Part shown: positions 1 to 64,000 of the stretch, piece by piece | How the letters are laid out: the number at the start of each line of letters is the position of its first letter | Numbering within the stretch: the stretch's first letter is position 1 | Source of the DNA: an uncultured Gammaproteobacteria bacterium | GTDB lineage: Bacteria; Patescibacteriota; Patescibacteriia; SG8-24 | Reading direction: 5' to 3' | Length of the DNA: 64,000 nt | NCBI GenBank assembly: GCA_964486995.1 | Contig: CAZAOV010000002.1 | Location: forward strand, 26,559 to 90,558 | Made by a program: the position numbers and the translations under genes | The notes under the pieces: generated by a model | Databases searched by the model: none | Told to the model about the DNA's origin: nothing | What the model saw: the letters and a program-made list of their open reading frames with translations, nothing else

Positions 1-2
1 AG

Positions 3-407
3 AACGACCAGACTCGGCACAAGACCGAGGCGATATTCGAGGAAATGCGACGCCGTGATATGTTCGAGGAAATCAGCGTGGATCCGTTGAGCCGGGTACA
101 GATCGCCCGCATCATGAAAGCCATCATTCCGGACTCCGCCATGTCCAACGCCAGTCGTTGCTACGCGGTCAGGCTATATGCGAAGTTCACGGACGTTGAC
201 CCACTGGCGGTATTCGAGCAATCCATCTGTGCGGAACGGCTGACGGATTTCAGTGAGGCGTTCGTGGCCGTGGCCATGATGGAAGTGCTGACGCCGCGTG
301 CGCAAGGGGGTGATCAATCCGTCATCCGATTCATTAAACGCATTGAAGCCAACAACGGCTCGATGAAAATCATCGCGGATGCGGCTGCCGAAGCGCTCGG
401 CGAGTAA
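3..407 (+). CDS. hypothetical protein, 5' end truncated by the window edge
   Basis: The reading frame is open from the first bases of the window, so the ORF-track start at 45 is probably internal. No recognisable motif. Confidence 0.4.
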   Translation, partial: NDQTRHKTEAIFEEMRRRDMFEEISVDPLSRVQIARIMKAIIPDSAMSNASRCYAVRLYAKFTDVDPLAVFEQSICAERLTDFSEAFVAVAMMEVLTPRAQGGDQSVIRFIKRIEANNGSMKIIADAAAEALGE

Positions 408-569
408 TATTACCAACGGGCATTTCGCCCGTTTTTTTGTGATTAATACAAAGGTCAAAAACGCCCTGATAGATGCGGGGCGTTTAGTAATTAATCTGTT
501 GACGGCGAGGCGGCAGGCAATCTTTACAGCCAGCGATAAATGTGCTAATTTGATTAGCGGTTTAGCGGT

Positions 570-1055
570 TTGCGAAGAGAGATTGAGATGAGCGAAGACA
601 AAAAGAACCCCATTCCCGGTCAGCAGCTGCTCGTACCGAATCATGATCAGTTGATCGTGATTGCGGGGCGGAAAGATAATCCCTACGAGCCAGATGAGCA
701 AGGGAACGCGGGAAGCGAGAGAGAACGGCGAAACTCTGCCGGCAATCAGAGGACGCGAAACGCCGATAAGCGACGGCGAAGAAAGCGACGTGCATCCAAG
801 AAGCGAAATTCCGGACGCACTCGCCAGAATAAATCCCGCCAGCCCGCGCCGCTCACCAGGAAAGATGTCGAGAAGCTGCGGCGCAATCTGCAGCATGCGC
901 TCGCTGAAGTGGAGTACAGGCGCGGTCTGCATGAGCATGCGGTTACCCATGCCGACAAGATGCTCACGGAAATCGACCTGGATAAAGCCCAGGAAAAAGC
1001 GGGGCGACTGCGCTCCCGACTCGAATCGGCCATAAATCAAGACAACAATTCGTGA
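570..1055 (+). CDS. hypothetical highly basic protein with an Arg/Lys-rich central segment
   Basis: 161-aa ORF with a GAG-rich RBS upstream. It is followed immediately by a clean rho-independent terminator, which supports the + strand over the overlapping 303-aa minus ORF. Confidence 0.45.
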   Translation: MRREIEMSEDKKNPIPGQQLLVPNHDQLIVIAGRKDNPYEPDEQGNAGSERERRNSAGNQRTRNADKRRRRKRRASKKRNSGRTRQNKSRQPAPLTRKDVEKLRRNLQHALAEVEYRRGLHEHAVTHADKMLTEIDLDKAQEKAGRLRSRLESAINQDNNS

Positions 1056-1088
1056 CTTAGCGGCAGCATTGCGATGCCGGTTCAATCA

Positions 1089-1118
1089 GAAAACCACCGA
1101 CTTAACGGTGGTTTTTTA
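1089..1118. terminator. bidirectional rho-independent terminator hairpin (aaaccaccg...cggtggtttttt)
   Basis: Perfect 9-bp stem with a T-run. It lies between the convergent genes 570..1055 (+) and 1116..2270 (-). Confidence 0.6.
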
Positions 1119-2270
1119 TCTGACTTCGACATTGATGTGATCAGCGGTGTTCGGTAGCCGTCGTGCCCAGAACGGCTTTATCTTTACCGATGCGGATGAT
1201 ACGCCGTCTAGCGATTCTAAATATTGAACGGCGGCGTTAGTGGTTATTCCAACTAATTTTTCCGAATCCAGGCCCGAAGCCTCGGTCGATAGCACCGACT
1301 GCCCGCGAGCAGCGACACGCACATTGGCGCGCTTACCGATTAAGTCCACTTTCTCGGCGGTCATATCCGAGTCGTCTAGATTCAACTGCGTCAGCATGCG
1401 ATCAAACGGCAACTTGTCAGCGAGCATCTGACGTACGCGTTGCTCAAAACCTGCTTCGTCATAAAACACAGCTTGACCGTTAACTGCCACAGTAAGCGTG
1501 AATGCGACCGCCTCTTCGCCTGCGGCGACATCGCTGGTGGAGCGGGTAGTTTCATAAATAAACAGTTCACCCGACATCGGCGCATCGTCCTCCCTAGCCT
1601 TCTCACGCAACGCCTCGGCTATTTCATCTTCTAGGCGACTTAACAATAAATCCTCGGCTTTTGTAATATCGGTCGGCGTAACCATGCGCACTTCTTTTTT
1701 GCCGCCCGACATCTGACCGACTGACCTAACAGTAAAAAAGGCGCGCGTTGACTCGTTCAGGCCCGGAATTGTGAATTCAGTGCCCTCAGACAGCTCCCCC
1801 ACTTCACCCGCTTCATCAGAAAAAACCTGCGCCCGCACCCTGCCGAAGCCCGGCACAACTACAGTATCTTTGATGCGGAACAACAATCCGTCTTCGGTCA
1901 TTAGGCGCGTTGAGGCAATTAAAGTTTGGTCACGATACAAATCGCTCGAAATTTCCACTTCACCTTCAGCATTCATGTCGATAGTTACTATCGAAGATGA
2001 ATTGAAAGTTTGCGAAGTGGACTTCGAGAGTTGATACACACTGCCCAGAACCTCATCATCACTAGGCCGCGCTGAAACATCAACAATCAACTCAGCTTCG
2101 ACACCCTGCTGTTCACTCAACACTGTCACGTTGGCGCGCGAAAAAGCCATGTACACCGCAAACACGGCAATAAACACAGCAATGACGAAAAAAGCCACGG
2201 CAATTAGACGATAAACCTTGTTCGATTGATGTTGTTGTTCTGGCTCGCTGACTTCGATCATATCCCCCAA
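1116..2270 (-). CDS. membrane-anchored hypothetical protein (single N-terminal TM)
   Basis: 384-aa ORF with an N-terminal hydrophobic helix (LIAVAFFVIAVFIAVFAVYMAF). No catalytic motif seen. Confidence 0.55.
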   Translation of the reverse strand: MGDMIEVSEPEQQHQSNKVYRLIAVAFFVIAVFIAVFAVYMAFSRANVTVLSEQQGVEAELIVDVSARPSDDEVLGSVYQLSKSTSQTFNSSSIVTIDMNAEGEVEISSDLYRDQTLIASTRLMTEDGLLFRIKDTVVVPGFGRVRAQVFSDEAGEVGELSEGTEFTIPGLNESTRAFFTVRSVGQMSGGKKEVRMVTPTDITKAEDLLLSRLEDEIAEALREKAREDDAPMSGELFIYETTRSTSDVAAGEEAVAFTLTVAVNGQAVFYDEAGFEQRVRQMLADKLPFDRMLTQLNLDDSDMTAEKVDLIGKRANVRVAARGQSVLSTEASGLDSEKLVGITTNAAVQYLESLDGVSSASVKIKPFWARRLPNTADHINVEVR

Positions 2271-2364
2271 TATTTATTCGCCTTAAATATACCAGATTTA
2301 AAGCGGAGAAGAAACTGCGCAGCTTTAAAGACGGTCACTAGGACCGTCTTTAGTAAGTTGTTGC

Positions 2365-2808
2365 CTATACCAACGAAAGTGCGACTTCGAGCAACTCGTC
2401 GTCTATGGGCAGACCCTCGATGATGAGTCGCACAAAGTGACGGGCACGCTCACGATCACAAAACACGACACGCCACACCTCGGTGTCGAGCTGACGCAGG
2501 ACAGTTAGGATGCAGCTGACATGATCCGCACTGTAGCGCAGATCATTCTCTCCCCCACCGAAACCCTGACCCATGAGGCAGAGAATCAGTGCGAGGAACA
2601 TATCGTCGTCTTCGTACGTGTCCAAGCTGTCATCAAGACAAACCTGATTCACGGCCTCGACAACTGCTCCTTCCAGATAACACATGTTTCTCTCCTTTGT
2701 TTGGGCTCTCAATGCGGGAGACTCAAAAGAACATGTTATATTAGCATAAAATAGCCCCTTTGTCAAGGATAAAAACACAAGCCGCCGAACCGTTCGGATG
2801 TGCGGCAC
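2365..2808 (-). CDS. hypothetical protein
   Basis: 147-aa ORF, acidic, with no recognised motifs. Confidence 0.4.
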   Translation of the reverse strand: MPHIRTVRRLVFLSLTKGLFYANITCSFESPALRAQTKERNMCYLEGAVVEAVNQVCLDDSLDTYEDDDMFLALILCLMGQGFGGGENDLRYSADHVSCILTVLRQLDTEVWRVVFCDRERARHFVRLIIEGLPIDDELLEVALSLV

Positions 2809-3074
2809 CGGCAGGCTGGCCGAACATAAGGATTTTTATCTATTTCCCTCCCCCTTTCCACTAAGGGAGAAATTTGTGGTGGGTGTGACTGCTTCCCTCA
2901 AAACCCCCACAACAGAAGATGGGCCGGGGTGAAGGTGACGAGCGGCAAAAAACACCCGAAAAGGTGTTTTTTCCTGGCGATGCGTATTAGATGAAGCTCG
3001 AATATTTTGAGCAAAATCGCAGGTTTATCGAATGAATTACTTGTAGTTGCTGTTAACGTTGTCCGTAGCCCATG

Positions 3075-3488
3075 TTACTCAATCTTAGAAAAATCTCCGT
3101 TAAGAACAGTCGGCTTCACCGCTTCAATCTCTGACTTACAGTAAGGCATTTCGGGAATCGGGTTTAGCATAAACACTTTTTGATTTAGAACATGGGCAAA
3201 ACCGATTTCCATTAACGTATTCCCGCCAACATAATTTTTGATGCCGTTCTTATCATAGTTCAAAACAAGCACCGCATCAGCCTCCTGCATCATATTCCAA
3301 AATTCACGAATGGCATCCATGTTATATTTTTGGTGAAGCTTGATTTTTTCAATTTCTTCATCGGTTTTGCCAACCATCGCTTTATGTAAATCTGTAACAA
3401 AAGCATCATGACCCAATTTTCGAAGTTTTTCTTTAACTTCAAGCATTTTATCAGTAAATTGCATGGAGCCGATTATTCCAATTTTCAT
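3075..3488 (-). CDS. nucleoside 2-deoxyribosyltransferase-like / LOG-like Rossmann-fold protein
   Basis: MKIGIIGS N-terminus and an NTLMEIGFA...KVFMLNP motif typical of the deoxyribosyltransferase-like fold. The gene sits in a low-GC (about 38%) islet. Confidence 0.4.
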   Translation of the reverse strand: MKIGIIGSMQFTDKMLEVKEKLRKLGHDAFVTDLHKAMVGKTDEEIEKIKLHQKYNMDAIREFWNMMQEADAVLVLNYDKNGIKNYVGGNTLMEIGFAHVLNQKVFMLNPIPEMPYCKSEIEAVKPTVLNGDFSKIE

Positions 3489-3992
3489 GAAAATGAGTTT
3501 TTAAAGTAATTAATATCACCTAGCGTCAGTGGGTAATAGCCCTTGTTGTGCGCGGGTGAGCAAAACGTAGCGCAACGAAAGCGCTGTGCCCACTCGAGTT
3601 GAAGGTCAGCAAGTTACTTCTGTAGCAGAAGTAATCACCAGAAAAGACCGAAATCAAACCATCTGAAGAAATCATAGATGACTCAACGAAAAATTGACAC
3701 CGTTACGGCAAGTTGTCTGTTCCGATTGGGCCATAATTATCAATTGCTTCAGTCTCAAGAAATGTCTCTAAAAAATTCGAAAGTGCGCCCCGGTTCAAAG
3801 CCACCACGCACGAGAAGCATACGGAGCGTAATCGCTTCGCGATAAAATGGCTTGGATTTTGTCCTAAAGATACCGCCTCAAAAACACCCTTTCGGGTGTG
3901 TTTTCGTGGCGGTACGGAAAATCTTTCAATCGCCAGGCAATACGAGTGGCGAATCAACCCCGCCACCAAAAATCAGCCCGTCAGGCCGGCGG

Positions 3993-6900
3993 TCAGACCT
4001 TGACCGCTCCCCTGCCCACCAACTGCTCCACCGCCACAATCAAATCCGACGACACGGCCACGCTGTAATTGGTTTTAATGCGTTTTTCTTGGCCGCTGTC
4101 GTTCACGAGCAGGATTACTTTACGAGTGCCGGAATGCTGTTCAAATGCTTCTTTGAGTTTGTCCACGACCGATGGCGCCATCGCTACCGGCACTTCAATC
4201 GTGACGGTTTCGGATTTCACTTTTACGGACGGGTCTTTGACGCAGCCACCGCCGAGCGCCAGCATATCGCGCACTTCGGATACGTTTTCCGGCGATAGAG
4301 GGGTAATTTTCTCGCACAGCAGCTTGATTTCGCCGTCGCGTTCGTCCAGCTTAGCCTCGACCATCACTGGCGTGTCCTTAATCCACTTATGTTTGGACTC
4401 AGCGAACGTGCGCGGGAACACCACTACTTCAGCCTCGAATCCACTGCCATCGTCGAGTCGCACAAATGCCATTGGTTCTTGCTTCTTCTTGGTGAGAATC
4501 TCGCGGATATCGGCAATCATTCCGCCCACCCGAACCAAGCCAGTTTGACCGCGCTTTTCTTCGAGCTTGTTGAGCGGTTCCAGAGAGCCCTCGAAATATT
4601 TGGCGTATTCGGTGAACGGATGTTCAGACACGTATAAACCGAGCAGTTCGCGTTCCCAGGCGAGCTTTTCGCGCTTAGTGGCGGACGGAACTTCGCGGAG
4701 CTTAAGCTGTACTTCGCCGGCGAGCGCGGGCGCGTCCGCAAAAAGGTTGCTCTGGCCGGACGCCAAATCTTTCATGGTCTCGCGGTTGAACTTGGTAATC
4801 TGATCGATGCTGGCGAGCAGTTGATTGCGTTCGCCAAGACAATCCATGGCTCCTGCTTTCATCAACGCCTCCAACACGCGCTTATTGAAGAACTTGGTCT
4901 CCATGCGCGAGGCCATATCGACTATACTCTTATGCTTACCGCGTTCCTTGCGCTCGTCCACGATGGCCTGCGCCACGTCGGTGCCCACGTTTTTGATTGC
5001 CTGAAGGCCGAAGCGGATGGTCTTGTCATCGATGTAAGTGAAGTCCACCAACGATTCGTTGACCGACGGAGGCAGAACCTCGATGCCCATGCGATTGCAC
5101 TCGGCCACGATAATCGCCACCTCATCGAGGTCACGCGACTCACAAGTGAGCAGCGCGCTCATGTATTCGGACGGCCAATTAGCCTTCAAATACGCGGTCT
5201 GATACGCCACCATACCGTAACTGCAGGCATGCGCCTTATTGAATCCGTATTGTGCGAACGGCTCGATGAGCCTCCACAGTTCCCAGGCTTTCTCCTCGGT
5301 CAGTCCGCCGTGCTCCTGACAGCCGCCGATGAACTTGCCCTGCTGTCGGTCCATCTCTTCTTTGATTTTCTTACCCATGGCCTTCCTGAGCTTGTCCGCC
5401 TCGAGCCAGTCATAGCCGGCGAGCGTGATGGCGGTCAGCATGACGTCATCCTGATACACCAAGAGGCCGTAACTCGCCTTGAGAGCTTCTTCGAGCCGTG
5501 GGTCTGGGTATTCAATCAGCTTTGGATCCTTAGACCTGGCGATATACTCGGGAATAGTTTCCATCGGGCCCGGGCGATACAGTGCCACCATGGCCATGAT
5601 GTCGGTAATCTTCTTCGGCTCCAATGCCATCAGATTCTTGGTCATACCCGCACCGCCCAGCTGAAACAGGCCCTTGGTTTCGCCGCGCTTCAGAAGTTCG
5701 AAAGTCTTGGGGTCGTCGAGCGGTATGTCGCGAATGTCGATATCTAGCCCCTTGGTATTCTTGATGGTTTTTATGGCCAGACCGAGGATAGAAAGGTTGC
5801 GAATACCGAGAAAGTCCATTTTGACCGCACCTGCGTCTTCCACCTGATGCATATCGTACTGGGTGGTGAGCTTGTCGCCGCCGTGCGAGTCACGCTGTAG
5901 CGCGGTGAACTCGGTCAAGGGACGAGGCGTGATAACCACGCCAGCAGCGTGCACTGAGCAGTGGCGCGCGCAGCCTTCGACTTTTTGCGCCAGATTGAGC
6001 AGACGCTTGACCTGTGGGTCATTATCGTACATCTCTTTGAGTTCGGGTTCCATCTCTAGCCCTTGCTCGATGTTCTTGGCGGACACGGGAATGAGCTTGG
6101 AAATCTGGTCGCAAAAAACGTAGGGTAAATTGAGTGCGCGGCCCACGTCGCGCACCGCCCCGCGCGCGGCAAGGGTTCCGTAAGTGCCGATTTGCGCGAC
6201 CTTGTCTTTGCCGTACTTGTCGGTCGCGTACTGGATGACTTCATCTCGACGAGTATCTTCAAAGTCGCCGTCAATATCCGGCGCGGACGGACGGAGCGGA
6301 TTCAAAAAACGCTCGAACGGCAACTTGTAGGTCATCGGATTGACTGGAACGATGTCGATGGCATAGGAAACGAGCGAACCGGCGGCCGAGCCACGGGTCG
6401 TATTGGCAATTCCCTGCTCGTTGGCGAACTTCATATAGTCGGACACGATCAGGAAGTACGACGCATAGCCCTTGGTCTTGATGATGTCCAGTTCGTAGTC
6501 TATTCGCTTGTAGAATTCTTCCGGTACGCCCTCGGGCATTTTTTCTTTAATGCCCTTAAGCGTCTCCTCGCGAAGGACTTCGTCATAGGTCTTGCCTTCT
6601 GGAATTTTATAATCAGCAAAATACCATTTGCCGAGTTCCAGTTCTACGTTACAGCGCTCGGCGATCTTGGCGGTGTTTTCGATGGCTTCTGGGAAGTTGC
6701 GAAACGCCTGTTCCATATGATCGCCGGACACGAACGAGTAGTCGGCGCCCATCATGGTCTTACGACGGTCGTCCTGAACGACCTTGCCGGAGCCAACGCA
6801 CATCAGAACGTCATGCGCTTCGGCGTCGTCCGGATCCAGGTAATGCACGTCCTTGGTGGCGACCAGCTCAAGACCAGTTTTCTTGGCCAACTCGATGAGG

Positions 6901-7472
6901 TCTTTGTTGCGCGCCACCTGCTCGTCCAGCTCGGGATGGTCCTGCATCTCGAGGAAGAAATTATCTGCACCGAGAATGTCTTTGTATTCGTTGGCCACGC
7001 GTTCGGCTTTTTCGAGGTCGCCACTGCCGAGTGCCTTGCAGATTTCTCCGGACAGCCCGCCCGATAACCCAATGAGCCCAGCCGAGTGCTGGCGCAGAAC
7101 TTCCTTGTCGATACGCGGGCGATAGTAGAAACCTTCGACGTTGGCTATAGTCGCGAGCTTAAGGAGGTTCATGTACCCCTCGGTGGTTTCGGCGAGCAGG
7201 ACAAACTGATTGGTCCGGTCGTCGATACGCGGCCGCTTGTCGGTGAGTTTATCGAGCGCCATGTAAGCGCAAATGCCAATGATAGGTTTTATCTCGGCTT
7301 TATGACAGGCCTGATAGAACTCCACTCCCCCATGCAGTACGCCATAGTCAGTCATCGCCACCGCCGGCATCTCGAGCTCCTTAGCGCGCGAAACCAGCTC
7401 CTTGATTTTCGGGAGCGCACGGAGCATCGAATAGTGCGAATGCACGTGGAGATGGACGAATTTGCTTGGCAT
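3993..7472 (-). CDS. dnaE: DNA polymerase III alpha subunit
   Basis: 1159 aa. N-terminal PHP domain (HLHVHSHYSMLRA), polymerase core and a C-terminal OB fold. Confidence 0.95.
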   Translation of the reverse strand: MPSKFVHLHVHSHYSMLRALPKIKELVSRAKELEMPAVAMTDYGVLHGGVEFYQACHKAEIKPIIGICAYMALDKLTDKRPRIDDRTNQFVLLAETTEGYMNLLKLATIANVEGFYYRPRIDKEVLRQHSAGLIGLSGGLSGEICKALGSGDLEKAERVANEYKDILGADNFFLEMQDHPELDEQVARNKDLIELAKKTGLELVATKDVHYLDPDDAEAHDVLMCVGSGKVVQDDRRKTMMGADYSFVSGDHMEQAFRNFPEAIENTAKIAERCNVELELGKWYFADYKIPEGKTYDEVLREETLKGIKEKMPEGVPEEFYKRIDYELDIIKTKGYASYFLIVSDYMKFANEQGIANTTRGSAAGSLVSYAIDIVPVNPMTYKLPFERFLNPLRPSAPDIDGDFEDTRRDEVIQYATDKYGKDKVAQIGTYGTLAARGAVRDVGRALNLPYVFCDQISKLIPVSAKNIEQGLEMEPELKEMYDNDPQVKRLLNLAQKVEGCARHCSVHAAGVVITPRPLTEFTALQRDSHGGDKLTTQYDMHQVEDAGAVKMDFLGIRNLSILGLAIKTIKNTKGLDIDIRDIPLDDPKTFELLKRGETKGLFQLGGAGMTKNLMALEPKKITDIMAMVALYRPGPMETIPEYIARSKDPKLIEYPDPRLEEALKASYGLLVYQDDVMLTAITLAGYDWLEADKLRKAMGKKIKEEMDRQQGKFIGGCQEHGGLTEEKAWELWRLIEPFAQYGFNKAHACSYGMVAYQTAYLKANWPSEYMSALLTCESRDLDEVAIIVAECNRMGIEVLPPSVNESLVDFTYIDDKTIRFGLQAIKNVGTDVAQAIVDERKERGKHKSIVDMASRMETKFFNKRVLEALMKAGAMDCLGERNQLLASIDQITKFNRETMKDLASGQSNLFADAPALAGEVQLKLREVPSATKREKLAWERELLGLYVSEHPFTEYAKYFEGSLEPLNKLEEKRGQTGLVRVGGMIADIREILTKKKQEPMAFVRLDDGSGFEAEVVVFPRTFAESKHKWIKDTPVMVEAKLDERDGEIKLLCEKITPLSPENVSEVRDMLALGGGCVKDPSVKVKSETVTIEVPVAMAPSVVDKLKEAFEQHSGTRKVILLVNDSGQEKRIKTNYSVAVSSDLIVAVEQLVGRGAVKV

Positions 7473-7486
7473 GTTCTGTTAATCGT

Positions 7487-7557
7487 ATCGGCAGAGCTTG
7501 CCTCTGCCTATTCGCTATCTACTATAAATTATGGTGGGCAGAGGCAAGCTCTGCCGC
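7487..7557. repeat. family-B palindromic repeat element (ggcagagcttgcctctgcc ... ggcagaggcaagctctgcc), copy 1
   Basis: Two mutually reverse-complementary 19-bp arms, each itself a hairpin, separated by about 30 nt. Located 15 nt upstream of the dnaE start. Confidence 0.7.
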
Positions 7558-7650
7558 CACCCATCTACATCTACCTTATACTAATGCGAGCTTATATAAA
7601 AAGACGAGATGATTCAATCATGTCTTGACCCTAAATCGGGTGTAAGATTT

Positions 7651-8337
7651 TTAATCCTGGCTTTTCGGGGCCAACTCCTCAGCTTTGACGCCTATATTCA
7701 AACCTGGCCCCAGCCTCTTATCCATCTGCTGGAGAAAATACGGCCGGATTTCTTTCGTGAGGGTGCGAAGAATGCTCTGATCACGCCATCGTTTTTCCTG
7801 GATTCGCCGGACGAACTGGTCACGCCTGAATATCATCTCACCTAAATCAATTAAAATAACTTTACCTGCCGTGGTTATGCCGCAATTTTGAGCCGGCAAA
7901 AAGGACTGGGTCATAACTCCCTGTTGCAGCAACCCGAGTGTTAAATCAACATAGCGATCGATAATTTGCCGCTGTTCAGGCAGCTCGACGCGATATAACT
8001 CCTCACCGACCGTGGCCGCCACGCAATCCTGTTCGTAACAACAATTCGGTAAAAACACAGGATTTCCCAATAGGGCTCCATCCAATAAGTGCGCTCTTTC
8101 AGCTAAACCGGATAAAGACTCACGTATGTGACTCTCTACGATGCTTGAACGCTTAAACACTTGGTGCGGGGACAGGCGGCTTTCTTTAAGTACCCTCCAT
8201 AGTCGTTCCCGCCTCGACAGTGGCACCTTCAATACACGCCCCCCGCCAGCCGAAAAAACCGCGAACTGCCAACCTTGACCGATTCGCTCGCCGGCTGTCG
8301 TGATGCGTACCTTTGTCGTAATCATACTTTCTTTCAT
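7651..8337 (-). CDS. protein-kinase-like fold protein (RIO/Kdo-kinase-like motifs), hypothetical
   Basis: H-x-x-DGALLGN and KVILIDLGE resemble the HGDLHxGN and IDFG motifs of the RIO/KdkA/APH kinase superfamily. Confidence 0.35.
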   Translation of the reverse strand: MKESMITTKVRITTAGERIGQGWQFAVFSAGGGRVLKVPLSRRERLWRVLKESRLSPHQVFKRSSIVESHIRESLSGLAERAHLLDGALLGNPVFLPNCCYEQDCVAATVGEELYRVELPEQRQIIDRYVDLTLGLLQQGVMTQSFLPAQNCGITTAGKVILIDLGEMIFRRDQFVRRIQEKRWRDQSILRTLTKEIRPYFLQQMDKRLGPGLNIGVKAEELAPKSQD

Positions 8338-8395
8338 CTATGTCCGCCTTGCGCTGCATGGTCAAGTTTTGACCTTGTGGTAATCTAAATTAAAT

Positions 8396-9043
8396 ATGTC
8401 TTGGTGCGGCAAAATAATCAGCTTTGTACTTATATCGATAGCGATCCTCGCGTTGGTGTCGGTTGGCTTGTTGTGGCGCGTACAAAACAAATATGAGCCG
8501 TTGGTTGCCGCTGATGTCGAAGCCCTCTCCGCCACCAATGTGGTCATCGTATTCGGTGCCGGATTGACGGCGAACAGCACTCGACCGTCGGATATGCTGC
8601 ACGATCGCCTGCAGACTGCAGCTGAAGTCTACCACGCCGGCAAGGCGCGAATAATTTTAGTATCTGGCGACAATCGTTTCGAAAACTACAACGAACCGGA
8701 GGTGATGCGGGAAACTTTAATTGAAGAGTATGATGTGCCGAGAGAAGACATCTACGCCGACTACGCCGGTCGCCGCACCTACGACACTTGCGCCCGTGCG
8801 CACGAACTGTGGGGTGTGCGGCGCGCGATTCTGGTGACACAGAATTTTCATTTGCCGCGCGCACTCATGACATGTTCGACGCTCGGCATAGAAAGCCGGG
8901 GTGTTTCGGCCTCATTACGCCCATATATGTTAATGCAACGCAACAATCTGCGCGAAGCGCTGGCGCAACTTAAGGCGTACTTTGATTTATACATTTGGTC
9001 GCCCGACTATCTGGGCGGTCCGCAAGAAGCGCGGATAGATTAA
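8396..9043 (+). CDS. SanA/YdcF (DUF218) family membrane-anchored protein
   Basis: N-terminal TM and a DUF218-like core (VIVFGAGL...ILVSGDN...ILVTQNFH). A terminator hairpin follows at 9043-9066. Confidence 0.7.
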   Translation: MSWCGKIISFVLISIAILALVSVGLLWRVQNKYEPLVAADVEALSATNVVIVFGAGLTANSTRPSDMLHDRLQTAAEVYHAGKARIILVSGDNRFENYNEPEVMRETLIEEYDVPREDIYADYAGRRTYDTCARAHELWGVRRAILVTQNFHLPRALMTCSTLGIESRGVSASLRPYMLMQRNNLREALAQLKAYFDLYIWSPDYLGGPQEARID

Positions 9044-9070
9044 AAACCACCCAAGCGGGTGGTTTTAGGA

Positions 9071-9751
9071 TCAGTGTAGTAACTCAGAGGGAATCGGCGC
9101 CACTGGTGGCTGCCGCAACCGACGTTGAAACGCCGCACGCCGTCGGTCGATTTCGCTTACGGTTAGCCGCGCGTGCGGCTGATAGCTCCGATACGGCCCG
9201 CGCTCACCGTATGCCGGTCGATAAAGCGGCCGCACATCGAAAAACCAATGCAAGAACAGGTGATTGGCCAAGCTGGGTCGATATCGAACGGTCATATCGT
9301 AGTTGTACCGCGCATATCCGTCGACATTCAGGGCGAACATCGCCTCCAGCCGCACCTGCTGACTGCGTGAATCATGCCGAATGCTGACTGCGGCTATTGG
9401 CACCGTTGGCCGTCCGGGCGGTGAAGATGGATAGGCAACAAACGACACCGTCCGCAGCGAACCGGTGCGCCGCTCAACGCAACCGACGTAATCAACCAAG
9501 CCGTCGCGGTCCCAATCCACGTTGTTAATGCCGTTCGCCGGATCATTGATGAGGGTTTCGAGCGCGGTCATATCGCGCGCCGCACTGCGACCGGTCGAAG
9601 ACATTAGCTCCATCACGGTCTGCAAATTGAAATCTGAGACGGTGGCAACTGGTGCTGCTCTACACGTGTCCTGCTGAGCATACGCCTGTGCTCCGCACAA
9701 CAGAACGCCTCCGAGAACCGCCGCCACGAAAACCGCTCGAATCGACCGCAT
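9071..9751 (-). CDS. secreted hypothetical protein (signal peptide)
   Basis: N-terminal signal peptide with an AYA-QQ cleavage-like site. No further motif. Confidence 0.5.
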   Translation of the reverse strand: MRSIRAVFVAAVLGGVLLCGAQAYAQQDTCRAAPVATVSDFNLQTVMELMSSTGRSAARDMTALETLINDPANGINNVDWDRDGLVDYVGCVERRTGSLRTVSFVAYPSSPPGRPTVPIAAVSIRHDSRSQQVRLEAMFALNVDGYARYNYDMTVRYRPSLANHLFLHWFFDVRPLYRPAYGERGPYRSYQPHARLTVSEIDRRRAAFQRRLRQPPVAPIPSELLH

Positions 9752-9860
9752 GGTCAGCCTCCTTTCAAATGAATGTCGTTCGCATATTTACACGGCGGAA
9801 AAAAAGAGTCAAACACGGCCGTGCAAAAAAACGCGCATTTCTACACGTTTTTTAATTTTG

Positions 9861-9916
9861 CCTGTCTGTACTTTCTCAAGTACTATCTGTCTGTACTTTT
9901 CTGAGTACAGACAGGT
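9861..9916. repeat. direct plus inverted ctgtctgtac repeats forming a 10-bp-stem hairpin
   Basis: The ctgtctgtac unit occurs twice directly. The second copy forms a perfect hairpin (ctgtctgtac-ttttctga-gtacagacag) immediately downstream of the 664-aa gene. Confidence 0.5.
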
Positions 9917-9925
9917 AGCAAATTT

Positions 9926-11920
9926 TTACTTGCCTGGATTCTGGTACTTGTATGACTTCTTCATTGCCTTCCAGAATACGTCCTTATGCAGGCAGTGCTC
10001 TGGATTCGAACCGTCACAATCTTTGTTCTTGAGCAAGTTAGTGGGCTGTTCAAAAGTGTGATCATATGAATAGCGGTCAGGATCAGCGGTTAGGTTTTTA
10101 ACCACGGCCTTATGCGCCGCATCTACGTCACCACCGTGTCCGACCAGCTCTTCTTCCATCGCTTCGTTGTAAATTTTCACCAGTCCGCGGAACTCGGCTG
10201 ATTTAGCGTTACGCTTTACCTCATCGATGGCCTCGCCCAGAATCGCGGCAGTCGGACCAGCAGCTGAAGACTCAAACATGTCGCCGAACGTCTCCTCGAT
10301 AATTTTATTTTTTATCTCTTCGGAAATCTTGTCGCCCGCCTCACCCAAAACCTTATCAGTCACTTCCCAAAAATCTTGATCAGCCTTAGACAAACCCTGA
10401 TTAACCGCTTTTTGTCTCTCCAGCATCTTCTGGTAGAACCGCAGCTGCTGATCAAGCTTCTTTTCCTTGACGGTATCGTTCATACGCCAGAACTTCAGCT
10501 TGTCCACTAGCTCACCAGCTTGCTCGCCAATCCCCTTCTTCAAAATCTCCTTCGGTGTCATCTGCTCGATGTCGTACTCCGGGTTGTTGCGAATATTAAG
10601 CGCAGCTTTTATTTTCTCGTACTGTTCTTTGGTCATCTGCACCTCGCGCTCACGCAACTTGTTGTTGAGCTCGATTAGCTCTTTTTTGGTCTTGTCGTTA
10701 ATCTCGCCAGACACCCAATCGCCTATAATATCCTGATTCACCGGATCAGACAGCCGCTCATAACTTTCTTTATTGTATGGTGTCATCGTAGCAACCATAT
10801 CGTCGCGCATCTTTTCTAATCCGGACAGCTGCTTCTGTAGCCCCTCGTCAGCACCCTTCTCCAATTCTTTCTTGACCAGCTCAATCTGCTTATCGACATC
10901 CATTACTTTGGTCGGCGTAATCTTCGGACCGACTTTGTTGATGCACTGTTGCTTGGAAGTTCCGGTTAGCATCTGACACCCGGTTGCGTTCTCATTCTCC
11001 ACGGCAGTCGATAAAATGCATTCTTCTTTGCTGTAAGAACCAATACCCCCCTCGATGCGATCGCACGTCGACAGGTCACCGGTATTCTGCGCCACCATCA
11101 TGTAACACTTGTCACGCGGCGGATTGGAGCTAGTGTAACCCTCGGGCGGCTTGACCTTGTCGCACTTATCCGGATCACCCGATGCCACTGCCGCCTCTTG
11201 CGGGCAGTGCACCTCGTCCGTGCTGCCGATGCAGGCAAGCTCTTGTATCTGCGCCAATAGGCTACAGCCCGGCAAAAACACCAAGGCGGCCAGCAATACG
11301 GTCGCGAGCTTAGCTTCCTTCTTGTTGTTCCGCACCAACCGAATCAATGACGGCAACAGGAGCAGCACCACAACCAGCAATAAAGCAAACACCGACGCCA
11401 CCAACAACGGCCGACCAACAAACATAATCACGCCGATGGCAATGGCTGAATATCTATTCTCGAAATAAATCAATTCGACCGCAAACGCCAACCACACGCC
11501 ATAAACCAACAGCATCGCAATCGCATGAGTCCAAGCGATCTTCGCCACCTTTATCGCTTTGAGCAAGCCGAACAAAATCATCGAAACAACAAAAGACAGC
11601 AACCCCACAGCAAGCCCGGCCAACGCACCCCAGGATTCAGATATATTCATCATCCGGTCGATGGCATTTGAGCCAAAGTAGCGCAAGCTGGGCACTTCAT
11701 TGGTGGCTTGCAGATAATCAACCTGCAAATCCAACCGATACAAATAAAAATACGCTACGTACGCCGCGACGAAACCCAGAAAAACGACTAAATATTTTAG
11801 GAAATTTTTGACTTTCATAATATATAGATAAGCGATACTGACTGGAAGTATAGCATGAATTAAGGCAATCAAGGGCGACGTTACCCTAATCACGACAACA
11901 TGATTGACCGTCCCAATCAC
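9926..11920 (-). CDS. large polytopic membrane protein with a Cys-rich, coiled-coil extracytoplasmic domain, hypothetical
   Basis: About seven N-terminal TM helices, then a Cys-rich segment and a long charged coiled-coil region. Confidence 0.6.
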   Translation of the reverse strand: MIGTVNHVVVIRVTSPLIALIHAILPVSIAYLYIMKVKNFLKYLVVFLGFVAAYVAYFYLYRLDLQVDYLQATNEVPSLRYFGSNAIDRMMNISESWGALAGLAVGLLSFVVSMILFGLLKAIKVAKIAWTHAIAMLLVYGVWLAFAVELIYFENRYSAIAIGVIMFVGRPLLVASVFALLLVVVLLLLPSLIRLVRNNKKEAKLATVLLAALVFLPGCSLLAQIQELACIGSTDEVHCPQEAAVASGDPDKCDKVKPPEGYTSSNPPRDKCYMMVAQNTGDLSTCDRIEGGIGSYSKEECILSTAVENENATGCQMLTGTSKQQCINKVGPKITPTKVMDVDKQIELVKKELEKGADEGLQKQLSGLEKMRDDMVATMTPYNKESYERLSDPVNQDIIGDWVSGEINDKTKKELIELNNKLREREVQMTKEQYEKIKAALNIRNNPEYDIEQMTPKEILKKGIGEQAGELVDKLKFWRMNDTVKEKKLDQQLRFYQKMLERQKAVNQGLSKADQDFWEVTDKVLGEAGDKISEEIKNKIIEETFGDMFESSAAGPTAAILGEAIDEVKRNAKSAEFRGLVKIYNEAMEEELVGHGGDVDAAHKAVVKNLTADPDRYSYDHTFEQPTNLLKNKDCDGSNPEHCLHKDVFWKAMKKSYKYQNPGK

Positions 11921-11956
11921 AAAAAAAGCTGCACCAAATTTGGCGCAGCGTTAAAT

Positions 11957-12310
11957 TTAGCCGCTGGCGATAGTCCAGCTCCCCAGAATCACTCCGGCCA
12001 GCATGATGCCACAGCCAATATAGACCGATGCGGCCCAGGTCAAGCCGAGCAAAACAGCAACCGGCGCAGTGAGCGTAGCCACAACCGCGACCACTGCCAC
12101 GATAAACATGGCGATGATGCCGCTGTCGTTGCCGTTGGTGTTATCGATGAGGTGTCCGAGCAAGAACCAGAACAGTCCGGTCAAAACGCAGATTCCGCCC
12201 ATCACCAAAAACGCAGAATCAGCCCCGCTCGGAATCCAACCCTGATTAACGCACATGCCGGCAAGCATAACCAACATGCCAATCACCAAACCAGCGAAAA
12301 ACTTACCCAT
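11957..12310 (-). CDS. small multi-TM membrane protein (about 117 aa), hypothetical
   Basis: The internal start MGKFFAGL is preceded by the RBS aaggagggtgca. The ORF-track start at 12478 lacks an RBS. Confidence 0.5.
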   Translation of the reverse strand: MGKFFAGLVIGMLVMLAGMCVNQGWIPSGADSAFLVMGGICVLTGLFWFLLGHLIDNTNGNDSGIIAMFIVAVVAVVATLTAPVAVLLGLTWAASVYIGCGIMLAGVILGSWTIASG

Positions 12311-12471
12311 TGCACCCTCCTTTAGATAAACACGGACTAAATACGGCATGCGGCACTTAACGAGCCGGCAACATAAGGGTGAGGCAGCCGAAAGATTATT
12401 ATCTGGTTTGACTCCGAACAAATTCCACCATAAAGTTAACGAGTTCTTTAATTGAAAAAACGGAGGCAAAA

Positions 12472-12987
12472 ATGTCATCGTTCGGCCAGCAATTGTTTGA
12501 CGGTTACCTTCAGCGCAACAGCACCGTAAAAATACCGGAACATATCATGGATGCGATGCACGATTTTCTGGTGTATGTCGCCGGCCCCATGCTCGAAGAG
12601 TTCATCAGCGAGCCAGCCAAGCCGTACGCCTATGCTCGCAGCATGATTCGCTACATGGAAGAGATGTGTTCGGATGAAGGCTTGATTGACGTTTGCAACG
12701 AAGAAACGGGCCATGACTTTGACGCCGATGAAATGCGCGCATCTAGCGAGCTGCTGCACAACACGCTCCTGCAAGGCATGGAAATTCTGACTAGCCGGTG
12801 CGACGCGTCCGATGTGACCGACGAGTTGGACCTGCTGGGCATGTCCATCGGCGAGCTTATGGCTAACTGTAGAAAAATTCTGATTGTATCTAAAAGCGTC
12901 GTGGATTTGGCGCGACTGGAACAAGGATCGAATATCACTTTACGTGAAATCTGGCTGAATTACGACCCACCAATTACCCTAACCTGA
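12472..12987 (+). CDS. hypothetical acidic protein
   Basis: RBS ggagg upstream. A terminator follows at 12987-13017 (aaccccgcacttgcggggcttt). Confidence 0.5.
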   Translation: MSSFGQQLFDGYLQRNSTVKIPEHIMDAMHDFLVYVAGPMLEEFISEPAKPYAYARSMIRYMEEMCSDEGLIDVCNEETGHDFDADEMRASSELLHNTLLQGMEILTSRCDASDVTDELDLLGMSIGELMANCRKILIVSKSVVDLARLEQGSNITLREIWLNYDPPITLT

Positions 12988-13000
12988 AAAAACCCCGCAC

Positions 13001-15172
13001 TTGCGGGGCTTTATTTATCCCCTAATTATTGCTAATTCGCATATTAAAAATCATCTATCGCGGTTGCCAGAACAAATTACCGTTATACAATTAAACGAAC
13101 AACTTAACCATCCACATATGACCGTTGAACGACGCGACACCATCCCCCCACCCCTACCGGAAAGCTCTCGTAACAAGCTGCCGCACAATGAAGATGAAAC
13201 TGAGGAACTCTCCGATGAGGACATGTTGTCTGTTGAGGACCAGGATAACGCAACCAGAGTATTATCTGAAAAAGACATGATGCCCCTTGAGGAACAAACT
13301 CTTGAGGCTGACGTGAAATCGCCTGGAACGAAACGTTTTTCTCAGGCAGAACTCCTGGGTGTCGAAGAAACTGGCGAGGCTTTAAATGCGCACGCAGAAG
13401 AATTACATCGCGCCAAAACCAAATTATTGCCTAGAGATGAGGAAAATATTGAAATTGATGTAGATGCCGGGGACGAAAAAACTCCAATCATATCTCGCGA
13501 CAAGTTGGTTAAAGTTGGTTCAAAAGTATACGTCTTACCCAAAGAGCCGCACACCGTAATCGCGTCAGAAAAAGAGCACGGCGGAGAATCAAGCGTTGGG
13601 CTAAAAATAGAAGTTATAGCTACCCGCTTTGGCCACCTAAAAGCGGACAGACTATCCGACAACGAGAAATTTAATGACGAAATCAAGGATCTGACCGATT
13701 TTGTTGAGAGCAGCCAAGAAGCGGAAGACCAGATTAAAAAAATCATAGAGATTCAGTCCACTAACAGGGAGGGTGCGCCACTGCTCAGAACCGAGGCCGG
13801 CAAAATCGCCTTCGCACGCTTGGGTATTCAGCTTTTTGAGCGCGCCCCGCGCGGGTTCGCGGAAAAATTTGGCGTCGGACATCAAATGTTCACTCCGCGT
13901 CTGGAGAGAATTCAAATCGTGAAAGACCTGGCGCAAAAATCAGAAAAAGGTGAGGCGGAAGAAATCGAGGACCTGCTGGTGAACGGCATAATTCTACCCG
14001 ATGAGGTAATGGGTGTATTGCATGAATTAGACGAGGAAAACTCGGGTGAACTAGAGAAGAAGATTATGGACGCAGAAGTCGGTCCACTCGCCGAAGTTAA
14101 AGAACGAATCGAATTCATAAAAGGGTATGAACGCATTCGAGAACGGCTGTCCGAGGCTGTAGCAGAGGAAATGCCGGAGTTGGCGGGATTCGAGGCAGAC
14201 CGGAAAGAAAACGAGCGACTGCTGAACCAAAAAACAATCAAGACCACAGCCATCGGCACCGGCATATCCGCACCGCAGTATTTGCGCACTTACGGTTTGA
14301 ACAGTGTCTATAAGCCGGCGTTGCATGAACCAGGCAACGAGAACGGCGATGGTACCGGCGGCATCCATTTTAGACTCAGCCTGCGGCGGGATGAATCCCT
14401 AGGTAGCGAAGTGATGGCCGGAATTGTCGGCATGCTGTCCGGCATGAAGCGCGTGCCAGAGACAATCCTGGCTAACGGACCTGGAGGTGTCGGTATTAGG
14501 CAGAAATGGGTGAGCGGAAAGCCAGCATCGCGAATGTTCCCCCACTGGGCCGAGCCGGATGGAATTCGTGACAATTTCCGAGACGACATGGAAGACGTAG
14601 TCGCACTGGATATTCAAATCAATAACTCTGATCGGCACCTAAACAACTTGAATGTGGATATCGAAAAGCAACAGGTCCTGCCGTTTGATCACGCGCTGTC
14701 GCAAGTCGACCAGAACATGAACCCTAAAGATGCGCTGGCTGACTTTTGCGCGGAAAATAACCGTACTGTCGATACCCTAACCGAAGAAGAACGAAAAAAA
14801 TATTTGAGCGCTATCCGCAACCGACTCAGAAATGACGATGTAATGTGTGTCCCGCAATACCTCATCGAAGGCGACGAAATCAATCCAGACCTAGCCAAAA
14901 GACTGGCGCGAGTCAAAGAGGTTATCGAAAGCAACGGAAAGGTGTCGGCGGCCGTACGCGATATGTACCGCCACTTCTACAAAGAAAAGGGTAAAGGCGA
15001 CCGGCTGATGGAAAATTGGCAACAGCGGCTTGGGGATCTAGTGCAGAACGGTAAATTCCCCGGCGTTTCACCTATATTTAAAGTCACTCGTGAAGCGGCA
15101 ATAGTGAGAAGAATCGCCAAGCTGAAAGGAATGCGGGAACAAGGTGCCACGATTGACAAACCTGTTAATTAA
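13001..15172 (+). CDS. large hypothetical protein with a C-terminal PI3/PI4-kinase/HipA-like kinase-fold motif
   Basis: Acidic, proline-rich, probably disordered N-terminal half. The C-terminal region carries ALDIQINNSDRHLNNLNV (D-x-H-x-x-N catalytic-loop-like) followed by LPFDHA (DFG-like). Confidence 0.5.
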   Translation: MRGFIYPLIIANSHIKNHLSRLPEQITVIQLNEQLNHPHMTVERRDTIPPPLPESSRNKLPHNEDETEELSDEDMLSVEDQDNATRVLSEKDMMPLEEQTLEADVKSPGTKRFSQAELLGVEETGEALNAHAEELHRAKTKLLPRDEENIEIDVDAGDEKTPIISRDKLVKVGSKVYVLPKEPHTVIASEKEHGGESSVGLKIEVIATRFGHLKADRLSDNEKFNDEIKDLTDFVESSQEAEDQIKKIIEIQSTNREGAPLLRTEAGKIAFARLGIQLFERAPRGFAEKFGVGHQMFTPRLERIQIVKDLAQKSEKGEAEEIEDLLVNGIILPDEVMGVLHELDEENSGELEKKIMDAEVGPLAEVKERIEFIKGYERIRERLSEAVAEEMPELAGFEADRKENERLLNQKTIKTTAIGTGISAPQYLRTYGLNSVYKPALHEPGNENGDGTGGIHFRLSLRRDESLGSEVMAGIVGMLSGMKRVPETILANGPGGVGIRQKWVSGKPASRMFPHWAEPDGIRDNFRDDMEDVVALDIQINNSDRHLNNLNVDIEKQQVLPFDHALSQVDQNMNPKDALADFCAENNRTVDTLTEEERKKYLSAIRNRLRNDDVMCVPQYLIEGDEINPDLAKRLARVKEVIESNGKVSAAVRDMYRHFYKEKGKGDRLMENWQQRLGDLVQNGKFPGVSPIFKVTREAAIVRRIAKLKGMREQGATIDKPVN

Positions 15173-15218
15173 TGATATGATGCCCTGTTCATTTCTTGGG
15201 GCTCAAAAGGATAAACCT

Positions 15219-15464
15219 ATGAAATACGTTGAAATCACGGAGTTCAATCCAGAGACGGAAAAAAATGAACCGTACGCGAAAGCGGTTCTGAACGAGGATG
15301 GTACAATCGCTTTCGAAGGCGAACCCGATATCTTCCCGGATGAAATCGTTGTTCCCGGTCGGGAACAACCGGTCACCACCGCTGATGGCGTCGAGTATCT
15401 GAACGCCCTAGAGCACGAATTCAATTCACCGGGGGCAATGGCTACCGGCATCATCGAAGGCTAA
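15219..15464 (+). CDS. hypothetical small protein
   Basis: An internal start MKYVEITEF with the aaagga RBS is preferred over the ORF-track start at 15144. A terminator follows at 15478-15512. Confidence 0.4.
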   Translation: MKYVEITEFNPETEKNEPYAKAVLNEDGTIAFEGEPDIFPDEIVVPGREQPVTTADGVEYLNALEHEFNSPGAMATGIIEG

Positions 15465-15730
15465 CGTGCGGAAATAAAAAACGAGCTGCCTGTTGGGTAG
15501 CTCTTCTTTTTTCGACCAAGCTGCTTTTGCGAATTTTTTGTGCCTGTCCTCGGTGACTGGTCGATTTTCAGATAGCCCGGTCCGCGATTGACGAAAATTT
15601 CGGCAATGATGTCCAACCAGCTTCCATCAGTGAATTCGACTCGGCTTCCCCTGATGCCGCTCAATTCCTTGTCGGAATATACCTCCCGCCCCAACAACGT
15701 CAGCACACCATTTACAAGCTCGGCTGTCAT
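15461..15730 (-). CDS. hypothetical small protein
   Basis: Strong RBS ggaggaggaata before the ATG. The 3' end reads through the convergent terminator hairpin. Confidence 0.45.
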   Translation of the reverse strand: MTAELVNGVLTLLGREVYSDKELSGIRGSRVEFTDGSWLDIIAEIFVNRGPGYLKIDQSPRTGTKNSQKQLGRKKKSYPTGSSFFISAR

Positions 15731-15933
15731 TATTCCTCCTCCGCCAAAGTCAATTGACCGGTGACCTTAACTCAATTAGTTTTGAGTATTAATAACGCGA
15801 TGGCGATTTTTTTAAATTAGACAATGATCAGCGAATATGCGAATAGGCAGAGGCAAACCCCCGACATAAGACTGGGGCAGGATCTACAGCTACTTAACAA
15901 AAAAACGCGCCCGATAAAAAGCGCGTTAACTGC

Positions 15934-16605
15934 TCATTCGCTGCAATCGCAACAACAATCATAGATGAGGCAAAAAGCGTCCAGGTCCGCATCAGTTAGA
16001 TATTCAACGCCCTGATAGATATTCGGCCCAACGGAATTCATCACCGCCGGTCTATGATTAATGTGCAGCAGTCCGACCATATGCCCCAGCTCGTGCAGCG
16101 TCGTGTTATGAACCATGCCGTAATTCATATTATCGACATACCAATCAACATGAAACGCTTCGATTTCCCCCTCGGCAATCTGTCGGCTATATTCTTCGCG
16201 TAAATTCGCGAAGTGATCATCCAACTTATACATCACCAGGAAGGCGTCGCCCAATGGGCTGTAGCCGCCGACACCGCCGCTGTCGGAGTACAAATCCTGA
16301 AGATACTGCTCGTCCGGAACCGGCTCGCTGATGCGATAGATGCTATGACGGCCGTCTTCGTAGTCGTGCTCGTTGAATGTGTCGTCGTGTGTGCCAACGA
16401 TAACGAAAATCTCGTTGCCGTAGGCGTAACGCGCACCAGCCCAAAGATTCCAGTGAGCGACCACATCCGCAATCGCCTCCTGCTCCAATTCGCTGAAATC
16501 TTCATCGACGTAAAGCTCGACGGGCAAATCTTGATAATCAGTACAGCCCGAGACTGCTGGCGTCAACAGCGCTACAGCTAGAACGAATAACCAACACCGA
16601 CCCAT
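15934..16605 (-). CDS. secreted metzincin-type zinc metalloprotease lipoprotein
   Basis: Lipobox VSGC after the signal peptide. HELGHMVGLLH matches the HExxHxxGxxH metzincin motif. Cys-rich C-terminal tail CCCDCSE. Confidence 0.7.
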   Translation of the reverse strand: MGRCWLFVLAVALLTPAVSGCTDYQDLPVELYVDEDFSELEQEAIADVVAHWNLWAGARYAYGNEIFVIVGTHDDTFNEHDYEDGRHSIYRISEPVPDEQYLQDLYSDSGGVGGYSPLGDAFLVMYKLDDHFANLREEYSRQIAEGEIEAFHVDWYVDNMNYGMVHNTTLHELGHMVGLLHINHRPAVMNSVGPNIYQGVEYLTDADLDAFCLIYDCCCDCSE

Positions 16606-17135
16606 GTCTGCACTCCTGCTGCTGCGTTCGCATAGATTCGCCGGGCAAAATCACCGTACCAACCGATGGTTTTAGTCGGTTCTGGCAGGAACATTCGGCA
16701 ATCCACAGTGAGCCACCATCGGTCAGCGAATTGCCACTCCACGCCCAAGCCAAAGGTAATGTCCACCGCGCGTTCCACATCAGGTCGCACGATACGCAAC
16801 TCTTGATCCCAAGAGTAAAACACCCCGGGGTCGAGCAGGTGCACTCGAACGCGATCACTGCGATACACGTCCAAAAGCAAATTGGCACCGACGCCCCAAG
16901 GAGCATAGAAACCGAATTCCAATCCGAGCGGAGTTTCCGGAATACGACGCAAGCGCGCCACCATCAACAGACCGCCACGATTGGGGTATCCCCCACCGAC
17001 CGCACCGACCAACAGCAGATCAATCGCTTCTGCTTCTGGCGTATCGCCCTCGGCCTGAGCGAAAGAGTCATCGGGCACCGACAGAATCAGGGCAGCTAGA
17101 ACCGCGGCGACTGCCATATCGAGCCGTTTAGTCAC
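16578..17135 (-). CDS. secreted protein with alternating-hydrophobic beta-strand pattern and a C-terminal aromatic residue (possible small outer-membrane beta-barrel)
   Basis: Signal peptide ending AQA. Amphipathic strands run to a terminal ...VGVGYSF. Overlaps the start of the metalloprotease gene by 28 nt. Confidence 0.4.
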   Translation of the reverse strand: MTKRLDMAVAAVLAALILSVPDDSFAQAEGDTPEAEAIDLLLVGAVGGGYPNRGGLLMVARLRRIPETPLGLEFGFYAPWGVGANLLLDVYRSDRVRVHLLDPGVFYSWDQELRIVRPDVERAVDITFGLGVEWQFADRWWLTVDCRMFLPEPTKTIGWYGDFARRIYANAAAGVQTWVGVGYSF

Positions 17136-17355
17136 TTGAACCCCTCTCTATTTAAAGGCCTATTCGCACCTCAGCAATATTAGGCTTAATTGTCAATAAG
17201 CGGATAGTCTCCGGCGCAAGCTAATTTTTGAGAATCGTTTTCAGAAAGTTGAGTTGCATGTTGAGGGTTGCAAAAAATATATATTCACGAGCGGTTTGCA
17301 GCTGGAGGCATGGAATTCTTGACACTCCGCCACGACAACCTAAGATGAAAAACAG

Positions 17356-17895
17356 GTGACCAAAATGAATCGCTCAATTAAAAAAGCCGTATGGCAAGCC
17401 GTTCTTCGCGAAAAAATTGGCGAGTGCATGCGCCCGGAAATCAAACGAACTTTCGCTCGCTTCATCCTGAAGCTTTATCTGCCAGCCGTAGAACCAATGT
17501 GGAATGAACCGGCCACTTTCGGCTACATCATCAAGGCCACGCATCTGTATCATCGTCTGATGCGCGACAGCGGCGTGCTGCAAGAGTTCACTAACAAGTA
17601 CACCGGCTCACCGATCGGCGAGACCAAGAAAACGCACTTGGAATGCCTGGCTAGAATTGCCGACGACAACGTGCGGATTTTGGAGCTGGCGCTGGATGAC
17701 CCGGCCGGCTACCTAACCTCTCGCAACATGAGCGAACGTGATGCCCTGGAAGAATTTCGTGTGGTCGGCCAGGATGCGGACGATGCGCTGTCCGGCAACC
17801 TCACCATCGGCAAAATGCTCATGACCAGACCACAAATTATCTTGACTACTTTCTGGTCATTCTTCACCTTCGGTTCGCGTATGAAACCGTTTTAA
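17356..17895 (+). CDS. hypothetical protein
   Basis: 179-aa ORF followed by a terminator hairpin at 17896-17934. Confidence 0.5.
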   Translation: MTKMNRSIKKAVWQAVLREKIGECMRPEIKRTFARFILKLYLPAVEPMWNEPATFGYIIKATHLYHRLMRDSGVLQEFTNKYTGSPIGETKKTHLECLARIADDNVRILELALDDPAGYLTSRNMSERDALEEFRVVGQDADDALSGNLTIGKMLMTRPQIILTTFWSFFTFGSRMKPF

Positions 17896-17913
17896 AAAAC
17901 ACCGCTCGGATAA

Positions 17914-18099
17914 TTATACCGAGCGGTTTTTGCTACTCAAGAAGGGGCTTGAGCGCTTTGACCAGGACGGCTGCGGCTGTACCAGAAACCTAGTCGGCAC
18001 CCCAATTACATCGGCATCCAAGTCGAGGCGACGACAAGCCTCTTGCACCGCATCGAGCTTCAATTCGCTCATGCTGCCGACGGCGATTTGTAGAGTCAT
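17914..18099 (-). pseudogene. possible N-terminal remnant of a Maf/Ham1/YjjX-like NTP pyrophosphatase
   Basis: MTLQIAVGSMSELKLDAVQEA...VIGVP resembles the N-terminus of YjjX-type ITPase/XTPase. The ORF stops after 61 aa and cannot extend without overlapping the neighbouring gene. Confidence 0.2.
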
Positions 18100-18221
18100 G
18101 ACCTCTCCTTATCCATCAAATAACGATAAAATATAACGTTTTCTGCTGCCCGTGTCAAGCTTGAAGATGTGACCATAACTTAAAAATACGGTAAAATACA
18201 GGGACAATAAACAACAGTTCT

Positions 18222-19295
18222 ATGCCCACACACATTTTACTCGGTGCGGCGGTGGCGGCTGCGGCCCTGGCCATGATCACCACGGCGGTTGCACTAATTG
18301 TTACCAAGAAAAAACCCGGACAGGCTCCACCGACCATGGCGTTCTTCCCGTTGGTGGCGGCAATATTGGGTATAGTTTTCATTTTGGCTCTACTGCTCAA
18401 CATGAACGAATTCTGCCGAATGCCCAAACAGTCAACCGTTACCGATTCTGCCCAATCGGCATCACCACAACCCAGAATTATACTGCCAGACAAGCGCCCA
18501 CCGGCGCAGGTTTGCGATAAACGCGAGACTTCGAAAGTTGATAGCGGGCGCTACATTATCAGTAAAGACATCTGCATTACCGGATTCAAAAAAGTTGATG
18601 AACAAATTGTCGCGGAAATCGAACGTCAGGAAGAACGGTTTCGGCGAGACATTCAGGCGCCGGAACTCATGCCGCTCAGCAATAAGTTCGTACTGAACCT
18701 GAGCACCGATGAATCAACCTTTGGCCGAATACCTGAGATACAAAGCGTCAAACTTAACATTGACCGTAGCGTCAATGGTGCCCATCCCAGTCTTGAACTG
18801 CGCAGCTGGACCTTCGACCGATTGGCTGATCGCGTGTTAGATTTTGACTTGATGTTCCAGCCGAAAAGCAACCCTAAGTCGAAATTATTCTCATTCGCGA
18901 AAAAACAACTAACCGATACCGAATTTGCGGAAAACAACAGCTGGGATTTTGACAACTTTATGTTTGACGGCAATGAACTGATTTTCTATTTTGCGCCGGG
19001 CGAACTGGCACCGCATGCAGCTGGCATTCAGACCATTGTAATTCCGCTTACCGAAATACAATCGATTTTACGTCCGCCGTTTCTGAATCTTGAGCCAGAC
19101 CCGAAATCAAACGTTTCCGCTCCCTGCGAGGCGGAGGGCGGAAATTGGCTGGCTGAATACGAGGAGTGCGAATATATCGGACGCGACTGGTGCGAACAGC
19201 AGGGCGGAAAATTTCTAGAATGCGAATCGGCCTGTCGGCACGATCCGAATGTCGCGGTTTGCACTATGCAGTGTGTACCCGTTTGTCAGCTGTAG
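18222..19295 (+). CDS. membrane protein with a Cys-rich C-terminal domain, hypothetical
   Basis: Two N-terminal TM helices. The C-terminus carries 10 Cys in 55 aa (CEAEGGNWLAEYEECEY...CVPVCQL). A terminator follows at 19311-19340. Confidence 0.55.
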   Translation: MPTHILLGAAVAAAALAMITTAVALIVTKKKPGQAPPTMAFFPLVAAILGIVFILALLLNMNEFCRMPKQSTVTDSAQSASPQPRIILPDKRPPAQVCDKRETSKVDSGRYIISKDICITGFKKVDEQIVAEIERQEERFRRDIQAPELMPLSNKFVLNLSTDESTFGRIPEIQSVKLNIDRSVNGAHPSLELRSWTFDRLADRVLDFDLMFQPKSNPKSKLFSFAKKQLTDTEFAENNSWDFDNFMFDGNELIFYFAPGELAPHAAGIQTIVIPLTEIQSILRPPFLNLEPDPKSNVSAPCEAEGGNWLAEYEECEYIGRDWCEQQGGKFLECESACRHDPNVAVCTMQCVPVCQL

Positions 19296-19545
19296 CCATT
19301 TAGACCTCCATCCCACCCCCGCTACATGGGGGTGTTTTTATATGTAATGCAAAAATAATGTCGCATCGCCTGCAGGGATTTTGGGGAACCGGAAATATGG
19401 AAACTCTTATCGTCTCTCTCCCCCTGTAGGGGTGCGGGTCTTGGCTCCGAGCGCCTGCTGAAAATTACCAAGAAAGAGGCACTCGATGACAGGCCACCCT
19501 CAACGAGCACAAAAAAACGACCACAAAAAGCGGTCGTTAAATAAC

Positions 19546-20085
19546 CTATCGCACAGGCCGGCAGTGACCACCCTCTCTTAGCGCCAGCGCATCAGCGAAC
19601 GCCTGAATCCCGTCATAATCCGGCCAATTCACATACACATACGCCGGCTCGTCGGTGTCGTCCATATATGAACGATAATCCGTTTCGGAATCATACGCCT
19701 CGTTTGGCCTACCCGTGTAGCCAAGCCGACAAACCACCGGCAATTCACGGTCCAACATATGATATGTAAGACCCCACTGCACCGAACCGTCATCATCCCA
19801 CACGGTAATAAAAGCCGAGTCACTCATCGAGCGAAAGGCGATATAGTTATGTTGAATCTGGGTCACACGCCAACCCGGTGAAACGCGAAATCGCACATAC
19901 AATCCATCAGTTGGCAAACGCTCAAAAAGTTCGTTTGCCTCAAGCGTGTGTGATGCGCAACCGCCGCCAGCTTGAAGCGGTTCCGCGGCGACGGTGCGGC
20001 AAGACTGTTCGCGTTGAGCTGACTGATTCGTAATCGCACAGCTAGACAGCATGAGCACGGCGACCACAAAGATAAAAGAACGCAT
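19546..20085 (-). CDS. lipoprotein, hypothetical
   Basis: Strong RBS aggagg. Signal peptide with lipobox LSSC. Confidence 0.55.
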   Translation of the reverse strand: MRSFIFVVAVLMLSSCAITNQSAQREQSCRTVAAEPLQAGGGCASHTLEANELFERLPTDGLYVRFRVSPGWRVTQIQHNYIAFRSMSDSAFITVWDDDGSVQWGLTYHMLDRELPVVCRLGYTGRPNEAYDSETDYRSYMDDTDEPAYVYVNWPDYDGIQAFADALALREGGHCRPVR

Positions 20086-20259
20086 TTTTACCTCCTAGGA
20101 GTACTACCCTACTCCAACCACGTTCGGTTTACAAGGTGGGTGTATACTACTATATTTAGCGGCTCATTATGGCGAAAGGAACAGTTGATGAATGGTCAGA
20201 TAATACTCGCTGCCGTAATGCGTAACCCGATATTCAGGGTCACGGCCAATGCTGCGTAG

Positions 20260-20475
20260 CTATCCATCGCGAGAGAAGCAGAGCTTCACAGTAACCAGCT
20301 GCTCGCAGAGCCACTCGATGAGTACAACGAAAAATTCGACTGCTTCTGCCACGCGCTCGGGCTGAACGAAGAAAACCAGACTCTCGTTTTCGAGGGTGCG
20401 CTCACCATCGAGCAGCTTCTGCTGTCACAGCCCAGCGTCATCATCGGCTTCGGCAACACCGCACCACACGAATGA
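20260..20475 (+). pseudogene. start-less C-terminal fragment of the family-X paralog group (see 23377..23886 and 24861..25349)
   Basis: 71 codons open with no start codon. The fragment ...TLVFEGALTIEQLLLSQPSVIIGFGN aligns with the C-terminus ...LTIGELVVDCPQVILGFGS of the intact paralogs. Confidence 0.5.
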
Positions 20476-20513
20476 CGAATTAAAAAACCCGCCACTTAGT
20501 AGCGGGTATTTTT

Positions 20514-20550
20514 ATCCCCAGAATAGGTCCCTGGCACCTATTCTGGGGAT
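20514..20550. repeat. 37-bp palindromic element (atccccagaatagg-tccctggca-cctattctggggat), copy 1
   Basis: 14-bp stem and 9-nt loop, flanked by T/A runs. Sits at the 3' end of the ABC exporter gene. Confidence 0.7.
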
Positions 20551-20580
20551 ATTTTTTAGCATGAAGCTAGGCGGAGCACA

Positions 20581-22443
20581 TCAGAGCTGAATCCCCTGGT
20601 CGGTGGCGAGACGACGGAAGGTCGGAGAAACCTGGTGTAGTTTTTCGAACGAATCAGCGACAGCTTCGACTTGCTGTTCGCCGGGCGGTGTGTTTTCGAA
20701 CGAACGCAACACCACGAACTTGGAACATAGTTCGCGCACCGTCGAAAGTCGATGTGTCACGATGAGTGCGGAAACTTCAGGACCCAACAGTTTCTGCAGA
20801 CCATCCTGCACCGCACGTTCGGTAGTGGAGTCGAGCGAGGACGTGGCCTCGTCGATTACCATGAACTTCGGGTGCTTCAGCACCGCCGCGCCGACCATCA
20901 GACGCTGAGCCTGACCGCCGGACAGCTTGATTCCGCGCCGGCCGACTACGGTGTTAAGACCGTCTGTTAACCGTTCGCCGAAATCAATCTTCAACAATCG
21001 CATCACTCGCCAGAGATCCTCGTCGGTAACTTTGTCGCGCTCGTCTTCCGGCAGACCGTACAGCAGGTTATAGCGAATCGTACCGTCGAGTACCTGCGCC
21101 TGCTGAGCGATGTAGCCGATGCGCGATATCCACGAACTCACAGAGACTTCACGCAAATCGTAGCCGCCCACCAAAATCGAACCGCTGGTCGGATCACAAA
21201 AACGCTGCACCAACCGCATCAATGTAGTCTTGCCGGCGCCGGAGTCACCGAGCAGTGCGACCTTCTCGCCCGGCTCGATATCGAACGAAATGTTATCAAG
21301 CACCTTAATGACTTCGTGACCGCGGTCTCTGTAGGCGTAAGTAACACCATCTAGCACCACGTTCACCGACTCTTCCGACGACAACAGTACGGGCTGGTCC
21401 GAATCAACGATATCCGGCTCAACATTCATTGCGCGCCGCAACGACATCACCGACGGCATGCAATGATTCATATGCTCCTCGAGCTTAGACACACGCCACA
21501 TATTGTCACAAATGCGCCGTACCCAAATGTACATCGGCAACATTGCGGCTACGGTCCATTCACCGGACCAAATTCCCCACGACACCAGACACAACATGCC
21601 GAGTGAAATCAAATTAATGACGCTTCCGCGAATGCTGATCATCTGAATGAACCAATGCCAGAAACGCCGGTCTTTGACGATCAGATTGTCGTAATCCTCA
21701 TGCAGTCGATTTGTTTCCTCGTGTTCCTTGCCACATGTCTTCACGCGCTCGATGTTGTCCCAACGCTCCACGCGAAAGCGATTGATGCGACGAAACTCGG
21801 CATCGAGCGGTGTGCACACCTTAAGAATCGACCGATTCAAAAACAGTGAAGAAAACATGTGCAGGAATAATGCGCTAGTCATGACTGCGCCAGCGACTGG
21901 GAATACAATCCACAAAATCGCAAATGAAATGAGCAGTTCGGCGATGCGCACACCACCTTCTAGCAGCATCATCTCCTGCATCTGCAGCAATCGCGCTCTC
22001 CCTTTCTCCATGTTGGCGGCGGACAGGTCATCGCTATCACACATATGCTGACCGAGAGACTTCTCCATGAACATCTCAGTCAGACGCGTATCCAACCGAG
22101 TTATGTTGTATCCCAGGCAGTACTCACGAAAATGCATGAATGCGGTGAAGAACCAATGTGCCAGCAGAAACAACCCGCCAACTGTTCCAAGCGACCGGAC
22201 CAAGGCAGTCCAGTCCCGGGCGATGAGCGCCTCGATGGCCCACTTGATAGCGAGAGGCTCCAGCATGCTGAACACGCTGGCCAGCAACAGACTGATGAGC
22301 GCAGGTACAGCCCAGCGCCGACTTTCCGACGGTACGAACTCGCGCCACGCCCAGCGGAACACCCGAATCGACTCTAACGAATCGGACAGGTACTCGCGCA
22401 CCGTAACATTGGTGTTGCGACTCTCTTCCGGGTCTTTGTACAT
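20581..22443 (-). CDS. ABC transporter, fused permease/ATPase (type I exporter, MsbA-like half-transporter)
   Basis: Six-TM region followed by an NBD with Walker A GDSGAGKTT, signature LSGGQAQRL and Walker B MVIDEATS. RBS ggaggg. Confidence 0.9.
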   Translation of the reverse strand: MYKDPEESRNTNVTVREYLSDSLESIRVFRWAWREFVPSESRRWAVPALISLLLASVFSMLEPLAIKWAIEALIARDWTALVRSLGTVGGLFLLAHWFFTAFMHFREYCLGYNITRLDTRLTEMFMEKSLGQHMCDSDDLSAANMEKGRARLLQMQEMMLLEGGVRIAELLISFAILWIVFPVAGAVMTSALFLHMFSSLFLNRSILKVCTPLDAEFRRINRFRVERWDNIERVKTCGKEHEETNRLHEDYDNLIVKDRRFWHWFIQMISIRGSVINLISLGMLCLVSWGIWSGEWTVAAMLPMYIWVRRICDNMWRVSKLEEHMNHCMPSVMSLRRAMNVEPDIVDSDQPVLLSSEESVNVVLDGVTYAYRDRGHEVIKVLDNISFDIEPGEKVALLGDSGAGKTTLMRLVQRFCDPTSGSILVGGYDLREVSVSSWISRIGYIAQQAQVLDGTIRYNLLYGLPEDERDKVTDEDLWRVMRLLKIDFGERLTDGLNTVVGRRGIKLSGGQAQRLMVGAAVLKHPKFMVIDEATSSLDSTTERAVQDGLQKLLGPEVSALIVTHRLSTVRELCSKFVVLRSFENTPPGEQQVEAVADSFEKLHQVSPTFRRLATDQGIQL

Positions 22444-22463
22444 CTTTCCCTCCGACCAGCACT

Positions 22464-22502
22464 TATCCCCAGAATAGGTGCCAGGGACCTATTCTGGGGA
22501 TA
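22464..22502. repeat. 37-39-bp palindromic element, copy 2, inverted relative to copy 1 (loop tgccaggga)
   Basis: Same stem as 20514-20550 but with the loop reverse-complemented. Lies in the 5' leader of the ABC exporter gene. Confidence 0.7.
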
Positions 22503-22584
22503 AAGCACCTTTTGTATAAGAACAAAACGACCGTGCTCTTCTTCCGAACACGGTCTAGGGAATTCTCTAAATTAAGCTAAAAAC

Positions 22585-22740
22585 TCAACATGAATTCACT
22601 GGAACGTGACCGGAAGCGGTCGGCACCACAAGCGCAATAACACCCAGAGGAGCTACGCTAGTTGGCGCACCAAAAACCAGGCCGCGGGTCGCGGCGTCGG
22701 CATTGCCGCACATCCAGTTTTTGTTAGTCCAGTTATTCAT
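22585..22740 (-). CDS. possible 51-aa small ORF (MNNWTNKNWMCGNADAATRGLVFGAPTSVAPLGVIALVVPTASGHVPVNSC)
   Basis: Open frame in the 430-bp leader upstream of the ABC exporter. No Shine-Dalgarno site, so it may be non-coding. Confidence 0.15.
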   Translation of the reverse strand: MNNWTNKNWMCGNADAATRGLVFGAPTSVAPLGVIALVVPTASGHVPVNSC

Positions 22741-22926
22741 ATTGGATATTTGTCCGACTTTTTTTGCCGGAGCCTATGGAGGTTAGCAGAGGTTATGCAG
22801 GGTGTCAAGAATTAGGGTACAGGGTGCAGGTTGCACAGGTTATTCTTTTTTATAAGTAATTTACCTTTCCTCACACCCTGTTACCTGCACCTCATAAAAA
22901 ACCGCCCACCAGGGACGGTTTCTTGA

Positions 22927-23283
22927 TCAGTACCCCCCAAGCACGATCGACAGTACAGGTGCCAAACGTCCTCGCTCACTGCACAGGTAGGTGATGCGCA
23001 ATGGCAATCGATCGGTCTGGCCCGAATCATCGGTCAGAGTGAACTCGAGCGGCTCGCATTTGATGGGCGGTTCGTACATATCAACTTCCACAGCGTGCAA
23101 TCGAAATAAATAAGAGCTGATATCATGCACGAACCGACGGAAATCTTCTTCACTCGAGTCGATGAGACGAAATTCGATTCGCCCATCACCTAGTGGTGAA
23201 AAATGACCGTGCAGACCGCTATTGGTCAGCGCCCGTGAAAAAGCGTCAACACATTGTGGCATCAAATCCAACCTGGTTCTCAT
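22927..23283 (-). CDS. hypothetical protein
   Basis: RBS aggag. 118 aa, divergent from the first family-X gene. Confidence 0.45.
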   Translation of the reverse strand: MRTRLDLMPQCVDAFSRALTNSGLHGHFSPLGDGRIEFRLIDSSEEDFRRFVHDISSYLFRLHAVEVDMYEPPIKCEPLEFTLTDDSGQTDRLPLRITYLCSERGRLAPVLSIVLGGY

Positions 23284-23376
23284 TCGAAACTCCTAGGTTG
23301 ACCATACTGAATGTATCATTTAATTTCAATCCTGCATCAGATAAGCTATGAACAGCCCTTTCGCGAAGGAGTTGTA

Positions 23377-23886
23377 ATGAAAACCAAGAAAATCTCCGGC
23401 TCAAAGCTTTGGCAGGCGGTGCAGCAAGACCCGCTCATAATGAACAGCCTGCCCACCCCGGAACACCAGGCGGCGTATGGGCATTATGTGAAGTTTGACC
23501 TGCTCATGGCTTTGTTCACGCTACTAAATAAGCCCGCATCGCTCGAGACCATTCTGCGAGCCCAGCTCGAGCACGCTAAGTCAGCAATGACCACCGGCCT
23601 AACCAAACAGCTGGCAGCAATTGATTTAGGTGAGCCAGTCGATCAGATGCCGGCCATGGTGGACATGGCGGTTCAGGGCATGGTGCAAACCATTGTGTCT
23701 GTCATGCAATCAATCGCCGATGATATCGACGGCTACCTTGAGCAGCACAATACCACCGAACGCGAGCAGCTCGAGGCTACCCAACTGACGCCGGATAATA
23801 CCGAGAAAATCCTACGGCGTGAACTAAGCATCGGTGACCTGCTGCTGCTGCAGCCGTGCGTAATTTTGCAACCGCAGGCTGAGTAA
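23377..23886 (+). CDS. family-X cytoplasmic protein (paralog 1), hypothetical
   Basis: The start MKTKKISGS is preceded by the RBS aaggag. Homologous along its full length to 24861..25349. Confidence 0.55.
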   Translation: MKTKKISGSKLWQAVQQDPLIMNSLPTPEHQAAYGHYVKFDLLMALFTLLNKPASLETILRAQLEHAKSAMTTGLTKQLAAIDLGEPVDQMPAMVDMAVQGMVQTIVSVMQSIADDIDGYLEQHNTTEREQLEATQLTPDNTEKILRRELSIGDLLLLQPCVILQPQAE

Positions 23887-24101
23887 ACATCTTCCGCTCG
23901 TAAGGGCGGTTTTTTGTTAAAAAAGCCGCGGGAAACGGCATGACGCAGAAACAAATCACTAAGACGGATTTGTCGCCCTCTTAAAATAAGTCTGACTGTT
24001 TTGAGTCGAATTGCTGACCTTGTGCGACGACCATTTCCCTCGTTAATAAAAAAAGACGCTGAAATAAATCCAGCGTCATAGCTCCAGAACGTGACGGGAG
24101 A

Positions 24102-24680
24102 TTAACCCTTATCCTCAATCACCTCCCAAACATCGACCAATTCGATGACCGATTCCTCGTTCAGCGGAGCGAAACCGCACCGAGAGAAATGAGCTAGAAA
24201 CGCTTCCTCGTCATCCTCATAGAGCAGGACGAAATCGGTTTCGGTCATGTCGTGAATCAACTTAATCCGCTCATGCACGTCATCACCGGCAAACAATTTC
24301 TGTCGCAACTCGTCGAGCGGCCTCTCCATTTCAGGTACGGAACTAGGAACCGACACGAGATAGCGCCCGCCTTCCGTATACGCCAACTCTGACAGACCGG
24401 CCGAAAATGCAATCGGCCCATGCTTCAGAAGTGTCTCGCGAGTGGCGCTGTTCGTGACGAAAGAAACGAGTTCCTGCCCGTAATCGGCAGTCGGAACCGC
24501 CAATCTAATCAAACTCACCTCTCCCAATGCTCCTGCCAACGGCTTGAGCGTCAGTGGATCAAGGACTCCATACAAAGAATCCTTGGACGACATGACCGGC
24601 TCCTGACCCTTCATCATATACCACATAACCAGAGCCAGCAGGCCCAGCACGACCATCACAACCATAATCACCTGCAGCAT
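24102..24680 (-). CDS. N-terminally membrane-anchored hypothetical protein
   Basis: Strong RBS ggaggagg. N-terminal TM helix MVVMVVLGLLALVMWYMM. Confidence 0.5.
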   Translation of the reverse strand: MLQVIMVVMVVLGLLALVMWYMMKGQEPVMSSKDSLYGVLDPLTLKPLAGALGEVSLIRLAVPTADYGQELVSFVTNSATRETLLKHGPIAFSAGLSELAYTEGGRYLVSVPSSVPEMERPLDELRQKLFAGDDVHERIKLIHDMTETDFVLLYEDDEEAFLAHFSRCGFAPLNEESVIELVDVWEVIEDKG

Positions 24681-24860
24681 CCTTTCCTCCTCCGCTTAGA
24701 GTAGAATTGCCCTCTTAGGCCTGTTCTTTCGAACACCGCACGTTACCATATTTGTGCTTATTTGTCAATACTTATACCCAACTCGACTTTGACGACCGAG
24801 CTTATCAGAGTTAAAAAGAATAACGCCGACCCGCAGTAGGGCGGGCAAAAAGGAGGTCCT

Positions 24861-25349
24861 GTGACTGTTACTGGCAAACATATTCTTCAGGCGGTCATCG
24901 ATGACGGCGGATTCGACCCGAGCATGCCCCCGGCTGCACGCCAAATCCTGGAACAATTCCTTGAGAATGATGTTCCTACCGCGCTTGCTGCCCTGCTCAA
25001 CCAGCCAGCGACCGCCAAGCTCATTACAGAGGCACAACTCGCCTATAACGAGTGCTATCTGAATCAGGATATGCCTCGAAAGCTAATCACGGCCGGACTG
25101 CCGAACGACCCGCGCGCTTCGCAGGTTATTGCGGCGTTCGAGGGTAAAATTAGTCAGGTCGTGCAGATGCTGCGAGTGGTTGTGAACAACTTCGATGACA
25201 TGCTGAAGCAAAACGGCTGGAACGAGCGGGACTACCTGCTCACTCTCAATCTGCCGACCGGTATGACGCAGACAATACTGAATCACCAGCTCACTATCGG
25301 CGAGCTTGTCGTGGATTGCCCCCAGGTCATTCTCGGTTTCGGGAGCTGA
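24861..25349 (+). CDS. family-X cytoplasmic protein (paralog 2), hypothetical
   Basis: GTG start with the RBS aaaggagg. C-terminal LTIGELVVDCPQVILGFGS is shared with paralog 1 and with the fragment at 20260. Confidence 0.55.
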   Translation: MTVTGKHILQAVIDDGGFDPSMPPAARQILEQFLENDVPTALAALLNQPATAKLITEAQLAYNECYLNQDMPRKLITAGLPNDPRASQVIAAFEGKISQVVQMLRVVVNNFDDMLKQNGWNERDYLLTLNLPTGMTQTILNHQLTIGELVVDCPQVILGFGS

Positions 25350-25464
25350 TATAAATCCCGGCACTTTGTTGCCGGGTTTTTTGAAATTTCATTTCGCAGT
25401 ATCAAAAGACCCCGCCGCAGGAAGCGTTGGGGTTTTTGTGTATGGTGGGGTCTGGTGACTTTTT

Positions 25465-25989
25465 CTATTCGCCGCCAGAGCAAGACGCTGATAGGACGTG
25501 ATTGATCTCTGAATGAACCGGCGGCGGGACAGAGATGATCACTTTGCCTTCTGGGGCGATGACGTTAACGGTGAACAGCTCACCTTCTCTGACGCGCCAC
25601 TCGCCCGTCGAAACGCCGCAACCCACGATGTGCCAGTACAGTGCGCTCGGCACTACGCGAATCCGGAGCGAACGCCCGTCTTCGAGCGTCACCACAGAAT
25701 CGCGACCGTCTCGCTCCAACGTCGCACCGTAGAAGGTGCTGTGCCGATTCGGGACGAAACTGGTTGCCGGGCCGAGCTCGATGCTGGTCTCGACACACTC
25801 CTCTGATGGAACCGTGGGGGTCTCACTCTCCTGCTCCTGCTCGGTCTCGACATCGGTGTCGAGGGCGGTCTGGGGAACAAGCTGCTCGTTCTGGGCAGCG
25901 CAACCACACATCTGACATGCCAGCACGATGATGCCGGCGATGACGGCCTCGACGACGATTACGTTACGCAGTCCGATGAAAGCATTCAT
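25465..25989 (-). CDS. lipoprotein, hypothetical
   Basis: Start MNAFIGL with the RBS aaagaggag. Lipobox VLAC. Acidic linker followed by a beta-rich domain. Confidence 0.5.
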   Translation of the reverse strand: MNAFIGLRNVIVVEAVIAGIIVLACQMCGCAAQNEQLVPQTALDTDVETEQEQESETPTVPSEECVETSIELGPATSFVPNRHSTFYGATLERDGRDSVVTLEDGRSLRIRVVPSALYWHIVGCGVSTGEWRVREGELFTVNVIAPEGKVIISVPPPVHSEINHVLSASCSGGE

Positions 25990-26274
25990 TATCTTCTCCT
26001 CTTTCTGGGTCAGCGTCCTTGCCAACCCTCTCCTCGGTGCACATCCGAGCCACTTTGAATCCTAGACAAGCATCGGACAACAGTTCGAAACGCACGCCGA
26101 GGGTAGGGTTGGTTAATTGAAAGAACGATATAATATAACATATTTTACTGGTTTTGTCAAGAGTTTCTGGAGATATAAATTGTCTTATTTAAGGTAAAAA
26201 TTAGGATTTTTAAACCCAAGTCAAAAGAAACATTACAAATATGAAAAAACCGAGCTTAATGCTCGGATTTAGGC

Positions 26275-26889
26275 TTATTCTTGCTCCGCTTCTTCCGCTT
26301 CGGCGGCAATCCGAGCTCGGTCGACTTCGATGCCGGACTGTAGCCAAAACGCCAGCTGTTCTGGACTGCGCAGGGCATTCTCATCGGCGAACGGCCAGTT
26401 GAGCGACACCGTATACGGCACATCACACTCTTCGAGCGTAACACAACCCTCGGGTTCCATTACGACAGCTCGCGGATTGTCGGCTCGTTCGGAAAGATCA
26501 GCACTGCCCGTTCGTGTACGCTGATAAATCAGGCCCTCAGCGTTCCGCACATAGTAGATAAGCGACCATATCACTTGACGACGATTCGGAGTCAAGCGCA
26601 CCCACAGTACCGCACCAGCCGGACCAAACGCGCGAATCTCTGGACCGGTGGTATGCCCGACCTGCCAACCAATCGGCAAGGTCATACCAAACCAGCGCTC
26701 AGGCTCTGGCGAAGCGTCTTCCTCAACCTCGTCGATATAGGGGTTCGCGGCGATAGTTGTCGGTTCCTCGGCCTGCGCCTGCTCGGCATGAGCCACACCA
26801 GGGCAGCCGCACAGGTAAATCGAGCAGATGAAAATGATAAGCAGCATCGTGCCCAAAAAGGTTAGCGGGAAAATGAACTCTTTTCTCAT
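26275..26889 (-). CDS. secreted/lipoprotein hypothetical protein
   Basis: RBS aggagg. Signal peptide with a Cys-containing end (LCGCPGVAHA). A terminator follows at 26238-26268. Confidence 0.5.
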   Translation of the reverse strand: MRKEFIFPLTFLGTMLLIIFICSIYLCGCPGVAHAEQAQAEEPTTIAANPYIDEVEEDASPEPERWFGMTLPIGWQVGHTTGPEIRAFGPAGAVLWVRLTPNRRQVIWSLIYYVRNAEGLIYQRTRTGSADLSERADNPRAVVMEPEGCVTLEECDVPYTVSLNWPFADENALRSPEQLAFWLQSGIEVDRARIAAEAEEAEQE

Positions 26890-27162
26890 CGGTTCCTCCT
26901 AAATTCGATGACTGTTTAATCTAGCAGAGGACGAGTGCAACGTCAAGAATATATATGCGAAAGTAAAATTATAGGTCGGTTAAATCACCGTTAAATGTGT
27001 CGCCGCAAAGCTTGTCTCTGCCCATACAGGCACGTACCCGCCGAATTAGGCAGAATCAAGCTCTACAGCTACCGTAAATAAAAAAGACCCCATCAAATTG
27101 AAGGGTCTCGTATAGGCACCGCCCTAGAAGTCGCCGCAGTCCCTGCCGTTGACGCAGGAAAG

Positions 27163-27843
27163 TCATTTACCGTCCTGAAACCAGGTGTCCTCGAGTGAAG
27201 ACGGCTTGACCGCTGCGGTGGCCGCATGACGCTCGGAAGCGAGCAGATGCTCAACGTCATCAATGAAAATGTCAGCGAAGGCCGACTCGACAGTCTCGTC
27301 TAGTTCGGTCACTAGATCATTGTCAAGCGGTGGAAGCTCTTCAACCACCTCGATACAGTCCTCGACATCGGCATCCGCGAGGTAATAATTCATCTCCCAC
27401 GCATGCTGCAAAGTGTCGAACACCCGGTCGAAATCGGGCTCCGCGCCATTGCCCACCACCCCGAACATGAAGTGATGGAGCGAAACGAGATCGATCAGTT
27501 CCAGATCGATGTCACCCGCGTAGTAGCAGTAACTTCCGCGACAACCGGCGAGATCATCGAGGTTCTGCCGGAAAGGCGTCAAGCCGAGCTTGCGATAAAG
27601 TACAGCAGTTCGAGGATTGACTCGCACACTAATCGTACCTTTAGAGTTGATGATGGTAATCTCCTCGCCGTTGTCCTTGTTGAGGGGCTCGTTGGCGAGC
27701 GGATCCATTACCTGCACAGGCACGGAAAGACGGCTGTCTTCCTCCGCATGCCGTGCATGTCCACGACTATGAGTGACTATCTCGTAAATGACCAAGGCTC
27801 CAATGATGGCCACGGCAACCACGACAGCAATCGTGAATTCCAT
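27163..27843 (-). CDS. membrane-anchored hypothetical protein
   Basis: Internal start MEFTIAVVVAVAIIGALVIY with the RBS ggaggaaag. The ORF-track start at 27999 lacks an RBS. Confidence 0.5.
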   Translation of the reverse strand: MEFTIAVVVAVAIIGALVIYEIVTHSRGHARHAEEDSRLSVPVQVMDPLANEPLNKDNGEEITIINSKGTISVRVNPRTAVLYRKLGLTPFRQNLDDLAGCRGSYCYYAGDIDLELIDLVSLHHFMFGVVGNGAEPDFDRVFDTLQHAWEMNYYLADADVEDCIEVVEELPPLDNDLVTELDETVESAFADIFIDDVEHLLASERHAATAAVKPSSLEDTWFQDGK

Positions 27844-28121
27844 TCTTTCCTCCTCTGGGCTCGCGCCCTCTGGTCCGTCTATCGAACCGAGAAATATAGC
27901 AGGATTTAGCTTGGTTGTCAAGCGTTGTGCGTTGCGGGCGACATTCCAGCCTAGTTGCATTACCCATCTGGATTCACAGCCAAGCGGTGACTGACCCACC
28001 TAACAACGCTGTCATTGCGACCCCGGCCCCGAGCCGGAGTCGCAATGACAGGCCGATAGACTTTAGATGCCTGCTACCTGTCCCCCAACAAAAAAACCGC
28101 CCAATAAGGGCGGCATGAGGT

Positions 28122-29999
28122 CTAAATAACAACCCCCTGATCCTCGGCTAAGCGTCGAAATGTCGGCGAAATTTGAGCAATTTCTTCGAAAGAACCGCCG
28201 ATGACCTCGATTTGATTCTCACCAGCTGGTGTGTTTTGAAGTTCGCGCAACACCACAAACTTGGAACACAGCTCGCGCACGGTAGAAAGCCGATGAGCCA
28301 CGATAAGCGCTGAAACGTCCTCACCAAGAATCTTACGCAGCCCGTCTTGTACCGCCTTCTCGGTAGTGGAATCGAGCGAGGACGTGGCCTCGTCGATGAC
28401 CATGAACCGCGGACATTTCAGTACCGCCGCACCGACCATCAACCGCTGAGCCTGCCCGCCGGATAGCTTAATCCCCCGCCGGCCGACCACGGTGTCGAGC
28501 CCATCCACAAGACGCTCACCGAAGTCGATTTTCAACAGTTCTACCACGCGTTGCAGTTCTTCGTCCGTAACTTTATTACGTTCCTCGGCCGGCAAACCGT
28601 ACAGCAAATTGTATTTGATAGTGCCATCTAGAACCTGCGGCTGCTGCGGAATGTATCCAATTAGGCGCTGCCAATCGCGTAACCGTACCGCGCGCAAGTC
28701 ATGACCGTCAATCAATATACGTCCGGCGGTCGGATCCATAAACCGCTGAACCAACCGCATCACCGTAGTCTTGCCTGCACCGGACGGACCGACCAAAGCG
28801 ACCTTTTCACCTAGGCTGATACTGAAATCCACACCGGAAAGAACCGGCGGATTGTCCTTGTTGGTGTCCTCACCGTCGCCGCGCGGATAAGTGAAGCAGA
28901 CATCATCCAACTCCACCGCGACCGGCAAATCATTAGACAATCGATGCGCGTTCGGTGTGTCGGTCACTTCGCAGGGCATCATCAACGCTTCACGCATGGA
29001 CCGTACGGACGGCATGTTCTTGTTCATGCGGTGCTCAACCTGCCCGATGCGCCACACATCATCAGAGATGCGCCGCACCCAGGTAATGAACGGAAACAGG
29101 GTACCGATTGTGAAAGCACTCTGCCACACCATCCAGGCCGCATAGCAAATCAGCGGTCCAATAATCAGAATGTCATAGATCAAGTGTCGGATGTTGAATG
29201 TGCGGATGAACCACAGCCAAAACTTACGGTCCCGTGCGATGATGTCCATGTACCACGTACGCAAGTGCCGAACCTCTTCCTCTTCCTTGCCGTTGGTCTT
29301 GACCCGCTCTGGATATTCCCAACGCTCCCGCATGTAGCGATTGATGGCGCGGAAATCCGCATCGAGCGGAGTGGTCTCGGCGATGGTTCGGCGGTTTACG
29401 TAGGTTGCCCAAAAGAAGTAAGACACCAGCAGACCGAACATGACCAAACCAGCGAACCACGACAGCACGAGCAAGAAGATAAACGAGATTAGCACGTTAA
29501 ATACGGTCATCACCCCGTCGAACAGCACCACGTACTCGACCTCCATCACGCGATGGCGGCCCTTCTCCACGTTGGCGGCCGACAGCACCCCCGAATCCTG
29601 TAGGTGCTGACCGAGCGACTTGGCCAGAAACAGTTCGGTCGAACGCACGTTCAGCTGAACTTCGTCCTCTCCGATGGCATACTCGCGCAGGCTGAAAAAA
29701 ATCCAACTGCAGATTCGGCTCAACGTGAAAAGGGTCACGATAGAACCGAGCGACCACACCACCATGTCGTAATTGCGTATGACTAAGCCGTCCACCAAAT
29801 ATTTTAGCGCGAACGGGAACAGCATACCGAACACCGTGGCGAACAATTGTGCGACGAGCGCACCAAGCTGCCACCGACGACTCAATCGGTTGACAAATTC
29901 ATCAATAACCCAACGAAACACACGGACTGCTTCCAGAGCGTCCGCTAGATATTCTCGTAACGAACCGGCAATACGCCGAGATTCCCTGGGGTCGTCCAT
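28122..29999 (-). CDS. ABC transporter, fused permease/ATPase (paralog of 20581..22443)
   Basis: The C-terminal NBD is near-identical to the first exporter. The start MDDPRESRR with the RBS ggaggagca aligns with MYKDPEESR of the paralog. A terminator follows at 28086-28112. Confidence 0.9.
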   Translation of the reverse strand: MDDPRESRRIAGSLREYLADALEAVRVFRWVIDEFVNRLSRRWQLGALVAQLFATVFGMLFPFALKYLVDGLVIRNYDMVVWSLGSIVTLFTLSRICSWIFFSLREYAIGEDEVQLNVRSTELFLAKSLGQHLQDSGVLSAANVEKGRHRVMEVEYVVLFDGVMTVFNVLISFIFLLVLSWFAGLVMFGLLVSYFFWATYVNRRTIAETTPLDADFRAINRYMRERWEYPERVKTNGKEEEEVRHLRTWYMDIIARDRKFWLWFIRTFNIRHLIYDILIIGPLICYAAWMVWQSAFTIGTLFPFITWVRRISDDVWRIGQVEHRMNKNMPSVRSMREALMMPCEVTDTPNAHRLSNDLPVAVELDDVCFTYPRGDGEDTNKDNPPVLSGVDFSISLGEKVALVGPSGAGKTTVMRLVQRFMDPTAGRILIDGHDLRAVRLRDWQRLIGYIPQQPQVLDGTIKYNLLYGLPAEERNKVTDEELQRVVELLKIDFGERLVDGLDTVVGRRGIKLSGGQAQRLMVGAAVLKCPRFMVIDEATSSLDSTTEKAVQDGLRKILGEDVSALIVAHRLSTVRELCSKFVVLRELQNTPAGENQIEVIGGSFEEIAQISPTFRRLAEDQGVVI

Positions 30000-30334
30000 T
30001 GCTCCTCCAACTGTCAAAGAAACGGGCATTTTGCCCGATTAGAGAGGTTATCAATCGGACGAGGGTTTGGTCAAGGGGCAAAGTGCCGTGCGACATCCTA
30101 GACTGGTTGAACCACACAAGCCATCTGTGGTAATCGCACATAACGACGTGGCGGCAGCCTGCTTACTGGCAGGCAGCGGTATGCCTAAGCTTCATTCATC
30201 CGAGCACACCACAGCAACCCTTCTTTATCGCTACTGATAGGAATGAAAACCTCATGCCCGAATTCAACTGAGGTTCCACCCGGGATTTCCTGGGGCACAA
30301 AAAAAAGCCGCCGGAGTTTTCGGCGGCTTTTACA

Positions 30335-30880
30335 TTATTTTTTTTCGAGCACGAATGCGTAAGGCAACGCGTCGGCAATGGTTGTCACGCAAACCGTGCC
30401 ATCGGCGAGATACGACAGCAACCAGGTTTGGCGATCTAGCCGGGCGTTTTCAGAGATGCACTGCAGGCAATGCCCGCATGGCGCAGTTTTCTGCCACTCC
30501 TTAGGCAATCCGTTGGCAGTCTTGACAGTGCCGGGCGTGGGAATTTCGGCGTCAGCCGGCGCGGCGACGATTGCAACCGCGCTAATCCTGACATCATTTC
30601 CCTCTTCGGCCACCAGCGAGTCGGCGGCGTTCTGTTCGGCATGCGATGTCTGCGTGTAGCTACACCGCTCGACATTACAGCCGCCGTAGATACGACCGGT
30701 CTCATCGCTAGCCACAGCCGCACCAACGAGATAGCCAGAATACGGAGCCTGTGCGTTTTGACGCACCACGAACGCCAATCGAATTAACTCCTGCCCGACC
30801 GAATCGAGCTGATGAAAGAATACGCGATAAGACATGATGCGTCGCATCTCATGACCAAGCCGACCCCGAACCGGAATCAT
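30335..30880 (-). CDS. cdd: cytidine deaminase
   Basis: The SHAEQNA (H-A-E) and PCGHCLQ (PCxxC) zinc-binding motifs align with B. subtilis Cdd. The true start is probably the internal MSYRVF at about 30835. Confidence 0.75.
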   Translation of the reverse strand: MIPVRGRLGHEMRRIMSYRVFFHQLDSVGQELIRLAFVVRQNAQAPYSGYLVGAAVASDETGRIYGGCNVERCSYTQTSHAEQNAADSLVAEEGNDVRISAVAIVAAPADAEIPTPGTVKTANGLPKEWQKTAPCGHCLQCISENARLDRQTWLLSYLADGTVCVTTIADALPYAFVLEKK

Positions 30881-31043
30881 GGACTACTCCTATTAATGAA
30901 CTCTGCTAACATCTAACCAAATATCCCCATCCAAAAACAAATTCAAGTTGTGGATAGTTATCAATTCCTTCACCAACGACCAGCTCGATACTTGACGTTA
31001 TTGCTTTAAAGATGCATAATATGACTTCGGTGAGGAGTAAATA

Positions 31044-31190
31044 ATGAACGACAGGCGATGCAAGGTCATTTGGGGCCTGTTCGCAGCATTGGCCGCGACC
31101 GTGTTCTTCGCGCTGTTCATGGCGGCCGCGGACTGTGACAATACGGACGACGAAGAAGAAGAACAACGCACTGAACAAAAGGAGGGCTGA
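31044..31190 (+). CDS. small membrane peptide 1 (48 aa: one TM plus an acidic tail)
   Basis: RBS gaggagtaaata before the ATG. Preferred over the overlapping 127-aa minus ORF. Confidence 0.4.
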   Translation: MNDRRCKVIWGLFAALAATVFFALFMAAADCDNTDDEEEEQRTEQKEG

Positions 31191-31191
31191 C

Positions 31192-31293
31192 ATGTTACGA
31201 CGACTCATCGCCATCGCACTAATCACGCTCGGCGCGTTCCTGCTCGGCCTGCTCATGATATGGGTGGGGAGCGGTTGCGGAAGCTGCATCTAA
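31192..31293 (+). CDS. small membrane peptide 2 (33 aa: one TM, C-terminal GSGCGSCI)
   Basis: RBS aaggaggg overlaps the upstream stop, so the two peptides are translationally coupled. A hairpin follows at 31318-31338. Confidence 0.4.
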   Translation: MLRRLIAIALITLGAFLLGLLMIWVGSGCGSCI

Positions 31294-31449
31294 CGTTCTG
31301 AAATCTTTTTTCTTGGCACCCCTGGTGGGTGCTTTTTGTTGGGCGTATGAGAACATGAGAGGAAGAAGGTGCGGCGGGACGGTGGAGTTCGCGGATGTAT
31401 GTGCATGTCCGCCGCCCTTCTGTTCTTTCACCCTTCTACCTGACCAAAT

Positions 31450-31486
31450 AAAAAGACCCAGCACCTAGGCCGGGTCTTATTTTTAA
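31450..31486. terminator. bidirectional terminator (aaaaagacccagcacctaggccgggtcttattttt)
   Basis: Hairpin with A/T runs on both sides, between convergent genes. Confidence 0.6.
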
Positions 31487-32209
31487 CTATGCCCTCCAAA
31501 GACCGAGCCGATACAGAACACAATACTTCAGAAACCCCAACCCATACCGACTGGATGCCCAAAAACCAATCATCGACGCATCCTCGAAATAGCGAGTCAT
31601 AATCGGCACCTCGGCCATTTTCATCTTGCGGTCGGCGACCTGGATGATGATTTGCGTATCGAACACGAAGTTGTCCGAGTTCTGTTCGATGTCGAACTCA
31701 TCGAATACGCTCATGTCGTAAGCGCGCAAACCGGAATGAAACTCGGTCAATCCAGTTCCTAACGATATGTTACCAAACCAGGTCAGTCCCTTATTGGCGA
31801 TGAACTTCCACCACGGCATGCCACCGGCGCGCGCATTCTCCGGGTGAATCATGCGCGAACCAAATACTGCCTGTGCACCGTCATCCACCACCAGCTTGAC
31901 CATCTCCGGAATGTATTCCGGACTGTACTGATGATCTGGATGAATCATCACCGCAACATCTGCGCCACGATTGCGAGCCAGGCGATAGCACGACTTCTGG
32001 TTGCCGCCATAGCCGCGGTTCTGCGGATGAACGTGCACATGAATCGGCAGCGAATGCGCCACTTCGACCGTATTGTCCGGACTGGCGTCATCAACCAAAA
32101 TTACGTCGTCGTACCAGCCATCAGGCAAGGCCTCATAGCATTCGACTAGAGTTTTGGCCGCTCTGTACGCCGGCATGACCACGGCGATTCTTTTTCCTTT
32201 ATAGGGCAT
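31487..32209 (-). CDS. family-2 glycosyltransferase (polyprenol-phosphate sugar synthase-like, DPM1/GtrB type)
   Basis: GT-A N-terminus (IAVVMPAYRAAKTL...VILVDDASPDNT) with a DxD-type motif. Confidence 0.8.
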   Translation of the reverse strand: MPYKGKRIAVVMPAYRAAKTLVECYEALPDGWYDDVILVDDASPDNTVEVAHSLPIHVHVHPQNRGYGGNQKSCYRLARNRGADVAVMIHPDHQYSPEYIPEMVKLVVDDGAQAVFGSRMIHPENARAGGMPWWKFIANKGLTWFGNISLGTGLTEFHSGLRAYDMSVFDEFDIEQNSDNFVFDTQIIIQVADRKMKMAEVPIMTRYFEDASMIGFWASSRYGLGFLKYCVLYRLGLWRA

Positions 32210-32218
32210 GGGTATCTC

Positions 32219-33835
32219 CTATCTTTTTGAATACATGTCTAGGGTAAAAATATTATCCAAGTTTTCATAGACTTTTCGCCAATCGCGTCGCATGAACCAA
32301 TCTTGTACAGCGAAGTCATTATAACTAAACATGAACAGCCAAACTCGATCGTATTTACCGTCATCCAACAAGTTATCAAGTTTTCTTTGTACCGCCCAAC
32401 CTGGCTCAGCTTCTATTCTGACCTGCATCTCGTTCTCCACTATTCCGAGTCGATGCCGACTGCTGAGATGGTCTTTGCCATAGTAGTTCGTTGGCAGCAT
32501 TGTGGCAATCGGTATGTCTGGCGGCAGGTAGTGGGCCAGATCTGATCTGATACTGACGAAATATACAATGACCAGGTCGCCTGCGCGGTACTGATCTTCT
32601 ATGAACTCGGCCATCTCGCGCAACCGAAAATCGTAATCCCAAAGCGCATCGTTTCCGGCCACACGCGCTATCGACGGAACCAGAGTCACCACCAGCAAGA
32701 CAACCATCAGGGCGGCTTTTTTTCGCGGCAAACCAACGGCTATGCGGGCTATAAGCATAACCATCGGAATAGACAGATACATCACGTGCCGGAAGAACAG
32801 TTTAGAATAATTCATGGATTGCGGCGACACGGCAAACATGGCTAGCCCGAACAGCACGAGCCACAAGAGATAGGTTATCGTTTTTCCGTCGGTAAATCGA
32901 CGCGTCGGCGCAGCTGCTTTGATGAACACAACTACCAGCCACAGAAACGTGAACTTGAAAATATAAATCGACAGCAATTCGATTCGATAGACGGTTTTTT
33001 CCTTGGTGAGCCATACTAAATTACTGAGCACGCCCTCAATAAAATACGAGGCTCGATCCGGTACGCTGCGGCGCGGAATTCCGTATATATCGAATGATGA
33101 TAAACATATCTTGTACAGGAAAGGTACCAACCACGGCAAAAAGCCGATGAACATCACTGCATGTGCCACTAGCCAATAGACAAACTCACGCGAACGGGTG
33201 GTTTTAGGATTTCTTAACGACTCAATTAGCCACCAAATCGCCAGAGCAACCGAAAGAAAGGCAAACGAATAGTGCAAGTAGATGCCGATGAGCGAGCTTA
33301 AAATGTAGCCAACCGCCAACATCGGGCAATTCCGACGCAGCAGGTGTTCCCATAGAAGCCAAATGGCCAACGCCGCAAAAAAGCACATGATGGCATAAGG
33401 TCGCGCCTCCTGGCCGAACTCAATCTGCACCGGCAGAACGGCCAACAGCAATGCGGTCAACAGTCCGCCTGCCCGCGTTTTGAACATGCGCAACGTGGCG
33501 AAATAGACTACAACGATAGTGCCGAGGCTAAACAAGACCGAAAGGGAGCGTAGAGCCAGTTCGCTAACGCCAATAAATTTTGTCCAGAGCGCCAAAATTA
33601 AATAAAACAGTGGCGGATGAAATTCAACCAACGCCAGATACCGCAACATCTCCCCTATTCCGGCGGACTTAGTGGCGATATCGAGCGATAAAATTTCATC
33701 AGCCCAGAACGGTTCGGCGCTAATATTTATGAGCCGCAAACCGAGCGCAAGCAACAAAATGCCGCCCAAGCACCATGGCCAGTGGCGGTCATAAAACGAT
33801 TGCCTGTTTTTTCGCTTGAAAAATTTTCTGAGCAT
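32219..33835 (-). CDS. GT-C membrane glycosyltransferase (PMT/ArnT-like, GT39/GT83 type), paralog A
   Basis: Polytopic N-terminal half with a DEILSLD motif in the first periplasmic loop and a soluble C-terminal domain. The start MLRKFF overlaps the upstream stop by 4 nt. Confidence 0.65.
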   Translation of the reverse strand: MLRKFFKRKNRQSFYDRHWPWCLGGILLLALGLRLINISAEPFWADEILSLDIATKSAGIGEMLRYLALVEFHPPLFYLILALWTKFIGVSELALRSLSVLFSLGTIVVVYFATLRMFKTRAGGLLTALLLAVLPVQIEFGQEARPYAIMCFFAALAIWLLWEHLLRRNCPMLAVGYILSSLIGIYLHYSFAFLSVALAIWWLIESLRNPKTTRSREFVYWLVAHAVMFIGFLPWLVPFLYKICLSSFDIYGIPRRSVPDRASYFIEGVLSNLVWLTKEKTVYRIELLSIYIFKFTFLWLVVVFIKAAAPTRRFTDGKTITYLLWLVLFGLAMFAVSPQSMNYSKLFFRHVMYLSIPMVMLIARIAVGLPRKKAALMVVLLVVTLVPSIARVAGNDALWDYDFRLREMAEFIEDQYRAGDLVIVYFVSIRSDLAHYLPPDIPIATMLPTNYYGKDHLSSRHRLGIVENEMQVRIEAEPGWAVQRKLDNLLDDGKYDRVWLFMFSYNDFAVQDWFMRRDWRKVYENLDNIFTLDMYSKR

Positions 33836-33837
33836 AT

Positions 33838-35448
33838 TCAGCGGCGGTCGTACATATCGAGCAAAAATAATCCGGAAATGGACTGGAAGGCGTGGCGCCA
33901 TTGTTCGGAATCAAACCAAGTGTGCACCAACAGGTCGTCCGTTCGCATTCCGTAGAGCCAAAAACGCTCGGGCCGATTTTGCAGCTGATCGATTCGGTCA
34001 AGCTGGAGATGTGCTTGGGCCTTAGTAGTCTTGGGCACCCGGAACTGAGATTCGTTTTCAATTAAACCCAGCCTCGTTCGGGCACGCATGAAATCATGCC
34101 CAAAATATCCGGCTGGCACCAGGGTTTCCACCGGAATTTCCGGCCGTAGGTAGTGCGATATGTTCGAGCGCGCAAAATTATATGAAACGACCACCACGTC
34201 TCCGGGACGATAATTATCATTGATGTACTGCGCCACCTCGGAAACACGATGTTTGTAGTTCCAGGTGGCATCATTCTGCATGACAAACGCCAGATACGGC
34301 ATCAGCGTCACCACAAATAACGCCAACAACAGCTTGCCCCAGCGACCGGACAGGCGATTCGCTACCATGGCGACGAAAATCATCAGCGGAACGGTAATCG
34401 GCAGCATGTGACGGAAAATGCGGTCGGTGTAGGCCAACGACGCAGGCGATGCGATAAAAAATATTATCGGCACCACGGACAGAAAAGCCAAGAACAGCCA
34501 GCGCTGTCGGTCACGGGATATTTTCCTGGTCGTACGTCCGGCGATCGGCGCCAGCACGATTAGCGTCGCGAACACTAACGCAATCTTAAAAATAGCGGCG
34601 GCTAAAATCTGAATCCGCGGGACGTACTCGGTCCACGACAGCCACACAATCCGATCCAGCGACATATCGAGCACGCCCGGCTCACGAAGCGTGGAATCGT
34701 TGCGGGCCAGACCGAAGATGTCCCAATTGCCTAACATCAGTTTATGCAGAAAGGGATTGAGCCATGGGGCGAACACCAAGAAAATCACGGCGTGCGTCAA
34801 AAACCATTGCATCAAGTATTTGGAGCATTTTTTGTTCGTCCGCAAATCGTTCAATAGCCACCACAAAGAAACGGCGGCGATAGTGAACATAAAAGAGTAG
34901 TGCAGATACAACCCGGCCGCAGCGGACAAAATATAGAGAGCCAACCAGCCCTTGTTCCGCGAAGACATGAACTCCCAGACCGCCCACATGACTAGAACGG
35001 CAAATAATGTGTACATGGCGTACGGGCGGGCCTCTTGTCCGTATTCGACCTGAATCGGCAGGATTGCCACCAAAAACGCGGTGATTAAGCCGACCTTGGT
35101 GCTCTTACTCACGCTGCGCCCAAAATAGAACGCCGTTACCACAATCGCCAAACTGAAAATCAGCGACAACGAGCGAGTGGCCGCTTCGCTAGAACCAAAC
35201 CAGGCCGCCCACGGCTTCACTAATATATAGTAGTGCGGCGGGTGAATTTCGATGGCGGCGATGTACTGAACCATCTCCCCCAATCCGGCGAATCCGGTAT
35301 AGATATCGAGGCTCAAAATCTCGTCACCCCAGTACGGTTCCGTGCCAATATTTGCGAGACGCAAAATCGCCGCCAGCAAAACGATGCCGGCCAGAATCCA
35401 TGCTGGTGATATTTTTTCTCTCTTGTGTCTAAATAATCGTTTAAGCAT
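33838..35448 (-). CDS. GT-C membrane glycosyltransferase (PMT/ArnT-like), paralog B
   Basis: Homologous to paralog A along its full length (DEILSLD, YLHYSF). The start MLKRLF was chosen by alignment with paralog A. Confidence 0.65.
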   Translation of the reverse strand: MLKRLFRHKREKISPAWILAGIVLLAAILRLANIGTEPYWGDEILSLDIYTGFAGLGEMVQYIAAIEIHPPHYYILVKPWAAWFGSSEAATRSLSLIFSLAIVVTAFYFGRSVSKSTKVGLITAFLVAILPIQVEYGQEARPYAMYTLFAVLVMWAVWEFMSSRNKGWLALYILSAAAGLYLHYSFMFTIAAVSLWWLLNDLRTNKKCSKYLMQWFLTHAVIFLVFAPWLNPFLHKLMLGNWDIFGLARNDSTLREPGVLDMSLDRIVWLSWTEYVPRIQILAAAIFKIALVFATLIVLAPIAGRTTRKISRDRQRWLFLAFLSVVPIIFFIASPASLAYTDRIFRHMLPITVPLMIFVAMVANRLSGRWGKLLLALFVVTLMPYLAFVMQNDATWNYKHRVSEVAQYINDNYRPGDVVVVSYNFARSNISHYLRPEIPVETLVPAGYFGHDFMRARTRLGLIENESQFRVPKTTKAQAHLQLDRIDQLQNRPERFWLYGMRTDDLLVHTWFDSEQWRHAFQSISGLFLLDMYDRR

Positions 35449-35573
35449 ATTGACACTATATAACAAAGTGCGGATGTACGGGAGTTCGGGGGTGTGGAAC
35501 AACACTTAGGTGCTGAGATTCCGCGGGGCATGATTTGGAAGAAAAAATCCATCCGCTAGGATGGATCGGTTTT

Positions 35574-36002
35574 TTACATTGTGAGGTAATTGATGGCAGC
35601 GGTAATGACTGCATTGCGGTTACTGCCGACACCAACTACGCCGAGCATATCGAGCACATCCTGCATATTCAGGCACTCGAACGAACTGAACTCATCGAAG
35701 TCGATTTCGCAATTGCGCGGCAGAAGGCTGTCGTCGAGGTCAGGCAGCAAAACCCCGCCGGCGGCACAGCGATATGGCTCCAGCATACCCAACCAGAATT
35801 GAACCAAGAACCCAGTATCCGTAATGGCCGCTTTCTCTAGTTCGTCCTCCGAGTACTCGGGATGCTTAATACCAATCACACCCAAAACAAACGGCTGAAA
35901 AAAGTCAGCGATATCGGCCATCGCCGTAAGATGGCCCATCATGCGATCTTCTTGGCGCCGCTGCGGGACGAGCGTACCGCATCTATGCTCCGAAGCAGAC
36001 AT
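35574..36002 (-). CDS. hypothetical protein
   Basis: 142-aa ORF with no recognised motifs. Confidence 0.4.
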   Translation of the reverse strand: MSASEHRCGTLVPQRRQEDRMMGHLTAMADIADFFQPFVLGVIGIKHPEYSEDELEKAAITDTGFLVQFWLGMLEPYRCAAGGVLLPDLDDSLLPRNCEIDFDEFSSFECLNMQDVLDMLGVVGVGSNRNAVITAAINYLTM

Positions 36003-36153
36003 GATTATCTCCTTTCTGTAAGGTACTTAAAAGATTATTCTAGCTTAATCAACCGATCTGGTCAATATCGGATTTAGGGTTTAAGATTCCGGGCCTTTCA
36101 CGGCGTCTTAAACTCTAACCAAAAAAGAGGCGTTGGCCTCTTTTGTTGAATGG

Positions 36154-36480
36154 CTATTTCTTGGTGGTTTTCTTTTTAGCGGTCGTTTTGCGCGTGCGGG
36201 TGGTCTTTTTTATGCGTTCCTGAATTCCCCAAGTGATGAGTTCTTTAAGCGCCTGCGACACCAACGTAAACGACGCGGCTGAGCGTTCCATTTTCTCGTG
36301 CGCCGACTGCGCCACATCCTCGATTTTTTCTACTGCTCCGCGCACCTGTCGCACCAATGCCTCGGCATCGCGCACGATGGATATGATGTAATACAATAAC
36401 CACGAAATAAAAATGGTGATCCATAAAATGCTGAACGCCAGGACCACAAAAAGCAGGTCTTTACTTGATTCAATTAGCAT
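36154..36480 (-). CDS. small membrane protein with a lysine-rich C-terminal tail, hypothetical
   Basis: One N-terminal TM helix, a coiled segment, and a terminal KKTTRTRKTTAKKKTTKK tail. Confidence 0.5.
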   Translation of the reverse strand: MLIESSKDLLFVVLAFSILWITIFISWLLYYIISIVRDAEALVRQVRGAVEKIEDVAQSAHEKMERSAASFTLVSQALKELITWGIQERIKKTTRTRKTTAKKKTTKK

Positions 36481-36678
36481 AGAAAATAAAGGTCTATTAT
36501 TATGTGGTTAATTATAGCATACATTTTATAACAAGTCTGACGGTTTTTAAGGCAAGAGGGTTCGTTTTGGGGGCAATACTAAACAACTAGGAAGATAAAC
36601 GACCCAAAAAAATCCGTAACCCCAATTCACCAATTCAAAAAACGCCCAACCATTTAGTTGGACGTTTTTAATCGTTGT

Positions 36679-39102
36679 CTAGGTGCGAAGCTTCGCGTCC
36701 GCCTCTTTCTCCAATGCCTGCAAAATATTCCCAATCTCTGCCTCAACCTCCTCGGCAGTCAAAGTCTTCTCCGGATGCAAAAACGACAAGTGCATCGCAA
36801 AACTCTTCATTGAATCACCCAATTTAGAATCTCGATACACATCAAACAACTCTACTCCACTCAGTAAATCGGAAGCCGCCAATATCGCCTGCTCAACCTT
36901 CGCATACTCCACCGACTTCCCAACCACTACCGCCAAATCCCGCCGAACTGGCGGAAACTGCGGAATCGGCTCATAGCCACCGCCCACCTCGTCGGACTCC
37001 ACCAACACAGCCAGATCAAACTCAGCAATACATACCCGCCCATCAATACCAAACGCTTCCAGAACCAGCGGATGTATCTCGCCCATGGTTCCAATCGCGG
37101 TATCGCCGATATACAAGTCAACAGTGCGTCCGGGATGCCACAGCTGAGATTTCGGATCGATGCGGCCAGTAGAAACCTTGCGATTTAATTTATTAAAGAG
37201 ACCCTGCGCCGCACCTTTCACCTGACGGAACAAAGTGTCGTCTTTATGCGAACCATAGGCCGCTATCAAAACCGTCGATCGTTCCTCTGGCAAATTCGCT
37301 CCATCGTTCTTGATGTAAATATTACTCACCTCGAACAGGCCATTCTCCGGAAACAGACCTTCGTTATGAGCGATGGTGTCCAATGTATCAGGCACCAAAG
37401 ACGGTCGCATGTATTCAAACTCTTCGGACAGAGGATTAGCGATGCGCATTAAATTTTTAGCTTCGAAACCAGCTTTCTCCATAATGTCCCGCGAACCAAA
37501 CGAGTAATTCACCACCTGAGTGAAGCCGGACGAAGAAAGGTAGACTTTGGCCGTATCCTCGGCCGCCAATACCGAATCGACCGGTGCCACCGGCAACTCA
37601 CCGGTCGGAATCTCGGACGGTAAATTCGCGTAACCATACACGCGAGCAATCTCCTCGGCAAAATCCCGCTCCCCTTCTATGTCGCGCGCCCGCCAATACG
37701 GTACCTCCACGTCATACACCGGCTTACCTTTTTTGATGGTCGAACGCCTGCTCATGCTGAAACCCAAGGCTTTCAAAATCTTTACCATCTTGGCGGCTGG
37801 AATCTTCACGCCAATCAAACGCTCGGCATGTTCGGGTCGGAACTGATATTTCACCCTGCGATGCGAATCAGACCGGACATCAAATACTTTGCTCGCCACC
37901 GTACCGCAGGCAACACGCTGACAAAGTTCCACTGCACGCGCGAGCGCGGCCTGAGTTTGCTCTTCCGGCAACCCCTTCTCAAAACGCAATGAGGAATCAG
38001 ACCGCACATCTAGCGCACGACCGGTACGACGTATAGAGACTGGATCAAACGTCGCAGCCTCGAACACGATAGTGGTTGTACCCTCGGTTACGCCTGTGTT
38101 TTCACCGCCCATCACACCGGCTACCGCCACCGGCTTCTCGGCATCCGCAATCACCAGCTGATCCGCAGTCAGTTCCTTGGTCTCGCCGTCGAGCAATAAA
38201 ATCTTCTCACCTTTCTTGGCTTTGCGAATACGAATCTTTCCACCGGCTAACCTTTCATAGTCAAACGCGTGCATGGGCTGACCCAACTCCAGCATTACGT
38301 AATTGGTAATGTCCACGATGTTATTAATCGGCCTAAAACCCGACATCAGCAATCGATTCTTCAGCCACCATGGCGACGGACCCACCTCAATGTTCTCCAT
38401 CACGACAGCCTGATACCGCGAACAGAGTTCCTTATCCTGATTATCGACCTCGAACGGTACGGCTTTGGTACCTTTAGGCATGGACGGTGCTATGGCTTCC
38501 TTCCAAGTGAGCGGCTCTTCTAAAATTGCTGAAGTCTCACGCGCGAGACCGACCATACTGAACGCATCCGGCCGATTCGTGGTGATTTCGATATCGAAAA
38601 CCGTATCCTCCAAATCCAATGCCTTGGCCAGGGCGGTACCGGGTTTAGCCTTGCACCAGCTCATGTCCATAATCTCCTTGTCTGCATGCGGGAAACCATC
38701 TTCTAGACCGATTTCAGACGCGGCACAAATCATGCCCGCACTTTTTACCCCTCGAATCTCGGCCGGCTCCAGCTTTATCGGCTCCCCTTCTCCGTGCCAG
38801 CGCACTTCGGCACCCGGCAGCGCAACCGCGACTTTCATGCCCTCCCCCAAGTTACTGCCACCACAAACGATGTCGGCCTTTTCCTTGCCCAAATCAGTCA
38901 CGGCGATACGCAACTTGTCGGCGTTCGGATGATGCTTAATCTCCAAAATCTTGCCGACCACCATATTGTCGAACCGTGGAGCTTGTGGAAACAACCGCTC
39001 CACCCCCGGTCCGGACAACGAAACACGGCGCGCAAAATCTTCGGCCGTTGCTTTCACGCCGACGAACTCTTTGATCCAGTTATACGATGCGAGTATATTC
39101 AT
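36679..39102 (-). CDS. pheT: phenylalanine--tRNA ligase beta subunit
   Basis: 807 aa. Typical PheT N-terminus (MNILASYNWIKEF) with the B3/4, B5 and FDX-ACB domains in canonical order. Confidence 0.95.
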   Translation of the reverse strand: MNILASYNWIKEFVGVKATAEDFARRVSLSGPGVERLFPQAPRFDNMVVGKILEIKHHPNADKLRIAVTDLGKEKADIVCGGSNLGEGMKVAVALPGAEVRWHGEGEPIKLEPAEIRGVKSAGMICAASEIGLEDGFPHADKEIMDMSWCKAKPGTALAKALDLEDTVFDIEITTNRPDAFSMVGLARETSAILEEPLTWKEAIAPSMPKGTKAVPFEVDNQDKELCSRYQAVVMENIEVGPSPWWLKNRLLMSGFRPINNIVDITNYVMLELGQPMHAFDYERLAGGKIRIRKAKKGEKILLLDGETKELTADQLVIADAEKPVAVAGVMGGENTGVTEGTTTIVFEAATFDPVSIRRTGRALDVRSDSSLRFEKGLPEEQTQAALARAVELCQRVACGTVASKVFDVRSDSHRRVKYQFRPEHAERLIGVKIPAAKMVKILKALGFSMSRRSTIKKGKPVYDVEVPYWRARDIEGERDFAEEIARVYGYANLPSEIPTGELPVAPVDSVLAAEDTAKVYLSSSGFTQVVNYSFGSRDIMEKAGFEAKNLMRIANPLSEEFEYMRPSLVPDTLDTIAHNEGLFPENGLFEVSNIYIKNDGANLPEERSTVLIAAYGSHKDDTLFRQVKGAAQGLFNKLNRKVSTGRIDPKSQLWHPGRTVDLYIGDTAIGTMGEIHPLVLEAFGIDGRVCIAEFDLAVLVESDEVGGGYEPIPQFPPVRRDLAVVVGKSVEYAKVEQAILAASDLLSGVELFDVYRDSKLGDSMKSFAMHLSFLHPEKTLTAEEVEAEIGNILQALEKEADAKLRT

Positions 39103-39110
39103 AGGATTTC

Positions 39111-39236
39111 AGTGTAGAAGTATAGATGTATAGAAGTATAGATGTGTAGAAGTTTAGGAGACCCACCCATTTCATCAGACGTCTTGCGTAAGTGCGCGGG
39201 TCTGCTACACCCCTACACTACTACACATCTACACTG
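39111..39236. repeat. family-A palindromic repeat element, copy 1 (GTRTAGRRG heptamer arrays flanking a conserved core)
   Basis: Left arm of tandem gtgtagaag/gtatagatg units. Core ...gacgtcttgcgtaagtgcgcgggtctgctacac. Right arm of inverted ctacac units. Confidence 0.7.
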
Positions 39237-39244
39237 TTTGATGA

Positions 39245-40306
39245 CTAGAACTGATTTAAGAACCTAAAATCGCTCTTGTAGAGCACTCGAATATCATCAA
39301 TCATAATCCCCGACCGCATCATCATTGTTCGCTCCACGCCCCAGCCGAACGCTAGCGCGCTGTACTCTTCTGGATCAACGCCGCCCGCGGTCAGAACGTT
39401 CGGATGCAGTATGCCCGCACCGCCGAGCTCCAGCCAACCTTCTTTGCAGAGTCGGCACTTGCCGCCATGTTCGTTCTTGCCCGAGCCATTGCAGATACCA
39501 CAGCTGATGTCGATTTCAAAACTGGGTTCAGTAAAGCGGAAATGAAACGGTCGCAGTCGCGTGTGGCGACCTTCGCCAAAATATTCGCGCGCAAAATGAT
39601 CCAAAATTCCTTTCAGGTGGGTCACAGATACGTTGCGGTCCACGAGCAAACCCTCGAACTGGTGAAACATCGGCGTGTGAGACACGTCAATCTGCCGCCG
39701 GAAAGTCTTAGAGATGTTCATCATGCGAATCGGCAATTTGCCCTTCTTCAATTCGCGTGCGCTACCCGAAGTGGTGTGCGGCGTCAGCACCATCTTGCCG
39801 AATTTGCCACTCACCGGCGCATCAATAAAAAACGTTTCCCATTCGTCGCGCGCCGGATGGTCGGGCGGCATGTTCAAAGACTCAAACGCATACCAATCCC
39901 ACTCGACTTCCGGATGGCGCACGCGCGTGAAACCGATGCGACTAAAAATATCCACGATGTCGCGCATGGCCTGGGTGACCGGATGCATGTGACCTTCCTC
40001 CGGTGCGATGCCGGGCACGGTCACGTCGATGCTGTCGGTCTCAACGAGCGACGCATATTCAGCTTGGCGCAACTCTCGACGGCGCCTCTCTACGGCCGCG
40101 CGAATTTCTTCTTTGTGCTGATTCGCCAACTGCCCGACTTCTTTACGTTCCTCAGCAGACAACGAGCCCAGTTTCTTCATGGCCTGACTAAACTCGCTCT
40201 TACGACCCAGATGGACAGTTTCGACCTCGTCTAAAGTACGGCTGTCCGTTGCTTCGGACACCGCTTTTAGGATTCGGTCTCGGATTTCATTCAGTTCTTG
40301 TTTCAT
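39245..40306 (-). CDS. pheS: phenylalanine--tRNA ligase alpha subunit
   Basis: Class II core with the FRRQ...HTPMFHQFEGL motifs. Confidence 0.95.
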   Translation of the reverse strand: MKQELNEIRDRILKAVSEATDSRTLDEVETVHLGRKSEFSQAMKKLGSLSAEERKEVGQLANQHKEEIRAAVERRRRELRQAEYASLVETDSIDVTVPGIAPEEGHMHPVTQAMRDIVDIFSRIGFTRVRHPEVEWDWYAFESLNMPPDHPARDEWETFFIDAPVSGKFGKMVLTPHTTSGSARELKKGKLPIRMMNISKTFRRQIDVSHTPMFHQFEGLLVDRNVSVTHLKGILDHFAREYFGEGRHTRLRPFHFRFTEPSFEIDISCGICNGSGKNEHGGKCRLCKEGWLELGGAGILHPNVLTAGGVDPEEYSALAFGWGVERTMMMRSGIMIDDIRVLYKSDFRFLNQF

Positions 40307-40317
40307 AGTCTAGTATC

Positions 40318-40399
40318 GTATCGGCAGAGCTTGTCTCTAGCCATCGTTAATATCTTTTTACTAAATTTCGGTTGGGCAGGGGCGAGCTCTGCCGCTACC
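40318..40399. repeat. family-B palindromic repeat element, copy 2
   Basis: Arms ggcagagcttgtctctagcc and gggcaggggcgagctctgcc. Located 12 nt upstream of the pheS start and 5 nt after the rseP stop. Confidence 0.65.
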
Positions 40400-40403
40400 G
40401 TTT

Positions 40404-41525
40404 CTAGCCAGTGAAAACATTGGTTATCGACTGCATAATACGGTCTCCAAACCGCACCACATCGCCGTAAGTCACTACTAACACGAGCAGCATCAGCAAC
40501 GCAAAGCCAACATTATGGATCATGGCCTCAATCTGACGGCTCACCGCGCGACCCCGAATCTTCTCTATAATAAGGAAGAGCAGGCGGCCACCGTCGAGCG
40601 CCGGGAACGGCAAAATATTTAGAATCCCCAAGTTGATTGATAGCAAAGCTATGAACTGCAGCAAGTGCCGCCAACCGTGCTGAGCCACTTCGCCGGCTAC
40701 GACCGCAATGCCGACCGGTCCGGAAATGTCGGCCGGAGCACCTCCACCGGTGAACAAATCACCGAGAATCGTACCGAAAGCTATCAAAATCTGATACGTG
40801 AACGAGCCGGTCATCCATAGACCTTGAATCGGCGCCATATATACCGGATACGCCACCATGCCAGTCTTCATCAGGCTCACGCCGATTCCGGGTTTACCGG
40901 TTATTTCCAAAATCGCCGGCGCAACCGAAACCTCTACCTGCTCCCCCTCCCTTTCCAGCACCAAATCCATCGGCACGTTACCGCGACTGCCGGTGAGCAA
41001 GGCAAATCCTTCGATATTGGTCATGCGTTCGTCTTCGGCTAGCCAGATGACATCACCTATCTCGATCCCTGCTGCGGCAGCCGGAGTGCCCTCAAGCACG
41101 TTCACCACATGCAACTTCTCTTGGCTCACTGTCGCGTAAGACGGAACCGGCGATTCGTCATCGACAATCTGCGGTAGGCCAAACATATAGCCAATCGAAA
41201 ACAGCACCCAGGCCAAAATAAAATTCATCACCACACCAGCTACGATAACTTGCATGCGCTGCCAGCCGCTCTTAGCGCTGAAACTATCCGAATCTTTGGC
41301 GTTTTCCCCTCCTTCACCTTTGAGGCGTACGAAACCGCCGATTGGAATGGCGTTAATCGACCAAATCATGTCGTTATGTTTTTTGCCCCAGAGCCGAGGC
41401 GGGAAACCAAAGCCGAACTCCTCGACTTTGATACCTGCGCGACGAGCCATAAAAAAATGCCCGCATTCATGCGCGAACACGATTACTGAGAGGACGATAA
41501 CGAAGGTTAAGATGGTGGTGAACAT
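40404..41525 (-). CDS. rseP: RIP metalloprotease RseP-like (M50 site-2 protease)
   Basis: HECGHFFMARRAG (HExxH) in TM1, a PDZ-like middle region, and polytopic topology. Confidence 0.85.
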   Translation of the reverse strand: MFTTILTFVIVLSVIVFAHECGHFFMARRAGIKVEEFGFGFPPRLWGKKHNDMIWSINAIPIGGFVRLKGEGGENAKDSDSFSAKSGWQRMQVIVAGVVMNFILAWVLFSIGYMFGLPQIVDDESPVPSYATVSQEKLHVVNVLEGTPAAAAGIEIGDVIWLAEDERMTNIEGFALLTGSRGNVPMDLVLEREGEQVEVSVAPAILEITGKPGIGVSLMKTGMVAYPVYMAPIQGLWMTGSFTYQILIAFGTILGDLFTGGGAPADISGPVGIAVVAGEVAQHGWRHLLQFIALLSINLGILNILPFPALDGGRLLFLIIEKIRGRAVSRQIEAMIHNVGFALLMLLVLVVTYGDVVRFGDRIMQSITNVFTG

Positions 41526-41572
41526 AGGTTGGGGTGGGAATTATTTATGGTGTGGGGGATATAGGGTTGTCG

Positions 41573-41680
41573 GGGTGTAGAGGTATAGAGGTGTAGAGGT
41601 GTAGGAGATCCGCACACTCACGAAAAACGCCTAGTGCAAATGAGGGGGTCTCCTACGCCTCTGCTTCTACACTTCTATAC
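41573..41680. repeat. family-A palindromic repeat element, copy 2
   Basis: Left arm gtgtagaggtatagaggtgtagaggtgtaggagatcc, a core containing ctagtgcaaatga, then inverted units. Confidence 0.7.
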
Positions 41681-41683
41681 TTT

Positions 41684-42520
41684 TTACCCGACCGCAGCAG
41701 CGCGCACGTTTACTTCGCTGCCGAGCCATTCCTGGGCGAGCGCGACGAATTGTTCTGTGCGGTCGCTGACATAGAACTGATGTTGGCCACGGGTACGCAA
41801 CGAAGCGTCTAGTTCTGGATGCTGCTGAAGATACGCGGCGAGTTCAGCCACTGCATCATGCGCCGGGTCAACCAGGGTGACGCTCTCCCCCATCGCCTGA
41901 CCGATAACGGTACGCAGGAACGGATAGTGCGTACAGCCCAGAATAAGCGTATCTATACGTGATAGTTGTAGCGGGCGCAAGTATTCTCTGGCAATCGACG
42001 CGGTTTCTTTGCGGGCGGCCCAACCTTCCTCAACGAGTGGTACAAACAATGGACAGGGCGTCGAAAAAACTTTGGTCCGCGGAGCGAGTCGTTTCATCTT
42101 GCGTTCATAGATGCCGGAACCGACCGTGCCACGAGTGCCGACCACACCAACATGCCCTTTGGTGACCGCAGCCGCGCGCTTTACCGCTGGCATTACTACC
42201 TCGAACACCGGCACGTCAACGTTGCGACGCAAGGTCTCGACGCCGTGCGCGGACACGGTGTTGCAGGCGACCATGATAACTTTTGCGCCTTTGTCGAGCA
42301 AAAACTCCGCATTCTCCAGCGCATATTTTTGAATCAGCTCGCGGCTCTTGATGCCATAGGGAGTGCGTGCAGTATCGCCAAAATAAACCACCCGGCGACC
42401 GGGTAGTTGTCTTAGCACTTCCTTAGCGACGGTCAGGCCTCCGAGACCTGAGTCAAATATACCTATCATATTGCGCTGAAATTGCCCTTCAATAATGGCA
42501 GTTTGGGAGCTAAGAATCAA
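41684..42520 (-). CDS. murI: glutamate racemase
   Basis: IGIFDSGLGGLTV and GCTHYP motifs. Confidence 0.9.
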   Translation of the reverse strand: MILSSQTAIIEGQFQRNMIGIFDSGLGGLTVAKEVLRQLPGRRVVYFGDTARTPYGIKSRELIQKYALENAEFLLDKGAKVIMVACNTVSAHGVETLRRNVDVPVFEVVMPAVKRAAAVTKGHVGVVGTRGTVGSGIYERKMKRLAPRTKVFSTPCPLFVPLVEEGWAARKETASIAREYLRPLQLSRIDTLILGCTHYPFLRTVIGQAMGESVTLVDPAHDAVAELAAYLQQHPELDASLRTRGQHQFYVSDRTEQFVALAQEWLGSEVNVRAAAVG

Positions 42521-42545
42521 GGGTTAAGAGTTGGGGTGTTTTAAG

Positions 42546-42643
42546 AGTATAGAAGTATAGGAGTGTAGGGGTGTAGGATACTCGCTCATTTGCACTAGAC
42601 GTCATGCGTAAGCGGGTCTACTACACTTCCATGCTTCTACGAG
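42546..42643. repeat. family-A palindromic repeat element, copy 3 (inverted relative to copy 2)
   Basis: Its core tcatttgcactag is the reverse complement of ctagtgcaaatga in copy 2. The two copies bracket murI. Confidence 0.7.
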
Positions 42644-42689
42644 GTATCGGACATTTCGTGTGGGTAAATAGTCTCTTTTTCTTCTAGTT

Positions 42690-43750
42690 CTAGCGCGTTT
42701 CTGGAACATTTATGGTCATATGACCATAAATGGAAGCAAAAAGAGGTGCGACAAGTGCGGCAAACCCATGCAGCGATGGGGTCAAACCAAGACCGGAAAG
42801 CAGCGCTGGAAATGCAGACCCTGTTCCAAGACCGGCACGAGAGTCAGGCACGATGTGACCGCCGGACATAGGCAACGCCTGTTTCTGAACTGGGTGCGCA
42901 GCAAGGAGTCCGTGGCCGACACGGCAAGGAAGGCAGGTGTGACCGCACGAACCGCGCACCGCTGGTTCGCCCCGTTCTGGAAAGCCCCGCCGCGGACCTG
43001 CAGCCGAATCGCTGCACGCATCCTCGTTGTCGACGCGGTGTCGGTCGTGAAGCACGAGGCGGTGGCGCTGCTCGCCGGCGACCCCGGACCTCCGGAACCG
43101 GTCGGCTGGGAGTTCGCCGCGCGCGAGTGCCACGAGTCCTGGCGGTCGTTCTTCCTCGGCCTTCGCAGCCGCGGGGCGGACCCCGGGTTCGTGGTCTGCG
43201 ACGGCCAGAAGGGCCTGCTCAAGGCGGCCCGGGAAGTCTTTCCACATGCGGCGGTCCAGCGTTGCGTTGTCCACGTGCACCGCCTGGCCATGGCCTGGCT
43301 GATGCGAAAACCGAAAACCGCGGCGGGCCGCGAGCTGCGGCCAATCGTCTCCGCGCTGCTCCTGGTGCGCACGCCGGAAGATCAGGACACATGGCTGGAG
43401 TCACTGCGCTCGCGGGAAATCAGGCACGCCGAGTTCCTGAAGGAGAGGACGTACGGCGAGAACGGATGGTGGTACACGCACCGGAAGCTGAGGGCGGTCA
43501 GGTCGCTGCTGCGCAACGCCGCACCCGACCTGTTCCGCTACGTCGACGACCCTCCGGTGCCGAGGACCTCGAACCACGTCGAGGGAGGGCTGAACAGCCG
43601 AATCAAGGAGCTGCTGCGCTCGCATCGGGGGATATCAAAAAGCCAGCGCATGGCGCTGGTGTGCTGGTACCTGGAGTCGAGACGGGAGGAGAAAAAACCC
43701 CACACGAAATGTCCGATAGCTCGTTTTGCCATACGCTTCTTATGATGCAC
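42690..43750 (+). mobile_element. IS1-family insertion sequence (limits approximate), anomalously GC-rich
   Basis: Segment of about 68-70% GC inside roughly 52% GC DNA. Encodes a fused zinc-ribbon/HTH/DDE transposase. Terminal inverted repeats could not be defined by eye. Confidence 0.55.
42720..43745 (+). CDS. IS1-family transposase (fused InsAB-like single ORF)
   Basis: N-terminal CxxC...CxxC zinc ribbon and HTH. FVVCDGQKGL matches the IS1 MTDGWPLY region. SNHVEGGLNSRIKELLRSHRGISKS matches the IS1 [24 protein letters not shown] region. Confidence 0.7.
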   Translation: MTINGSKKRCDKCGKPMQRWGQTKTGKQRWKCRPCSKTGTRVRHDVTAGHRQRLFLNWVRSKESVADTARKAGVTARTAHRWFAPFWKAPPRTCSRIAARILVVDAVSVVKHEAVALLAGDPGPPEPVGWEFAARECHESWRSFFLGLRSRGADPGFVVCDGQKGLLKAAREVFPHAAVQRCVVHVHRLAMAWLMRKPKTAAGRELRPIVSALLLVRTPEDQDTWLESLRSREIRHAEFLKERTYGENGWWYTHRKLRAVRSLLRNAAPDLFRYVDDPPVPRTSNHVEGGLNSRIKELLRSHRGISKSQRMALVCWYLESRREEKKPHTKCPIARFAIRFL

Positions 43751-43912
43751 TCTCCATGGGAAGCGTGTCTAGTATATGGGGTACAGTCCAATACCATTTT
43801 TTCACGTCATTGACAACGCAGTATACATATTATCCACAATTCAAACCTGTTTTGATTTGTGGATAAAAAAACCCGCTAATCACGGATATTTATTGTCTCG
43901 ACCACCTAAATT

Positions 43913-44140
43913 CTATCGAAAATATGCATCTACCGGTACACGGGAAAAGAAAGTATAAGCCACCACCCCTAGTACCACCAGAACGTGCAAAACCCTTTTC
44001 CCGGTTTTCACCATGCTAATCTTTGGCTTTTTGCTGGCGGACGCGGCCACATGACGGGCGGCTTCACAGCAGTTTTGTTTTCGCATTTTGTTTCCTTCTA
44101 GATGTCTATTTTCATTATACCAAGTTATCCACATATCCAC
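43913..44140 (-). CDS. doubtful small ORF inside the DnaA-box region
   Basis: 75-aa ORF with one hydrophobic segment. No RBS, and it overlaps the DnaA boxes. Confidence 0.15.
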   Translation of the reverse strand: MDMWITWYNENRHLEGNKMRKQNCCEAARHVAASASKKPKISMVKTGKRVLHVLVVLGVVAYTFFSRVPVDAYFR

Positions 44141-44220
44141 AAGTATCTAACCTATGATGATATTTTATAAAAAAGGTCAATACCCCTAGTAAATAATTGA
44201 TTATTGCTCTGTAGATAAAC

Positions 44221-44251
44221 AAAAACTCCGCTTTTTAAAGACGGAGTTTTT
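44221..44251. terminator. rho-independent terminator hairpin (aaaaactccg-ctttttaaaga-cggagttttt)
   Basis: Perfect 10-bp stem with flanking A/T runs, downstream of the mutase gene. Confidence 0.6.
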
Positions 44252-44278
44252 GATCCAATTTAGTAGTTATCCACAACC

Positions 44279-45652
44279 TTATCCACGAATGATTTTTAGC
44301 AGTTCATCGCGATGTATTTTCATATTTTCCTCATCCTTGGCTTCCAGATTCAGTCGGATTTTAGGTTCCGTATTCGATGCCCGAACACTGAACCACCAGT
44401 CCCCTTCCGGCTGTTCTGGATTCATGAATTCCATGCGTACACCGTCGATTCTAATCACGTTTGAGGCCTCACCTGCATACTTTTCCTCGAGCGCCTTAAA
44501 TACTGCTTCTTTATCTGCGACTTCGGAGTTAATCTCACCAGAATGAAAATACCGTAGAAGGGGCGCCACGAGTTCAGATAACGGCTTCCCGGTCTCGGAA
44601 ATAAGCTGCATAAACAACAACATCACATAATCAGAGGATTCCGCACCACAAAACTCACGGAAATAAAAATGATTAGACAGCTCACCAGCAAAAACAGCGT
44701 TAACTTCGCGCATATGAGGCTTAATCAAGCCATGTCCAACGCGAGTCATAACCGGCTTTCCTCCAGCCGCCTCAATCTCCTCAACCGTGGCCATGCTCTC
44801 GCGAACATCATACAAAACAGCTTCACCCTGATTATCACGCAACACTTCGCTAGCAATCAAAGCCGTAATAAAATCGCCGCGCACGGTCTTGCCTTTCTCA
44901 TCGACCAATCCGATTCGATCTCCGTCACCATCAAAAGCCACGCCCAAATCCGCACCAGAATCAACCACTTTCAGCTTTAGTGCATCTAACGTCTTCTCCT
45001 TGAGCGGATTTGCCTCGTGGTTCGGAAACGTGCCGTCCAGCTCCCGGTAAAGCACCTCGTATTCACAGCCGGCAATCTTTGACAGCACGTCATCGATAAT
45101 AATTCCCTCCATGCCATTTCCGGTATCTACCACCACTTTCATCGGTTTTATTTTGCTCACGTCAGCGTCGGAAAACAGCTTCTTTAAATAATCATCTCGG
45201 ATATTTTTTTCGCTCAATGAGCCATTATTTTCAACCGGCTCATATGGACCGGCCAACGCCAAATCGCGTATGTCATCCATGCCATTTGAACCACCAATCG
45301 GCAACGCATCACCGAGACAAATCTTTACGCCATTATATTCGCTCGGGTTGTGCGAGGCTGTCACCATCACCCCGGCTTCGTGCTCCGCATACTGGCAAGC
45401 CGCAAAATAAATCATCGGCGTGGTAACCATGCCAACATCAACCACATCGCTTCCCTGCGACATGATTCCTTTGGCGAGTGCTTCGAACAGCTCCGGCGTA
45501 GTCGAGCGCATGTCTTTTCCGACCGCAATCACCTTGGCATCGGTGAATTTAACGATTGCTTGGCCAATGCGATAAGCACCATCAGTATCAAGCTGCTCGG
45601 GAGATAAACCTCGGATATCGTAGGCTTTAAAGATAGAACCGTCTAAAGGCAT
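44279..45652 (-). CDS. phosphomannomutase/phosphoglucomutase (alpha-D-phosphohexomutase family)
   Basis: Active-site loop TASHNPSEYNGVK, metal-binding DGDGDR, and sugar-binding loop. Confidence 0.9.
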   Translation of the reverse strand: MPLDGSIFKAYDIRGLSPEQLDTDGAYRIGQAIVKFTDAKVIAVGKDMRSTTPELFEALAKGIMSQGSDVVDVGMVTTPMIYFAACQYAEHEAGVMVTASHNPSEYNGVKICLGDALPIGGSNGMDDIRDLALAGPYEPVENNGSLSEKNIRDDYLKKLFSDADVSKIKPMKVVVDTGNGMEGIIIDDVLSKIAGCEYEVLYRELDGTFPNHEANPLKEKTLDALKLKVVDSGADLGVAFDGDGDRIGLVDEKGKTVRGDFITALIASEVLRDNQGEAVLYDVRESMATVEEIEAAGGKPVMTRVGHGLIKPHMREVNAVFAGELSNHFYFREFCGAESSDYVMLLFMQLISETGKPLSELVAPLLRYFHSGEINSEVADKEAVFKALEEKYAGEASNVIRIDGVRMEFMNPEQPEGDWWFSVRASNTEPKIRLNLEAKDEENMKIHRDELLKIIRG

Positions 45653-45979
45653 ATACGTTGGTGGTTAATTGCGATTTTTCTAATTTAACTGGTTGGAGGG
45701 ATGGAGGCGCAAAAAAAATATAAAGCATATAAGGACAGTAGAGCTGGCGGATAAATGAAGACGCTCTGCCGCCCTTCTGCTCCCAGACACTTGTAAACTA
45801 TACACCCCTCACCACCAGACTGAATCTCTGGGGGTAACTAGACTTGACGCAAAATCCAAAATTCGCCTAAATTATCCCCATTTTTCGTTGACTTTAGCCT
45901 TATTTTTACCTATAATGAAGGTAGGTATAAGTGTAATCACTAAACTGCGGCTAGGCAAATTTTCGTTTATTGAGCGAAG

Positions 45980-46570
45980 TTGCGCCGCATCATGAAATTA
46001 TATATGACCGGACTAACAATAGCTGCCGCGGTCGTTCTCGGCCTCATCCTAATCTTGGCAGTGTGGATAATAGCTGTTTACAACAGTTTAATCACACTAC
46101 GTAACCGCACGGACGAAGCCTGGTCCGATATCGACGTTCAGCTCAAACGCCGTTATGACCTGATTCCAAATCTGGTTGAGACCGTTAAGGGTTACGCCTC
46201 ACACGAACGCGAAACCCTGGAGAAAGTCACCCAAGCTCGCAATATGGCGATGAGTGCGGAAGGCAAACACGATAAGGCCGAAGCTGAAAATATGCTTTCC
46301 CAAACTCTGAAATCTTTGTTCGCGGTAGCTGAGAACTACCCGGACCTGAAGGCGTCACAGAACTTCCTCCAACTGCAGGATGACCTGAAAGATACCGAGG
46401 ATAAAATACAAGCTGCGCGCCGTTTCTATAACGCAAACGTCCGGGACTTCAACACAAAGATACAGATTTTCCCAAATAACGTTATCGCCGGTCAGCTAAA
46501 TTTCGAAAAATACGAGTTCTTCGAAATTGAGAACGAAAAGGAGCGCGAGAATGTACAAGTAAAGTTCTAG
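45980..46570 (+). CDS. lemA: LemA family protein
   Basis: N-terminal TM plus a LemA core ([31 protein letters not shown]...YNANVRDFN). Confidence 0.85.
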
Positions 46571-46576
46571 ATTTCA

Positions 46577-46656
46577 TGTAGCGGCAGGGCTTGCTCCTGC
46601 TTATTGAGCCGAGTTCGCGCTTGCAACCGAAAGCAGGGGCAAGCCCTGCCGCTACG
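46577..46656. repeat. family-B palindromic repeat element, copy 3
   Basis: Arms gcggcagggcttgctcctgc and gcaggggcaagccctgccgc. Located 10 nt upstream of the htpX start. Confidence 0.65.
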
Positions 46657-46665
46657 AATCTGACT

Positions 46666-47556
46666 ATGACAACTTACGACTTCATATCATCGAACAAGCA
46701 GAAGTCGGTCCTGCTAATAATCGTATTCACGGTATTGGTCGTTGCAGTTGGTGCGCTAGTTGATCGTATGTACGGCGGCGGCGGATTTATTCTAGCGATT
46801 GCGATTGGTTACTCGCTGTTCAGTTCGCTGATTGGATTCTACTCGGGAGACAAAGTCGCACTGGCAGTGTCTGGCGCAAAAGAAATCAGCGAAGCCGACA
46901 ACCCGTACTTGTATCGAATGGTTCAAAATCTTTGCATCAGCGTCGGCATGCCGATGCCTAAGCTGCACGTGATGGATGATCCGGCGATAAACGCTTTTGC
47001 CACTGGACGCGACCCGGAGCACTCGTCGATTGCGGTGACGACCGGGGCGCTACAGCACCTGGAAAACGAAGAACTGGAGGGTGTGCTGGCACATGAGCTG
47101 TCGCATATAAAAAACTACGACATTCGAGTGATGACTCTGGTGATGGTATTGGCGGGAACGATTGCGATTATTGCTGACTTGGCGTTGCGCTCGTTCATCT
47201 GGGGTGGTGGTCGCCGCAAACGCGAAGGCGGCGGAGCGCTCCTGATAGTTGGGCTGATCCTGATGATAATCGCGCCGATTGTGGCGCAACTCATAAAACT
47301 GGCCGTTTCCAGAAAGCGCGAGTATCTAGCCGACGCATCAGGGGCACTAATGACCAGGTTTCCAGAAGGGCTGGCGCGAGCGCTAGAAAAAATCAGCGCG
47401 CAAAATCAACCGATGAAAAAAGCTTCCGGGGCAACGGCACATCTGTTCATAGCGAATCCGTTCCGCGGAAAATCGATGGCTTCGTTCTTCGGAACGCATC
47501 CACCGGTAGAAAAACGCATTCAAGCCCTGCGAAAAATGGCGGGGACAGGAATATAA
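46666..47556 (+). CDS. htpX: protease HtpX (M48 family zinc metalloprotease)
   Basis: HELSHIKNYD (HExxH), N-terminal TM helices, and lemA-htpX synteny. The start MTTYDF was chosen because the repeat occupies the upstream part of the ORF-track call. Confidence 0.9.
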   Translation: MTTYDFISSNKQKSVLLIIVFTVLVVAVGALVDRMYGGGGFILAIAIGYSLFSSLIGFYSGDKVALAVSGAKEISEADNPYLYRMVQNLCISVGMPMPKLHVMDDPAINAFATGRDPEHSSIAVTTGALQHLENEELEGVLAHELSHIKNYDIRVMTLVMVLAGTIAIIADLALRSFIWGGGRRKREGGGALLIVGLILMIIAPIVAQLIKLAVSRKREYLADASGALMTRFPEGLARALEKISAQNQPMKKASGATAHLFIANPFRGKSMASFFGTHPPVEKRIQALRKMAGTGI

Positions 47557-47573
47557 CTAAAACGTATAGAAGT

Positions 47574-47673
47574 GTAGGAGTGTAGGGGTGTAGAAGACCA
47601 GCCCACTTACGAATGACGCCCAACGTAAGCGAGCGGGTCTTCTACACTTCTACACCTCTAAACTTCTACACTC
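47574..47673. repeat. family-A palindromic repeat element, copy 4
   Basis: gtatagaagtgtaggagtgtaggggtgtagaagacc ... core acgtaagcgagcgggtcttctacac ... inverted units. Confidence 0.7.
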
Positions 47674-47707
47674 AAAAACAAAAAATAAAAATAAGGGGTC
47701 AAACTAT

Positions 47708-50329
47708 ATGCATACCGATATCCTCGATAAATTCACCGCACACCTCAAGAATGCGCTGGCGAAATCATATTCTTTAGCGGCAGAACTGTCCTCTACCGGT
47801 ATCCATCCGGAACACCTGCTATTGTCGCTCCTTATGCAGCGAGGAAGCATGGGTGGCGAATTGCTCCGTCAGTCCAATTTAAGCGCCGAAGAGCTGCGTC
47901 AGATGCTCATCGCGGTGAATCAGTTCACCCCGGGCGACGGTAAGGAAGGTGCCCCCAAACTATCGGCAGAATCAAAGCGAGCCATCGAGAAGGCGGTTTT
48001 AGTCGCCAATACGCACGAGCATCGCTACGTCGGTACCGAACATTTATTGTTCGGTATTTTAGAAATCGGCTCGCCGGTCGTTGATGCAATCCTAACTGAC
48101 CAAGAAGTGGATATCGTCTGGCTCCGTGATCAAATTATCAATACTTTAAACAGCACTTCCAAGTTCCCGGAAATCACCGAAACGTTCGAGTCTGGTGTGG
48201 TGCCTGGACAGGACATCAGCACGGAAGATCAGGCGATTGCGCTCGAAGCGAGCGAAGCCACGCAAGTCGGCAGCAAAACCCCAGCATTGGATTTCTTTGC
48301 CGTGGACCTAACCGACCCCAAGGTCCAAGAGGATATAGATCCGGTTATCGGCCGGAGCACGGAAATCAATCGGCTGGTTCAGGTACTGTCCCGACGCACC
48401 AAGAACAATCCCGTATTGCTCGGTGAACCAGGCGTTGGCAAGACGGCCATCGTGGAAGGTCTGGCCAAAAAGATCGTGCAGGGTGATGTGCCGGAAGTGC
48501 TGGCTGACAAACGTATCCTGGCGCTGGATCTCGGAATGATGATCGCCGGAACAATTTATCGCGGTGAATTTGAAGGTCGCATCAAACAGATTACCGATGA
48601 GGTAAAGGCTAATCCGAACGTGATTGTTTTCATTGACGAAATGCACAACATCATGGGTGCCGGTTCGACCAACGGCTCTATGGATGCGGCAAACCTCCTG
48701 AAACCTGCGCTGGCTCGAGGCTACATGCACTGCATAGGTGCGACTACTATTTCTGAATTTAAAAAACACATTGAGTCCGACGGAGCGCTGGAGCGTCGAT
48801 TTCAATCCATAATGGTCGACCAGCCCAGCCTCGAAGCCACGGTAGAAATTCTAAAAGGCTTACGAGACGGCTATGAAAAACATCACGAGGTTACCATTGC
48901 TGATGACGCAATTCATGCCGCAGTCGAACTTTCTGACCGCTATCTCACCGAGCGTTTCCTTCCGGATAAGGCGATTGATCTTATTGACGAGGCGTCCGCG
49001 CGTGCGCGCGTTTCCCGCGGTGATGACTCCAAGGTCAAGCAGTTATCTCGTCTGGAATCGGAAATCGAAAAAGTACGCGCCCGCAAACAAGGTGCGGTAC
49101 ACGGCGAGAACTTCATCGAGGCATTGGAACTTAAAGGTGAAGAAGGCCGCCTAGTTAAACAACTATCCAAGACCAAAGAGGGTAACCGCAACCGAAAGCG
49201 AAGCAGAGCCTCCACAATCACACGCAATCATATCGCAGAAATTATCGCGCAGGCCACCGGAATTCCAATGAATGAACTCGTGTCAGAAGAGAGGGTCCGA
49301 CTGCTAAATCTGGAAACACATCTTGGCGCCAAAATTCATGGCCAAGACGAGGCCATCAATCAAGTAGCCGAAATGGTACGTCGTGCCAAAGCCGGCATGG
49401 CGCATCCGCAACGTCCGTTGGCATCGTTCATGTTCCTTGGTCCGTCTGGTGTAGGAAAGACCGAGCTGGCCAAGGTGCTCGGCGCGGAAATCTTCCATGA
49501 TCCAGAAGCTGTGGTTCGTATCGACATGTCCGAATTCTCTGAAGGATTCAATATGTCCAAGCTGGTTGGTGCTCCGGCAGGCTATGTCGGCTACCGCGAA
49601 GAGACCAAGCTGACCGACTTGGTGAAACGCAAACCTCACTCGTTGGTGCTATTTGACGAAATAGAAAAGGCCCATCCGGATGTGCATAATTTGCTTCTGC
49701 AGATTTTGGAAGATGGCCACATCACCGATGCCACAGGAAGAAAAATCAACTTCAAAAATACTATCGTAATAATGACTTCCAACGTCGGTGCCGCGCAGCT
49801 TCAAGCCTCTGGAATCGGCTTCTCGGCCGACGGCCATGACGCCAATCTACACATGGAAGACATTAGCTCAACCATCAATAGCGAGTTGCAGACCTCATTC
49901 CGGCCGGAATTCCTAAACCGTATCGACAAGGTGGTGGTGTTCCGCTCGCTCAACAAGAAAGATTTGGAGTCTATCGCCGGCCTGCACTTCAGTCAGTTGG
50001 CTGACCGCCTGGCCACCGACCACAGCATCATCCTAGAGGCCGACGACAGCGCCATTAAATTCCTAGCCGATAAAAGCTGGGATCCGTCATTCGGCGCGCG
50101 CACAATACGACGTCAACTGCAAGAGCATGTTGAGAGCCCGCTAGCTAAGTCATTACTCGCCGAAGACCACGGCCCCGGCGACAAAATAAAGATTACGGTC
50201 AAGAAGGGCAAGATTGATTTCAGCAAGAGCAAGAAAACCGCGAGTAAGACCGCCAGGAAGACTACGTCATCGGGCAAAGAGCCAAATGCCTCGAAATCAA
50301 AGAAGAAAGCAAATGCCAATGCCAAGTAG
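47708..50329 (+). CDS. clpC: ATP-dependent Clp protease ATP-binding subunit, ClpC-like (two AAA+ modules)
   Basis: Two Clp_N repeats at the N-terminus. Walker A sites [15 protein letters not shown] and [15 protein letters not shown]. Short inter-domain linker, so ClpC/ClpA-type rather than ClpB. Confidence 0.85.
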
Positions 50330-51020
50330 CAATTCAGTACAGCCGGAGAGCGACTGGGGGCGGCAACTTGAGCAGGAACGCCTCAAGAATTTAGTGCACC
50401 AAAAAAATATAGGAGCGCCAGTAAAGACGGTAGATTCCGTGACGGATTTTGGCTCAGCCGAATCGATAGATAACTCGCGAAACTGGGCGCAGGAACTAGA
50501 GCGAAAGCGGATGAAATTCGCCCTAAACAGCGGCATGGCGCTACCGGGACCCGGAGCGGCCGCCGGCACTGCATCAAAGAGTGCATCTTCCGGCGGAACG
50601 GGTCTCCCCGCATCGATCAATCCGCAACAGATGATGCAACAGCATGGTTTTTTGGGAGGTCTTATCAAGCTCTTCGGTGCCATGAGCGAACAGGCCACAA
50701 AACCAGTACTAAAGCAGCTAATTGCTTGGCACTGGGGATTGCTTCCGACAATAAAAGGAACGTTAATCTCATTACTCCTTTCCGGCCCGGCACTTAACGC
50801 TTGGCTGTTCTACGCACATATCTGGCGTAAACCCGGCCTCTGCAAATTCGACCCCTTTGATTTACTCGCCGTGCTAGTCTACGACTTAATAGTTTTACTG
50901 CTGGTTGGCGTAATATTGGTGGCGATTGTTCTACTCAGCGTAACCGCCATATGTTTTGCCACCCCGTCAGAATGTCCGTCTTTCGTGGTTGAGGCAGCCA
51001 GCGGAGTCATTAATTTCTAA
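50313..51020 (+). CDS. hypothetical membrane protein (two C-terminal TM helices)
   Basis: The start MPMPSS was chosen to avoid overlap with clpC. Gly/Ala/Ser-rich middle region and hydrophobic C-terminus. Confidence 0.4.
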   Translation: MPMPSSNSVQPESDWGRQLEQERLKNLVHQKNIGAPVKTVDSVTDFGSAESIDNSRNWAQELERKRMKFALNSGMALPGPGAAAGTASKSASSGGTGLPASINPQQMMQQHGFLGGLIKLFGAMSEQATKPVLKQLIAWHWGLLPTIKGTLISLLLSGPALNAWLFYAHIWRKPGLCKFDPFDLLAVLVYDLIVLLLVGVILVAIVLLSVTAICFATPSECPSFVVEAASGVINF

Positions 51021-51042
51021 TCTGGCAATTTAAATTCGTCCT

Positions 51043-52260
51043 ATGTTTAAAAGAATCGGTCTTATAGTTCTGTTTATCGCGGTAACCTTCGCCATCGGTT
51101 TAGGACTGTACTTTATGATCTTTGGGTTGCCCGAAGCAGAGCCAGAAATTCCGCCGGAGGAAATCGTTAACGTTCCACCAACCGGTTTGGAACCGTCGGA
51201 ACCAGCCAAACCGACTGTTCCGCCCGAGGAGCAGGAGGTGGGCCTGCCCCAGCCGCCGGCAGTTTCGCCGATTGCTGATGGTGGCATCACACAAGTTACG
51301 CCAGTTACGCCCGCTTCGACCAGAAGCGCCATGCTAAACGATTCCGGAGAGTTGAGCTACTACAACCGTAACGACGGAAAGTTCTATCGCGTTAAAGACG
51401 ACGGAACGATTATGTCGCTGTCGGATGAAGTTTTCTATAACGTGAACGAAGCCACTTTCAATCCAAGCGGCGATAGCGCTATCCTGGAATATCCAGACGG
51501 CTCTAACATCTACTACGATTTCACCACCGATACCCAAGTCACCCTGCCCCAGCATTGGGAAGATTTCGATTTCAGCCCACAAGGCAATCAAATTGCCGCC
51601 AAGAGTGTGGGCTTGGACCCGTCGAACAGGTTCGTTATCGTATCTAATCCAGACGGCTCGGGTGCAAAGCCAGTCCAAGAGATGGGCCAGAACCAAGATG
51701 AAGTTATCGTTGACTGGTCACCAAACAATCAGATAGTAGCCACGGCCACCACCGGACGAAAGCTGGGCGTCGATCGGCACGAAGTGTATTTCATCGGTCA
51801 GCACCACGAAAACTTCCGCTCCCTGATTGTAGAGGGTTTGAATTTCCAGCCGAAATGGTCACCGTCTGGAGAGCAGCTCCTGTACTCGTCAGCAAGCAGC
51901 ACCTCGGATTGGAAACCGCAGCTTTGGATTGTTGACGGGTCTGGTGATGACATCGGTCTGAACCGTCGTTCCATCAGTGTGGAAACCTGGGCCGAAAAAT
52001 GTACGTTCGCTGACCAAGAAACTCTGTACTGCGCCGTACCGCGCGAACTACCGCGCGGCGCCGGTCTGCAACCACGTATTGCAGACAACACTCCGGACGA
52101 TATCGTGAAAATTGATATGGTGACTGGTCTGCAGACTTCCGTGGCAATTCCAGAAGGCTCACATACCATCGACTCCATCATGCTGACTCCGGACGGAAAA
52201 AATCTCTATTTCACCGACAAGGGCACCGGTCAGCTCAATCAGATAAAATTAAGACCGTAA
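51043..52260 (+). CDS. membrane-anchored TolB-like beta-propeller protein
   Basis: Signal anchor, Pro-rich linker (PEAEPEIPPEE...), then repeated WSP/DGS blade-like segments typical of TolB/PD40 propellers. Confidence 0.55.
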   Translation: MFKRIGLIVLFIAVTFAIGLGLYFMIFGLPEAEPEIPPEEIVNVPPTGLEPSEPAKPTVPPEEQEVGLPQPPAVSPIADGGITQVTPVTPASTRSAMLNDSGELSYYNRNDGKFYRVKDDGTIMSLSDEVFYNVNEATFNPSGDSAILEYPDGSNIYYDFTTDTQVTLPQHWEDFDFSPQGNQIAAKSVGLDPSNRFVIVSNPDGSGAKPVQEMGQNQDEVIVDWSPNNQIVATATTGRKLGVDRHEVYFIGQHHENFRSLIVEGLNFQPKWSPSGEQLLYSSASSTSDWKPQLWIVDGSGDDIGLNRRSISVETWAEKCTFADQETLYCAVPRELPRGAGLQPRIADNTPDDIVKIDMVTGLQTSVAIPEGSHTIDSIMLTPDGKNLYFTDKGTGQLNQIKLRP

Positions 52261-52268
52261 CTTTTTCG

Positions 52269-52339
52269 GTAGCTGCACAGCTTGTCTGCGCCCGTCAATA
52301 ATCTTAAAGTGCTGGGCGGAGACAAGCTCCGCAGCTACG
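52269..52339. repeat. family-B palindromic repeat element, copy 4
   Basis: Arms ggtagctgcacagcttgtctgcgccc and gggcggagacaagctccgcagctac. Located 9 nt upstream of the DsbA-like start. Confidence 0.6.
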
Positions 52340-52347
52340 ACGATACT

Positions 52348-53010
52348 ATGAAGCGTTCCCCCCTGTTCCTTGGCATCCTAACGCTGGCAGCAATCCTGCT
52401 GCTCATGGTGTATGGCATTTCAGCCATCGCACCGCTGTTTGAGGTAAAAGAAGAGGAGCCGAAAGCAGAACAGCCGCAAATAGCGACACCCACTATTGAT
52501 TTCGGCAACCCGAGCTTCGGCCCAAGTAACGCTGACCTGACCATTGTGGTATATGGCGACTATCAGTGCCCGTCGTGTGCCGGTTTTGATGCCACACTGG
52601 TGAAAGTGTTATCTGACTTCCCAAACGTCAGGCTGGTCTGGAAGGATATTCCAAACACCAGTCGTTACGCCGAATCCAGGGACGCGGCCATCGCCGGACG
52701 CTGCGCCAAAGAACAGGGCGCTTTCTGGGAGTATCATGATATTTTAATGGCTAATCGAGATTCGCTAACCGAAACCAACTATCCGATATTCGCGATGCAA
52801 CTTGGATTAGATTCAGAACAGTTCCTCTCTTGCCTGCAAGACCGCACACCAGACGCACTGATTCAACGAGACATCGATGAAGCTATCGCTATCGGCGTCA
52901 ACGCCTCACCTTATGTGTTTATTGGCAATCAACCCTACGCCGGCAGTATGCCCGAAGAACGTCTGCGAACAATAATCGAGTCCGAACTGGATCGTCTCGG
53001 AACTCCATAA
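52348..53010 (+). CDS. DsbA-like thiol:disulfide oxidoreductase (thioredoxin fold), membrane-anchored
   Basis: CPSC active-site motif after a signal anchor, with a thioredoxin-like core. Confidence 0.7.
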   Translation: MKRSPLFLGILTLAAILLLMVYGISAIAPLFEVKEEEPKAEQPQIATPTIDFGNPSFGPSNADLTIVVYGDYQCPSCAGFDATLVKVLSDFPNVRLVWKDIPNTSRYAESRDAAIAGRCAKEQGAFWEYHDILMANRDSLTETNYPIFAMQLGLDSEQFLSCLQDRTPDALIQRDIDEAIAIGVNASPYVFIGNQPYAGSMPEERLRTIIESELDRLGTP

Positions 53011-53026
53011 AAAACAAGCCGACCAC

Positions 53027-53800
53027 ATGCCGGACAAGAAAAACAAAACGAAAAAATGGACCGGCGCTGGAGCGACCGCTTTGGTGGCTTTTTATTTACT
53101 TATGCCTCTCTCCGCAAACGCGTTTTGTTTGATAACCGAAGGCACCAGCTGCGGCCCTGAATGTGAAGAAGCGGAAGATTGCGGGTTCTTTGAAGACAGT
53201 GCGACAGGACGTTGTGAAATGACCGTTGATGCGGAAACTGAAACATCGGATCTGTTCTGTCGCGACGCCGCAGAGTTGGTGGAAGACGCCGCGGTGGCGG
53301 AGGCGGCCGCCGAGGCAACCGACCAAGCAATACAAGAAAGACGAGAGCGAGAGGCACGAATCGCTGGTCAGGACGCCCTGCCAGACCTTTCGGTGAGCAT
53401 TCCGGGCGTTCAGTTTTCTGAAATCAGGAAGACAAAGTCCGATGATGGGATGTACTACATCATAGAAATACCCTGGATGGCTGACTATATTATCGGCGTA
53501 TATCGCTATTCGGTTTTCATCGGCAGTATTCTGTCCGTAGTAATGATAATGATCGGCGGAATTCAATGGCTTACAGCCGGCGGCGACGCCAGCCGAGTGA
53601 CTAACGCCAAAAACCGAATCAACAATGCCGTAGTTGGGCTAGTGCTCATATTGGGATCGTTCTTGGTACTAAATACCATTAACCCGAGGCTGACCATGCT
53701 AAATCCACTACAGGTAAAAGTGGTAAACGAGGAACGCTACAACGTTCGTGAGGTACTGCAGACGACCACCGAAGACACCGGCAACCCGCTAGAGCTATAA
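53027..53800 (+). CDS. secreted Cys-rich protein with a VirB2/TrbC-like (T4SS-pilin-like) double-TM hairpin domain (split form, part 1)
   Basis: Signal peptide, a 9-Cys N-terminal module, then the conserved IPWMADYIIGVYRYSVFIGS...GGIQWLTAGGDASRV...VGLVLILGSFLVLNTINP two-helix domain shared with the next two fused paralogs. Confidence 0.55.
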   Translation: MPDKKNKTKKWTGAGATALVAFYLLMPLSANAFCLITEGTSCGPECEEAEDCGFFEDSATGRCEMTVDAETETSDLFCRDAAELVEDAAVAEAAAEATDQAIQERREREARIAGQDALPDLSVSIPGVQFSEIRKTKSDDGMYYIIEIPWMADYIIGVYRYSVFIGSILSVVMIMIGGIQWLTAGGDASRVTNAKNRINNAVVGLVLILGSFLVLNTINPRLTMLNPLQVKVVNEERYNVREVLQTTTEDTGNPLEL

Positions 53801-53805
53801 ATAAT

Positions 53806-54768
53806 ATGCAGTTTATAAAGAAAAATCTCTACGCCATAGCAGTCGCGATTATCGTAGGCGTGTTTACTATCGTAATCTCGCTGTTGCCGCTAGTTCCCAC
53901 TTCCAACCCAACCCAATTTGACGTAGCCGAAGCCGAAGCCAGGTTAGCGACGCTGGTTTCTGACGTTGGTTCAGAAAACTATAATTGCCCTTTCGAGTCT
54001 GTAAATAACATCACTGTTGGGGTAAGGCATCCGCCACGCGTTAGCGGCCAGCGCACGCAGATTTTCGTTCGTGAAGTGCTGAATATAATTCCAGCGGACT
54101 CCGACGTCCGTGAAAAGATCCTTCTGGTTGCTGACCTGGCGATTCGCTGTAAAGTATTTTTTGGCAGCTGCGGACGCTCGGCCGGCGCCGTTTATGCCTT
54201 AGCCGGCATCGGGGATGATGATGACCCGCCACCCACACCAAGAGAATCCAATTGTATGTTCTCAGAAGATGGCTGCAATCTAGATATCAGAAAAAAGAGA
54301 GTGCCTGAAACGGAAGAGGGTATGTATCTACGCGGCAATCTTTCGCGGATAATTATCGGGCAAAACTGCAACTCTCCAAGTGACTCCCGACGAAGAAATT
54401 GCTTCGATTCCGGACCGCAAGCCAAAAGACACGTTAGCGAGCAAATCAGTCGGTCTTTACAGAATTATCCAAACCGTTGGTCCGACCACCTAGAACCCGG
54501 TGACTGGCTGTATATCTATAACGGCAATTCAACACCCATCGGTTCACATAGCGTCATATTCCTGGGTTGGGAAAACGAGGCGCAGGGCTGGGCTTATATA
54601 TATGAAGGCAACCCGCGCTCATGGCTTGGCCGAGACCATACACCGGTAAACGAACGGCTTCAGGAAACTAGGGTTAGACTGAATCGAGCCTGCCTGAAAA
54701 GCGAGTGCGGCAATTGGTACCCGATTGTTCTGGTATATGACCCGGAATCAGCTGAAATGATTAATTAA
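53806..54768 (+). CDS. membrane-anchored NlpC/P60-CHAP superfamily cysteine-peptidase-like protein (split form, part 2)
   Basis: FFGSCGRSAGAVYALAGI (catalytic-Cys helix), then LEPGDWLYIYNGNSTPIGSHSVIFLGW, which resembles the PGDLVFF...HVGIY pattern. Confidence 0.5.
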   Translation: MQFIKKNLYAIAVAIIVGVFTIVISLLPLVPTSNPTQFDVAEAEARLATLVSDVGSENYNCPFESVNNITVGVRHPPRVSGQRTQIFVREVLNIIPADSDVREKILLVADLAIRCKVFFGSCGRSAGAVYALAGIGDDDDPPPTPRESNCMFSEDGCNLDIRKKRVPETEEGMYLRGNLSRIIIGQNCNSPSDSRRRNCFDSGPQAKRHVSEQISRSLQNYPNRWSDHLEPGDWLYIYNGNSTPIGSHSVIFLGWENEAQGWAYIYEGNPRSWLGRDHTPVNERLQETRVRLNRACLKSECGNWYPIVLVYDPESAEMIN

Positions 54769-54771
54769 CAT

Positions 54772-56226
54772 ATGAATTCATCGCGCACGCGAAAAAATAA
54801 TAATATTCGCCGAATACAAGTTTTTGGTGTCTTGCTTTTGGCCGTGGTAGCGCTCTGGCCAGGCGCCATGCTGGCGGCAGACTGTAGTATCGGTGAAAAC
54901 GACATATTTTGTGCGAGCTGCGAAGTGGGTGACCGTTGTGTCACCGACGGAACCGAACGTGGAACCTGCCAGGTTGTACCCGAAGGAACCGAAGACAGCA
55001 CCGTCTCCGAAGGCGTAGTGATTCGGGCCGGCAATAAAATCTGTACCAACAACGGCACTACGCCGGCCATGTTGCCCTCTTCCGGAGATGGCGATGGGGG
55101 TGGCAGCGGAAATGCTCCCAGCACACCAATCGGCCCGACGTTTGCCGTGAATATCCCCACGGTGCAGATTACGGGAACACAAACATCACAGACCGAAGAC
55201 GGGGAATATTATCAAGTAGACATCCCGTGGATTGCCGATTATATCACCGGCGTTTATCGCTATGCGGTGTTTTTTGGGAGCGTTTTAGCGGCCGTGCTAT
55301 TCATGCTTGCTGGCCTGCAATGGTTAACCGCGGGCGGCAACGCCAGCCGAGTAGGTGCGGCAAAAAAACGTATGGTGGATACCACCATCGGATTGGTGCT
55401 GATTCTCGGTACATTTCTAATTCTAAACACGGTCAATCCTGAATTAACTTCGCTGAGGCCGTTACGCGTAAAAACTGTTCCGCTAGATCCTCTAGAGGTG
55501 GAGATGCACTCGACTACTGTGGCCACAAGCGTTCCCGGCGACAGCACTTATGACGTTCGAAGCGACAGCGGGACGTACGTGGCGCAATATTTTAACGATT
55601 GCCCGTTCGACTTACCGGAATCGCTTAACACTCCGCCTAATTGCGAGGGTCGAAACACGTTTGCTCACCCCACTTGCCGTGAGCGGGTATTTTTCGAGCG
55701 AATTTACCCGATGCTTGAAGGTGACACCAGTCAAAAATACGTCATGGCCATGGAAGCAGCCTGGAAATGCCGAGTAAAGCTTGGTTCCTGCGGTCGTACC
55801 CTTTCAGATCTGGCAGAGTTAGCTCTTTCTGGCCCCAATGCTGAATGTCTACAGCAGGAAAACCGAGGACGTTTCCCGATTGGATGTATGGACACCTACC
55901 GAAGCCGCGCTCAAAACACCACTGTCCGCGGCTGGAATGAGCGCGAGGGAAAAACGAGCGCGGAAATCCTGGACATTCTTCGAACGGAAAATCCGGGATA
56001 TCCAGATAACCTAAACATCGGACCGGGTGCCATCGTCACGTACTACAACGGGAACCCTTCTGCTGGCGGAAGTCACCGTGTTTTTGTCGCCGGCTTCAAC
56101 GAGGAGACGGGCATGGCGCAGTTATTGGAAGGACAGGTCGGCTCACCGCCAACCAGTCGCGATGTATGCATGTCTAGCGTGTGCCGTAGGTATCCGCCAA
56201 TCGGTATTGTTTCATATTTGCGCTAA
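54772..56226 (+). CDS. fused Cys-rich / T4SS-pilin-like double-TM / NlpC-P60-CHAP-like protein (paralog 2)
   Basis: All three modules in one ORF: IPWIADYITGVYRYAVFFGS...LQWLTAGGNASRV, then KLGSCGRT and IVTYYNGNPSAGGSHRVFVAGF. Confidence 0.55.
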   Translation: MNSSRTRKNNNIRRIQVFGVLLLAVVALWPGAMLAADCSIGENDIFCASCEVGDRCVTDGTERGTCQVVPEGTEDSTVSEGVVIRAGNKICTNNGTTPAMLPSSGDGDGGGSGNAPSTPIGPTFAVNIPTVQITGTQTSQTEDGEYYQVDIPWIADYITGVYRYAVFFGSVLAAVLFMLAGLQWLTAGGNASRVGAAKKRMVDTTIGLVLILGTFLILNTVNPELTSLRPLRVKTVPLDPLEVEMHSTTVATSVPGDSTYDVRSDSGTYVAQYFNDCPFDLPESLNTPPNCEGRNTFAHPTCRERVFFERIYPMLEGDTSQKYVMAMEAAWKCRVKLGSCGRTLSDLAELALSGPNAECLQQENRGRFPIGCMDTYRSRAQNTTVRGWNEREGKTSAEILDILRTENPGYPDNLNIGPGAIVTYYNGNPSAGGSHRVFVAGFNEETGMAQLLEGQVGSPPTSRDVCMSSVCRRYPPIGIVSYLR

Positions 56227-57803
56227 TGACGATTCGACGAAATACAATTAGACGCACCCTGTCACTGTCGCTACTTTCGACAATGATTTTCGTGTTTGGA
56301 TCAGTTTTTCCGGTCCGGGCGGACGAGGAATTCATTCTTTCTACCGACGGTAAATGCTGCCCGAATCCGACGTATGACTGTTGCGAAGAGGAGAACCGCT
56401 GCTCGGGCACCGATTGTGGGCCCGAAGAGGTGTCTCCAGCTCCGGGCAGATGCTCCATCACCCGAGACGACAGAGATGCCGAAGTGGTGGGTGAACACAG
56501 CTCTTCATGTCTGACGGTCCAAGGCGAAGAGGTAGAAGGAGAGGAAACGACGCAAGACGCAATTCCGGAAAGCACCGCCCCCGGACCGCCGATAGAACCC
56601 GAGTTGGCTATCAATATACCGACAGTGACTTTCTCCGATGTTCAAGTAACCGCCGGCGAGGGCTATAACTATATCGACATTCCTTGGCTAGCGGACTATA
56701 CGGCCGGAATCTACCGCTATGCGGTGTTTATTGGCAGTGTTTTTGCGGCAGTAATGTTTATGGTTGGCGGCCTACAGTGGCTGACAGCCGGCGGCAACAC
56801 TTCACGAGTCAGCGCAGCGAAGACTAGGATACGCGATTCAATCGTCGGTCTGGTGCTGATACTCGGTTCTTATCTTCTGCTCAACACCATTAACCCCGGA
56901 CTCACTTCCATGCAGCCCTTGCGGGTGAAGGTGGTGCAAAAAGACCCCCTGCGAGTCAGCATGATGACCACTACGGCTAACACTTCTGACCCGGACTCAT
57001 CTAGTGGCGGCGGTGACCGCAGCTTTGGCGGGCGCATGGAGCCGCTCTCCGGCTCATATACGCGAGGAGTTACCGATTGTCCGCTTGACCTGGAAGCGGA
57101 ACCGGCCACGGTTTTACCCAACAGACCCGGAAGATCCAGGGAATTCGCCCAACAAATTGGTGATGTTTATGCCGGCAGTAATGTGCGAGATAAAGTTCTG
57201 CGGATTGCGGAGGCAACGGTTGCTTGCGAAATATATTTTGGTAGTTGCGGCCGTACTGGAGGTACTATTTATGCGCTAGCTGGCGTTTCGGTCGGTGCCG
57301 ACAATACGGGCGATGATCCTTCATGCATTTGGGCCGACAGTGACGCTTGTGGTGGCACTTGGGGTGCGATTGGCGGGCAAGCTAACGTGAACTGGCCTCA
57401 GCTGCGGACTTACCGTACCTGTACCGGCTCCGGCGACAGTCGTAGCTGCAACCGAACCGCTTCCGAGGCAACTGAAGTAGCTCGGGACGATATTACCGGC
57501 GCAGAAGACTACCCTGATTCGCTGGCCAATATCTTGGAGCCGGGTGACATAATGATTATTTATAACGGCAATAGTAGTCCAGCCGGTTCGCACACCATGA
57601 TTTTTATGGGTTGGGATACCGGTGGTTGGGCTCATGTTATAGACGGTTCAGCTCAGCGCTTGGCCGGCTACAGCCGCTATTGCATCAAGGAATCCTGCGG
57701 AAATCAACGTAAACCTCTGCTCTGGGTGCACAAACCGGTCTGCGACAACTTAGGCCGCGGACATCGCTGCGAAGACGACTACGGAAATACCCCAACGGAA
57801 TAA
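56226..57803 (+). CDS. fused Cys-rich / T4SS-pilin-like double-TM / NlpC-P60-CHAP-like protein (paralog 3)
   Basis: IPWLADYTAGIYRYAVFIGS...LQWLTAGGNTSRV, then YFGSCGRTGGTIYALAGV and PGDIMIIYNGNSSPAGSHTMIFMGW. The start overlaps the previous stop. Confidence 0.55.
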   Translation: MTIRRNTIRRTLSLSLLSTMIFVFGSVFPVRADEEFILSTDGKCCPNPTYDCCEEENRCSGTDCGPEEVSPAPGRCSITRDDRDAEVVGEHSSSCLTVQGEEVEGEETTQDAIPESTAPGPPIEPELAINIPTVTFSDVQVTAGEGYNYIDIPWLADYTAGIYRYAVFIGSVFAAVMFMVGGLQWLTAGGNTSRVSAAKTRIRDSIVGLVLILGSYLLLNTINPGLTSMQPLRVKVVQKDPLRVSMMTTTANTSDPDSSSGGGDRSFGGRMEPLSGSYTRGVTDCPLDLEAEPATVLPNRPGRSREFAQQIGDVYAGSNVRDKVLRIAEATVACEIYFGSCGRTGGTIYALAGVSVGADNTGDDPSCIWADSDACGGTWGAIGGQANVNWPQLRTYRTCTGSGDSRSCNRTASEATEVARDDITGAEDYPDSLANILEPGDIMIIYNGNSSPAGSHTMIFMGWDTGGWAHVIDGSAQRLAGYSRYCIKESCGNQRKPLLWVHKPVCDNLGRGHRCEDDYGNTPTE

Positions 57804-58075
57804 TCTCCGGACGAGAAAGAAGGCTAACTGCAAAACCGTCAGACTTGTTTTAAGGCGGCGGCGTATTCGCTCGTTTAGAACAAGTCTGACGGTTTTTTCG
57901 CAGGTGCGTCATTAATAATCCCTTGCCAAAAAACGGCGAGGGGTTTTAGGTATGGTAGGATAGAAGATATTGAGGTGTTTGGAGATGGTGGTATGTTGAG
58001 CGCTTACCCGGCACAAACCCAACATCTCTGAATACCCGTGAACATCTAAACATCGTTCAGCTAAAATACACCTAT

Positions 58076-59443
58076 ATGAGAACCGCTACTCAGATATTCG
58101 TTTGTTCTAAGTGTGATGCGCAGTCGCCGAAATGGACTGGGCAGTGTTTGGAGTGCGGGGGTTGGGGGACGGTAGCGGCAGCGGCACAACAGGCGAGGGG
58201 CGATGAGTCAGGAGCAGAGAGAGGAGCAATTCAGGCTGCCCCCGCAAAAGTTGAGGCGTTCAGCTCCATCAAGACAGAAACCACTCAACGTTCAGAGATT
58301 GGCATTGATGAAATTGATCGGGTGTTTGGCGGTGGAGTTGTGCCGGGGTCGGTGACGCTGATTGGTGGTGAGCCGGGTATTGGTAAGTCGACGATTTGCC
58401 TGCAGATCGCGGGGCGAGTGGCCATTCAGGGCAAGGTGGTTTACGCGTCGGGTGAAGAATCCGGTTCGCAGGTGAAGGGGCGCGCGCAGCGCATTGGCGC
58501 ACCCGCAGACAACCTGCTGTTTCTCGGTAAGACCGAAGTGGAAACAATTATTGCTACTTTGCATCGCGAAAAACCGCTGCTAGCGGTGATTGATTCGGTG
58601 CAGATGCTGCGCTCAGCCGAGATTCCGGCCGAGACCGGTGCAGTGAGTACTATCCGCGGTGCCACAGCCAAGCTCGTGGCTTATGCCAAGTCGTCAGACA
58701 CCCCCCTGCTGCTGGTCGGACACGTGACCAAAGACGGTAATGTGGCCGGACCAAAAACCTTAGAACACCTGGTTGACGCCGTGTTATCTTTCGAAGGGGA
58801 GCGAACCGGACAGCTGAGATTGCTGCGCGTGCTCAAGAACCGCTACGGCTCCACCGACGAGACCGGACTGTTTGAGATGACCGGTGAAGGGCTCAAAGAA
58901 ATCAAAAATCCTTCTGCTTATATGCTGGATGAGCGCGGCGACGCGGCATCTGGGAATGTTGTTTCGTGCATTTTGGAAGGGACGCGTCCTGTACTGGTCG
59001 ACATTCAGGCTCTAGTCACGAAAACTGCGTTCGGCTATCCGACGCGGCGCGCCTCGGGCATGGATCAATCGCGGTTAGAGATGCTAATCGCAGTGCTGGC
59101 CGCGCGCGGCGGAATCGACCTTAGTCAGCACGATGTTTACGTGAACATCGTCGGCGGATTAAAACTAAAAGATCCGTCAATAGATTTAGCGGTTTTGATG
59201 GCGCTTACTTCAGCTCGCAAAGATGAACCGTTCCGCGACATCGCTGTCTGGGGCGAGGTCGGCTTGGGCGGAGAGGTGCGGCCGGTACCGTCAACCGACC
59301 GCCGTATCACTGAAGCCACCAAACTAGGAATCAAAAAAGCGGTCGCCTCTCTGCCAAGAAAGAAAACCGCCATCAAACTTAGTGATGATATTGAGGTCAA
59401 AGATGTTAGGAATGTTAGAGATGCGTTGGGATTGTTGAAGTAG
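58076..59443 (+). CDS. radA: DNA repair protein RadA/Sms
   Basis: N-terminal C4 zinc finger (CSKCDAQSPKWTGQCLECGGWGT), Walker A GGEPGIGKST, KNRYG motif, and a Lon-like C-terminal domain. Confidence 0.9.
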   Translation: MRTATQIFVCSKCDAQSPKWTGQCLECGGWGTVAAAAQQARGDESGAERGAIQAAPAKVEAFSSIKTETTQRSEIGIDEIDRVFGGGVVPGSVTLIGGEPGIGKSTICLQIAGRVAIQGKVVYASGEESGSQVKGRAQRIGAPADNLLFLGKTEVETIIATLHREKPLLAVIDSVQMLRSAEIPAETGAVSTIRGATAKLVAYAKSSDTPLLLVGHVTKDGNVAGPKTLEHLVDAVLSFEGERTGQLRLLRVLKNRYGSTDETGLFEMTGEGLKEIKNPSAYMLDERGDAASGNVVSCILEGTRPVLVDIQALVTKTAFGYPTRRASGMDQSRLEMLIAVLAARGGIDLSQHDVYVNIVGGLKLKDPSIDLAVLMALTSARKDEPFRDIAVWGEVGLGGEVRPVPSTDRRITEATKLGIKKAVASLPRKKTAIKLSDDIEVKDVRNVRDALGLLK

Positions 59444-59453
59444 TTAATAGCAT

Positions 59454-59541
59454 GGAAGTATAGAAGTATAGCGGGTCGCTCTCAGCTGTTTGAGCGCGCG
59501 AACTTCTGAATATTTCCTGCTAAACCTCTACACATCTACAC
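59454..59541. repeat. family-A palindromic repeat element, copy 5 (divergent core)
   Basis: ggaagtatagaagtatagcgggtcgc ... ctctacacatctacac, between the convergent radA and recG. Confidence 0.55.
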
Positions 59542-59552
59542 AACCAACCCAC

Positions 59553-61646
59553 CTACTCCAAATGCGCTACCTCAATCGAAGACCCCACAAACGCCCGCAA
59601 CGCCGGGCGTTTAGTTAATTCTGGATCGTCAGCAAGCATCTCGGCCGCTACATTCCGCGCATCACGCACTAGTTCCATGTTTACAGCAGATGCCAATTTC
59701 AAATCAGTGACGTGACCTGATTGCTGACTGCCGAGTATGTCACCCGGTCCGCGCATGGCCAAGTCTTTTTCCGCCAACTTGAAACCATCGTTGGTTTCTT
59801 CCATTGCCCTCAGTCGTTCGCGCACCGTCACACCGTAAGTCGACGGAAATAAATAGCAATAAGACTGATGGTCGCTACGCCCGACCCGACCACGAAACTG
59901 GTGAAGCTGTGCCAAACCAAATCTGTCCGCTCCCTCAACGCACATGGCAGTTGCATTGGGCACATCTACCCCCACCTCAATAACCGATGTCGAAACCAAA
60001 ACTTTTATTTCGTCATCTTTAAACCGAGCCATAATTTCTTCCTTTTCAGCCGCGGCTAATCGACCGTGCAACATACCCACTTCGATATTCGGAAATACTT
60101 CTTTCTTCAGTCGCTCATACTCTTCGGCAACCGAAGTGACGCCCAGCATATCGGACGGATCGATGAGCGGACACACTACAAATACCTGTCTCCCCTGCTC
60201 AATCTGTTCGCGAATCGCTTTGTATGCATCCTGACGACCGCGCGGAGACACCACTTTAGTGACAATCGGTTTGCGGCCGCCGGGCTTTTCCTTCAGCAGC
60301 GACAAATCCAAATCGCCGTACATTGCCAGTTCGAGCGAACGCGGAATCGGCGTGGCGGTCATTGATAACAGATGGGGTTCCATTCCGCCGCCTGCACCCT
60401 TACCGCGCAACGACTGCCGCGTACGCACACCAAAACGATGCTGTTCATCAACCACCGCCAAACCCAGAGCGGCAAATTTCACCCCCTTCTCAACTAGCGC
60501 ATGCGTGCCGATCACCACATCCGCCTGTCCAGCTTCGACCATGTTTCCAAGCTGTTCGCGCTTGGCCTTACCTTTATGTTCCTCATCTCTGCCACCAATA
60601 AACGCACGACGATAGGCATTGGTCCACAATACCAACGAGGGCCCTTTCGGTCCGATTAGCTTACATAACGTTCGGTAATGCTGTAGTGCCAATATTTCGG
60701 TCGGCGCCATTATCGCGGTCTGGTAATCAGAGGCCGCTAGATTAACTGCCAACACCGCCGCCACTGCGGTTTTACCGCTACCCACGTCACCGTTCAATAA
60801 ACGATTCATGGGCACGCCACGCTCCATGTCCCGAATTGCCTCCCATGAAGTTCGCCGCTGGTCGTCGGTCAATTTAAACGGCAATGATTCGATAAATGAA
60901 GTTACGGCCGCTCTATCGAATTTAATCGTCGAAGCTTTGGCCTGCCGGCGATACAGCTTAGTGCGCCCCATGGCAATTTGCACACGCAATAATTCATCAA
61001 ATACCAACCGTCGACGGGCCTCTTCAGCCTCCTCTACCGTCTCGGGAAAGTGAATCGACTGTAGGGCCTGTGGCAATGACATCAAGCCCAAATTATCCAA
61101 AATATCGGTATCTAAATGATCAGGTACGGATTCCAACGACTGCAACAATTTACTTATGAATTTTCGTAAAGAAAACTGCGTCACCCCAGCGGACAAAGGA
61201 TACACCGGCATCATATCGCGCACATTATTCTCGGCACCGCTCGCCATATCGTAAATCGGATTTGAAAGCCGCAGGCCATACTTGCTTCGTGTCACTTTGC
61301 CTGCGAACTTGTATGTCTCCCCCACCTTGAGGTAACGCGATAGGTACGGCTGATTGAACCAAATCGCCGTAATCGTTCCATGACCATCGGTGATTTCAGC
61401 TTCAGAAATGGTCATCCGCCGCCGCCGAAACGCCCGCCGACTCTTGATGCTCTGCACCTGAGCTACCACACTCACATCCATCCCCGCATCCAACGACATG
61501 ATGGAAGAGCTCTCAGCAAAATTCTCATACCGAAACGGCCAATGATAAACCAGGTCACGAATCGTGACGATATCCATGGCGGCGAGCGCTTCTTTCTGTT
61601 TTTTAGTAATACCCGGCAGGGCGCTAATTGGCTGTTCTGGCTGCAT
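59553..61646 (-). CDS. recG: ATP-dependent DNA helicase RecG
   Basis: Wedge domain followed by helicase motifs (GDVGSGKTAVA, DEQHRFG, TATPIPRS). Confidence 0.9.
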   Translation of the reverse strand: MQPEQPISALPGITKKQKEALAAMDIVTIRDLVYHWPFRYENFAESSSIMSLDAGMDVSVVAQVQSIKSRRAFRRRRMTISEAEITDGHGTITAIWFNQPYLSRYLKVGETYKFAGKVTRSKYGLRLSNPIYDMASGAENNVRDMMPVYPLSAGVTQFSLRKFISKLLQSLESVPDHLDTDILDNLGLMSLPQALQSIHFPETVEEAEEARRRLVFDELLRVQIAMGRTKLYRRQAKASTIKFDRAAVTSFIESLPFKLTDDQRRTSWEAIRDMERGVPMNRLLNGDVGSGKTAVAAVLAVNLAASDYQTAIMAPTEILALQHYRTLCKLIGPKGPSLVLWTNAYRRAFIGGRDEEHKGKAKREQLGNMVEAGQADVVIGTHALVEKGVKFAALGLAVVDEQHRFGVRTRQSLRGKGAGGGMEPHLLSMTATPIPRSLELAMYGDLDLSLLKEKPGGRKPIVTKVVSPRGRQDAYKAIREQIEQGRQVFVVCPLIDPSDMLGVTSVAEEYERLKKEVFPNIEVGMLHGRLAAAEKEEIMARFKDDEIKVLVSTSVIEVGVDVPNATAMCVEGADRFGLAQLHQFRGRVGRSDHQSYCYLFPSTYGVTVRERLRAMEETNDGFKLAEKDLAMRGPGDILGSQQSGHVTDLKLASAVNMELVRDARNVAAEMLADDPELTKRPALRAFVGSSIEVAHLE

Positions 61647-61802
61647 ACAGGGTTACAATAGATAAAAAGATGGCGAGATGCAAAGCTCGCAAAGAGGCGA
61701 CACCGGTAATGTGCCGGCATTTCATGGCTGTGACACGTGAATCCCGGCGGCCGTGCTTCCTGAGCCTCGTAAGGTTCGCTCACTCGGCATCGCTCACCAT
61801 GT

Positions 61803-61838
61803 CGCCACGTAAAAATCCCAGACGAGCTGGGATTTTTA
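61803..61838. terminator. perfect palindromic terminator hairpin (cgccacgtaaaaatccca-gacgagc-tgggatttttacgtggcg)
   Basis: 18-bp perfect stem immediately 3' of the tRNA-Arg on the minus strand. Confidence 0.55.
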
Positions 61839-61840
61839 CG

Positions 61841-61916
61841 TGGCGTACCCGGGACGATTTGAACGTCCGACCTCTTCCTCCGCAGGGAAGCGCTCTATCC
61901 ACTGAGCTACGGGTAC
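61841..61916 (-). tRNA. tRNA-Arg (anticodon GCG)
   Basis: 76-nt cloverleaf folded by hand: 7-bp acceptor stem, D arm GCTC/GAGC with A20, anticodon stem CTTCC/GGAAG with loop CTGCGGA, T arm GGACG-TTCAAAT-CGTCC, and an encoded CCA. Confidence 0.75.
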
Positions 61917-62106
61917 AGGGTGGTATTTTATTTTAAAAACGGTAGCTCGGATACATATTTTGTTGGCTAACCGCCCTGCAAAATGAATGTCCTCGCCTGG
62001 GTTATGTATTGGTGCGACTGCCGAACTCCGATCTTCAGAGGGACGATTATCTATAAAGGCAGAGCTGGGCTCTGCCAATACGACTCACAATATTAGCAGA
62101 TTCTTT

Positions 62107-62601
62107 CTAAAGTTTCAAGATGCGCCCGAGAAAATCCATAAAGGGCTCTTCATTCTCCTCAAAATCCTCCGGTAAGTACTGCCCCAACACCCGACGAATT
62201 TGGTTCGGATTCTGATCCATGAGCGGTAACGACAGCAAAGGTCGCGAAACCGCCTTAAAATCAAGATACATATTCTTGACCTCCGGCGGATCATACACGA
62301 ACCAATAGCGCTTAACGTCCCGATAGGGATAAAACTGCTCTCCCACCTTGATGCCGTCCTGCGAAATTTCCACCTGCTGATTCTCTGGCCCCTTGAGAGA
62401 AGTCAGATAAATAACCAGCGCAAACATCAGTATCAGCAGTGCGAATAAAAAGTTAGCAGAAGCCACAGCATAAATCAAGAGACTTATGCCAATCAAAATC
62501 ATAATCGCATACCAAGCCCGCCCACGACGATAGCGGTCGCTTTCATCAATCTCCCAAGTAATCACGATATCCGACTCGTTGGAGCTTTGATTGTCCAGCA
62601 T
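62107..62601 (-). CDS. hypothetical membrane protein (two TM helices)
   Basis: Hydrophobic pair AWYAIMILIGISLLIYAVASANFLFALLILMFALVIYL with soluble flanks. Confidence 0.5.
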   Translation of the reverse strand: MLDNQSSNESDIVITWEIDESDRYRRGRAWYAIMILIGISLLIYAVASANFLFALLILMFALVIYLTSLKGPENQQVEISQDGIKVGEQFYPYRDVKRYWFVYDPPEVKNMYLDFKAVSRPLLSLPLMDQNPNQIRRVLGQYLPEDFEENEEPFMDFLGRILKL

Positions 62602-62714
62602 AAAAATTGGGATTATTTGTTATTCATATTTTAGCGTAAAATGGCCTGTTAAGCCAGCAAAACCTGAAGTTCGACGTTCGGTTGCGTCATTCGTGTGAGA
62701 CGAACCGTTCATTT

Positions 62715-62795
62715 ATCGGGCATCTGCAGGACTTGCCCCTGCCCTGCGGCAGAAACACGCCGCTCGATTCTATGGGCAGAGGCAAGCCCTGTAGC
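62715..62795. repeat. family-B palindromic repeat element, copy 5
   Basis: Arms ctgcaggacttgcccctgccc and gggcagaggcaagccctgtag, in a divergent promoter region. Confidence 0.6.
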
Positions 62796-62903
62796 CACAC
62801 TTTCTGCGGTCATGCCCCACCAACCCAGAGTGTCGCCGCACCTAAAAAACTTTGACAGAAGCTCTAACTAGGCGTAATTAGAAAATATAGAAAAGAAGGT
62901 GCC

Positions 62904-63557
62904 ATGTCTATTGACCGAGCTAAGGTGAATCATGTCCTTTTAAGCGAATCCAGACCGGAAATTGCCGAACGGGTGATGTCGGTATTGGAACCGTTTTTGA
63001 CTAAAGCCGAGACCGACGTGTTTCGACTAGACGGTCGGCATGCCGTGACCGACGCGGAAATCGGGGGAGCGGTGGTTGCGGCCACAGGTCAGACAGTTAG
63101 ACATGTGGCTCGCATCTCCCTGTCCGAAGGCCCGTTCTCCAAGCCGCGCTTCATGACCCTGGATTTCTATCGCAAGTGCTTGCATGCGTTTCTGCAGGAA
63201 AACGTGGACCTACGCCTTCAGACCGCCCTGCATAATATGCACAACAAATATCTAAAGGAGATGGGTCTGCTGTTTGTGACCGAGCAGGCCGTGCATGAAT
63301 TGTTCGGAGAACGCATTCGGATTGGTCTAAAGAGGGCAATGCGCGCATCAGAACTGCACGAAAAGCAGTGGGAAGATTCCTGGAAGGAAGCTTACCGCGC
63401 AATTCGATCGGTGCTGGTGTGCTATATCGCCTATGCACGAATGAACGATACCGAACACATGGATGAATTGGAGCCGCTGACGAGCATCATTCATCGTGTC
63501 GTGCCTTACGCCTGCAAGAAATTCGAATACGAAACGCGCATCGTATTCGTGGCTTAA
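62904..63557 (+). CDS. hypothetical protein
   Basis: 217-aa ORF. A hairpin terminator at 63621-63655 is shared with the tRNA-Ser. Confidence 0.5.
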   Translation: MSIDRAKVNHVLLSESRPEIAERVMSVLEPFLTKAETDVFRLDGRHAVTDAEIGGAVVAATGQTVRHVARISLSEGPFSKPRFMTLDFYRKCLHAFLQENVDLRLQTALHNMHNKYLKEMGLLFVTEQAVHELFGERIRIGLKRAMRASELHEKQWEDSWKEAYRAIRSVLVCYIAYARMNDTEHMDELEPLTSIIHRVVPYACKKFEYETRIVFVA

Positions 63558-63661
63558 TTCTAATTCCTCGCATACGCGAGGAATTTTTTGTTGTACTGAT
63601 TTATTCTAGGTGGCTAGCTTGGCTATTATTCAAAAAACATGCCTGAAGGCATGTTTTCTGC

Positions 63662-63750
63662 TGGCGGAGGGTGTGGGAGTCGAACCCACAAGACCATTTT
63701 CACGGTCACAGTTTAGCAAACTGGTGCCTTACCATTCGGCGCAACCCTCC
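63662..63750 (-). tRNA. tRNA-Ser (anticodon GCU)
   Basis: 89-nt class II tRNA: acceptor GGAGGGT/ACCCTCC, anticodon loop TTGCTAA, long variable arm GACC-GTGAAAAT-GGTC, T arm GTGGG-TTCGACT-CCCAC, and an encoded CCA. Confidence 0.75.
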
Positions 63751-63845
63751 ACGCACGGTGATATATTAGCTGAAAGTAGATGATTTGTGAAGGGCTTGAC
63801 TAAACACCATGTCCATGGTCAAATTGACCGTACAATGGAGGTATA

Positions 63846-64000
63846 ATGGGACACTCATGGCGCGAAATGGATCCACAGGGTGCGCTCCGGCACGATGAAC
63901 TTTACGAACGGCGGACAAAAATTCTGCGACGACTTGAGGGCGTATCACTGTCCGCGTTCCAGGCGACTGATTTGCCGGCGCTGCTGCTCATCGTGCCGGG
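63846..64000 (+). CDS. hypothetical protein, 3' end truncated by the window edge
   Basis: The ORF starting MGHSWREMDPQ runs off the end of the window. Confidence 0.3.
   Translation, partial: MGHSWREMDPQGALRHDELYERRTKILRRLEGVSLSAFQATDLPALLLIVP

Follow-up and report, generated by a model that had tools for sequence, protein, structure and literature searches.

The double palindromes described here as family B are very probably GTAG-tagged mobile DNA of the REP/REPIN type, inserted into short gaps between genes that already lacked a Shine-Dalgarno (SD) site. The window that we analysed, a 64-kb stretch of DNA, belongs to a Patescibacteria (Uhrbacteria-like) genome. It holds six family-B inverted doublets as well as remnants, and all of them are intergenic. 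The arm motif GGCAGRGCTTGYCTCTGCC, with up to three mismatches allowed, matched 11 times in the window, against 0.08 matches expected from shuffles. An initial annotation had listed five of these copies, all of which are present at the coordinates given, and had proposed for them a role in translation initiation rather than REP insertion.

We found that each family-B arm consists of a GTAG(C) tag followed by a hairpin with a 7-bp stem, the 19-nt core GGCAGRG-CTTGY-CYCTGCC. Within a doublet the arms are inverted, with their tags pointing outward (head-to-head). That each arm is a 7-bp-stem palindrome and the reverse complement of its partner had been read correctly before; the outward 5-nt tag on every arm was absent from that description. 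In the window arms the tag is GTAGC in six cases, GTATC in two, GTGGC in two and degenerate in two. The arms are 20-26 nt long, 77-100% complementary and 20-29 nt apart; the spacer between the 19-nt cores measures 20-33 nt and not the 30-40 nt originally claimed. No sequence is common to the spacers of the six window doublets, and most loci in other genomes are variable too, an exception being an 83-nt subfamily in one Blastocatellia MAG. The minimum-energy RNA fold of the window doublets, with energies between -36 and -64 kcal/mol and z-scores of -3.9 to -8.9, is one long hairpin in which arm 1 pairs with arm 2. The double hairpin first reported survives as an alternative fold, in which the arms fold singly side by side, and this is the relevant form for a REP arm as single-stranded DNA. 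Within the arm, stem pair 6-14 covaries (G-C 90, A-T 40, G.T 10, A.C 0).

Four of the six window doublets lie close to start codons. Pfam confirmed the identities given to the genes around the copies (dnaE, pheS, rseP of family M50, lemA, htpX of family M48, a PD40/TolB-like gene and a DsbA-like gene), and three copies indeed stand between same-strand cistrons. Doublet 1 (7485..7560, from the motif and inverted-repeat searches) lies between ORF 7651-8337(-) and dnaE(-). Its arms, GTATC-GGCAGAGCTTGCCTCTGCC and the reverse complement ending in GCCAC, are 100% complementary across a 28-nt spacer and fold as RNA at -53.8 kcal/mol; its tag ends 12 nt from the dnaE ATG (7472), a start that is supported because the PHP domain begins at residue 7 (Pfam). 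Doublet 2 (40318..40398, from the same searches and Pfam) fills the rseP(-)-pheS(-) junction, leaving 5 nt between one tag and the rseP stop, and 11 nt between the other tag and the pheS ATG (40306). An element of family A ends 8 nt before the pheT ATG. Doublet 3 (46578..46655), with arms GTAGCGGCAGGGCTTGCYCCTGCT that are 96% complementary and an RNA fold of -63.6 kcal/mol, occupies the lemA(+)-htpX(+) junction, 7 nt after the lemA stop and 10 nt before the htpX ATG (46666). Doublet 4 (52269..52338, from the inverted-repeat search and the fold) sits in the TolB-like(+)-DsbA-like(+) junction, 8 nt after the upstream stop and 9 nt before the DsbA-like ATG (52348); it is a variant, GTAGCTGC(A/G)(C/G)AGCTTGTCT(G/C)CGCCC, in which the stem of the right arm contains a compensatory G-C pair.

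The other copies are placed differently. Doublet 5 (62715..62798, motif and nhmmer) is in a divergent intergenic region and adjoins no real start codon, since its flanking genes are 118 nt (ORF 62107-62601(-)) and 105 nt (ORF 62904-63557(+)) away; an ATG at 62812, 13 nt past the doublet, opens a 19-codon ORF only. Two partial arms had been noted, at about 27005 and 15845. The first is part of a sixth complete, though degenerate, doublet (26999..27073, GTCGCCGCAAAGCTTGTCTCTGCCC ... AGGCAGAATCAAGCTCTACAGCTAC; motif, direct reading and nhmmer), which folds as RNA at -41.2 kcal/mol. It follows a terminator-like hairpin that belongs to the upstream (-) gene and lies 109 nt ahead of an SD-led ATG (26889). 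The second partial arm is a decayed remnant, AGGCAGAGGCAAACCCCCGAC ... GGGGCAGGATCTACAGCTAC (15845..15893), seen by direct reading between two (-) genes beside a terminator-like hairpin and not recovered by nhmmer. A lone perfect hairpin, GGCAGAGC-TGG-GCTCTGCC (62058..62076), has a tRNA gene on one side and the stop codon of ORF 62107-62601 on the other. It has no GTAG tag and is a weak nhmmer match (E=1.5), but it may be a collapsed family-B copy because a related contig, L139, carries a full doublet at the equivalent position.

Strong, G+C-rich intergenic hairpins such as these, two of which (doublet 6 and the remnant at 15845) adjoin terminator-like hairpins, could suggest transcription terminators or attenuators between genes. 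We consider this extremely improbable. No copy is followed by a T-run, and none of the 21 terminator-like sites between 39000 and 53500 coincides with doublets 2-4. Moreover, three copies are internal to operons: each immediately precedes an essential or housekeeping gene that has its promoter farther up; a promoter match of 11/12 was found before lemA, at 45888-45916.

In the initial annotation, every element ended about 10 nt before an ATG without an SD, in a window where most other genes had strong SDs. Counted from the CTAC tag, the distance holds for dnaE, pheS, htpX and the dsbA-like gene but not for doublets 5 and 6, and it therefore does not hold in every case. The ATGs of those four genes are SD-less as described, with no GGAG, GAGG or AGGA motif upstream. 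The contrast with the rest of the window does not hold up, however: of 54 long ORFs, only 15 have an SD-like motif before their first start, and the number rises to 28 at most when any of the candidate starts may count. The copies also bear on gene calls, as HtpX in the public record is 15 residues too long, with its start inside the element, and DnaE was truncated by a gene caller.

If the elements served translation initiation at SD-less genes, relatives would be expected to keep them. Instead, all three intercistronic junctions have empty sites in syntenic relatives, where the gaps are 1-20 nt and equally SD-less. The rseP-pheS junction is empty, at 4-5 nt, in two of three relatives (L245 and L247). 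The lemA-htpX junction is empty in one of six, with 18 nt in L246; in L122 it holds a family-B element at the corresponding site. The tolB-like-dsbA junction is empty in four of six, with 14, 11, 20 and 1 nt in L124, L245, L246 and L247. The window flanks add up to about the length of the empty site (17 vs 18 nt at lemA-htpX), and no target duplication was seen flanking the copies when compared with the empty sites. The SD-less empty junctions indicate that the element is an insertion and that the absence of an SD predates it. The copies end about 10 nt before starts because they landed in very short gaps that were already SD-less, and not because the genes need them. A leader RNA for translation initiation was rejected as a candidate: presence before orthologues is not conserved, and the structure is not specific to the sense strand.

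To place the window copies within their family at large, we compared them with copies elsewhere. The same repeat occurs at more than 230 loci in Acidobacteriota, Planctomycetota, Armatimonadota, Chloroflexota, Bacteroidota and unassigned metagenome contigs; two collection scans gave at least 119 and at least 120 loci, and single large contigs gave at least 17. The tag is GTAGC on 197 of 233 arms at the metagenome loci, while about 110 doublets at the genome loci read GTAGG-GGCAGGGCTTGTCCCTGCCCG ... CCTAC, with GTAGG in nearly all. Arms also occur as singlets, tandem arrays and heterodimers. The copies lie between co-directional (55), convergent (21) and divergent (5) genes. A start codon is found within 17 nt in 17 of 110 copies (against four of six in the window) and a stop codon within 10 nt in 30 of 110; the tag itself contains the stop in nine copies. 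In other genomes, then, family B is tied more strongly to stop codons than to starts, which speaks against an initiation role. The position-specific placement that had been noticed is nonetheless real: distances to the ATG form a cluster of 9-14 nt, which takes in 14 of the 55 co-directional copies, and where same-strand genes are tightly spaced the stop is the closer of the two codons in 15 copies and the start in none, with 2 ties. This asymmetry is best explained by compaction and selection, not by a function in initiation. Nor is there a mark of structure selected on the transcribed strand. Among the 55 copies oriented by transcription, the long hairpin has 9 G.U and 14 A.C mismatches and the small hairpins have 15 of each, so that no sense-strand excess of G.U over A.C is seen.

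The clustering before ATGs and the stop-side placement could alternatively mean that the palindromes are functional intercistronic RNA modules, drawn from any repeat family, that act as RNase III or RNase E processing sites, decay barriers or insulators. Such a module could tune how strongly neighbouring cistrons are expressed relative to one another, or make SD-independent initiation possible some 10 nt further downstream. With a length of 20-25 bp and nearly perfect pairing, the stems have the size that RNase III cuts. The lemA-htpX junction carries a palindrome of 80-110 nt in five of seven related genomes, from four unrelated families, which could reflect selection for a hairpin there, and family A, with its element before pheT, repeats the pattern. 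We nevertheless judge this reading unlikely. The same essential genes are served in relatives by empty junctions that are just as SD-less, and two of the six copies in the window, like most of those elsewhere, do not lie near a start. The mismatches show no sense-strand bias, and the covariation supports each arm's own hairpin, that is, a transposase substrate at the DNA level. No Rfam family was matched: an Rfam 15 scan of the window returned only two tRNAs at gathering score, and for doublet 3 a relaxed threshold yielded nothing beyond miRNA precursors, matched as generic hairpins at scores far below their cutoffs. There is a small chance that these highly compact Patescibacteria have co-opted long palindromes of any repeat family as interchangeable intercistronic modules. 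If so, these would uncouple neighbouring cistrons, being cut by RNase III or serving as decay barriers or insulators, and the downstream SD-less cistron would keep a leader that is short (about 10 nt) and unstructured; this would explain both the four families at lemA-htpX and the stop-side placement.

Identification as REP/REPIN-type DNA is supported by linkage to transposase genes. Three related RAYT-like Y1 transposase genes, in L197, L248 and L249, each have family-B REPs on either side that point inward. The L197 ORF (2772-3314) passes the Pfam Y1_Tnp cutoff (29.8 > 23), and in NCBIfam it scores best against REP_Tyr_transpos (E = 1.7e-17), where its 63.7 bits fall short of the curated cutoff of 80. 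It contains the motifs NHIH, WQ and YIRRNP; the L248 and L249 relatives are 59% and 56% identical to it, and JGI names relatives 'RayT'. No RAYT gene was found within the 64-kb window, and RAYT-like genes in L015 and L112 are flanked by other repeats. The GTAG tag, the head-to-head dimers and the RAYT-like genes flanked by the same repeat together contradict the view that REP insertion could be set aside. They also bear on whether the unit could instead be a miniature inverted-repeat element moved by a DDE-type transposase, similar to Correia elements, with TIRs, a target-site duplication and possibly outward promoters. The palindromic unit of 70-85 bp, intergenic and often near start codons, has the appearance of one, and there is one weak promoter-like match inside doublet 4 (52274-52302, 9/12). 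We regard this as highly improbable, since the copies show no direct duplication relative to empty sites, the arms are GTAG-tagged hairpins that also occur as singlets, tandem arrays and heterodimers, the flanked transposase genes are Y1 and not DDE, and doublets 2 and 3 have no promoter-like site.

On the REP/REPIN reading, the units would be non-autonomous, with the RAYT (Y1/HUH) supplied in trans. The RAYT would recognise the tag and hairpin on single-stranded DNA and move or copy the unit without target duplication. In this Patescibacteria genome, copies have landed in intergenic DNA, mostly in operon junctions of about 1-20 nt that were already SD-less, a few nucleotides past the upstream stop codon; the remainder of the old spacer (9-12 nt) thus parts the element from the next ATG. 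Once transcribed, the unit would form a long, stable hairpin in which the insert is looped out and the old flanks are brought together, which probably accounts for the tolerance of the element. The hairpin is also likely to have side effects on the decay or processing of the mRNA; REPs are known to have a secondary effect on mRNA stability or processing. The unrelated spacers of the six window copies do not fit recent copying of a whole REPIN.

This identification accounts for a conspicuous repeat without a new regulatory mechanism, widens the range of REP/REPIN-RAYT systems to include a streamlined candidate-phyla-radiation genome, and reveals one REP core common to at least six phyla. It also raises the question of how an essential gene such as pheS is translated after an 80-nt hairpin has entered an SD-less junction of 4-20 nt. 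Our literature search found no paper linking REP, REPIN or RAYT with Patescibacteria, and the exact family-B sequence in no bacterial paper.

Family B has the features of the GTAG superfamily of REPs: a short palindrome, a GTAG tag, dispersed extragenic copies and a preference for certain gene pairs and 3' ends. Of REPIN features, it has the inverted pair and presence or absence without target duplication, but not spacer conservation. The central GCTTG(C) of the arm resembles the loop region of Pseudomonas REPs. Published GTAG-REPs have stems of 6-13 bp and head-to-head (HH) dimers with spacers of 20-100 bp, lie mostly between same-direction and convergent ORFs close to ORF 3' ends, and can use the TAG of the tag as a stop codon (PMC3733652). 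These HH dimers and the REPIN-RAYT systems of Pseudomonas, Stenotrophomonas and enterobacteria are the closest known systems (PMC3733652, PMC3116915, PMC3337134). Both they and family B have a 5' GTAG-type tag beside a 7-9 bp stem with a short loop; inverted units with outward tags and a 20-30 nt spacer, foldable as a single hairpin; many intergenic copies between same-direction or convergent genes, near stops, with TAG sometimes as the stop; G.T pairs in stems; and Y1/HUH transposase genes flanked by the repeat, for family B in the loci L197, L248 and L249. Family B differs in its Patescibacteria host, in a core common to six or more phyla and in spacers that are not conserved among copies. 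Unlike in the published survey, where distances to downstream ORFs vary, unusually many family-B copies fill junctions of 1-20 nt, and they therefore end 9-12 nt before start codons.

The BIMEs of E. coli (REP/PU pairs) likewise combine REPs in inverted orientation, lie in intercistronic and 3' regions and form stable hairpins once transcribed. BIMEs affect mRNA stability and, within about 15 nt of a stop, the translation of the upstream gene. Their REP sequence and loop structure differ from those of family B, in which neither BIME-specific internal motifs nor the protein binding of BIMEs (IHF, gyrase, Pol I) is evident. Correia elements, the Neisseria MITEs, are also palindromes (about 100 bp), often just upstream of genes and co-transcribed, with hairpins that RNase III can cut. 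They differ from family B in their 26-bp terminal repeats, their TA duplication and their capacity to carry promoters; the arms of family B are GTAG-tagged and fold on themselves, duplication is absent, and the linkage is to Y1 transposases. The intercistronic RNase III sites of phage T7 offer a functional analogy only: both are long hairpins that separate cistrons on a single transcript, shortly before the next start, but the phage sites are unique, conserved processing signals, while family B is a dispersed repeat.

A mismatch-tolerant search of the 64-kb window found 11 matches to the arm motif of family B, the inverted repeat under study, where 0.08 were expected by chance, and a profile made from these arms recovered 12 arms that form six doublets. 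Five are the copies listed in the initial annotation, all of which are present (doublets 1 to 5, at 7485-7560, 40318-40398, 46578-46655, 52269-52338 and 62715-62798). The sixth, at 26999-27073, had been described as a partial single arm near 27005, while the other reported partial arm, at 15845, is indeed a decayed remnant (15845-15893). A lone hairpin without a tag lies at 62058-62076. From the outside inward, each arm consists of a 5-nt tag followed by a 19-nt core, GGCAGRG-CTTGY-CYCTGCC, which forms a 7-bp hairpin by itself; a tagged hairpin arm reads GTAGC-GGCAGGGCTTGCCCCTGCC. The tag is GTAGC in six of the 12 window arms, GTATC in two, GTGGC in two and degenerate in two. Within each copy the arms are inverted with their tags outward, and the spacers are unrelated to one another in sequence. 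The cores lie 20-33 nt apart, rather than the 30-40 nt first claimed. The description of a double hairpin is correct for the individual arms, but the RNA minimum-energy fold of the doublets is a single long hairpin (-36 to -64 kcal/mol, far under shuffled controls), with the double hairpin as an alternative fold.

Pfam agrees with the gene names assigned earlier, namely dnaE, pheS, rseP (M50), lemA, htpX (M48), a PD40/TolB-like gene and a DsbA-like gene. Family B had been said always to end about 10 nt before an ATG that has no Shine-Dalgarno (SD) site. This is the case for dnaE (12 nt), pheS (11 nt), htpX (10 nt) and the dsbA-like gene (9 nt). The start of dnaE is secure, as residue 7 of the protein already opens the PHP domain, which carries the FVHLHVHS motif. 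The rule does not hold for the other two copies: the ATG near the fifth opens only a 19-codon ORF, with the flanking genes 105 and 118 nt off, and the sixth lies 109 nt from a gene led by an SD. Nor do most other genes have strong SDs, as had been stated. An SD motif accompanies the first start codon of only 15 of the 54 long window ORFs, a count that rises to no more than 28 of 54 when scored most generously. Since window genes commonly lack an SD motif, four SD-less neighbours out of four are unremarkable. At the opposite end of the three intercistronic copies, the upstream stop codon lies 5, 7 and 8 nt from the doublet.

Public gene calls of HtpX and DnaE are distorted by the element. The HtpX call (P0001, a protein identical to that of the window) has 311 aa, 15 residues too many, and starts inside doublet 3 (window 46621-46665). 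The DnaE call on locus L121 (window 7427-7472) uses an internal ATG, 15 codons past the true start, and so loses the conserved FVHLHVHS with which the PHP domain opens.

We compared the window with six syntenic contigs (L122, L123, L124, L245, L246 and L247). Homologues of HtpX assign the window to Patescibacteria: those with 74-80% identity carry the name "Patescibacteria group bacterium" and those with 71% "Candidatus Uhrbacteria"; an exact-sequence look-up of PheS returned no record, and the other window proteins are recorded on short Logan contigs only. The rseP-pheS junction measures 97 nt and holds family B in the window; it is empty in L245 (TAAtgatATG, 4 nt) and L247 (TAAaatatATG, 5 nt), and spans 51 nt without a palindrome in L246. 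Between lemA and htpX, family B occupies the 95 nt of the window and is also present in L122, whereas L246 has an empty site of 18 nt; L123, L124 and L245 carry three other palindromic repeat families there, and L247 a small hairpin. The junction of the TolB-like and DsbA-like genes (87 nt with family B in the window) is empty in L124, L245, L246 and L247, at 14, 11, 20 and 1 nt respectively, holds a family B trimer in L122, and contains another palindrome family in L123. No SD was found in any empty junction of these relatives. The lemA-htpX flanks left in the window, 7 and 10 nt, match the 18-nt empty site, and comparison of the window flanks with the empty sites revealed no target duplication. 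These empty, SD-less orthologous junctions and the matching flank lengths show that family B inserted into tight operon junctions that already existed and already lacked an SD.

We scored 116 non-redundant doublets among the matches listed against their nearest long ORFs. The flanking genes are co-directional for 55, convergent for 21 and divergent for 5. The proposed bias toward starts is visible in part: among the co-directional copies listed, 14 of 55 have an ATG at 9-14 nt and five more at 2-5 nt, but only 17 of the 110 listed doublets outside the window have a start within 17 nt. Almost all of the start-proximal co-directional copies listed have a stop no more than 8 nt from their other end. 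With start and stop both close, the spacer that is not element amounts to just 0-19 nt, as in ordinary operon junctions, and in such tight junctions among the matches listed the distance from the element to the start exceeds that to the stop in 15 cases, equals it in two and is smaller in none. Among the same 110 doublets, 30 have a stop within 10 nt and nine have the stop inside the tag. Stop codons are the dominant association of family B, and an association of REPs (repetitive extragenic palindromes) with stop codons has been published in a survey of GTAG-REPs (PMC3733652). The spacing of about 10 nt to the start is what insertion near the stop leaves of a short junction; selection against a blocked initiation region may sharpen it. 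The high start-proximal share in the window (4/6) is in keeping with how extremely compact this genome is.

A structure selected in RNA should favour G.U pairs. In the 55 copies whose transcription direction is known, however, sense-strand mismatches of the long hairpin comprise 9 G.U and 14 A.C and those of the small hairpins 15 and 15, which argues against RNA-level selection. Taken with the equally SD-less empty junctions of relatives and the dominance of stop codons, the missing G.U excess leaves a role in initiation at SD-less genes unsupported. A terminator or attenuator was ruled out because no T-run follows any window copy. Doublets 2-4 overlap neither a terminator-like site nor a convincing promoter-like one, and a strong promoter match is found upstream of lemA. 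We also rejected the tag region CTAC(A/G)AT as the -10 box of a leaderless mRNA starting at the ATG; the hexamer is usually without its final T, the spacing varies from 6 to 10 nt, and a promoter scan picked up only a weak 9-of-12 match within doublet 4 and no suitable site in doublet 2 or doublet 3. Hairpin folding that would bring an upstream SD to the ATG was rejected, as none of the start-proximal copies is preceded by an SD motif. For the GCGCTTGC "conserved centre" at lemA-htpX, a GCTTGC motif derived from a REP is likelier than a signal specific to that site. Rfam searches at gathering and relaxed thresholds returned nothing beyond tRNAs and generic hairpin matches. REP hairpins of E. 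coli stabilise upstream mRNA and, near stop codons, affect translation; by analogy, side effects on mRNA stability and translation are likely here.

Closely related Patescibacteria carry genome-specific palindrome families at the same lemA-htpX and tolB-like-dsbA junctions, with others empty. At lemA-htpX, four unrelated families occur across five of seven related genomes, and L123 is unlike both the window and L122 at two junctions simultaneously. This turnover could possibly reflect an insertion hot spot, nested insertion into older palindromes, or replacement of one palindrome by another; selection for "some hairpin" at this and similar junctions is also possible. Given the four families at lemA-htpX, and since the repeat family A likewise ends 8 nt before the pheT ATG, we keep a modest probability for a functional reading of junction hairpins. 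Family A fills the pheS-pheT junction (39110-39236) and recurs 3' of the htpX stop (47564-47671). Its arms are three to four tandem 8-mers, (A/G)GTGTAG(A/G), with GTAG in each, and analogous palindromes in relatives are built from other 8-mers, namely GATGTTKA (L123), GGGCAGAAG (L245) and GAGTGAG (L122). Elsewhere in the window, the DnaA-box-like TTATCCMCA occurs nine times against 0.64 expected (43830-44275, 20512, 22463-22503, 45872 and 46062). The intergenic region 43745-44279, a possible replication origin or DnaA-regulated site, contains four perfect TTATCCACA boxes, of which two form an inverted pair. Near-identical 40-nt palindromes with TTATCCCCA bracket the gene at 20581-22443.

A scan of 185,579 species genomes, in which two matching arms were required, returned at least 119 loci. 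Nearly all of the matches listed read GTAGG-GGCAGGGCTTGTCCCTGCCCG, a variable spacer, and CGGGCAGGGACAAGCCCTGCC-CCTAC, and their hosts are mostly Acidobacteriota (Pyrinomonadaceae, Blastocatellia), with Planctomycetota, Armatimonadota, Chloroflexota, Bacteroidota and Nitrospirota also represented; several host loci are on megabase contigs. A metagenome scan for the GTAGC variant of the window gave at least 120 loci, and among the matches listed 197 of 233 arms bear that tag. The arms of the metagenome loci are found singly, in tandem arrays, as tag-outward dimers and as heterodimers with a GGTGGGGG-stem partner, and stem pair 6-14 covaries within the arm in the loci listed (G-C 90, A-T 40, G.T 10, A.C 0). 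Viral contigs yielded only 6 matches, so phage carriage is not prominent. Three metagenome loci (L172, L179 and L147) hold REP clusters, in which 3-6 arms repeat head to tail every 31-35 nt; the units are too closely spaced for a CRISPR array. Blastocatellia MAGs contain an 83-84-nt subfamily of head-to-head REP dimers (REPINs) with a conserved, internally structured spacer (loci L003, L008, L012, L019, L022, L040, L050, L059, L071, L089, L098, L105, L106 and L119). A larger element, bounded by the terminal repeats GGGCTGTAACAAAGT...ACTTTGTTACAGCCC, encloses it, which suggests a composite or nested mobile element.

No Y1 transposase is encoded in the 64-kb window. In the metagenome locus L197, the ORF at 2772-3314 encodes 180 residues with HUH (NHIH), WQ and YIRRNP motifs, and exceeds the Pfam Y1_Tnp cutoff (29.8 vs 23). 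Its best NCBIfam match is the model for RAYTs, the REP-associated tyrosine transposases (63.7 bits, E = 1.7e-17, with the curated cutoff of 80 not reached), well above its IS200 score of 27.2, and it has matches among solved structures, both IS200-like and TnpArep. Directly 5' of this ORF there are three tandem GTAGCGGCAGGGCTTGTCCCTGC units, and an inverted unit overlaps its 3' end. The few relatives of the protein include some named "REP element-mobilizing transposase RayT" by JGI. Those of L248 and L249 (59% and 56% identity) are encoded by genes bracketed by inward-pointing family B REPs, and in L249 the stop codon of the gene lies in the REP tag. The REP-RAYT association therefore holds for family B, as seen in these three loci. 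Two other RAYT-like genes among the loci of the genome scan, in L015 (82.6 vs the NCBIfam cutoff of 80; E. coli TnpArep, 4er8, match 5e-8) and L112 (50.4 bits on the NCBIfam RAYT model, under the cutoff), were ruled out as partners because other repeats flank both. The L015 gene is flanked by a 39-nt inverted repeat, GGAGTGCGCCGGCAGAGCGCAGCGGCGACGGCGCTTTGG, at 5571-5608 and 6196-6234; this Pyrinomonadaceae MAG also has the GTAGG-GGCAGGG family, and thus at least two REP systems. In L112, a Cytophagales MAG, a long tandem array (2660-2990) of a ~23-nt unit, CTCAAAACACAGTTCTYAACR, adjoins a REPIN upstream of a small ORF and the RAYT-like gene.

Literature searches with the repeat sequence gave only unrelated eukaryotic primer matches, and the supplements of the GTAG-REP survey are without the family B sequence; as far as the searched literature shows, REPs and REPINs are unreported in this phylum. 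The published hallmarks of GTAG-superfamily REPs and their head-to-head dimers are a tag plus hairpin, tag-outward dimers, spacers of 20-100 bp, G.T pairs, and use of the TAG of the tag as a stop codon (PMC3733652); such dimers are also called REPINs (PMC3337134, PMC3116915). The initial annotation favoured its functional reading over random REP insertion, a contrast that the REP tag, hairpin and dimer anatomy of family B contradicts. Family B shares with the GTAG-superfamily REPs the tag and hairpin, the outward-tag dimers, the G.T pairs and the tag TAG that serves as a stop, and is a REP/REPIN family.

Follow-up and report, generated by a model that had tools for sequence, protein, structure and literature searches.

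Dispersed intergenic palindromes with arms of tandem octamers in a Patescibacteria genome: a probable family of REP/REPIN/MITE-like repeats

The DNA analysed here is a 64-kb stretch (hereafter, the window) of a Patescibacteria (CPR) genome, a "Ca. Uhrbacteria"-like MAG, that carries five loci at which tandem short units of the GTRTAGRRG type are followed by a central segment and then by the inverse units. The question is what these loci represent: mobile DNA, structured RNA, or arrays of protein-binding sites. The first-pass annotation proposed a dispersed REP/MITE-like family or, possibly, a family of structured small RNAs. In our analysis, the elements are probably REP/REPIN/MITE-like repeats, palindromic and intergenic, non-coding and non-autonomous. 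All five loci were recovered with one correction of a boundary, namely that copy 4 begins at 47564 rather than at 47574. The copies, together with the insertion sequence (IS) adjoining one of them, are listed below.

39110..39236, + strand: copy 1, core in the canonical orientation, between pheS and pheT (both on the - strand), 10 nt from the stop of pheS and 9 nt from the start of pheT; left arm 39112-39159 (6 octamers), core 39160-39203, right arm 39204-39234 (4 units).
41575..41680, - strand: copy 2, inverted core, 4 + 4 units, one right-arm unit having a 2-nt deletion; begins 3 nt past the murI stop, upstream of rseP.
42547..42638, + strand: copy 3, + core orientation, 4 units on the left, the right arm being degenerate and cut by the left end of the IS at 42639; upstream of murI, about 25 nt from its start.
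42639..43724, + strand: IS of the IS256/IS1249 type with 26-nt terminal inverted repeats (TIRs) ACGAGGTATCGGACATTTCGTGTGGG; abuts and truncates copy 3.
47564..47671, - strand: copy 4, inverted core, 4 + 4 units; begins 7 nt past the htpX stop, upstream of a clpC/clpB-like gene.
59450..59541, strand unassigned: copy 5, an arms-only relative with 2-3 units per arm and a different, terminator-like centre; occupies the 109-nt gap between the convergent genes radA and recG.

All five copies are intergenic, and four of them lie 3-14 nt past a stop codon. The core orientations of copies 1-4 are +, -, + and -, respectively. The placements given earlier for copy 1 (between pheS and pheT), for copies 2 and 3 (mutually inverted, on either side of murI) and for copy 5 (between radA and recG) all held. 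The elements are 92-127 nt long, contain no ORF and have inverted arms, and the long hairpin that had been proposed is predicted at every locus: the free energies of copies 1-5 are -45, -62.9, -36.6, -58.5 and -30.7 kcal/mol, and the corresponding z-scores are -4.7, -7.9, -3.0, -8.9 and -3.8. Strong hairpins are predicted on both strands, and the best preserved is that of copy 4, whose 48-nt arms are 81% complementary. The centre of copy 1 reads AGACGTCT, identical to the MetJ 'metbox' consensus; we regard this as a coincidence, because there is one such site per element and copies 2 and 4 have not kept it.

The repeating unit had been called a heptamer. TRF gives a period of 8, and the earlier term is wrong because the nine-letter motif overlaps the neighbouring unit by one G. 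The arms are built from the octamer GTnTAGrr, and the layout of an element is (GTnTAGrr)x2-6, a core hairpin of about 45 nt, and the inverse units. Every exact match to the unit in the 64-kb window falls inside the five loci (22/22; expected, 1.61), and none of 100 shuffles reached this number of matches; when the pattern is relaxed to two units, 28 of 29 matches are inside the loci. Among the 36 units, five positions of the GTnTAG hexamer are 89-94% conserved and positions 7-8 float; the hexamer reads GTGTAG, which contains GTAG, in 19 units, GTATAG in 12 and GTTTAG in 5. A CRISPR array was rejected, the units being 8 nt long, contiguous without spacers, and mirrored by inverse units.

The left arm of copy 1 contains a period-16 internal duplication (TRF), which points to unit slippage, that is, in-situ expansion of the array. 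The two arms of an element are uncoordinated in sequence: arm-to-arm agreement at the variable positions is 0.44 versus 0.45 for shuffled partners, and pairing between the arms is not otherwise maintained.

A conserved core had been ascribed to each copy; this applies to copies 1-4, which have in common a core with a segment of the type AGACGTCaTGCGTAAG, and not to copy 5. When each of the four cores was left out in turn, it was recovered with E-values of 1.2e-5 to 6.9e-8 and identities of 63-74%, and in every case the canonical orientation outscored the reverse one. The core asymmetry is inherited and common to the four copies. No near-identical pair exists among them and, by the measure of core identity, the copies are old. 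Copy 5 combines the arms with an unrelated centre; the family profile scores it at 17 bits (E = 0.004) through the arms only, and a core-only profile misses it. A further element with the same arms and a different core lies at L123:5056-5138, in a relative with 79% PheS identity, and is the sole same-arm element found among the relatives outside the window. Since the same arms occur around different cores, the arms constitute the conserved module.

Seven syntenic relatives were compared, with marker proteins that are 77-85% identical, so that the differences described here are between species and are not strain polymorphisms. The gene orders clpC-htpX-lemA-pmm-murI-rseP-pheS-pheT and radA-recG are kept. 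The pheS-pheT spacer is 142 nt in the window versus 28, 18 and 11 nt in L123, L126 and L222, respectively; htpX and clpC are separated by 151 nt versus 24 nt in L222, and murI and rseP, which overlap in L222, are separated by 158 nt in the window. Removal of copy 1 leaves a pheS-pheT spacer of 19 nt, similar to the spacers of the relatives. In the seven relatives, a junction either is 11-28 nt long and holds no element or contains a hairpin element of another kind, namely a palindrome of GTGTGAGC units in L120 and REP-like doublets with a GTAGC head in L221, L229 and L228. At pheS-pheT, three different hairpins were gained in three lineages, and three of the seven relatives have none. The convergent radA-recG junction holds a hairpin in every lineage examined, which is REP-like in L229, L228 and L231 and is copy 5 here.

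Because the same junctions in the relatives are empty or hold different hairpins, the five copies are insertions. A comparison of insertion sites had been suggested among strains as a check of mobility; between species, the elements are absent from the orthologous junctions of all seven relatives, and junctions that are filled in the window are empty in L123, L126 and L222. No direct repeat indicative of a target-site duplication was found at copies 1, 2 and 4 in comparison with the spacers of the distant relatives, a comparison of low power.

The elements look like selfish mobile DNA of the REP/MITE type, not like RNA genes, and the earlier description of a dispersed palindromic family is upheld in that the copies are small, non-coding, intergenic, present in both orientations, and mutually homologous. 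A history of the following kind would account for them. An ancestor of about 110 nt, with tandem 8-nt GTnTAGrr arms around a core hairpin of about 45 nt centred on GACGTC, would have given rise to copies in several intergenic gaps, in both orientations and for the most part 3-14 nt past a stop codon. These would later have decayed to their present 63-74% core identity, and their arms would have been lengthened or shortened by unit slippage. The enzyme that copied them presumably acted in trans, its gene lying at another place in the genome. The lack of a visible target duplication leads us to propose a single-stranded route, in which this enzyme probably acts on the hairpin in the manner of RAYTs or IS200/IS605 transposases. 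The GTnTAG hexamer recurring every 8 nt may be the feature that is recognised by this enzyme or by another protein. In the mRNA, the hairpin may loop out and keep the upstream stop and the downstream start close to each other, which would explain why the insertions persist and operon expression is tolerated.

Among approximately 50 ORFs of the 64-kb window searched against Pfam/NCBIfam, none encodes a Y1/RAYT protein, TnpB, or a matching DDE transposase. The window contains no IS other than that at 42639-43724. The ends of this IS bear no relation to those of the elements, which places it outside the family; derivation of the elements as MITEs from this IS was likewise ruled out, its TIR being unrelated to the GTnTAG arrays. 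The window also contains a separate family B, which consists of more classical REP doublets with clean GTAGC heads. Over about 9 kb by the probable origin, nearly every operon junction holds a hairpin from one of the two families; the relatives' junctions at those operons measure 0-30 nt.

An alternative that we consider unlikely is that the copies, possibly as co-opted mobile DNA, serve the host as cis-regulatory RNA hairpins that stabilise 3' ends or block decay, cause pausing or termination, or adjust relative expression within operons, as REP sequences do in enterobacteria. The location of four copies just past stop codons is consistent with such a role, as are the high stability of the transcribed hairpins (predicted free energies of -28 to -66 kcal/mol), the occurrence of some hairpin at radA-recG in every lineage, and the three separate gains at pheS-pheT. 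However, the hairpin structure is dispensable, since several relatives have no hairpin at these junctions (3/7 at pheS-pheT and others at murI-rseP and htpX-clpC). A terminator scan called no copy, and the sense-strand 3' flanks contain no U-tract or T-run; intrinsic (rho-independent) termination was accordingly rejected. RNA-type conservation is also absent: none of 29 base pairs is compensatory and 13 are disrupted in one or more copies (four sequences, hence low power), and the covariation term for the four sequences is +2.19, which is unfavourable. Moreover, the predicted folding energy shows no bias towards the transcribed strand or towards either orientation of the core, which speaks against any strand-specific RNA function.

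The surroundings of the elements raise another possibility. A DnaA-box cluster lies at 43830-44287 and coincides with a switch in gene strand and in GC skew; the five copies fall within a 21-kb stretch at about -5 to +16 kb of this cluster, with no copies in the other 39 kb of the window. A randomly transposing element need not cluster in this way. The octamer arrays might therefore be double-stranded sites for a DNA-binding protein, with a role tied to the nearby origin, such as segregation or nucleoid organisation; operators and centromere-like sites are built from iterated 7-11-bp repeats, and a well-conserved hexamer followed by two free positions, with arm-to-arm complementarity not otherwise maintained, is how iterated protein sites behave. 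We nevertheless consider this very unlikely. The clustering is a post-hoc observation in a single 64-kb window, the asymmetric core and the two orientations are explained by copying and not by site function, syntenic relatives with an origin-like neighbourhood lack the arrays, and no candidate binding protein was found. No parS was found in the 64-kb window. A cyanobacterial source of the DNA was rejected, since the window has only one HIP1 site.

The remaining suggestion, that the elements are structured small RNA genes, is extremely improbable: the hairpins are long and stable and one weak sigma-70-like promoter match lies inside an arm of copy 1, but compensatory pairs, arm coordination, strand preference and a terminator signature are all lacking, the copies occur in both orientations relative to flanking transcription and are absent from the relatives, and Rfam 15 at the gathering score matches only two tRNAs in the window, with only generic hairpin noise at E<=1 (eukaryotic miRNA-precursor models at 22-30 bits versus the 57-107 needed).

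Returning to the reading of the family as REP/REPIN/MITE-like repeats, we looked at its occurrence elsewhere. Octamer-armed hairpins are found in a GGAGTKTA family (L145, L152, L161, L189 and L202), in L178/L193, in the viral L212, and as palindromes of about 88 nt in Streptomyces phages (Rowa-like). They resemble the present elements in having period-8 inverted arrays of the GT(G/T)TAG type, a core hairpin, an intergenic location and predicted free energies of -43 to -66 kcal/mol, and they score 20-38 bits with the whole-element profile, by way of their arms. On the other hand, their cores are unrelated, the core profile finding none of them, and so are their hosts (paaK-carrying non-CPR contigs and actinophages), which have no genes in common with the window. 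The number of viral matches was 18 versus 2, 0 and 2 for permuted-unit controls, 14 of the 18 coming from one phage group. A two-arm pattern run against metagenomes matched 76 loci, of which none has the core of the window and none is from a close relative (tblastn); these loci are no evidence that the family has spread, since a database of that size yields any palindrome with one matching arm. A scan of a genome collection with GTRTAGRRGTRTAGRRGTRTAG, a pattern that is too degenerate, gave at least 119 loci, mostly in Nostocales, none of those listed having an inverse arm. The window element matched no annotated phage or plasmid record in a blastn search. The likeness to hairpins elsewhere may reflect convergence, or it may simply arise when an arm motif is used to query a very large database. 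A bolder reading, which we regard as speculative and quite improbable, is that the mirrored GTnTAG octamer arrays are a recognition module, for a hairpin-processing transposase or nuclease or for an iterated-site binder, that can be combined with different cores; together with their likes in unrelated bacteria and Streptomyces phages, the elements would then form a new and widespread class of mobile, modular hairpins, one that has saturated the origin-proximal operon junctions of this CPR genome.

CPR/Patescibacteria genomes are about 1 Mb in size and tightly packed, and the insertions suggest that selfish palindromic DNA can establish itself even in genomes as reduced as these. Spacers close to stop codons appear to be safe havens that different elements have entered independently. 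The design of the arms is unusual, with a microsatellite-like conserved hexamer, two free bases and no coordination between arms, and it suggests that what is recognised is a short motif in iteration, not a single hairpin. In practice, such elements can break MAG assemblies and mislead CRISPR or minisatellite finders, and they can serve as strain markers.

Three known systems invite comparison. Bacterial MITEs, such as Correia/NEMIS of Neisseria and ERIC/IRU, are non-coding sequences of <200 bp with terminal inverted repeats that lie in intergenic regions and operon junctions, are co-transcribed with adjacent genes, and occupy sites that are filled in some relatives and empty in others. The present elements are alike in size, lack of coding capacity, inverted arms and filled versus empty sites; they differ in having no readable target-site duplication, no parent IS with the same ends in the window, and inverted repeats in the form of microsatellite-like arrays, with unequal numbers of units in the two arms. 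BOX elements of Streptococcus pneumoniae have the modular structure boxA-boxBn-boxC with the iterated 45-nt boxB in the centre, and have no known mechanism of mobilisation. Here too, the elements are modular and intergenic, one module is iterated variably, and the outer parts pair into a stem-loop; however, the iterated module is 8 nt long and forms the arms, the unique module forms the centre, and the sequences are unrelated.

REP/REPIN-RAYT systems comprise a single-copy RAYT (a Y1 transposase), usually flanked by repeats, and tens to hundreds of repeat copies, and a conserved GTAG/GTGG head is reportedly present at the foot of the REP hairpin. As defined in PMC3337134 and PMC3116915, REPINs are inverted REP doublets mobilised by RAYTs. 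The present elements resemble REPINs in being dispersed, non-coding, intergenic long imperfect hairpins of about 100 nt in both orientations, usually located just past genes, without target duplication, and persisting and decaying within a lineage. The long hairpin is present, but each arm here is an array of 2-6 tandem 8-nt units instead of a single GTAG-headed REP palindrome of 20-40 nt, about half of the units (19/36) contain GTAG, and no RAYT is encoded within the 64-kb window. In the literature library searched, we found neither REP/REPIN/MITE-type repeats in CPR/Patescibacteria nor the motif strings. The octamer-armed family is previously undescribed, and its architecture is a new variant of REP/REPIN/MITE-like intergenic palindromic repeats.

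The five Family A loci are all intergenic, and each consists of tandem units (for example, GTGTAGAA and GTATAGAG), a central segment, and inverse units of the type TTCTACAC. The loci lie among pheT, pheS, rseP and murI, which are all - strand genes, a transposase gene of the IS256/IS1249 type, pmm, lemA, htpX, a clpB/C-type ATPase gene, radA and recG. The window also contains a second palindromic family (family B).

Repeat elements in the window, with refined extents for Family A; strand is that of the core.
39110-39236, + strand: copy 1, 10 nt past the pheS stop, ending 9 nt before the pheT start
41575-41680, - strand: copy 2, starting 3 nt past the murI stop
42547-42638, + strand: copy 3, upstream of murI, right arm cut by the IS
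47564-47671, - strand: copy 4, starting 7 nt past the htpX stop
59450-59541: copy 5, filling the stop-to-stop gap of convergent radA and recG
42639-43724: complete IS256/IS1249-type IS, whose 26-nt terminal inverted repeats (42639-42664 and 43699-43724) match at 96%
7489-7556, 40318-40398, 46578-46655 and 52269-52338: the four occurrences of family B

The order is pheT, A, pheS, B, rseP, A, murI, A with the IS, and, further on, lemA, B, htpX, A, clpC (A and B being the two families). The first-pass annotation had sited the elements correctly among the genes, with copies 2 and 3 around murI, copy 1 between pheS and pheT, and copy 5 between convergent radA and recG.

The 64-kb window contains 22 matches to the pattern GTRTAGRRG, all within the five loci, as against 1.61 +/- 1.27 (maximum 6) in dinucleotide-preserving shuffles; 28 of the 29 matches to a relaxed two-unit pattern also fall within them. 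The tandem and inverse units described previously are therefore real, but they are not heptamers: Tandem Repeats Finder gives period 8 in every arm, so the units are octamers, and the last G of the 9-mer is shared with the next unit. The unit profile (n=36) is G 94%, T 89%, G53/A33/T14, T 92%, A 92%, G 94%, A67/G25 and A56/G31/T11, which amounts to an invariant GTnTAG hexamer followed by two free purine-rich positions. Arm lengths vary both between copies and within a copy: copy 1 has arms of 6 and 4 units, copies 2 and 4 have 4 units per arm, and copy 5 has 2-3. A period-16 duplication inside the left arm of copy 1, detected by the same program, indicates slippage after insertion. Arm-to-arm agreement at the variable unit positions is 0.44, compared with 0.45 +/- 0.06 for randomly paired units; arm pairing thus follows from the likeness of each unit to the consensus, not from upkeep of individual hairpins.

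As originally proposed, every locus folds as a long hairpin (z from -3.0 to -8.9 against shuffled controls). Copies 1-4 can be aligned across arms and core, and the alignment confirms the inversion reported for copy 2 relative to copy 3, since copies 2 and 4 have the opposite orientation to copies 1 and 3. The core, about 45 nt long, forms a decayed palindrome of its own (GACCCGC...CTTACG, a GACGTC-type centre, CGTAAG...GCGGGTC), whose asymmetry is common to all four copies. When each core in turn was omitted from the profile, it was found again in the window (E = 1.5e-6, 6.9e-8, 3.3e-7 and 1.2e-5), with the canonical orientation always outscoring the reverse. Given this recovery, the common asymmetry and a pairwise core identity of 63-74%, copies 1-4 are old descendants of one ancestral element, placed in both orientations. 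The conserved core ascribed to all five copies holds for these four but not for copy 5, which matches the whole-element profile by its arms alone (17 bits, E 0.004), is not found by the core profile, and has a different hairpin at its centre. In the related neighbourhood L123 (assembly GCA_018813785.1), the htpX-lemA gap likewise contains Family A arms (GTGTAGAG CTGTAGAA ... CTCTACAC TTCCTACAC CTCTACA) around a differing core, GCGGCCAAATAATTGGCCGC. This element and copy 5 suggest a modular design with conserved arms and an exchangeable core.

Homolog searches with PheS and RadA assign the window to Patescibacteria, with 'Patescibacteria group bacterium' and 'Candidatus Uhrbacteria' as the nearest named relatives. 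We compared insertion sites, as had been recommended, across species, using orthologous neighbourhoods (about 117 kb, non-redundant) from relatives at 77-85% marker identity. Gene order is conserved, but no Family A copy with this core occurs in these neighbourhoods. The pheS-pheT gap is 142 nt in the window versus 28 nt in L123, 18 nt in L126 and 11 nt in L222; at murI-rseP it is 158 nt versus 48 nt in L221, and the two genes overlap in L222; and at htpX-clpC it is 151 nt versus 24 nt in L222. Without copy 1, the pheS-pheT spacer would be 19 nt, similar to those of the relatives. The Family A elements are therefore insertions.

The same junctions hold other hairpin elements in other lineages. 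In L120 (83% PheS identity), the pheS-pheT junction contains a period-8 palindrome (4848-4960) of about 130 nt with GTGTGAGC/GTATGAGC octamers and the core GTCCAAAGGTG..CACCTTTGGAC; in L221 it contains a GTAGC-headed REP-like doublet. At radA-recG, REP-like doublets occur in L229 and L228, and a single REP-like hairpin in L231. Octamer arrays seem to be recurrent in this lineage. Upstream of murI, L120:1577-1640 is a one-directional array of about seven GCTGTTGA octamers followed by a terminator-like hairpin. In the closest relative, the murI-rseP spacer (L221:1311-1342), where the window has copy 2, is made up of CTCCTTCC-type octamers, whose reverse complement, GGAAGGAG, is Shine-Dalgarno-like.

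Family B is made up of REP-like inverted doublets with GTAGC heads (GTAGCTGCAGAGCTTGCCTCTGCC ... GGCAGAG..GCAGCTAC). In the Uhrbacteria-like lineage it is widespread (L221:306-383 and 3633-3708, L229:11388-11454, L228 at about 1865-1935). It uses the same junction types as Family A and looks like a classical REPIN, so these CPR genomes may encode a RAYT.

On the basis of 64 kb of the source genome, inter-species relatives and four core-bearing copies, Family A is probably a new set of palindromic repeats, non-autonomous and REP/REPIN/MITE-like, which spread in this CPR lineage and are now in decay. Of the readings offered at first, the REP/MITE-like one is the best supported: the copies are homologous, lie in both orientations, and are insertions relative to the relatives. 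Their placement just past stop codons may reflect either targeting or tolerance; in the latter case, the hairpin would loop out and keep stop and start codons near each other. A co-opted cis-regulatory role is rather unlikely; it is most plausible at the convergent radA-recG junction, where some hairpin occurs in every lineage examined.

A DnaA-box cluster at 43830-44287 has four of the window's five perfect TTATCCACA sites and three one-mismatch sites in 460 nt. It coincides with a switch of gene strand (- to the left, + from lemA onward), and near 44-46 kb the GC skew, negative until then, becomes about zero or positive; the cluster probably marks a chromosomal replication origin, with no dnaA gene alongside. 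The conserved GTnTAG hexamer and the clustering of all five copies within about -5 to +16 kb of the DnaA boxes are the only hints of an origin-linked protein-binding role for Family A, which seems quite improbable. Elsewhere, near-identical perfect palindromes of about 40 bp (TTATCCCCAGAATAGGTsCC|GGsACCTATTCTGGGGATAA) at 20513-20551 and 22463-22503 flank an ABC-transporter gene (20581-22443), and their halves each open with a one-mismatch DnaA-box-like TTATCCCCA.

That Family A is a structured small RNA, the other option raised at first, is very hard to sustain. The proposed Rfam search gave no family at its gathering score, and at E <= 1 just generic long-hairpin matches to eukaryotic miRNA-precursor models (22-30 bits against thresholds of 57-107). 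RNAalifold on copies 1-4, with the low power of four sequences, gave 29 pairs, of which none is compensatory and 13 are disrupted in one or more copies; the covariation term, being positive, is unfavourable. Fold energy shows no preference for the transcribed strand or for either core orientation; relative to flanking transcription, copy 2 is canonical and copies 1 and 4 are opposite. None of the five copies has a hairpin-plus-U-tract terminator signature. All indicators favour a DNA palindrome in decay over a conserved RNA.

A genome-collection scan with one arm of three units gave at least 119 loci; the matches listed are one-directional octamer arrays, mostly from Nostocales, and none of them has inverse arms. 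Many of these loci, from Nostocales and other cyanobacteria (e.g. L010, L015, L051 and L068), have three or more GTRTAGRR units in one direction and may form a cyanobacterial short tandem repeat class. A two-arm pattern matched 76 metagenome and 18 viral stretches, none of which has the Family A core or comes from a close relative; some share the design, not the core. One such group, the GGAGTKTA family of intergenic hairpins (L145:621-711, L152:573-663, L161:664-770, L189:2158-2250, L202:203-301), has arms of 3-4 octamers around a common core stem, AGACGATAGTT/AACTATCGTCT, unrelated to the core of Family A; it occurs on paaK-bearing metagenome contigs of GC 0.54-0.61 from a non-CPR organism whose paaK genes are duplicated. 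Rowa-like Streptomyces phages (about 40 kb, GC about 0.62) carry several palindromes of about 88 nt per genome, which have GTGTAGAAGTGTAG ... CTACACTTCTACAC ends, a centre containing CCCTATAG and no GenBank annotation (IMG/VR contigs L204/L207, L214/L217, L210/L218, L209/L219 and L216/L220; NC_047906.1 22934-23059). Permuted-unit controls matched 2, 0 and 2 viral stretches versus 18, but 14 of the 18 belong to this phage group, so the independent enrichment is modest. A blastn search of the window element against annotated phages and plasmids gave no match, and neither the motif strings nor REP/MITE reports for CPR bacteria were found in the literature searched.

Among about 50 window ORFs, Pfam and NCBIfam identified no Y1/RAYT, TnpB or other candidate mobilising enzyme besides the IS256-type transposase. 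That IS sits in the right arm of copy 3, adjoining the origin-like region, and its transposase ORF (42720-43745) extends through the right repeat; we rejected it as a parent of Family A because its terminal inverted repeats are unrelated to the element ends. Two ORFs at 53027-57803 have weak type IV secretion pilin (PF18895) domains, in an uncharacterised + strand gene block between a DsbA-like gene and radA that is conserved in L229 and L231. No target-site duplication is readable at the Family A copies, which fits mobilisation of the hairpin/ssDNA type (RAYT, IS200/IS605), a step that we infer.

Family A works like a REPIN or a MITE. From REPIN-RAYT systems it differs in that the 64-kb window contains no RAYT and its arms do not consist of a single REP, and from MITEs in having neither readable target-site duplications nor a parent IS in the window. 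Given these differences within the 64 kb covered, we class Family A as a new architectural variant of that kind, outside any named family.

Follow-up and report, generated by a model that had tools for sequence, protein, structure and literature searches.

The DNA analysed here is a stretch of 64,000 nucleotides (the window) from a patescibacterium (CPR) with a G+C content of about 51%. The MurI protein of this host is 100% identical to an NCBI protein, and its next matches belong to Patescibacteria and Uhrbacteria. Between murI and a small ORF, close to a probable replication origin, lies an insertion sequence, whose features are listed together with those of its flanks in Table 1. On the left it abuts an intergenic hairpin repeat whose basal pair extends to the base immediately preceding the element; this repeat folds at -30.9 kcal/mol (z = -4.6), and the copies of its family are found at about 39112-39239, 41575-41686, 42543-42640 and 47559-47671. 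On the right, the first DnaA box follows 108 bp from the end of the element. The window contains five perfect DnaA boxes, all of them between 43830 and 46062; at 45652/45980 the coding strand switches, and the GC skew changes there from negative to about zero or positive. The DnaA-box cluster is likely part of a replication origin. The location given by the original prediction, i.e. between the hairpin repeat and the DnaA boxes, is confirmed, and so is the insertion sequence itself, with a transposase of zinc-ribbon, helix-turn-helix (HTH) and DDE type and of foreign composition.

Table 1. Features of the insertion sequence and of its flanks (positions in the window).
Feature	Coordinates	Strand	Remarks
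Intergenic hairpin repeat (flank, outside the element)	42549..42640	-	intact; 8-nt GTRTAGRR units
Complete insertion sequence	42641..43722	+	1082 bp; termini GAGGTATCGG... / ...CCGATAGCTC
Left terminal inverted repeat	42641..42664	+	same terminus in L068, L002 and L078
Perfect 13+13-nt palindrome	42707..42732	+	spans the transposase start region
Transposase ORF	42720..43745	+	341 aa as read in the window; residues 1-326 native
Four-cysteine zinc ribbon (C10, C13, C32, C35)	42747..42824	+	IS256_N_4Cys and IS1_IS1595_Zn models
Catalytic core	43032..43583	+	D105, D161 and E288 (predicted triad); C182/H185
CCCC run	43698..43701	+	one extra C versus the reading frame of all relatives (DNA and protein alignment)
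Right terminal inverted repeat	43699..43722	-	holds the family's native stop TAG (43717-43719)
Four perfect DnaA boxes TTATCCACA (flank, outside the element)	43830..44275	.	at 43830, 43858, 44125 and 44267

The ends of the element are sharply defined. Its inverted-repeat arms (42639-42664 and 43699-43724) are complementary at 25 of 26 positions, giving repeats of 24-26 nt; the outward extension of the left-repeat match by 2 nt, to 42639, is probably due to chance. A 20-mer of the inverted repeat is present at just these two sites of the window, where none would be expected. The Logan contig L068 (1078 bp, 80% amino acid identity) begins and stops exactly at the element termini, and the relatives of the element measure 1.07-1.10 kb and have GRG...CYC ends. 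Because the inverted repeats agree with L068, which corresponds to precisely one element, we set the boundaries of the mobile element at 42641-43722; the earlier ones (42690-43750) were not confirmed.

What is less clear-cut is the target duplication. Perfect 8-bp duplications flank the element in 11 of 26 related loci and also in L078, with a chance rate of 0.4% per locus; about 15 of the 26 loci have none. For the window copy, the best match is 4/8, i.e. at chance level, even when shifted boundaries are included, so that of the two marks of transposition sought here the terminal inverted repeats are found and a duplication of 8-9 bp is not. A similarity of 6/8 between GCTTCTAC and GCTTCTTA, 12 nt past the right end, was rejected as unconvincing, the termini of the family being so well defined. 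The lack of a target-site duplication in the window copy leaves a simple recent insertion incompletely documented.

The ORF of about 1.03 kb that had been predicted is present, and it is overlapped by long shadow ORFs of 196, 196 and 228 aa on both strands, likewise as predicted. Because of the 1-nt insertion in the CCCC run, the ORF overruns the element end (43722) by 26 nt. The relatives share the C-terminus ...KKPTRNV[T/R] followed by the stop; removal of one C from the window ORF yields ...EEKKPTRNVR, and the stop then falls inside the right repeat. Roughly the final six codons are altered by the extra C, and beyond about residue 327 the ORF is a frame-shifted read-through into the flank; residues 327-341 are also the sole segment of the AlphaFold model with a pLDDT below 50. 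Comparison of the transposase with its relatives gives dN/dS values of 0.19-0.30.

Profiles and model together confirm the domain order of the original prediction: a zinc ribbon with four cysteines at the N-terminus, then a helical bundle resembling an HTH, then a DDE/RNase-H core. The zinc-ribbon region is modelled as three short beta-strands (residues 18-41). The RNase-H-like core consists in the model of beta1-3, alpha, beta4, alpha and beta5, followed by helices 183-276, and the CxxH motif C182/H185 opens this helical insertion domain. D161 (codon 43200-43202; after beta-4) aligns with ISCth4 D241, and C182/H185 with ISCth4 C262/H265. The profile alignment stops short of D105 and E288, whose catalytic role is suggested by position and invariance. 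Both also occupy canonical positions in the model, D105 (codon 43032-43034) on beta-1 and E288 (codon 43581-43583) within an NHVEGG motif; the DDE triad is accordingly predicted to be intact. All of these residues (D105, D161, C182/H185 and E288) are invariant in 19 relatives. The model as a whole has a pLDDT of 84, and its five best PDB matches are all chains of ISCth4 (E = 9e-10, TM about 0.5); retroviral integrases come next in the fold search, with E values weaker by a factor of more than 1000.

The transposase belongs to the IS256/Mutator superfamily, more precisely to an IS1249-like subgroup in which a zinc ribbon stands at the N-terminus, and not to IS1. This placement is based on the agreement of sequence profiles, a PDB profile match and the predicted fold. 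In the profile search, Pfam Transposase_mut (PF00872) scores 61.2 bits (cut-off 21; E = 1.1e-16). The best-scoring NCBIfam model is that of IS1249 (NF033544), with 238.3 bits against a cut-off of 300 and with residues 8-326 covered, followed by the zinc-binding type of IS256 variants (NF048019), with 121.1 bits against a cut-off of 150 (residues 20-320); the IS256 equivalog reaches 74.8 bits, below its cut-off of 150. The N-terminal four-cysteine model IS256_N_4Cys (NF048018) gives 30.9 bits, above its cut-off of 27. A profile built from the 19 relatives and compared with the PDB matched the ISCth4 IS256-family transposase at 3e-13. We term the element IS1249-like and do not file it as IS1249, because its NF033544 score is below the cut-off and its identity to the IS1249 of pTP10/Tn5432 is 26%.

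According to the original prediction, the element was a member of the IS1 family, and a few features do point in that direction. The zinc ribbon reaches the IS1_IS1595_Zn model with 28 bits, exactly at the cut-off of 28, and there is a weak match to the IS1 transposase model transpos_IS1 (NCBIfam; E = 3.6e-4). As in IS1, a zinc ribbon is followed by a helix-turn-helix, and a C-terminal motif with the catalytic E by basic residues. However, the match to the IS1 model, with 20.5 bits, stays far below the cut-off of 100 and is confined to residues 10-84, i.e. to the zinc ribbon and the HTH; the catalytic domain is unmatched, and no Pfam IS1 DDE domain was detected in the transposase at E <= 1. 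The models of Transposase_mut, IS1249 and IS256, in contrast, span the whole protein. IS1 has two overlapping frames, insA and insB', which are fused by programmed -1 frameshifting within about 0.77 kb (~770 bp), whereas the window element has one ORF in 1082 bp. Its fold, finally, includes an IS256-type helical insertion domain, and both the PDB profile and the fold search lead to ISCth4, CxxH insertion domain included. One of the blocks regarded as diagnostic for IS1, NHVEGGLNSRIKEL, turns out to be the E-containing motif of the IS256-like family and is invariant in the 19 relatives. Membership in IS1 is ruled out by the profile scores, the single-ORF layout and the ISCth4 matches, and we give it hardly any credence. 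The zinc ribbon as such occurs in IS1, in IS1595 and in zinc-ribbon variants of IS256, and does not discriminate between these families. The main value of the analysis lies in this correction of the annotation from IS1 to IS256/IS1249-like, with the true ends, the frameshift and the missing duplication defined.

Among characterized systems, ISCth4 of Clostridium thermocellum (IS256 family; PDB: 6xg8, 6xgw, 6xgx) provides the closest structural comparison. Both elements have a single ORF, inverted repeats of ~25 nt and an RNase-H-like DDE core with a helical insertion domain and the CxxH motif; the 8-bp target duplications of the IS256 family are seen in the relatives of the window element. The differences concern size and N-terminus: the solved ISCth4 chains have ~400 aa, whereas the native protein of the 1.08-kb element has 326 aa and carries an N-terminal zinc ribbon, and in the structural alignment the two transposases are 15-17% identical. 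IS1249 from Corynebacterium, which flanks erm(X) in Tn5432, aligns over the full length and shares the Cys-rich N-terminal region; however, the window element falls below the 300-bit cut-off mentioned above, and its hosts are CPR bacteria, not Actinobacteria.

The start region of the transposase gene is marked by a palindrome. In the RNA it would give a hairpin of 11 bp that places the AUG start codon (42720-42722) where the loop meets the 3' arm; the computed fold has -23 kcal/mol (z = -5.5). Compensatory changes preserve the hairpin in 8-9 relatives: 83% of the alignment cells pair, as opposed to at most 53% in slid controls, four pairs are altered on both sides, and the covariation score of 0.293 (0.147 in shuffles) was reached by 0 of 500 shuffles. 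G-U pairs favour an RNA hairpin over an operator acting at the DNA level. By burying the start codon, the hairpin probably limits translation of the transposase. In IS10 and IS50, transposase translation is inhibited by fold-back of the transcript. The likeness to these elements consists in a stable RNA hairpin with the start codon of the transposase and in compensatory changes, seen here at the level of sequence. A scan of the + strand upstream of the transposase for sigma-70 promoters found nothing, and inspection of the joined element ends by eye yielded no convincing circle-junction promoter.

The base composition of the element is striking. The G+C content of the ORF is 0.651 as a whole and 0.67-0.71 in 300-nt windows across 42800-43550; for the element it is 0.633-0.672, compared with 0.513 for the rest of the window, where the highest 1-kb value is 0.580. 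The GC excursion of the original prediction is therewith confirmed. Measured against 33 host genes (0.525±0.024), the ORF is higher by 5.2 SD. The excess is strongest at third codon positions (GC3 0.814 against 0.584±0.046 in host genes, z = 4.9), while GC1 has z = 1.2; GC2 is 0.517 against 0.408.

The original prediction allowed that similarly GC-rich close relatives would make the contrast an intrinsic property of the family, and this is in part what we observe. The best matches come from the same phylum, the Patescibacteria, and are equally GC-rich regardless of host GC; the high GC is therefore a trait of the clade. On the tree, whose clade definition left out L002, L006 and L059 (frameshifted matches, misplaced), the high-GC clade is monophyletic, and its elements have 60-70% GC in hosts of 0.44-0.67. 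One could conclude that the high GC is intrinsic to this clade and actively maintained, in which case it would be uninformative on recency or donor. Selection on mRNA or DNA structure, a protein rich in Arg, Ala and Gly, or GC-biased conversion among copies could be causes. The constancy of the composition despite 20-45% protein divergence, as well as the raised GC2, are in line with this explanation. On the other hand, an excess that peaks at GC3 is the pattern of a mutational background and not of selection at the protein level, the sister clade and the remaining family track host GC (27-55%; median difference +0.015), and a tendency of element GC to rise with host GC within the clade (Spearman 0.67, p = 0.07, n = 8) hints at partial drift toward the host. 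We therefore consider active maintenance unlikely, yet still worth weighing. The most fitting interpretation of the GC signal is an ancestry within GC-rich CPR hosts and not in a distant high-GC phylum, because the wider family follows the composition of its hosts and some members of the clade reside in hosts of 60-67% GC; one of these is the element of P0013 (0.640), with flanks of 0.60-0.67.

The distribution of relatives points to the same phylum. Close relatives (50-80% identity) are found in CPR genomes only, and all named relatives with at least 44% identity are Patescibacteria/CPR MAGs; a metagenome scan with the transposase returned one locus alone, at 43% identity. Searches for relatives in viral contigs found none. 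Direct acquisition from a classical high-GC phylum such as the Actinobacteria – the home of IS1249, and a known host group of some CPR epibionts – would be suggested by the top curated model, which describes an actinobacterial element, and by the GC of the window element, which is within the actinobacterial range. Yet genuine IS1249 (C. striatum pTP10, C. acnes Tn5432) is the distant relative described above, the best plasmid-borne relative, an 'IS1249 family' copy, is 35% identical, plasmids searched at the DNA level gave no match, and the named relatives are those of CPR bacteria. An actinobacterial donor thus appears very unlikely. Of the high-GC donor that had been proposed, ancestry in GC-rich CPR bacteria is favoured, a distant high-GC phylum is not, and the data do not allow a donor taxon to be named.

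It is plausible that the element arrived horizontally from a CPR lineage richer in GC. The nearest public relative is just 82% identical in DNA (dS 0.58), so that no donor is named and 'recent' cannot be dated. The claim of a recent horizontal acquisition is supported in part: the syntenic locus of relatives lacks the element, and the GC3 of the element has not drifted to that of the host. The large GC contrast calls for caution in this respect. It shows foreign ancestry, the source being most likely the same phylum; because the contrast is common to the whole clade, GC alone can neither name the donor nor date the event.

Comparison with related genomes suggests an insertion specific to this lineage. 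L080, L082 and L083 share the gene order ClpB-M48-LemA-PMM-small ORF-MurI-RseP-PheS-PheT with the window, without the element, and this conserved order is the basis for inferring that the insertion is lineage-specific. At the level of single bases, no empty site was found in the syntenic relatives L080-L083, where the intergenic DNA is too diverged. In L084 and L069, the nearest relatives of the host, the position of the element is taken by a different gene and is not an empty site; on that side of murI, other genes are found in L084, L069 and L070-72.

An alternative explanation for the placement would be an error of assembly, i.e. a mis-threaded multi-copy repeat or a chimeric join with a GC-rich contig, which would also account for the missing target duplication of the window copy. 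Contigs of about 1.08 kb that consist of the element alone are very common among the relatives and indicate repeats at which assemblies break. However, both inverted repeats are complete, and the shift in composition takes place inside the element, the first 100 bp of which have 39% GC, and not at a join. Moreover, the regions left and right of the element adjoin each other naturally in three related genomes, L080 has an ortholog of a conserved block on the element's right side (TTCATTATACCAAGTTATCCACAT), and the lack of a duplication is not unusual, given that about 15 of the 26 related loci share it. An artefact is, in our view, extremely improbable.

Taken as a whole, the data are probably best explained by a complete IS256/Mutator insertion sequence that is lineage-specific in this patescibacterium and whose excess GC is a legacy of GC-richer CPR hosts. 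For IS256 and ISCth4, copy-out/paste-in transposition via a double-stranded circular intermediate is known (PMC7780238). By analogy, we infer the same route for the element: one end would attack the other to give a figure-eight, replication would convert the figure-eight into a double-stranded circle, and the circle would integrate with an 8-bp target duplication. The excess GC would most simply reflect residence in GC-richer CPR bacteria, with subsequent horizontal spread to CPR hosts of lower GC, the window host among them. There the element was inserted between murI and the small ORF near the probable origin, an event restricted to this lineage. The resulting copy has intact ends and catalytic residues, one extra C and no target duplication.

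A more far-reaching hypothesis is that these elements form an uncatalogued, CPR-restricted family of unusually compact (~1.08 kb) IS256-like insertion sequences, with one clade that holds 60-70% GC across unlike hosts and with a real preference for targets close to origins or adjacent to hairpins. We regard it as doubtful and assign it a small probability. If it were true, the family would be a sign that genes move often within a phylum regarded as having little mobile DNA. Closeness to DnaA boxes as a family trait was examined in the elements outside the window: three boxes lie within 1 kb of them, versus about one expected, which is too few for a conclusion. Cues for a target preference are the DnaA boxes of the window, the dnaN-dnaA genes beside the element of L078, and the other GC-rich foreign genes found at the same spot in L084 and L069.

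With its ends, the 8-bp duplication and the start-codon hairpin, the element is a well-delimited mobile element that is present in many Patescibacteria MAGs. It could serve to trace gene flow from one CPR lineage to another, and it accounts for the many assemblies that break into contigs of ~1.08 kb.

The 341-aa transposase ORF recovered by an ORF scan of the window stands out in base composition. In 300-nt windows, GC content reaches 0.67-0.71 within 42800-43550 versus 0.37-0.57 in adjoining DNA; elsewhere in the window, GC over 1 kb is at most 0.580. The whole ORF has a GC content of 0.651 and the delimited element one of 0.633, against 0.513 for the remainder of the 64-kb window; relative to 33 long host ORFs (mean 0.525±0.024, maximum 0.590), the transposase gene is a 5.2-SD outlier on the high side. 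Both the ORF and the GC excursion of the original prediction are thus real, and the spurious shadow ORFs it described are present on both strands, with lengths of 196, 196 and 228 aa.

The same prediction had assigned the gene to the IS1 family, and this label is wrong. The best Pfam match is Transposase_mut (PF00872; 61 bits, cut-off 21), followed by weaker matches to MULE and IS66; no IS1 catalytic domain occurs among the Pfam matches. Among NCBIfam models the best scores are 238 bits for the IS1249 family, over residues 8-326, and 121 bits for 'IS256 family transposase, variant Zn-binding type'. The likeness to IS1 lies in the N-terminal four-cysteine zinc ribbon, which passes two models, IS256_N_4Cys and the zinc-binding domain shared by IS1 and IS1595. 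With only 20.5 bits against a cut-off of 100 for the IS1 model, confined to residues 10-84, and without the catalytic domain, IS1 identity is rejected. Likewise, NHVEGGLNSRIKELLRSHRG, formerly read as diagnostic of IS1, is the E-containing motif that is invariant in the IS256-like family of the element.

A profile built from 19 relatives retrieves a single PDB family, the transposase of the IS256-family element ISCth4 (E = 3e-13), whose active site comprises D175/D241/E348 plus a CxxH motif, C262/H265 (PMC7780238). In the profile alignment, after a 3-residue numbering offset, ISCth4 D241 corresponds to D161 of the window protein (VVCDGQKG) and C262/H265 to C182/H185 (QRCVVH); based on invariance and position, D105 and E288 are presumably the first D and the E of the catalytic triad. 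Apart from the C-terminal tail, the window protein retains every invariant residue of the family. A confident AlphaFold model computed from the alignment of relatives (mean pLDDT 84, pTM 0.77) predicts a small beta-ribbon (residues 18-41), a three-helix bundle (48-88), an RNase-H core of beta1-3/alpha/beta4/alpha/beta5 order (101-181), a helical insertion (183-276) and a helix after E288; pLDDT falls below 50 only in the frame-shifted tail (327-341). The five solved structures that match it best are all chains of ISCth4 (E = 9e-10 to 2.5e-7, TM about 0.45-0.5); retroviral integrases come next, with E values weaker by more than three orders of magnitude.

The ends of the element are well defined. 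The 20-nt core of its inverted repeat is absent from the rest of the window (chance expectation 0). Of the known relatives, the closest (80% amino acid identity) is encoded on the 1078-bp Logan contig L068, whose first and last bases coincide exactly with GAGGTATCGG... and ...CCGATAGCTC; hence L068 represents one element, and the limits of the window copy are fixed. In 26 related loci the ends read GRG...CYC and lengths are 1.07-1.10 kb. Perfect 8-bp target duplications flank 11 of these 26 relatives as well as L078 (GGTTTTGT), a match seen in just 0.4% of trials with mismatched flank pairs. The window copy lacks such a duplication: its flanks, ...GCTTCTAC on the left and GTTTTGCC... on the right, agree at best in 4/8 positions. 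A G(N)TTTTG-like string often opens the DNA just past the right end, as in the window, in L078 and in the related loci L005 (CGTTTTGT) and L002 (GCTTTGTA); it may reflect a target-sequence preference.

Coordinates of the element and of neighbouring features (window positions)
Feature	Position	Remark
Insertion sequence	42641-43722	1082 bp
Inverted repeat, 26 nt	42639-42664 and 43699-43724	25/26 matched
Transposase ORF	42720-43745	+ strand, 341 aa
Start-codon palindrome	42707-42732	perfect, 13+13 nt
CCCC run	43698-43701	one C deleted in silico
Restored stop codon (TAG)	43717-43719	after the in silico deletion
First bases of right flank	43723-43730	GTTTTGCC
Intergenic hairpin repeat family	39112-39239, 41575-41686, 42543-42640, 47559-47671	four copies, between co-directional genes
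Perfect DnaA boxes (TTATCCACA)	four in 43830-44275, one at 46062	five in window; expected ~0.5
Strand switch	between 45652 and 45980	genes leftward - strand, rightward + strand
Palindromic 41-nt sequences	20511-20551 and 22464-22504	
620-aa ORF	20581-22443	
Diverged paralogue of 620-aa ORF	28122-30029	about 73% identity over 300 nt

In all relatives the protein ends in ...KKPTRNV[T/R]-stop, with the stop codon within the right repeat; the window copy ends in KKPHTKCPIARFAIRFL-stop. Deleting one C from the CCCC run in silico restores ...EEKKPTRNVR-stop; it is thus a single-base insertion that makes the ORF extend 26 nt beyond the element. The extra C could be a genuine mutation or a consensus error. 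Judged by dN/dS (0.19 versus L068, 0.27 versus L078), the transposase lineage is under purifying selection. With its ends and an IS256-type catalytic core intact, this is a complete and ordinary insertion sequence, a new member of the IS256/IS1249-like kind and apparently without an existing name.

As originally described, the element sits between an intergenic repeat and a cluster of DnaA boxes. The adjacent glutamate racemase (MurI) is 100% identical to an NCBI protein encoded on a contig of 99.8 kb, and its next relatives are proteins of Patescibacteria and Candidatus Uhrbacteria (70-81% identity). The order ClpB-M48 peptidase-LemA-phosphomannomutase-small ORF-MurI-RseP-PheS-PheT recurs in three related genomes, L080 (MAG JAHJAU01) and the Uhrbacteria-like L082 and L083; in the window the genes follow one another in this order too, except that the element separates MurI from the small ORF. 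On the right side of the element, the window and L080 have a conserved block in common. Both flanks thus adjoin each other naturally; this speaks against a rearrangement or chimeric join, and the best reading is a lineage-specific insertion. Directly next to the element lies the basal pair of an intact intergenic hairpin made of 8-nt GTRTAGRR units. These hairpins are large, with arms of ~48 nt in tandem units (-30.9 kcal/mol, z = -4.6 for the adjoining copy), and look like REP-like or terminator-like elements; the close host relative L084 carries its own variant, with GTGTAAGG units.

L084 and L069, the closest host relatives (MurI identity at least 90% and 81%, respectively), have a different gene on the element's side of murI (L084:1-300, L069:1-301; C-terminus ...TEAHDDY.DTLTFIMTATY-stop), with 68-69% GC versus 55-57% in neighbouring core genes. 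This side of murI is hence variable and has repeatedly accepted GC-rich foreign DNA. L070 and L071 have an FG-GAP repeat protein there. One may speculate that the element arrived in or beside such GC-rich DNA and that an adjacent deletion then took one flank, which would account for the missing duplication.

The best 120 protein matches (44-80% identity) are unnamed metagenome proteins or transposases of Patescibacteria and Uhrbacteria, and 67 loci in species-representative genomes lie almost entirely in CPR MAGs. Some loci (L004, L011, L013, L014, L019, L036 and others), often on short contigs, come from bins labelled Gammaproteobacteria, Burkholderiales, Nitrospirae or Nanoarchaeota; these are either mis-binned CPR contigs or signs of a wider host range. 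Genuine IS1249 (Corynebacterium, Cutibacterium) shares only 26% identity, and the best plasmid-borne relative 35%; no nucleotide-level match was found among plasmids, and no relative in viral contigs.

Where flanks were usable (38 loci), gene GC follows flank GC (median difference +0.015, range 0.27-0.69). The window element is part of a monophyletic clade whose members are GC-rich wherever present, and the frameshifted copies L002 (0.63 vs 0.44) and L006 (0.69 vs 0.55) display the same contrast.

GC content of related elements and of their host flanks
Locus	Element GC	Flank GC
L001	0.60	0.46
L079	0.69	0.53
L010	0.68	0.58
L078	0.70	0.61
L074-L077	0.64	0.60-0.67
L068	0.67	no flank

The transposase of L074-L077 (P0013) recurs unchanged on 14 contigs, in different contexts, of a ~60%-GC Uhrbacteria lineage; there this element is compositionally at home and evidently multi-copy. 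On the simplest reading, the clade diversified in GC-rich CPR hosts and spread horizontally to lower-GC CPR hosts, including that of the window. Alternatively, the clade may maintain its high GC for reasons of its own; against this, the excess is concentrated in third codon positions (0.814 versus 0.584±0.046 in host ORFs, z = 4.9), and within the clade GC-richer hosts tend to have GC-richer elements (Spearman 0.67, p = 0.07, n = 8). Horizontal acquisition, as originally proposed, is thus plausible when recast as the spread of a GC-rich IS clade within CPR; since the nearest relative is only 82% identical in DNA (dS 0.58), a donor cannot be named, nor can the event be dated. Many relatives lie on contigs of ~1.07-1.1 kb, the length of one element (e.g. 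L068). Together with the 14 identical P0013 copies, such contigs are signs of multi-copy elements that are currently or were recently active; elements of this kind break short-read assemblies of CPR genomes.

By analogy with the IS256 family, transposition would proceed by copy-out/paste-in through a figure-eight and then a double-stranded circle, which would integrate with duplication of the target (PMC7780238).

In RNA, the palindrome at the start codon forms an 11-bp stem whose loop meets the 3' arm at the AUG (-23 kcal/mol over a 61-nt window, z = -5.5). This hairpin occurs both in the high-GC clade and in the sister clade, and its two arms change in step (TTTATGG/CCATAAA, TTTAGGG/CCCTAAA, CTTAAGG/CCTTAAG, CTAATGG/CCATTAG). 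In a 12-sequence alignment 83% of cells are paired versus at most 53% with slid partners, four pairs carry double-sided changes, and none of 500 shuffles attains the covariation score. Because G-U pairs occur, an RNA structure is favoured over a DNA operator. Fold-back structures restrain transposase translation in other IS elements, and this likeness, together with the conserved structure, suggests that the hairpin restrains translation here. No sigma-70-type promoter was detected upstream of the transposase.

The first of the four clustered DnaA boxes lies 108 bp from the element. At the strand switch GC skew turns from negative to about zero or positive; such a joint change in orientation and skew, 2-3 kb rightward of the element, fits the vicinity of an origin, and the region is probably the chromosomal replication origin. 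The neighbouring genes examined include neither dnaA nor dnaN. Across all loci, three DnaA boxes fall within 1 kb of an element versus about one expected, a weak enrichment. In another CPR genome, the 69%-identical relative with the perfect duplication (L078:373-1443) directly adjoins dnaN-dnaA-rpmH-rnpA, with a DnaA box ~130 bp past its right end. Elsewhere in the window, the 620-aa ORF, which has a diverged paralogue, is flanked by the two 41-nt sequences, each palindromic (TTTATCCCCAGAATAGGTCCCTGGCACCTATTCTGGGGATA) and perfectly complementary to the other.
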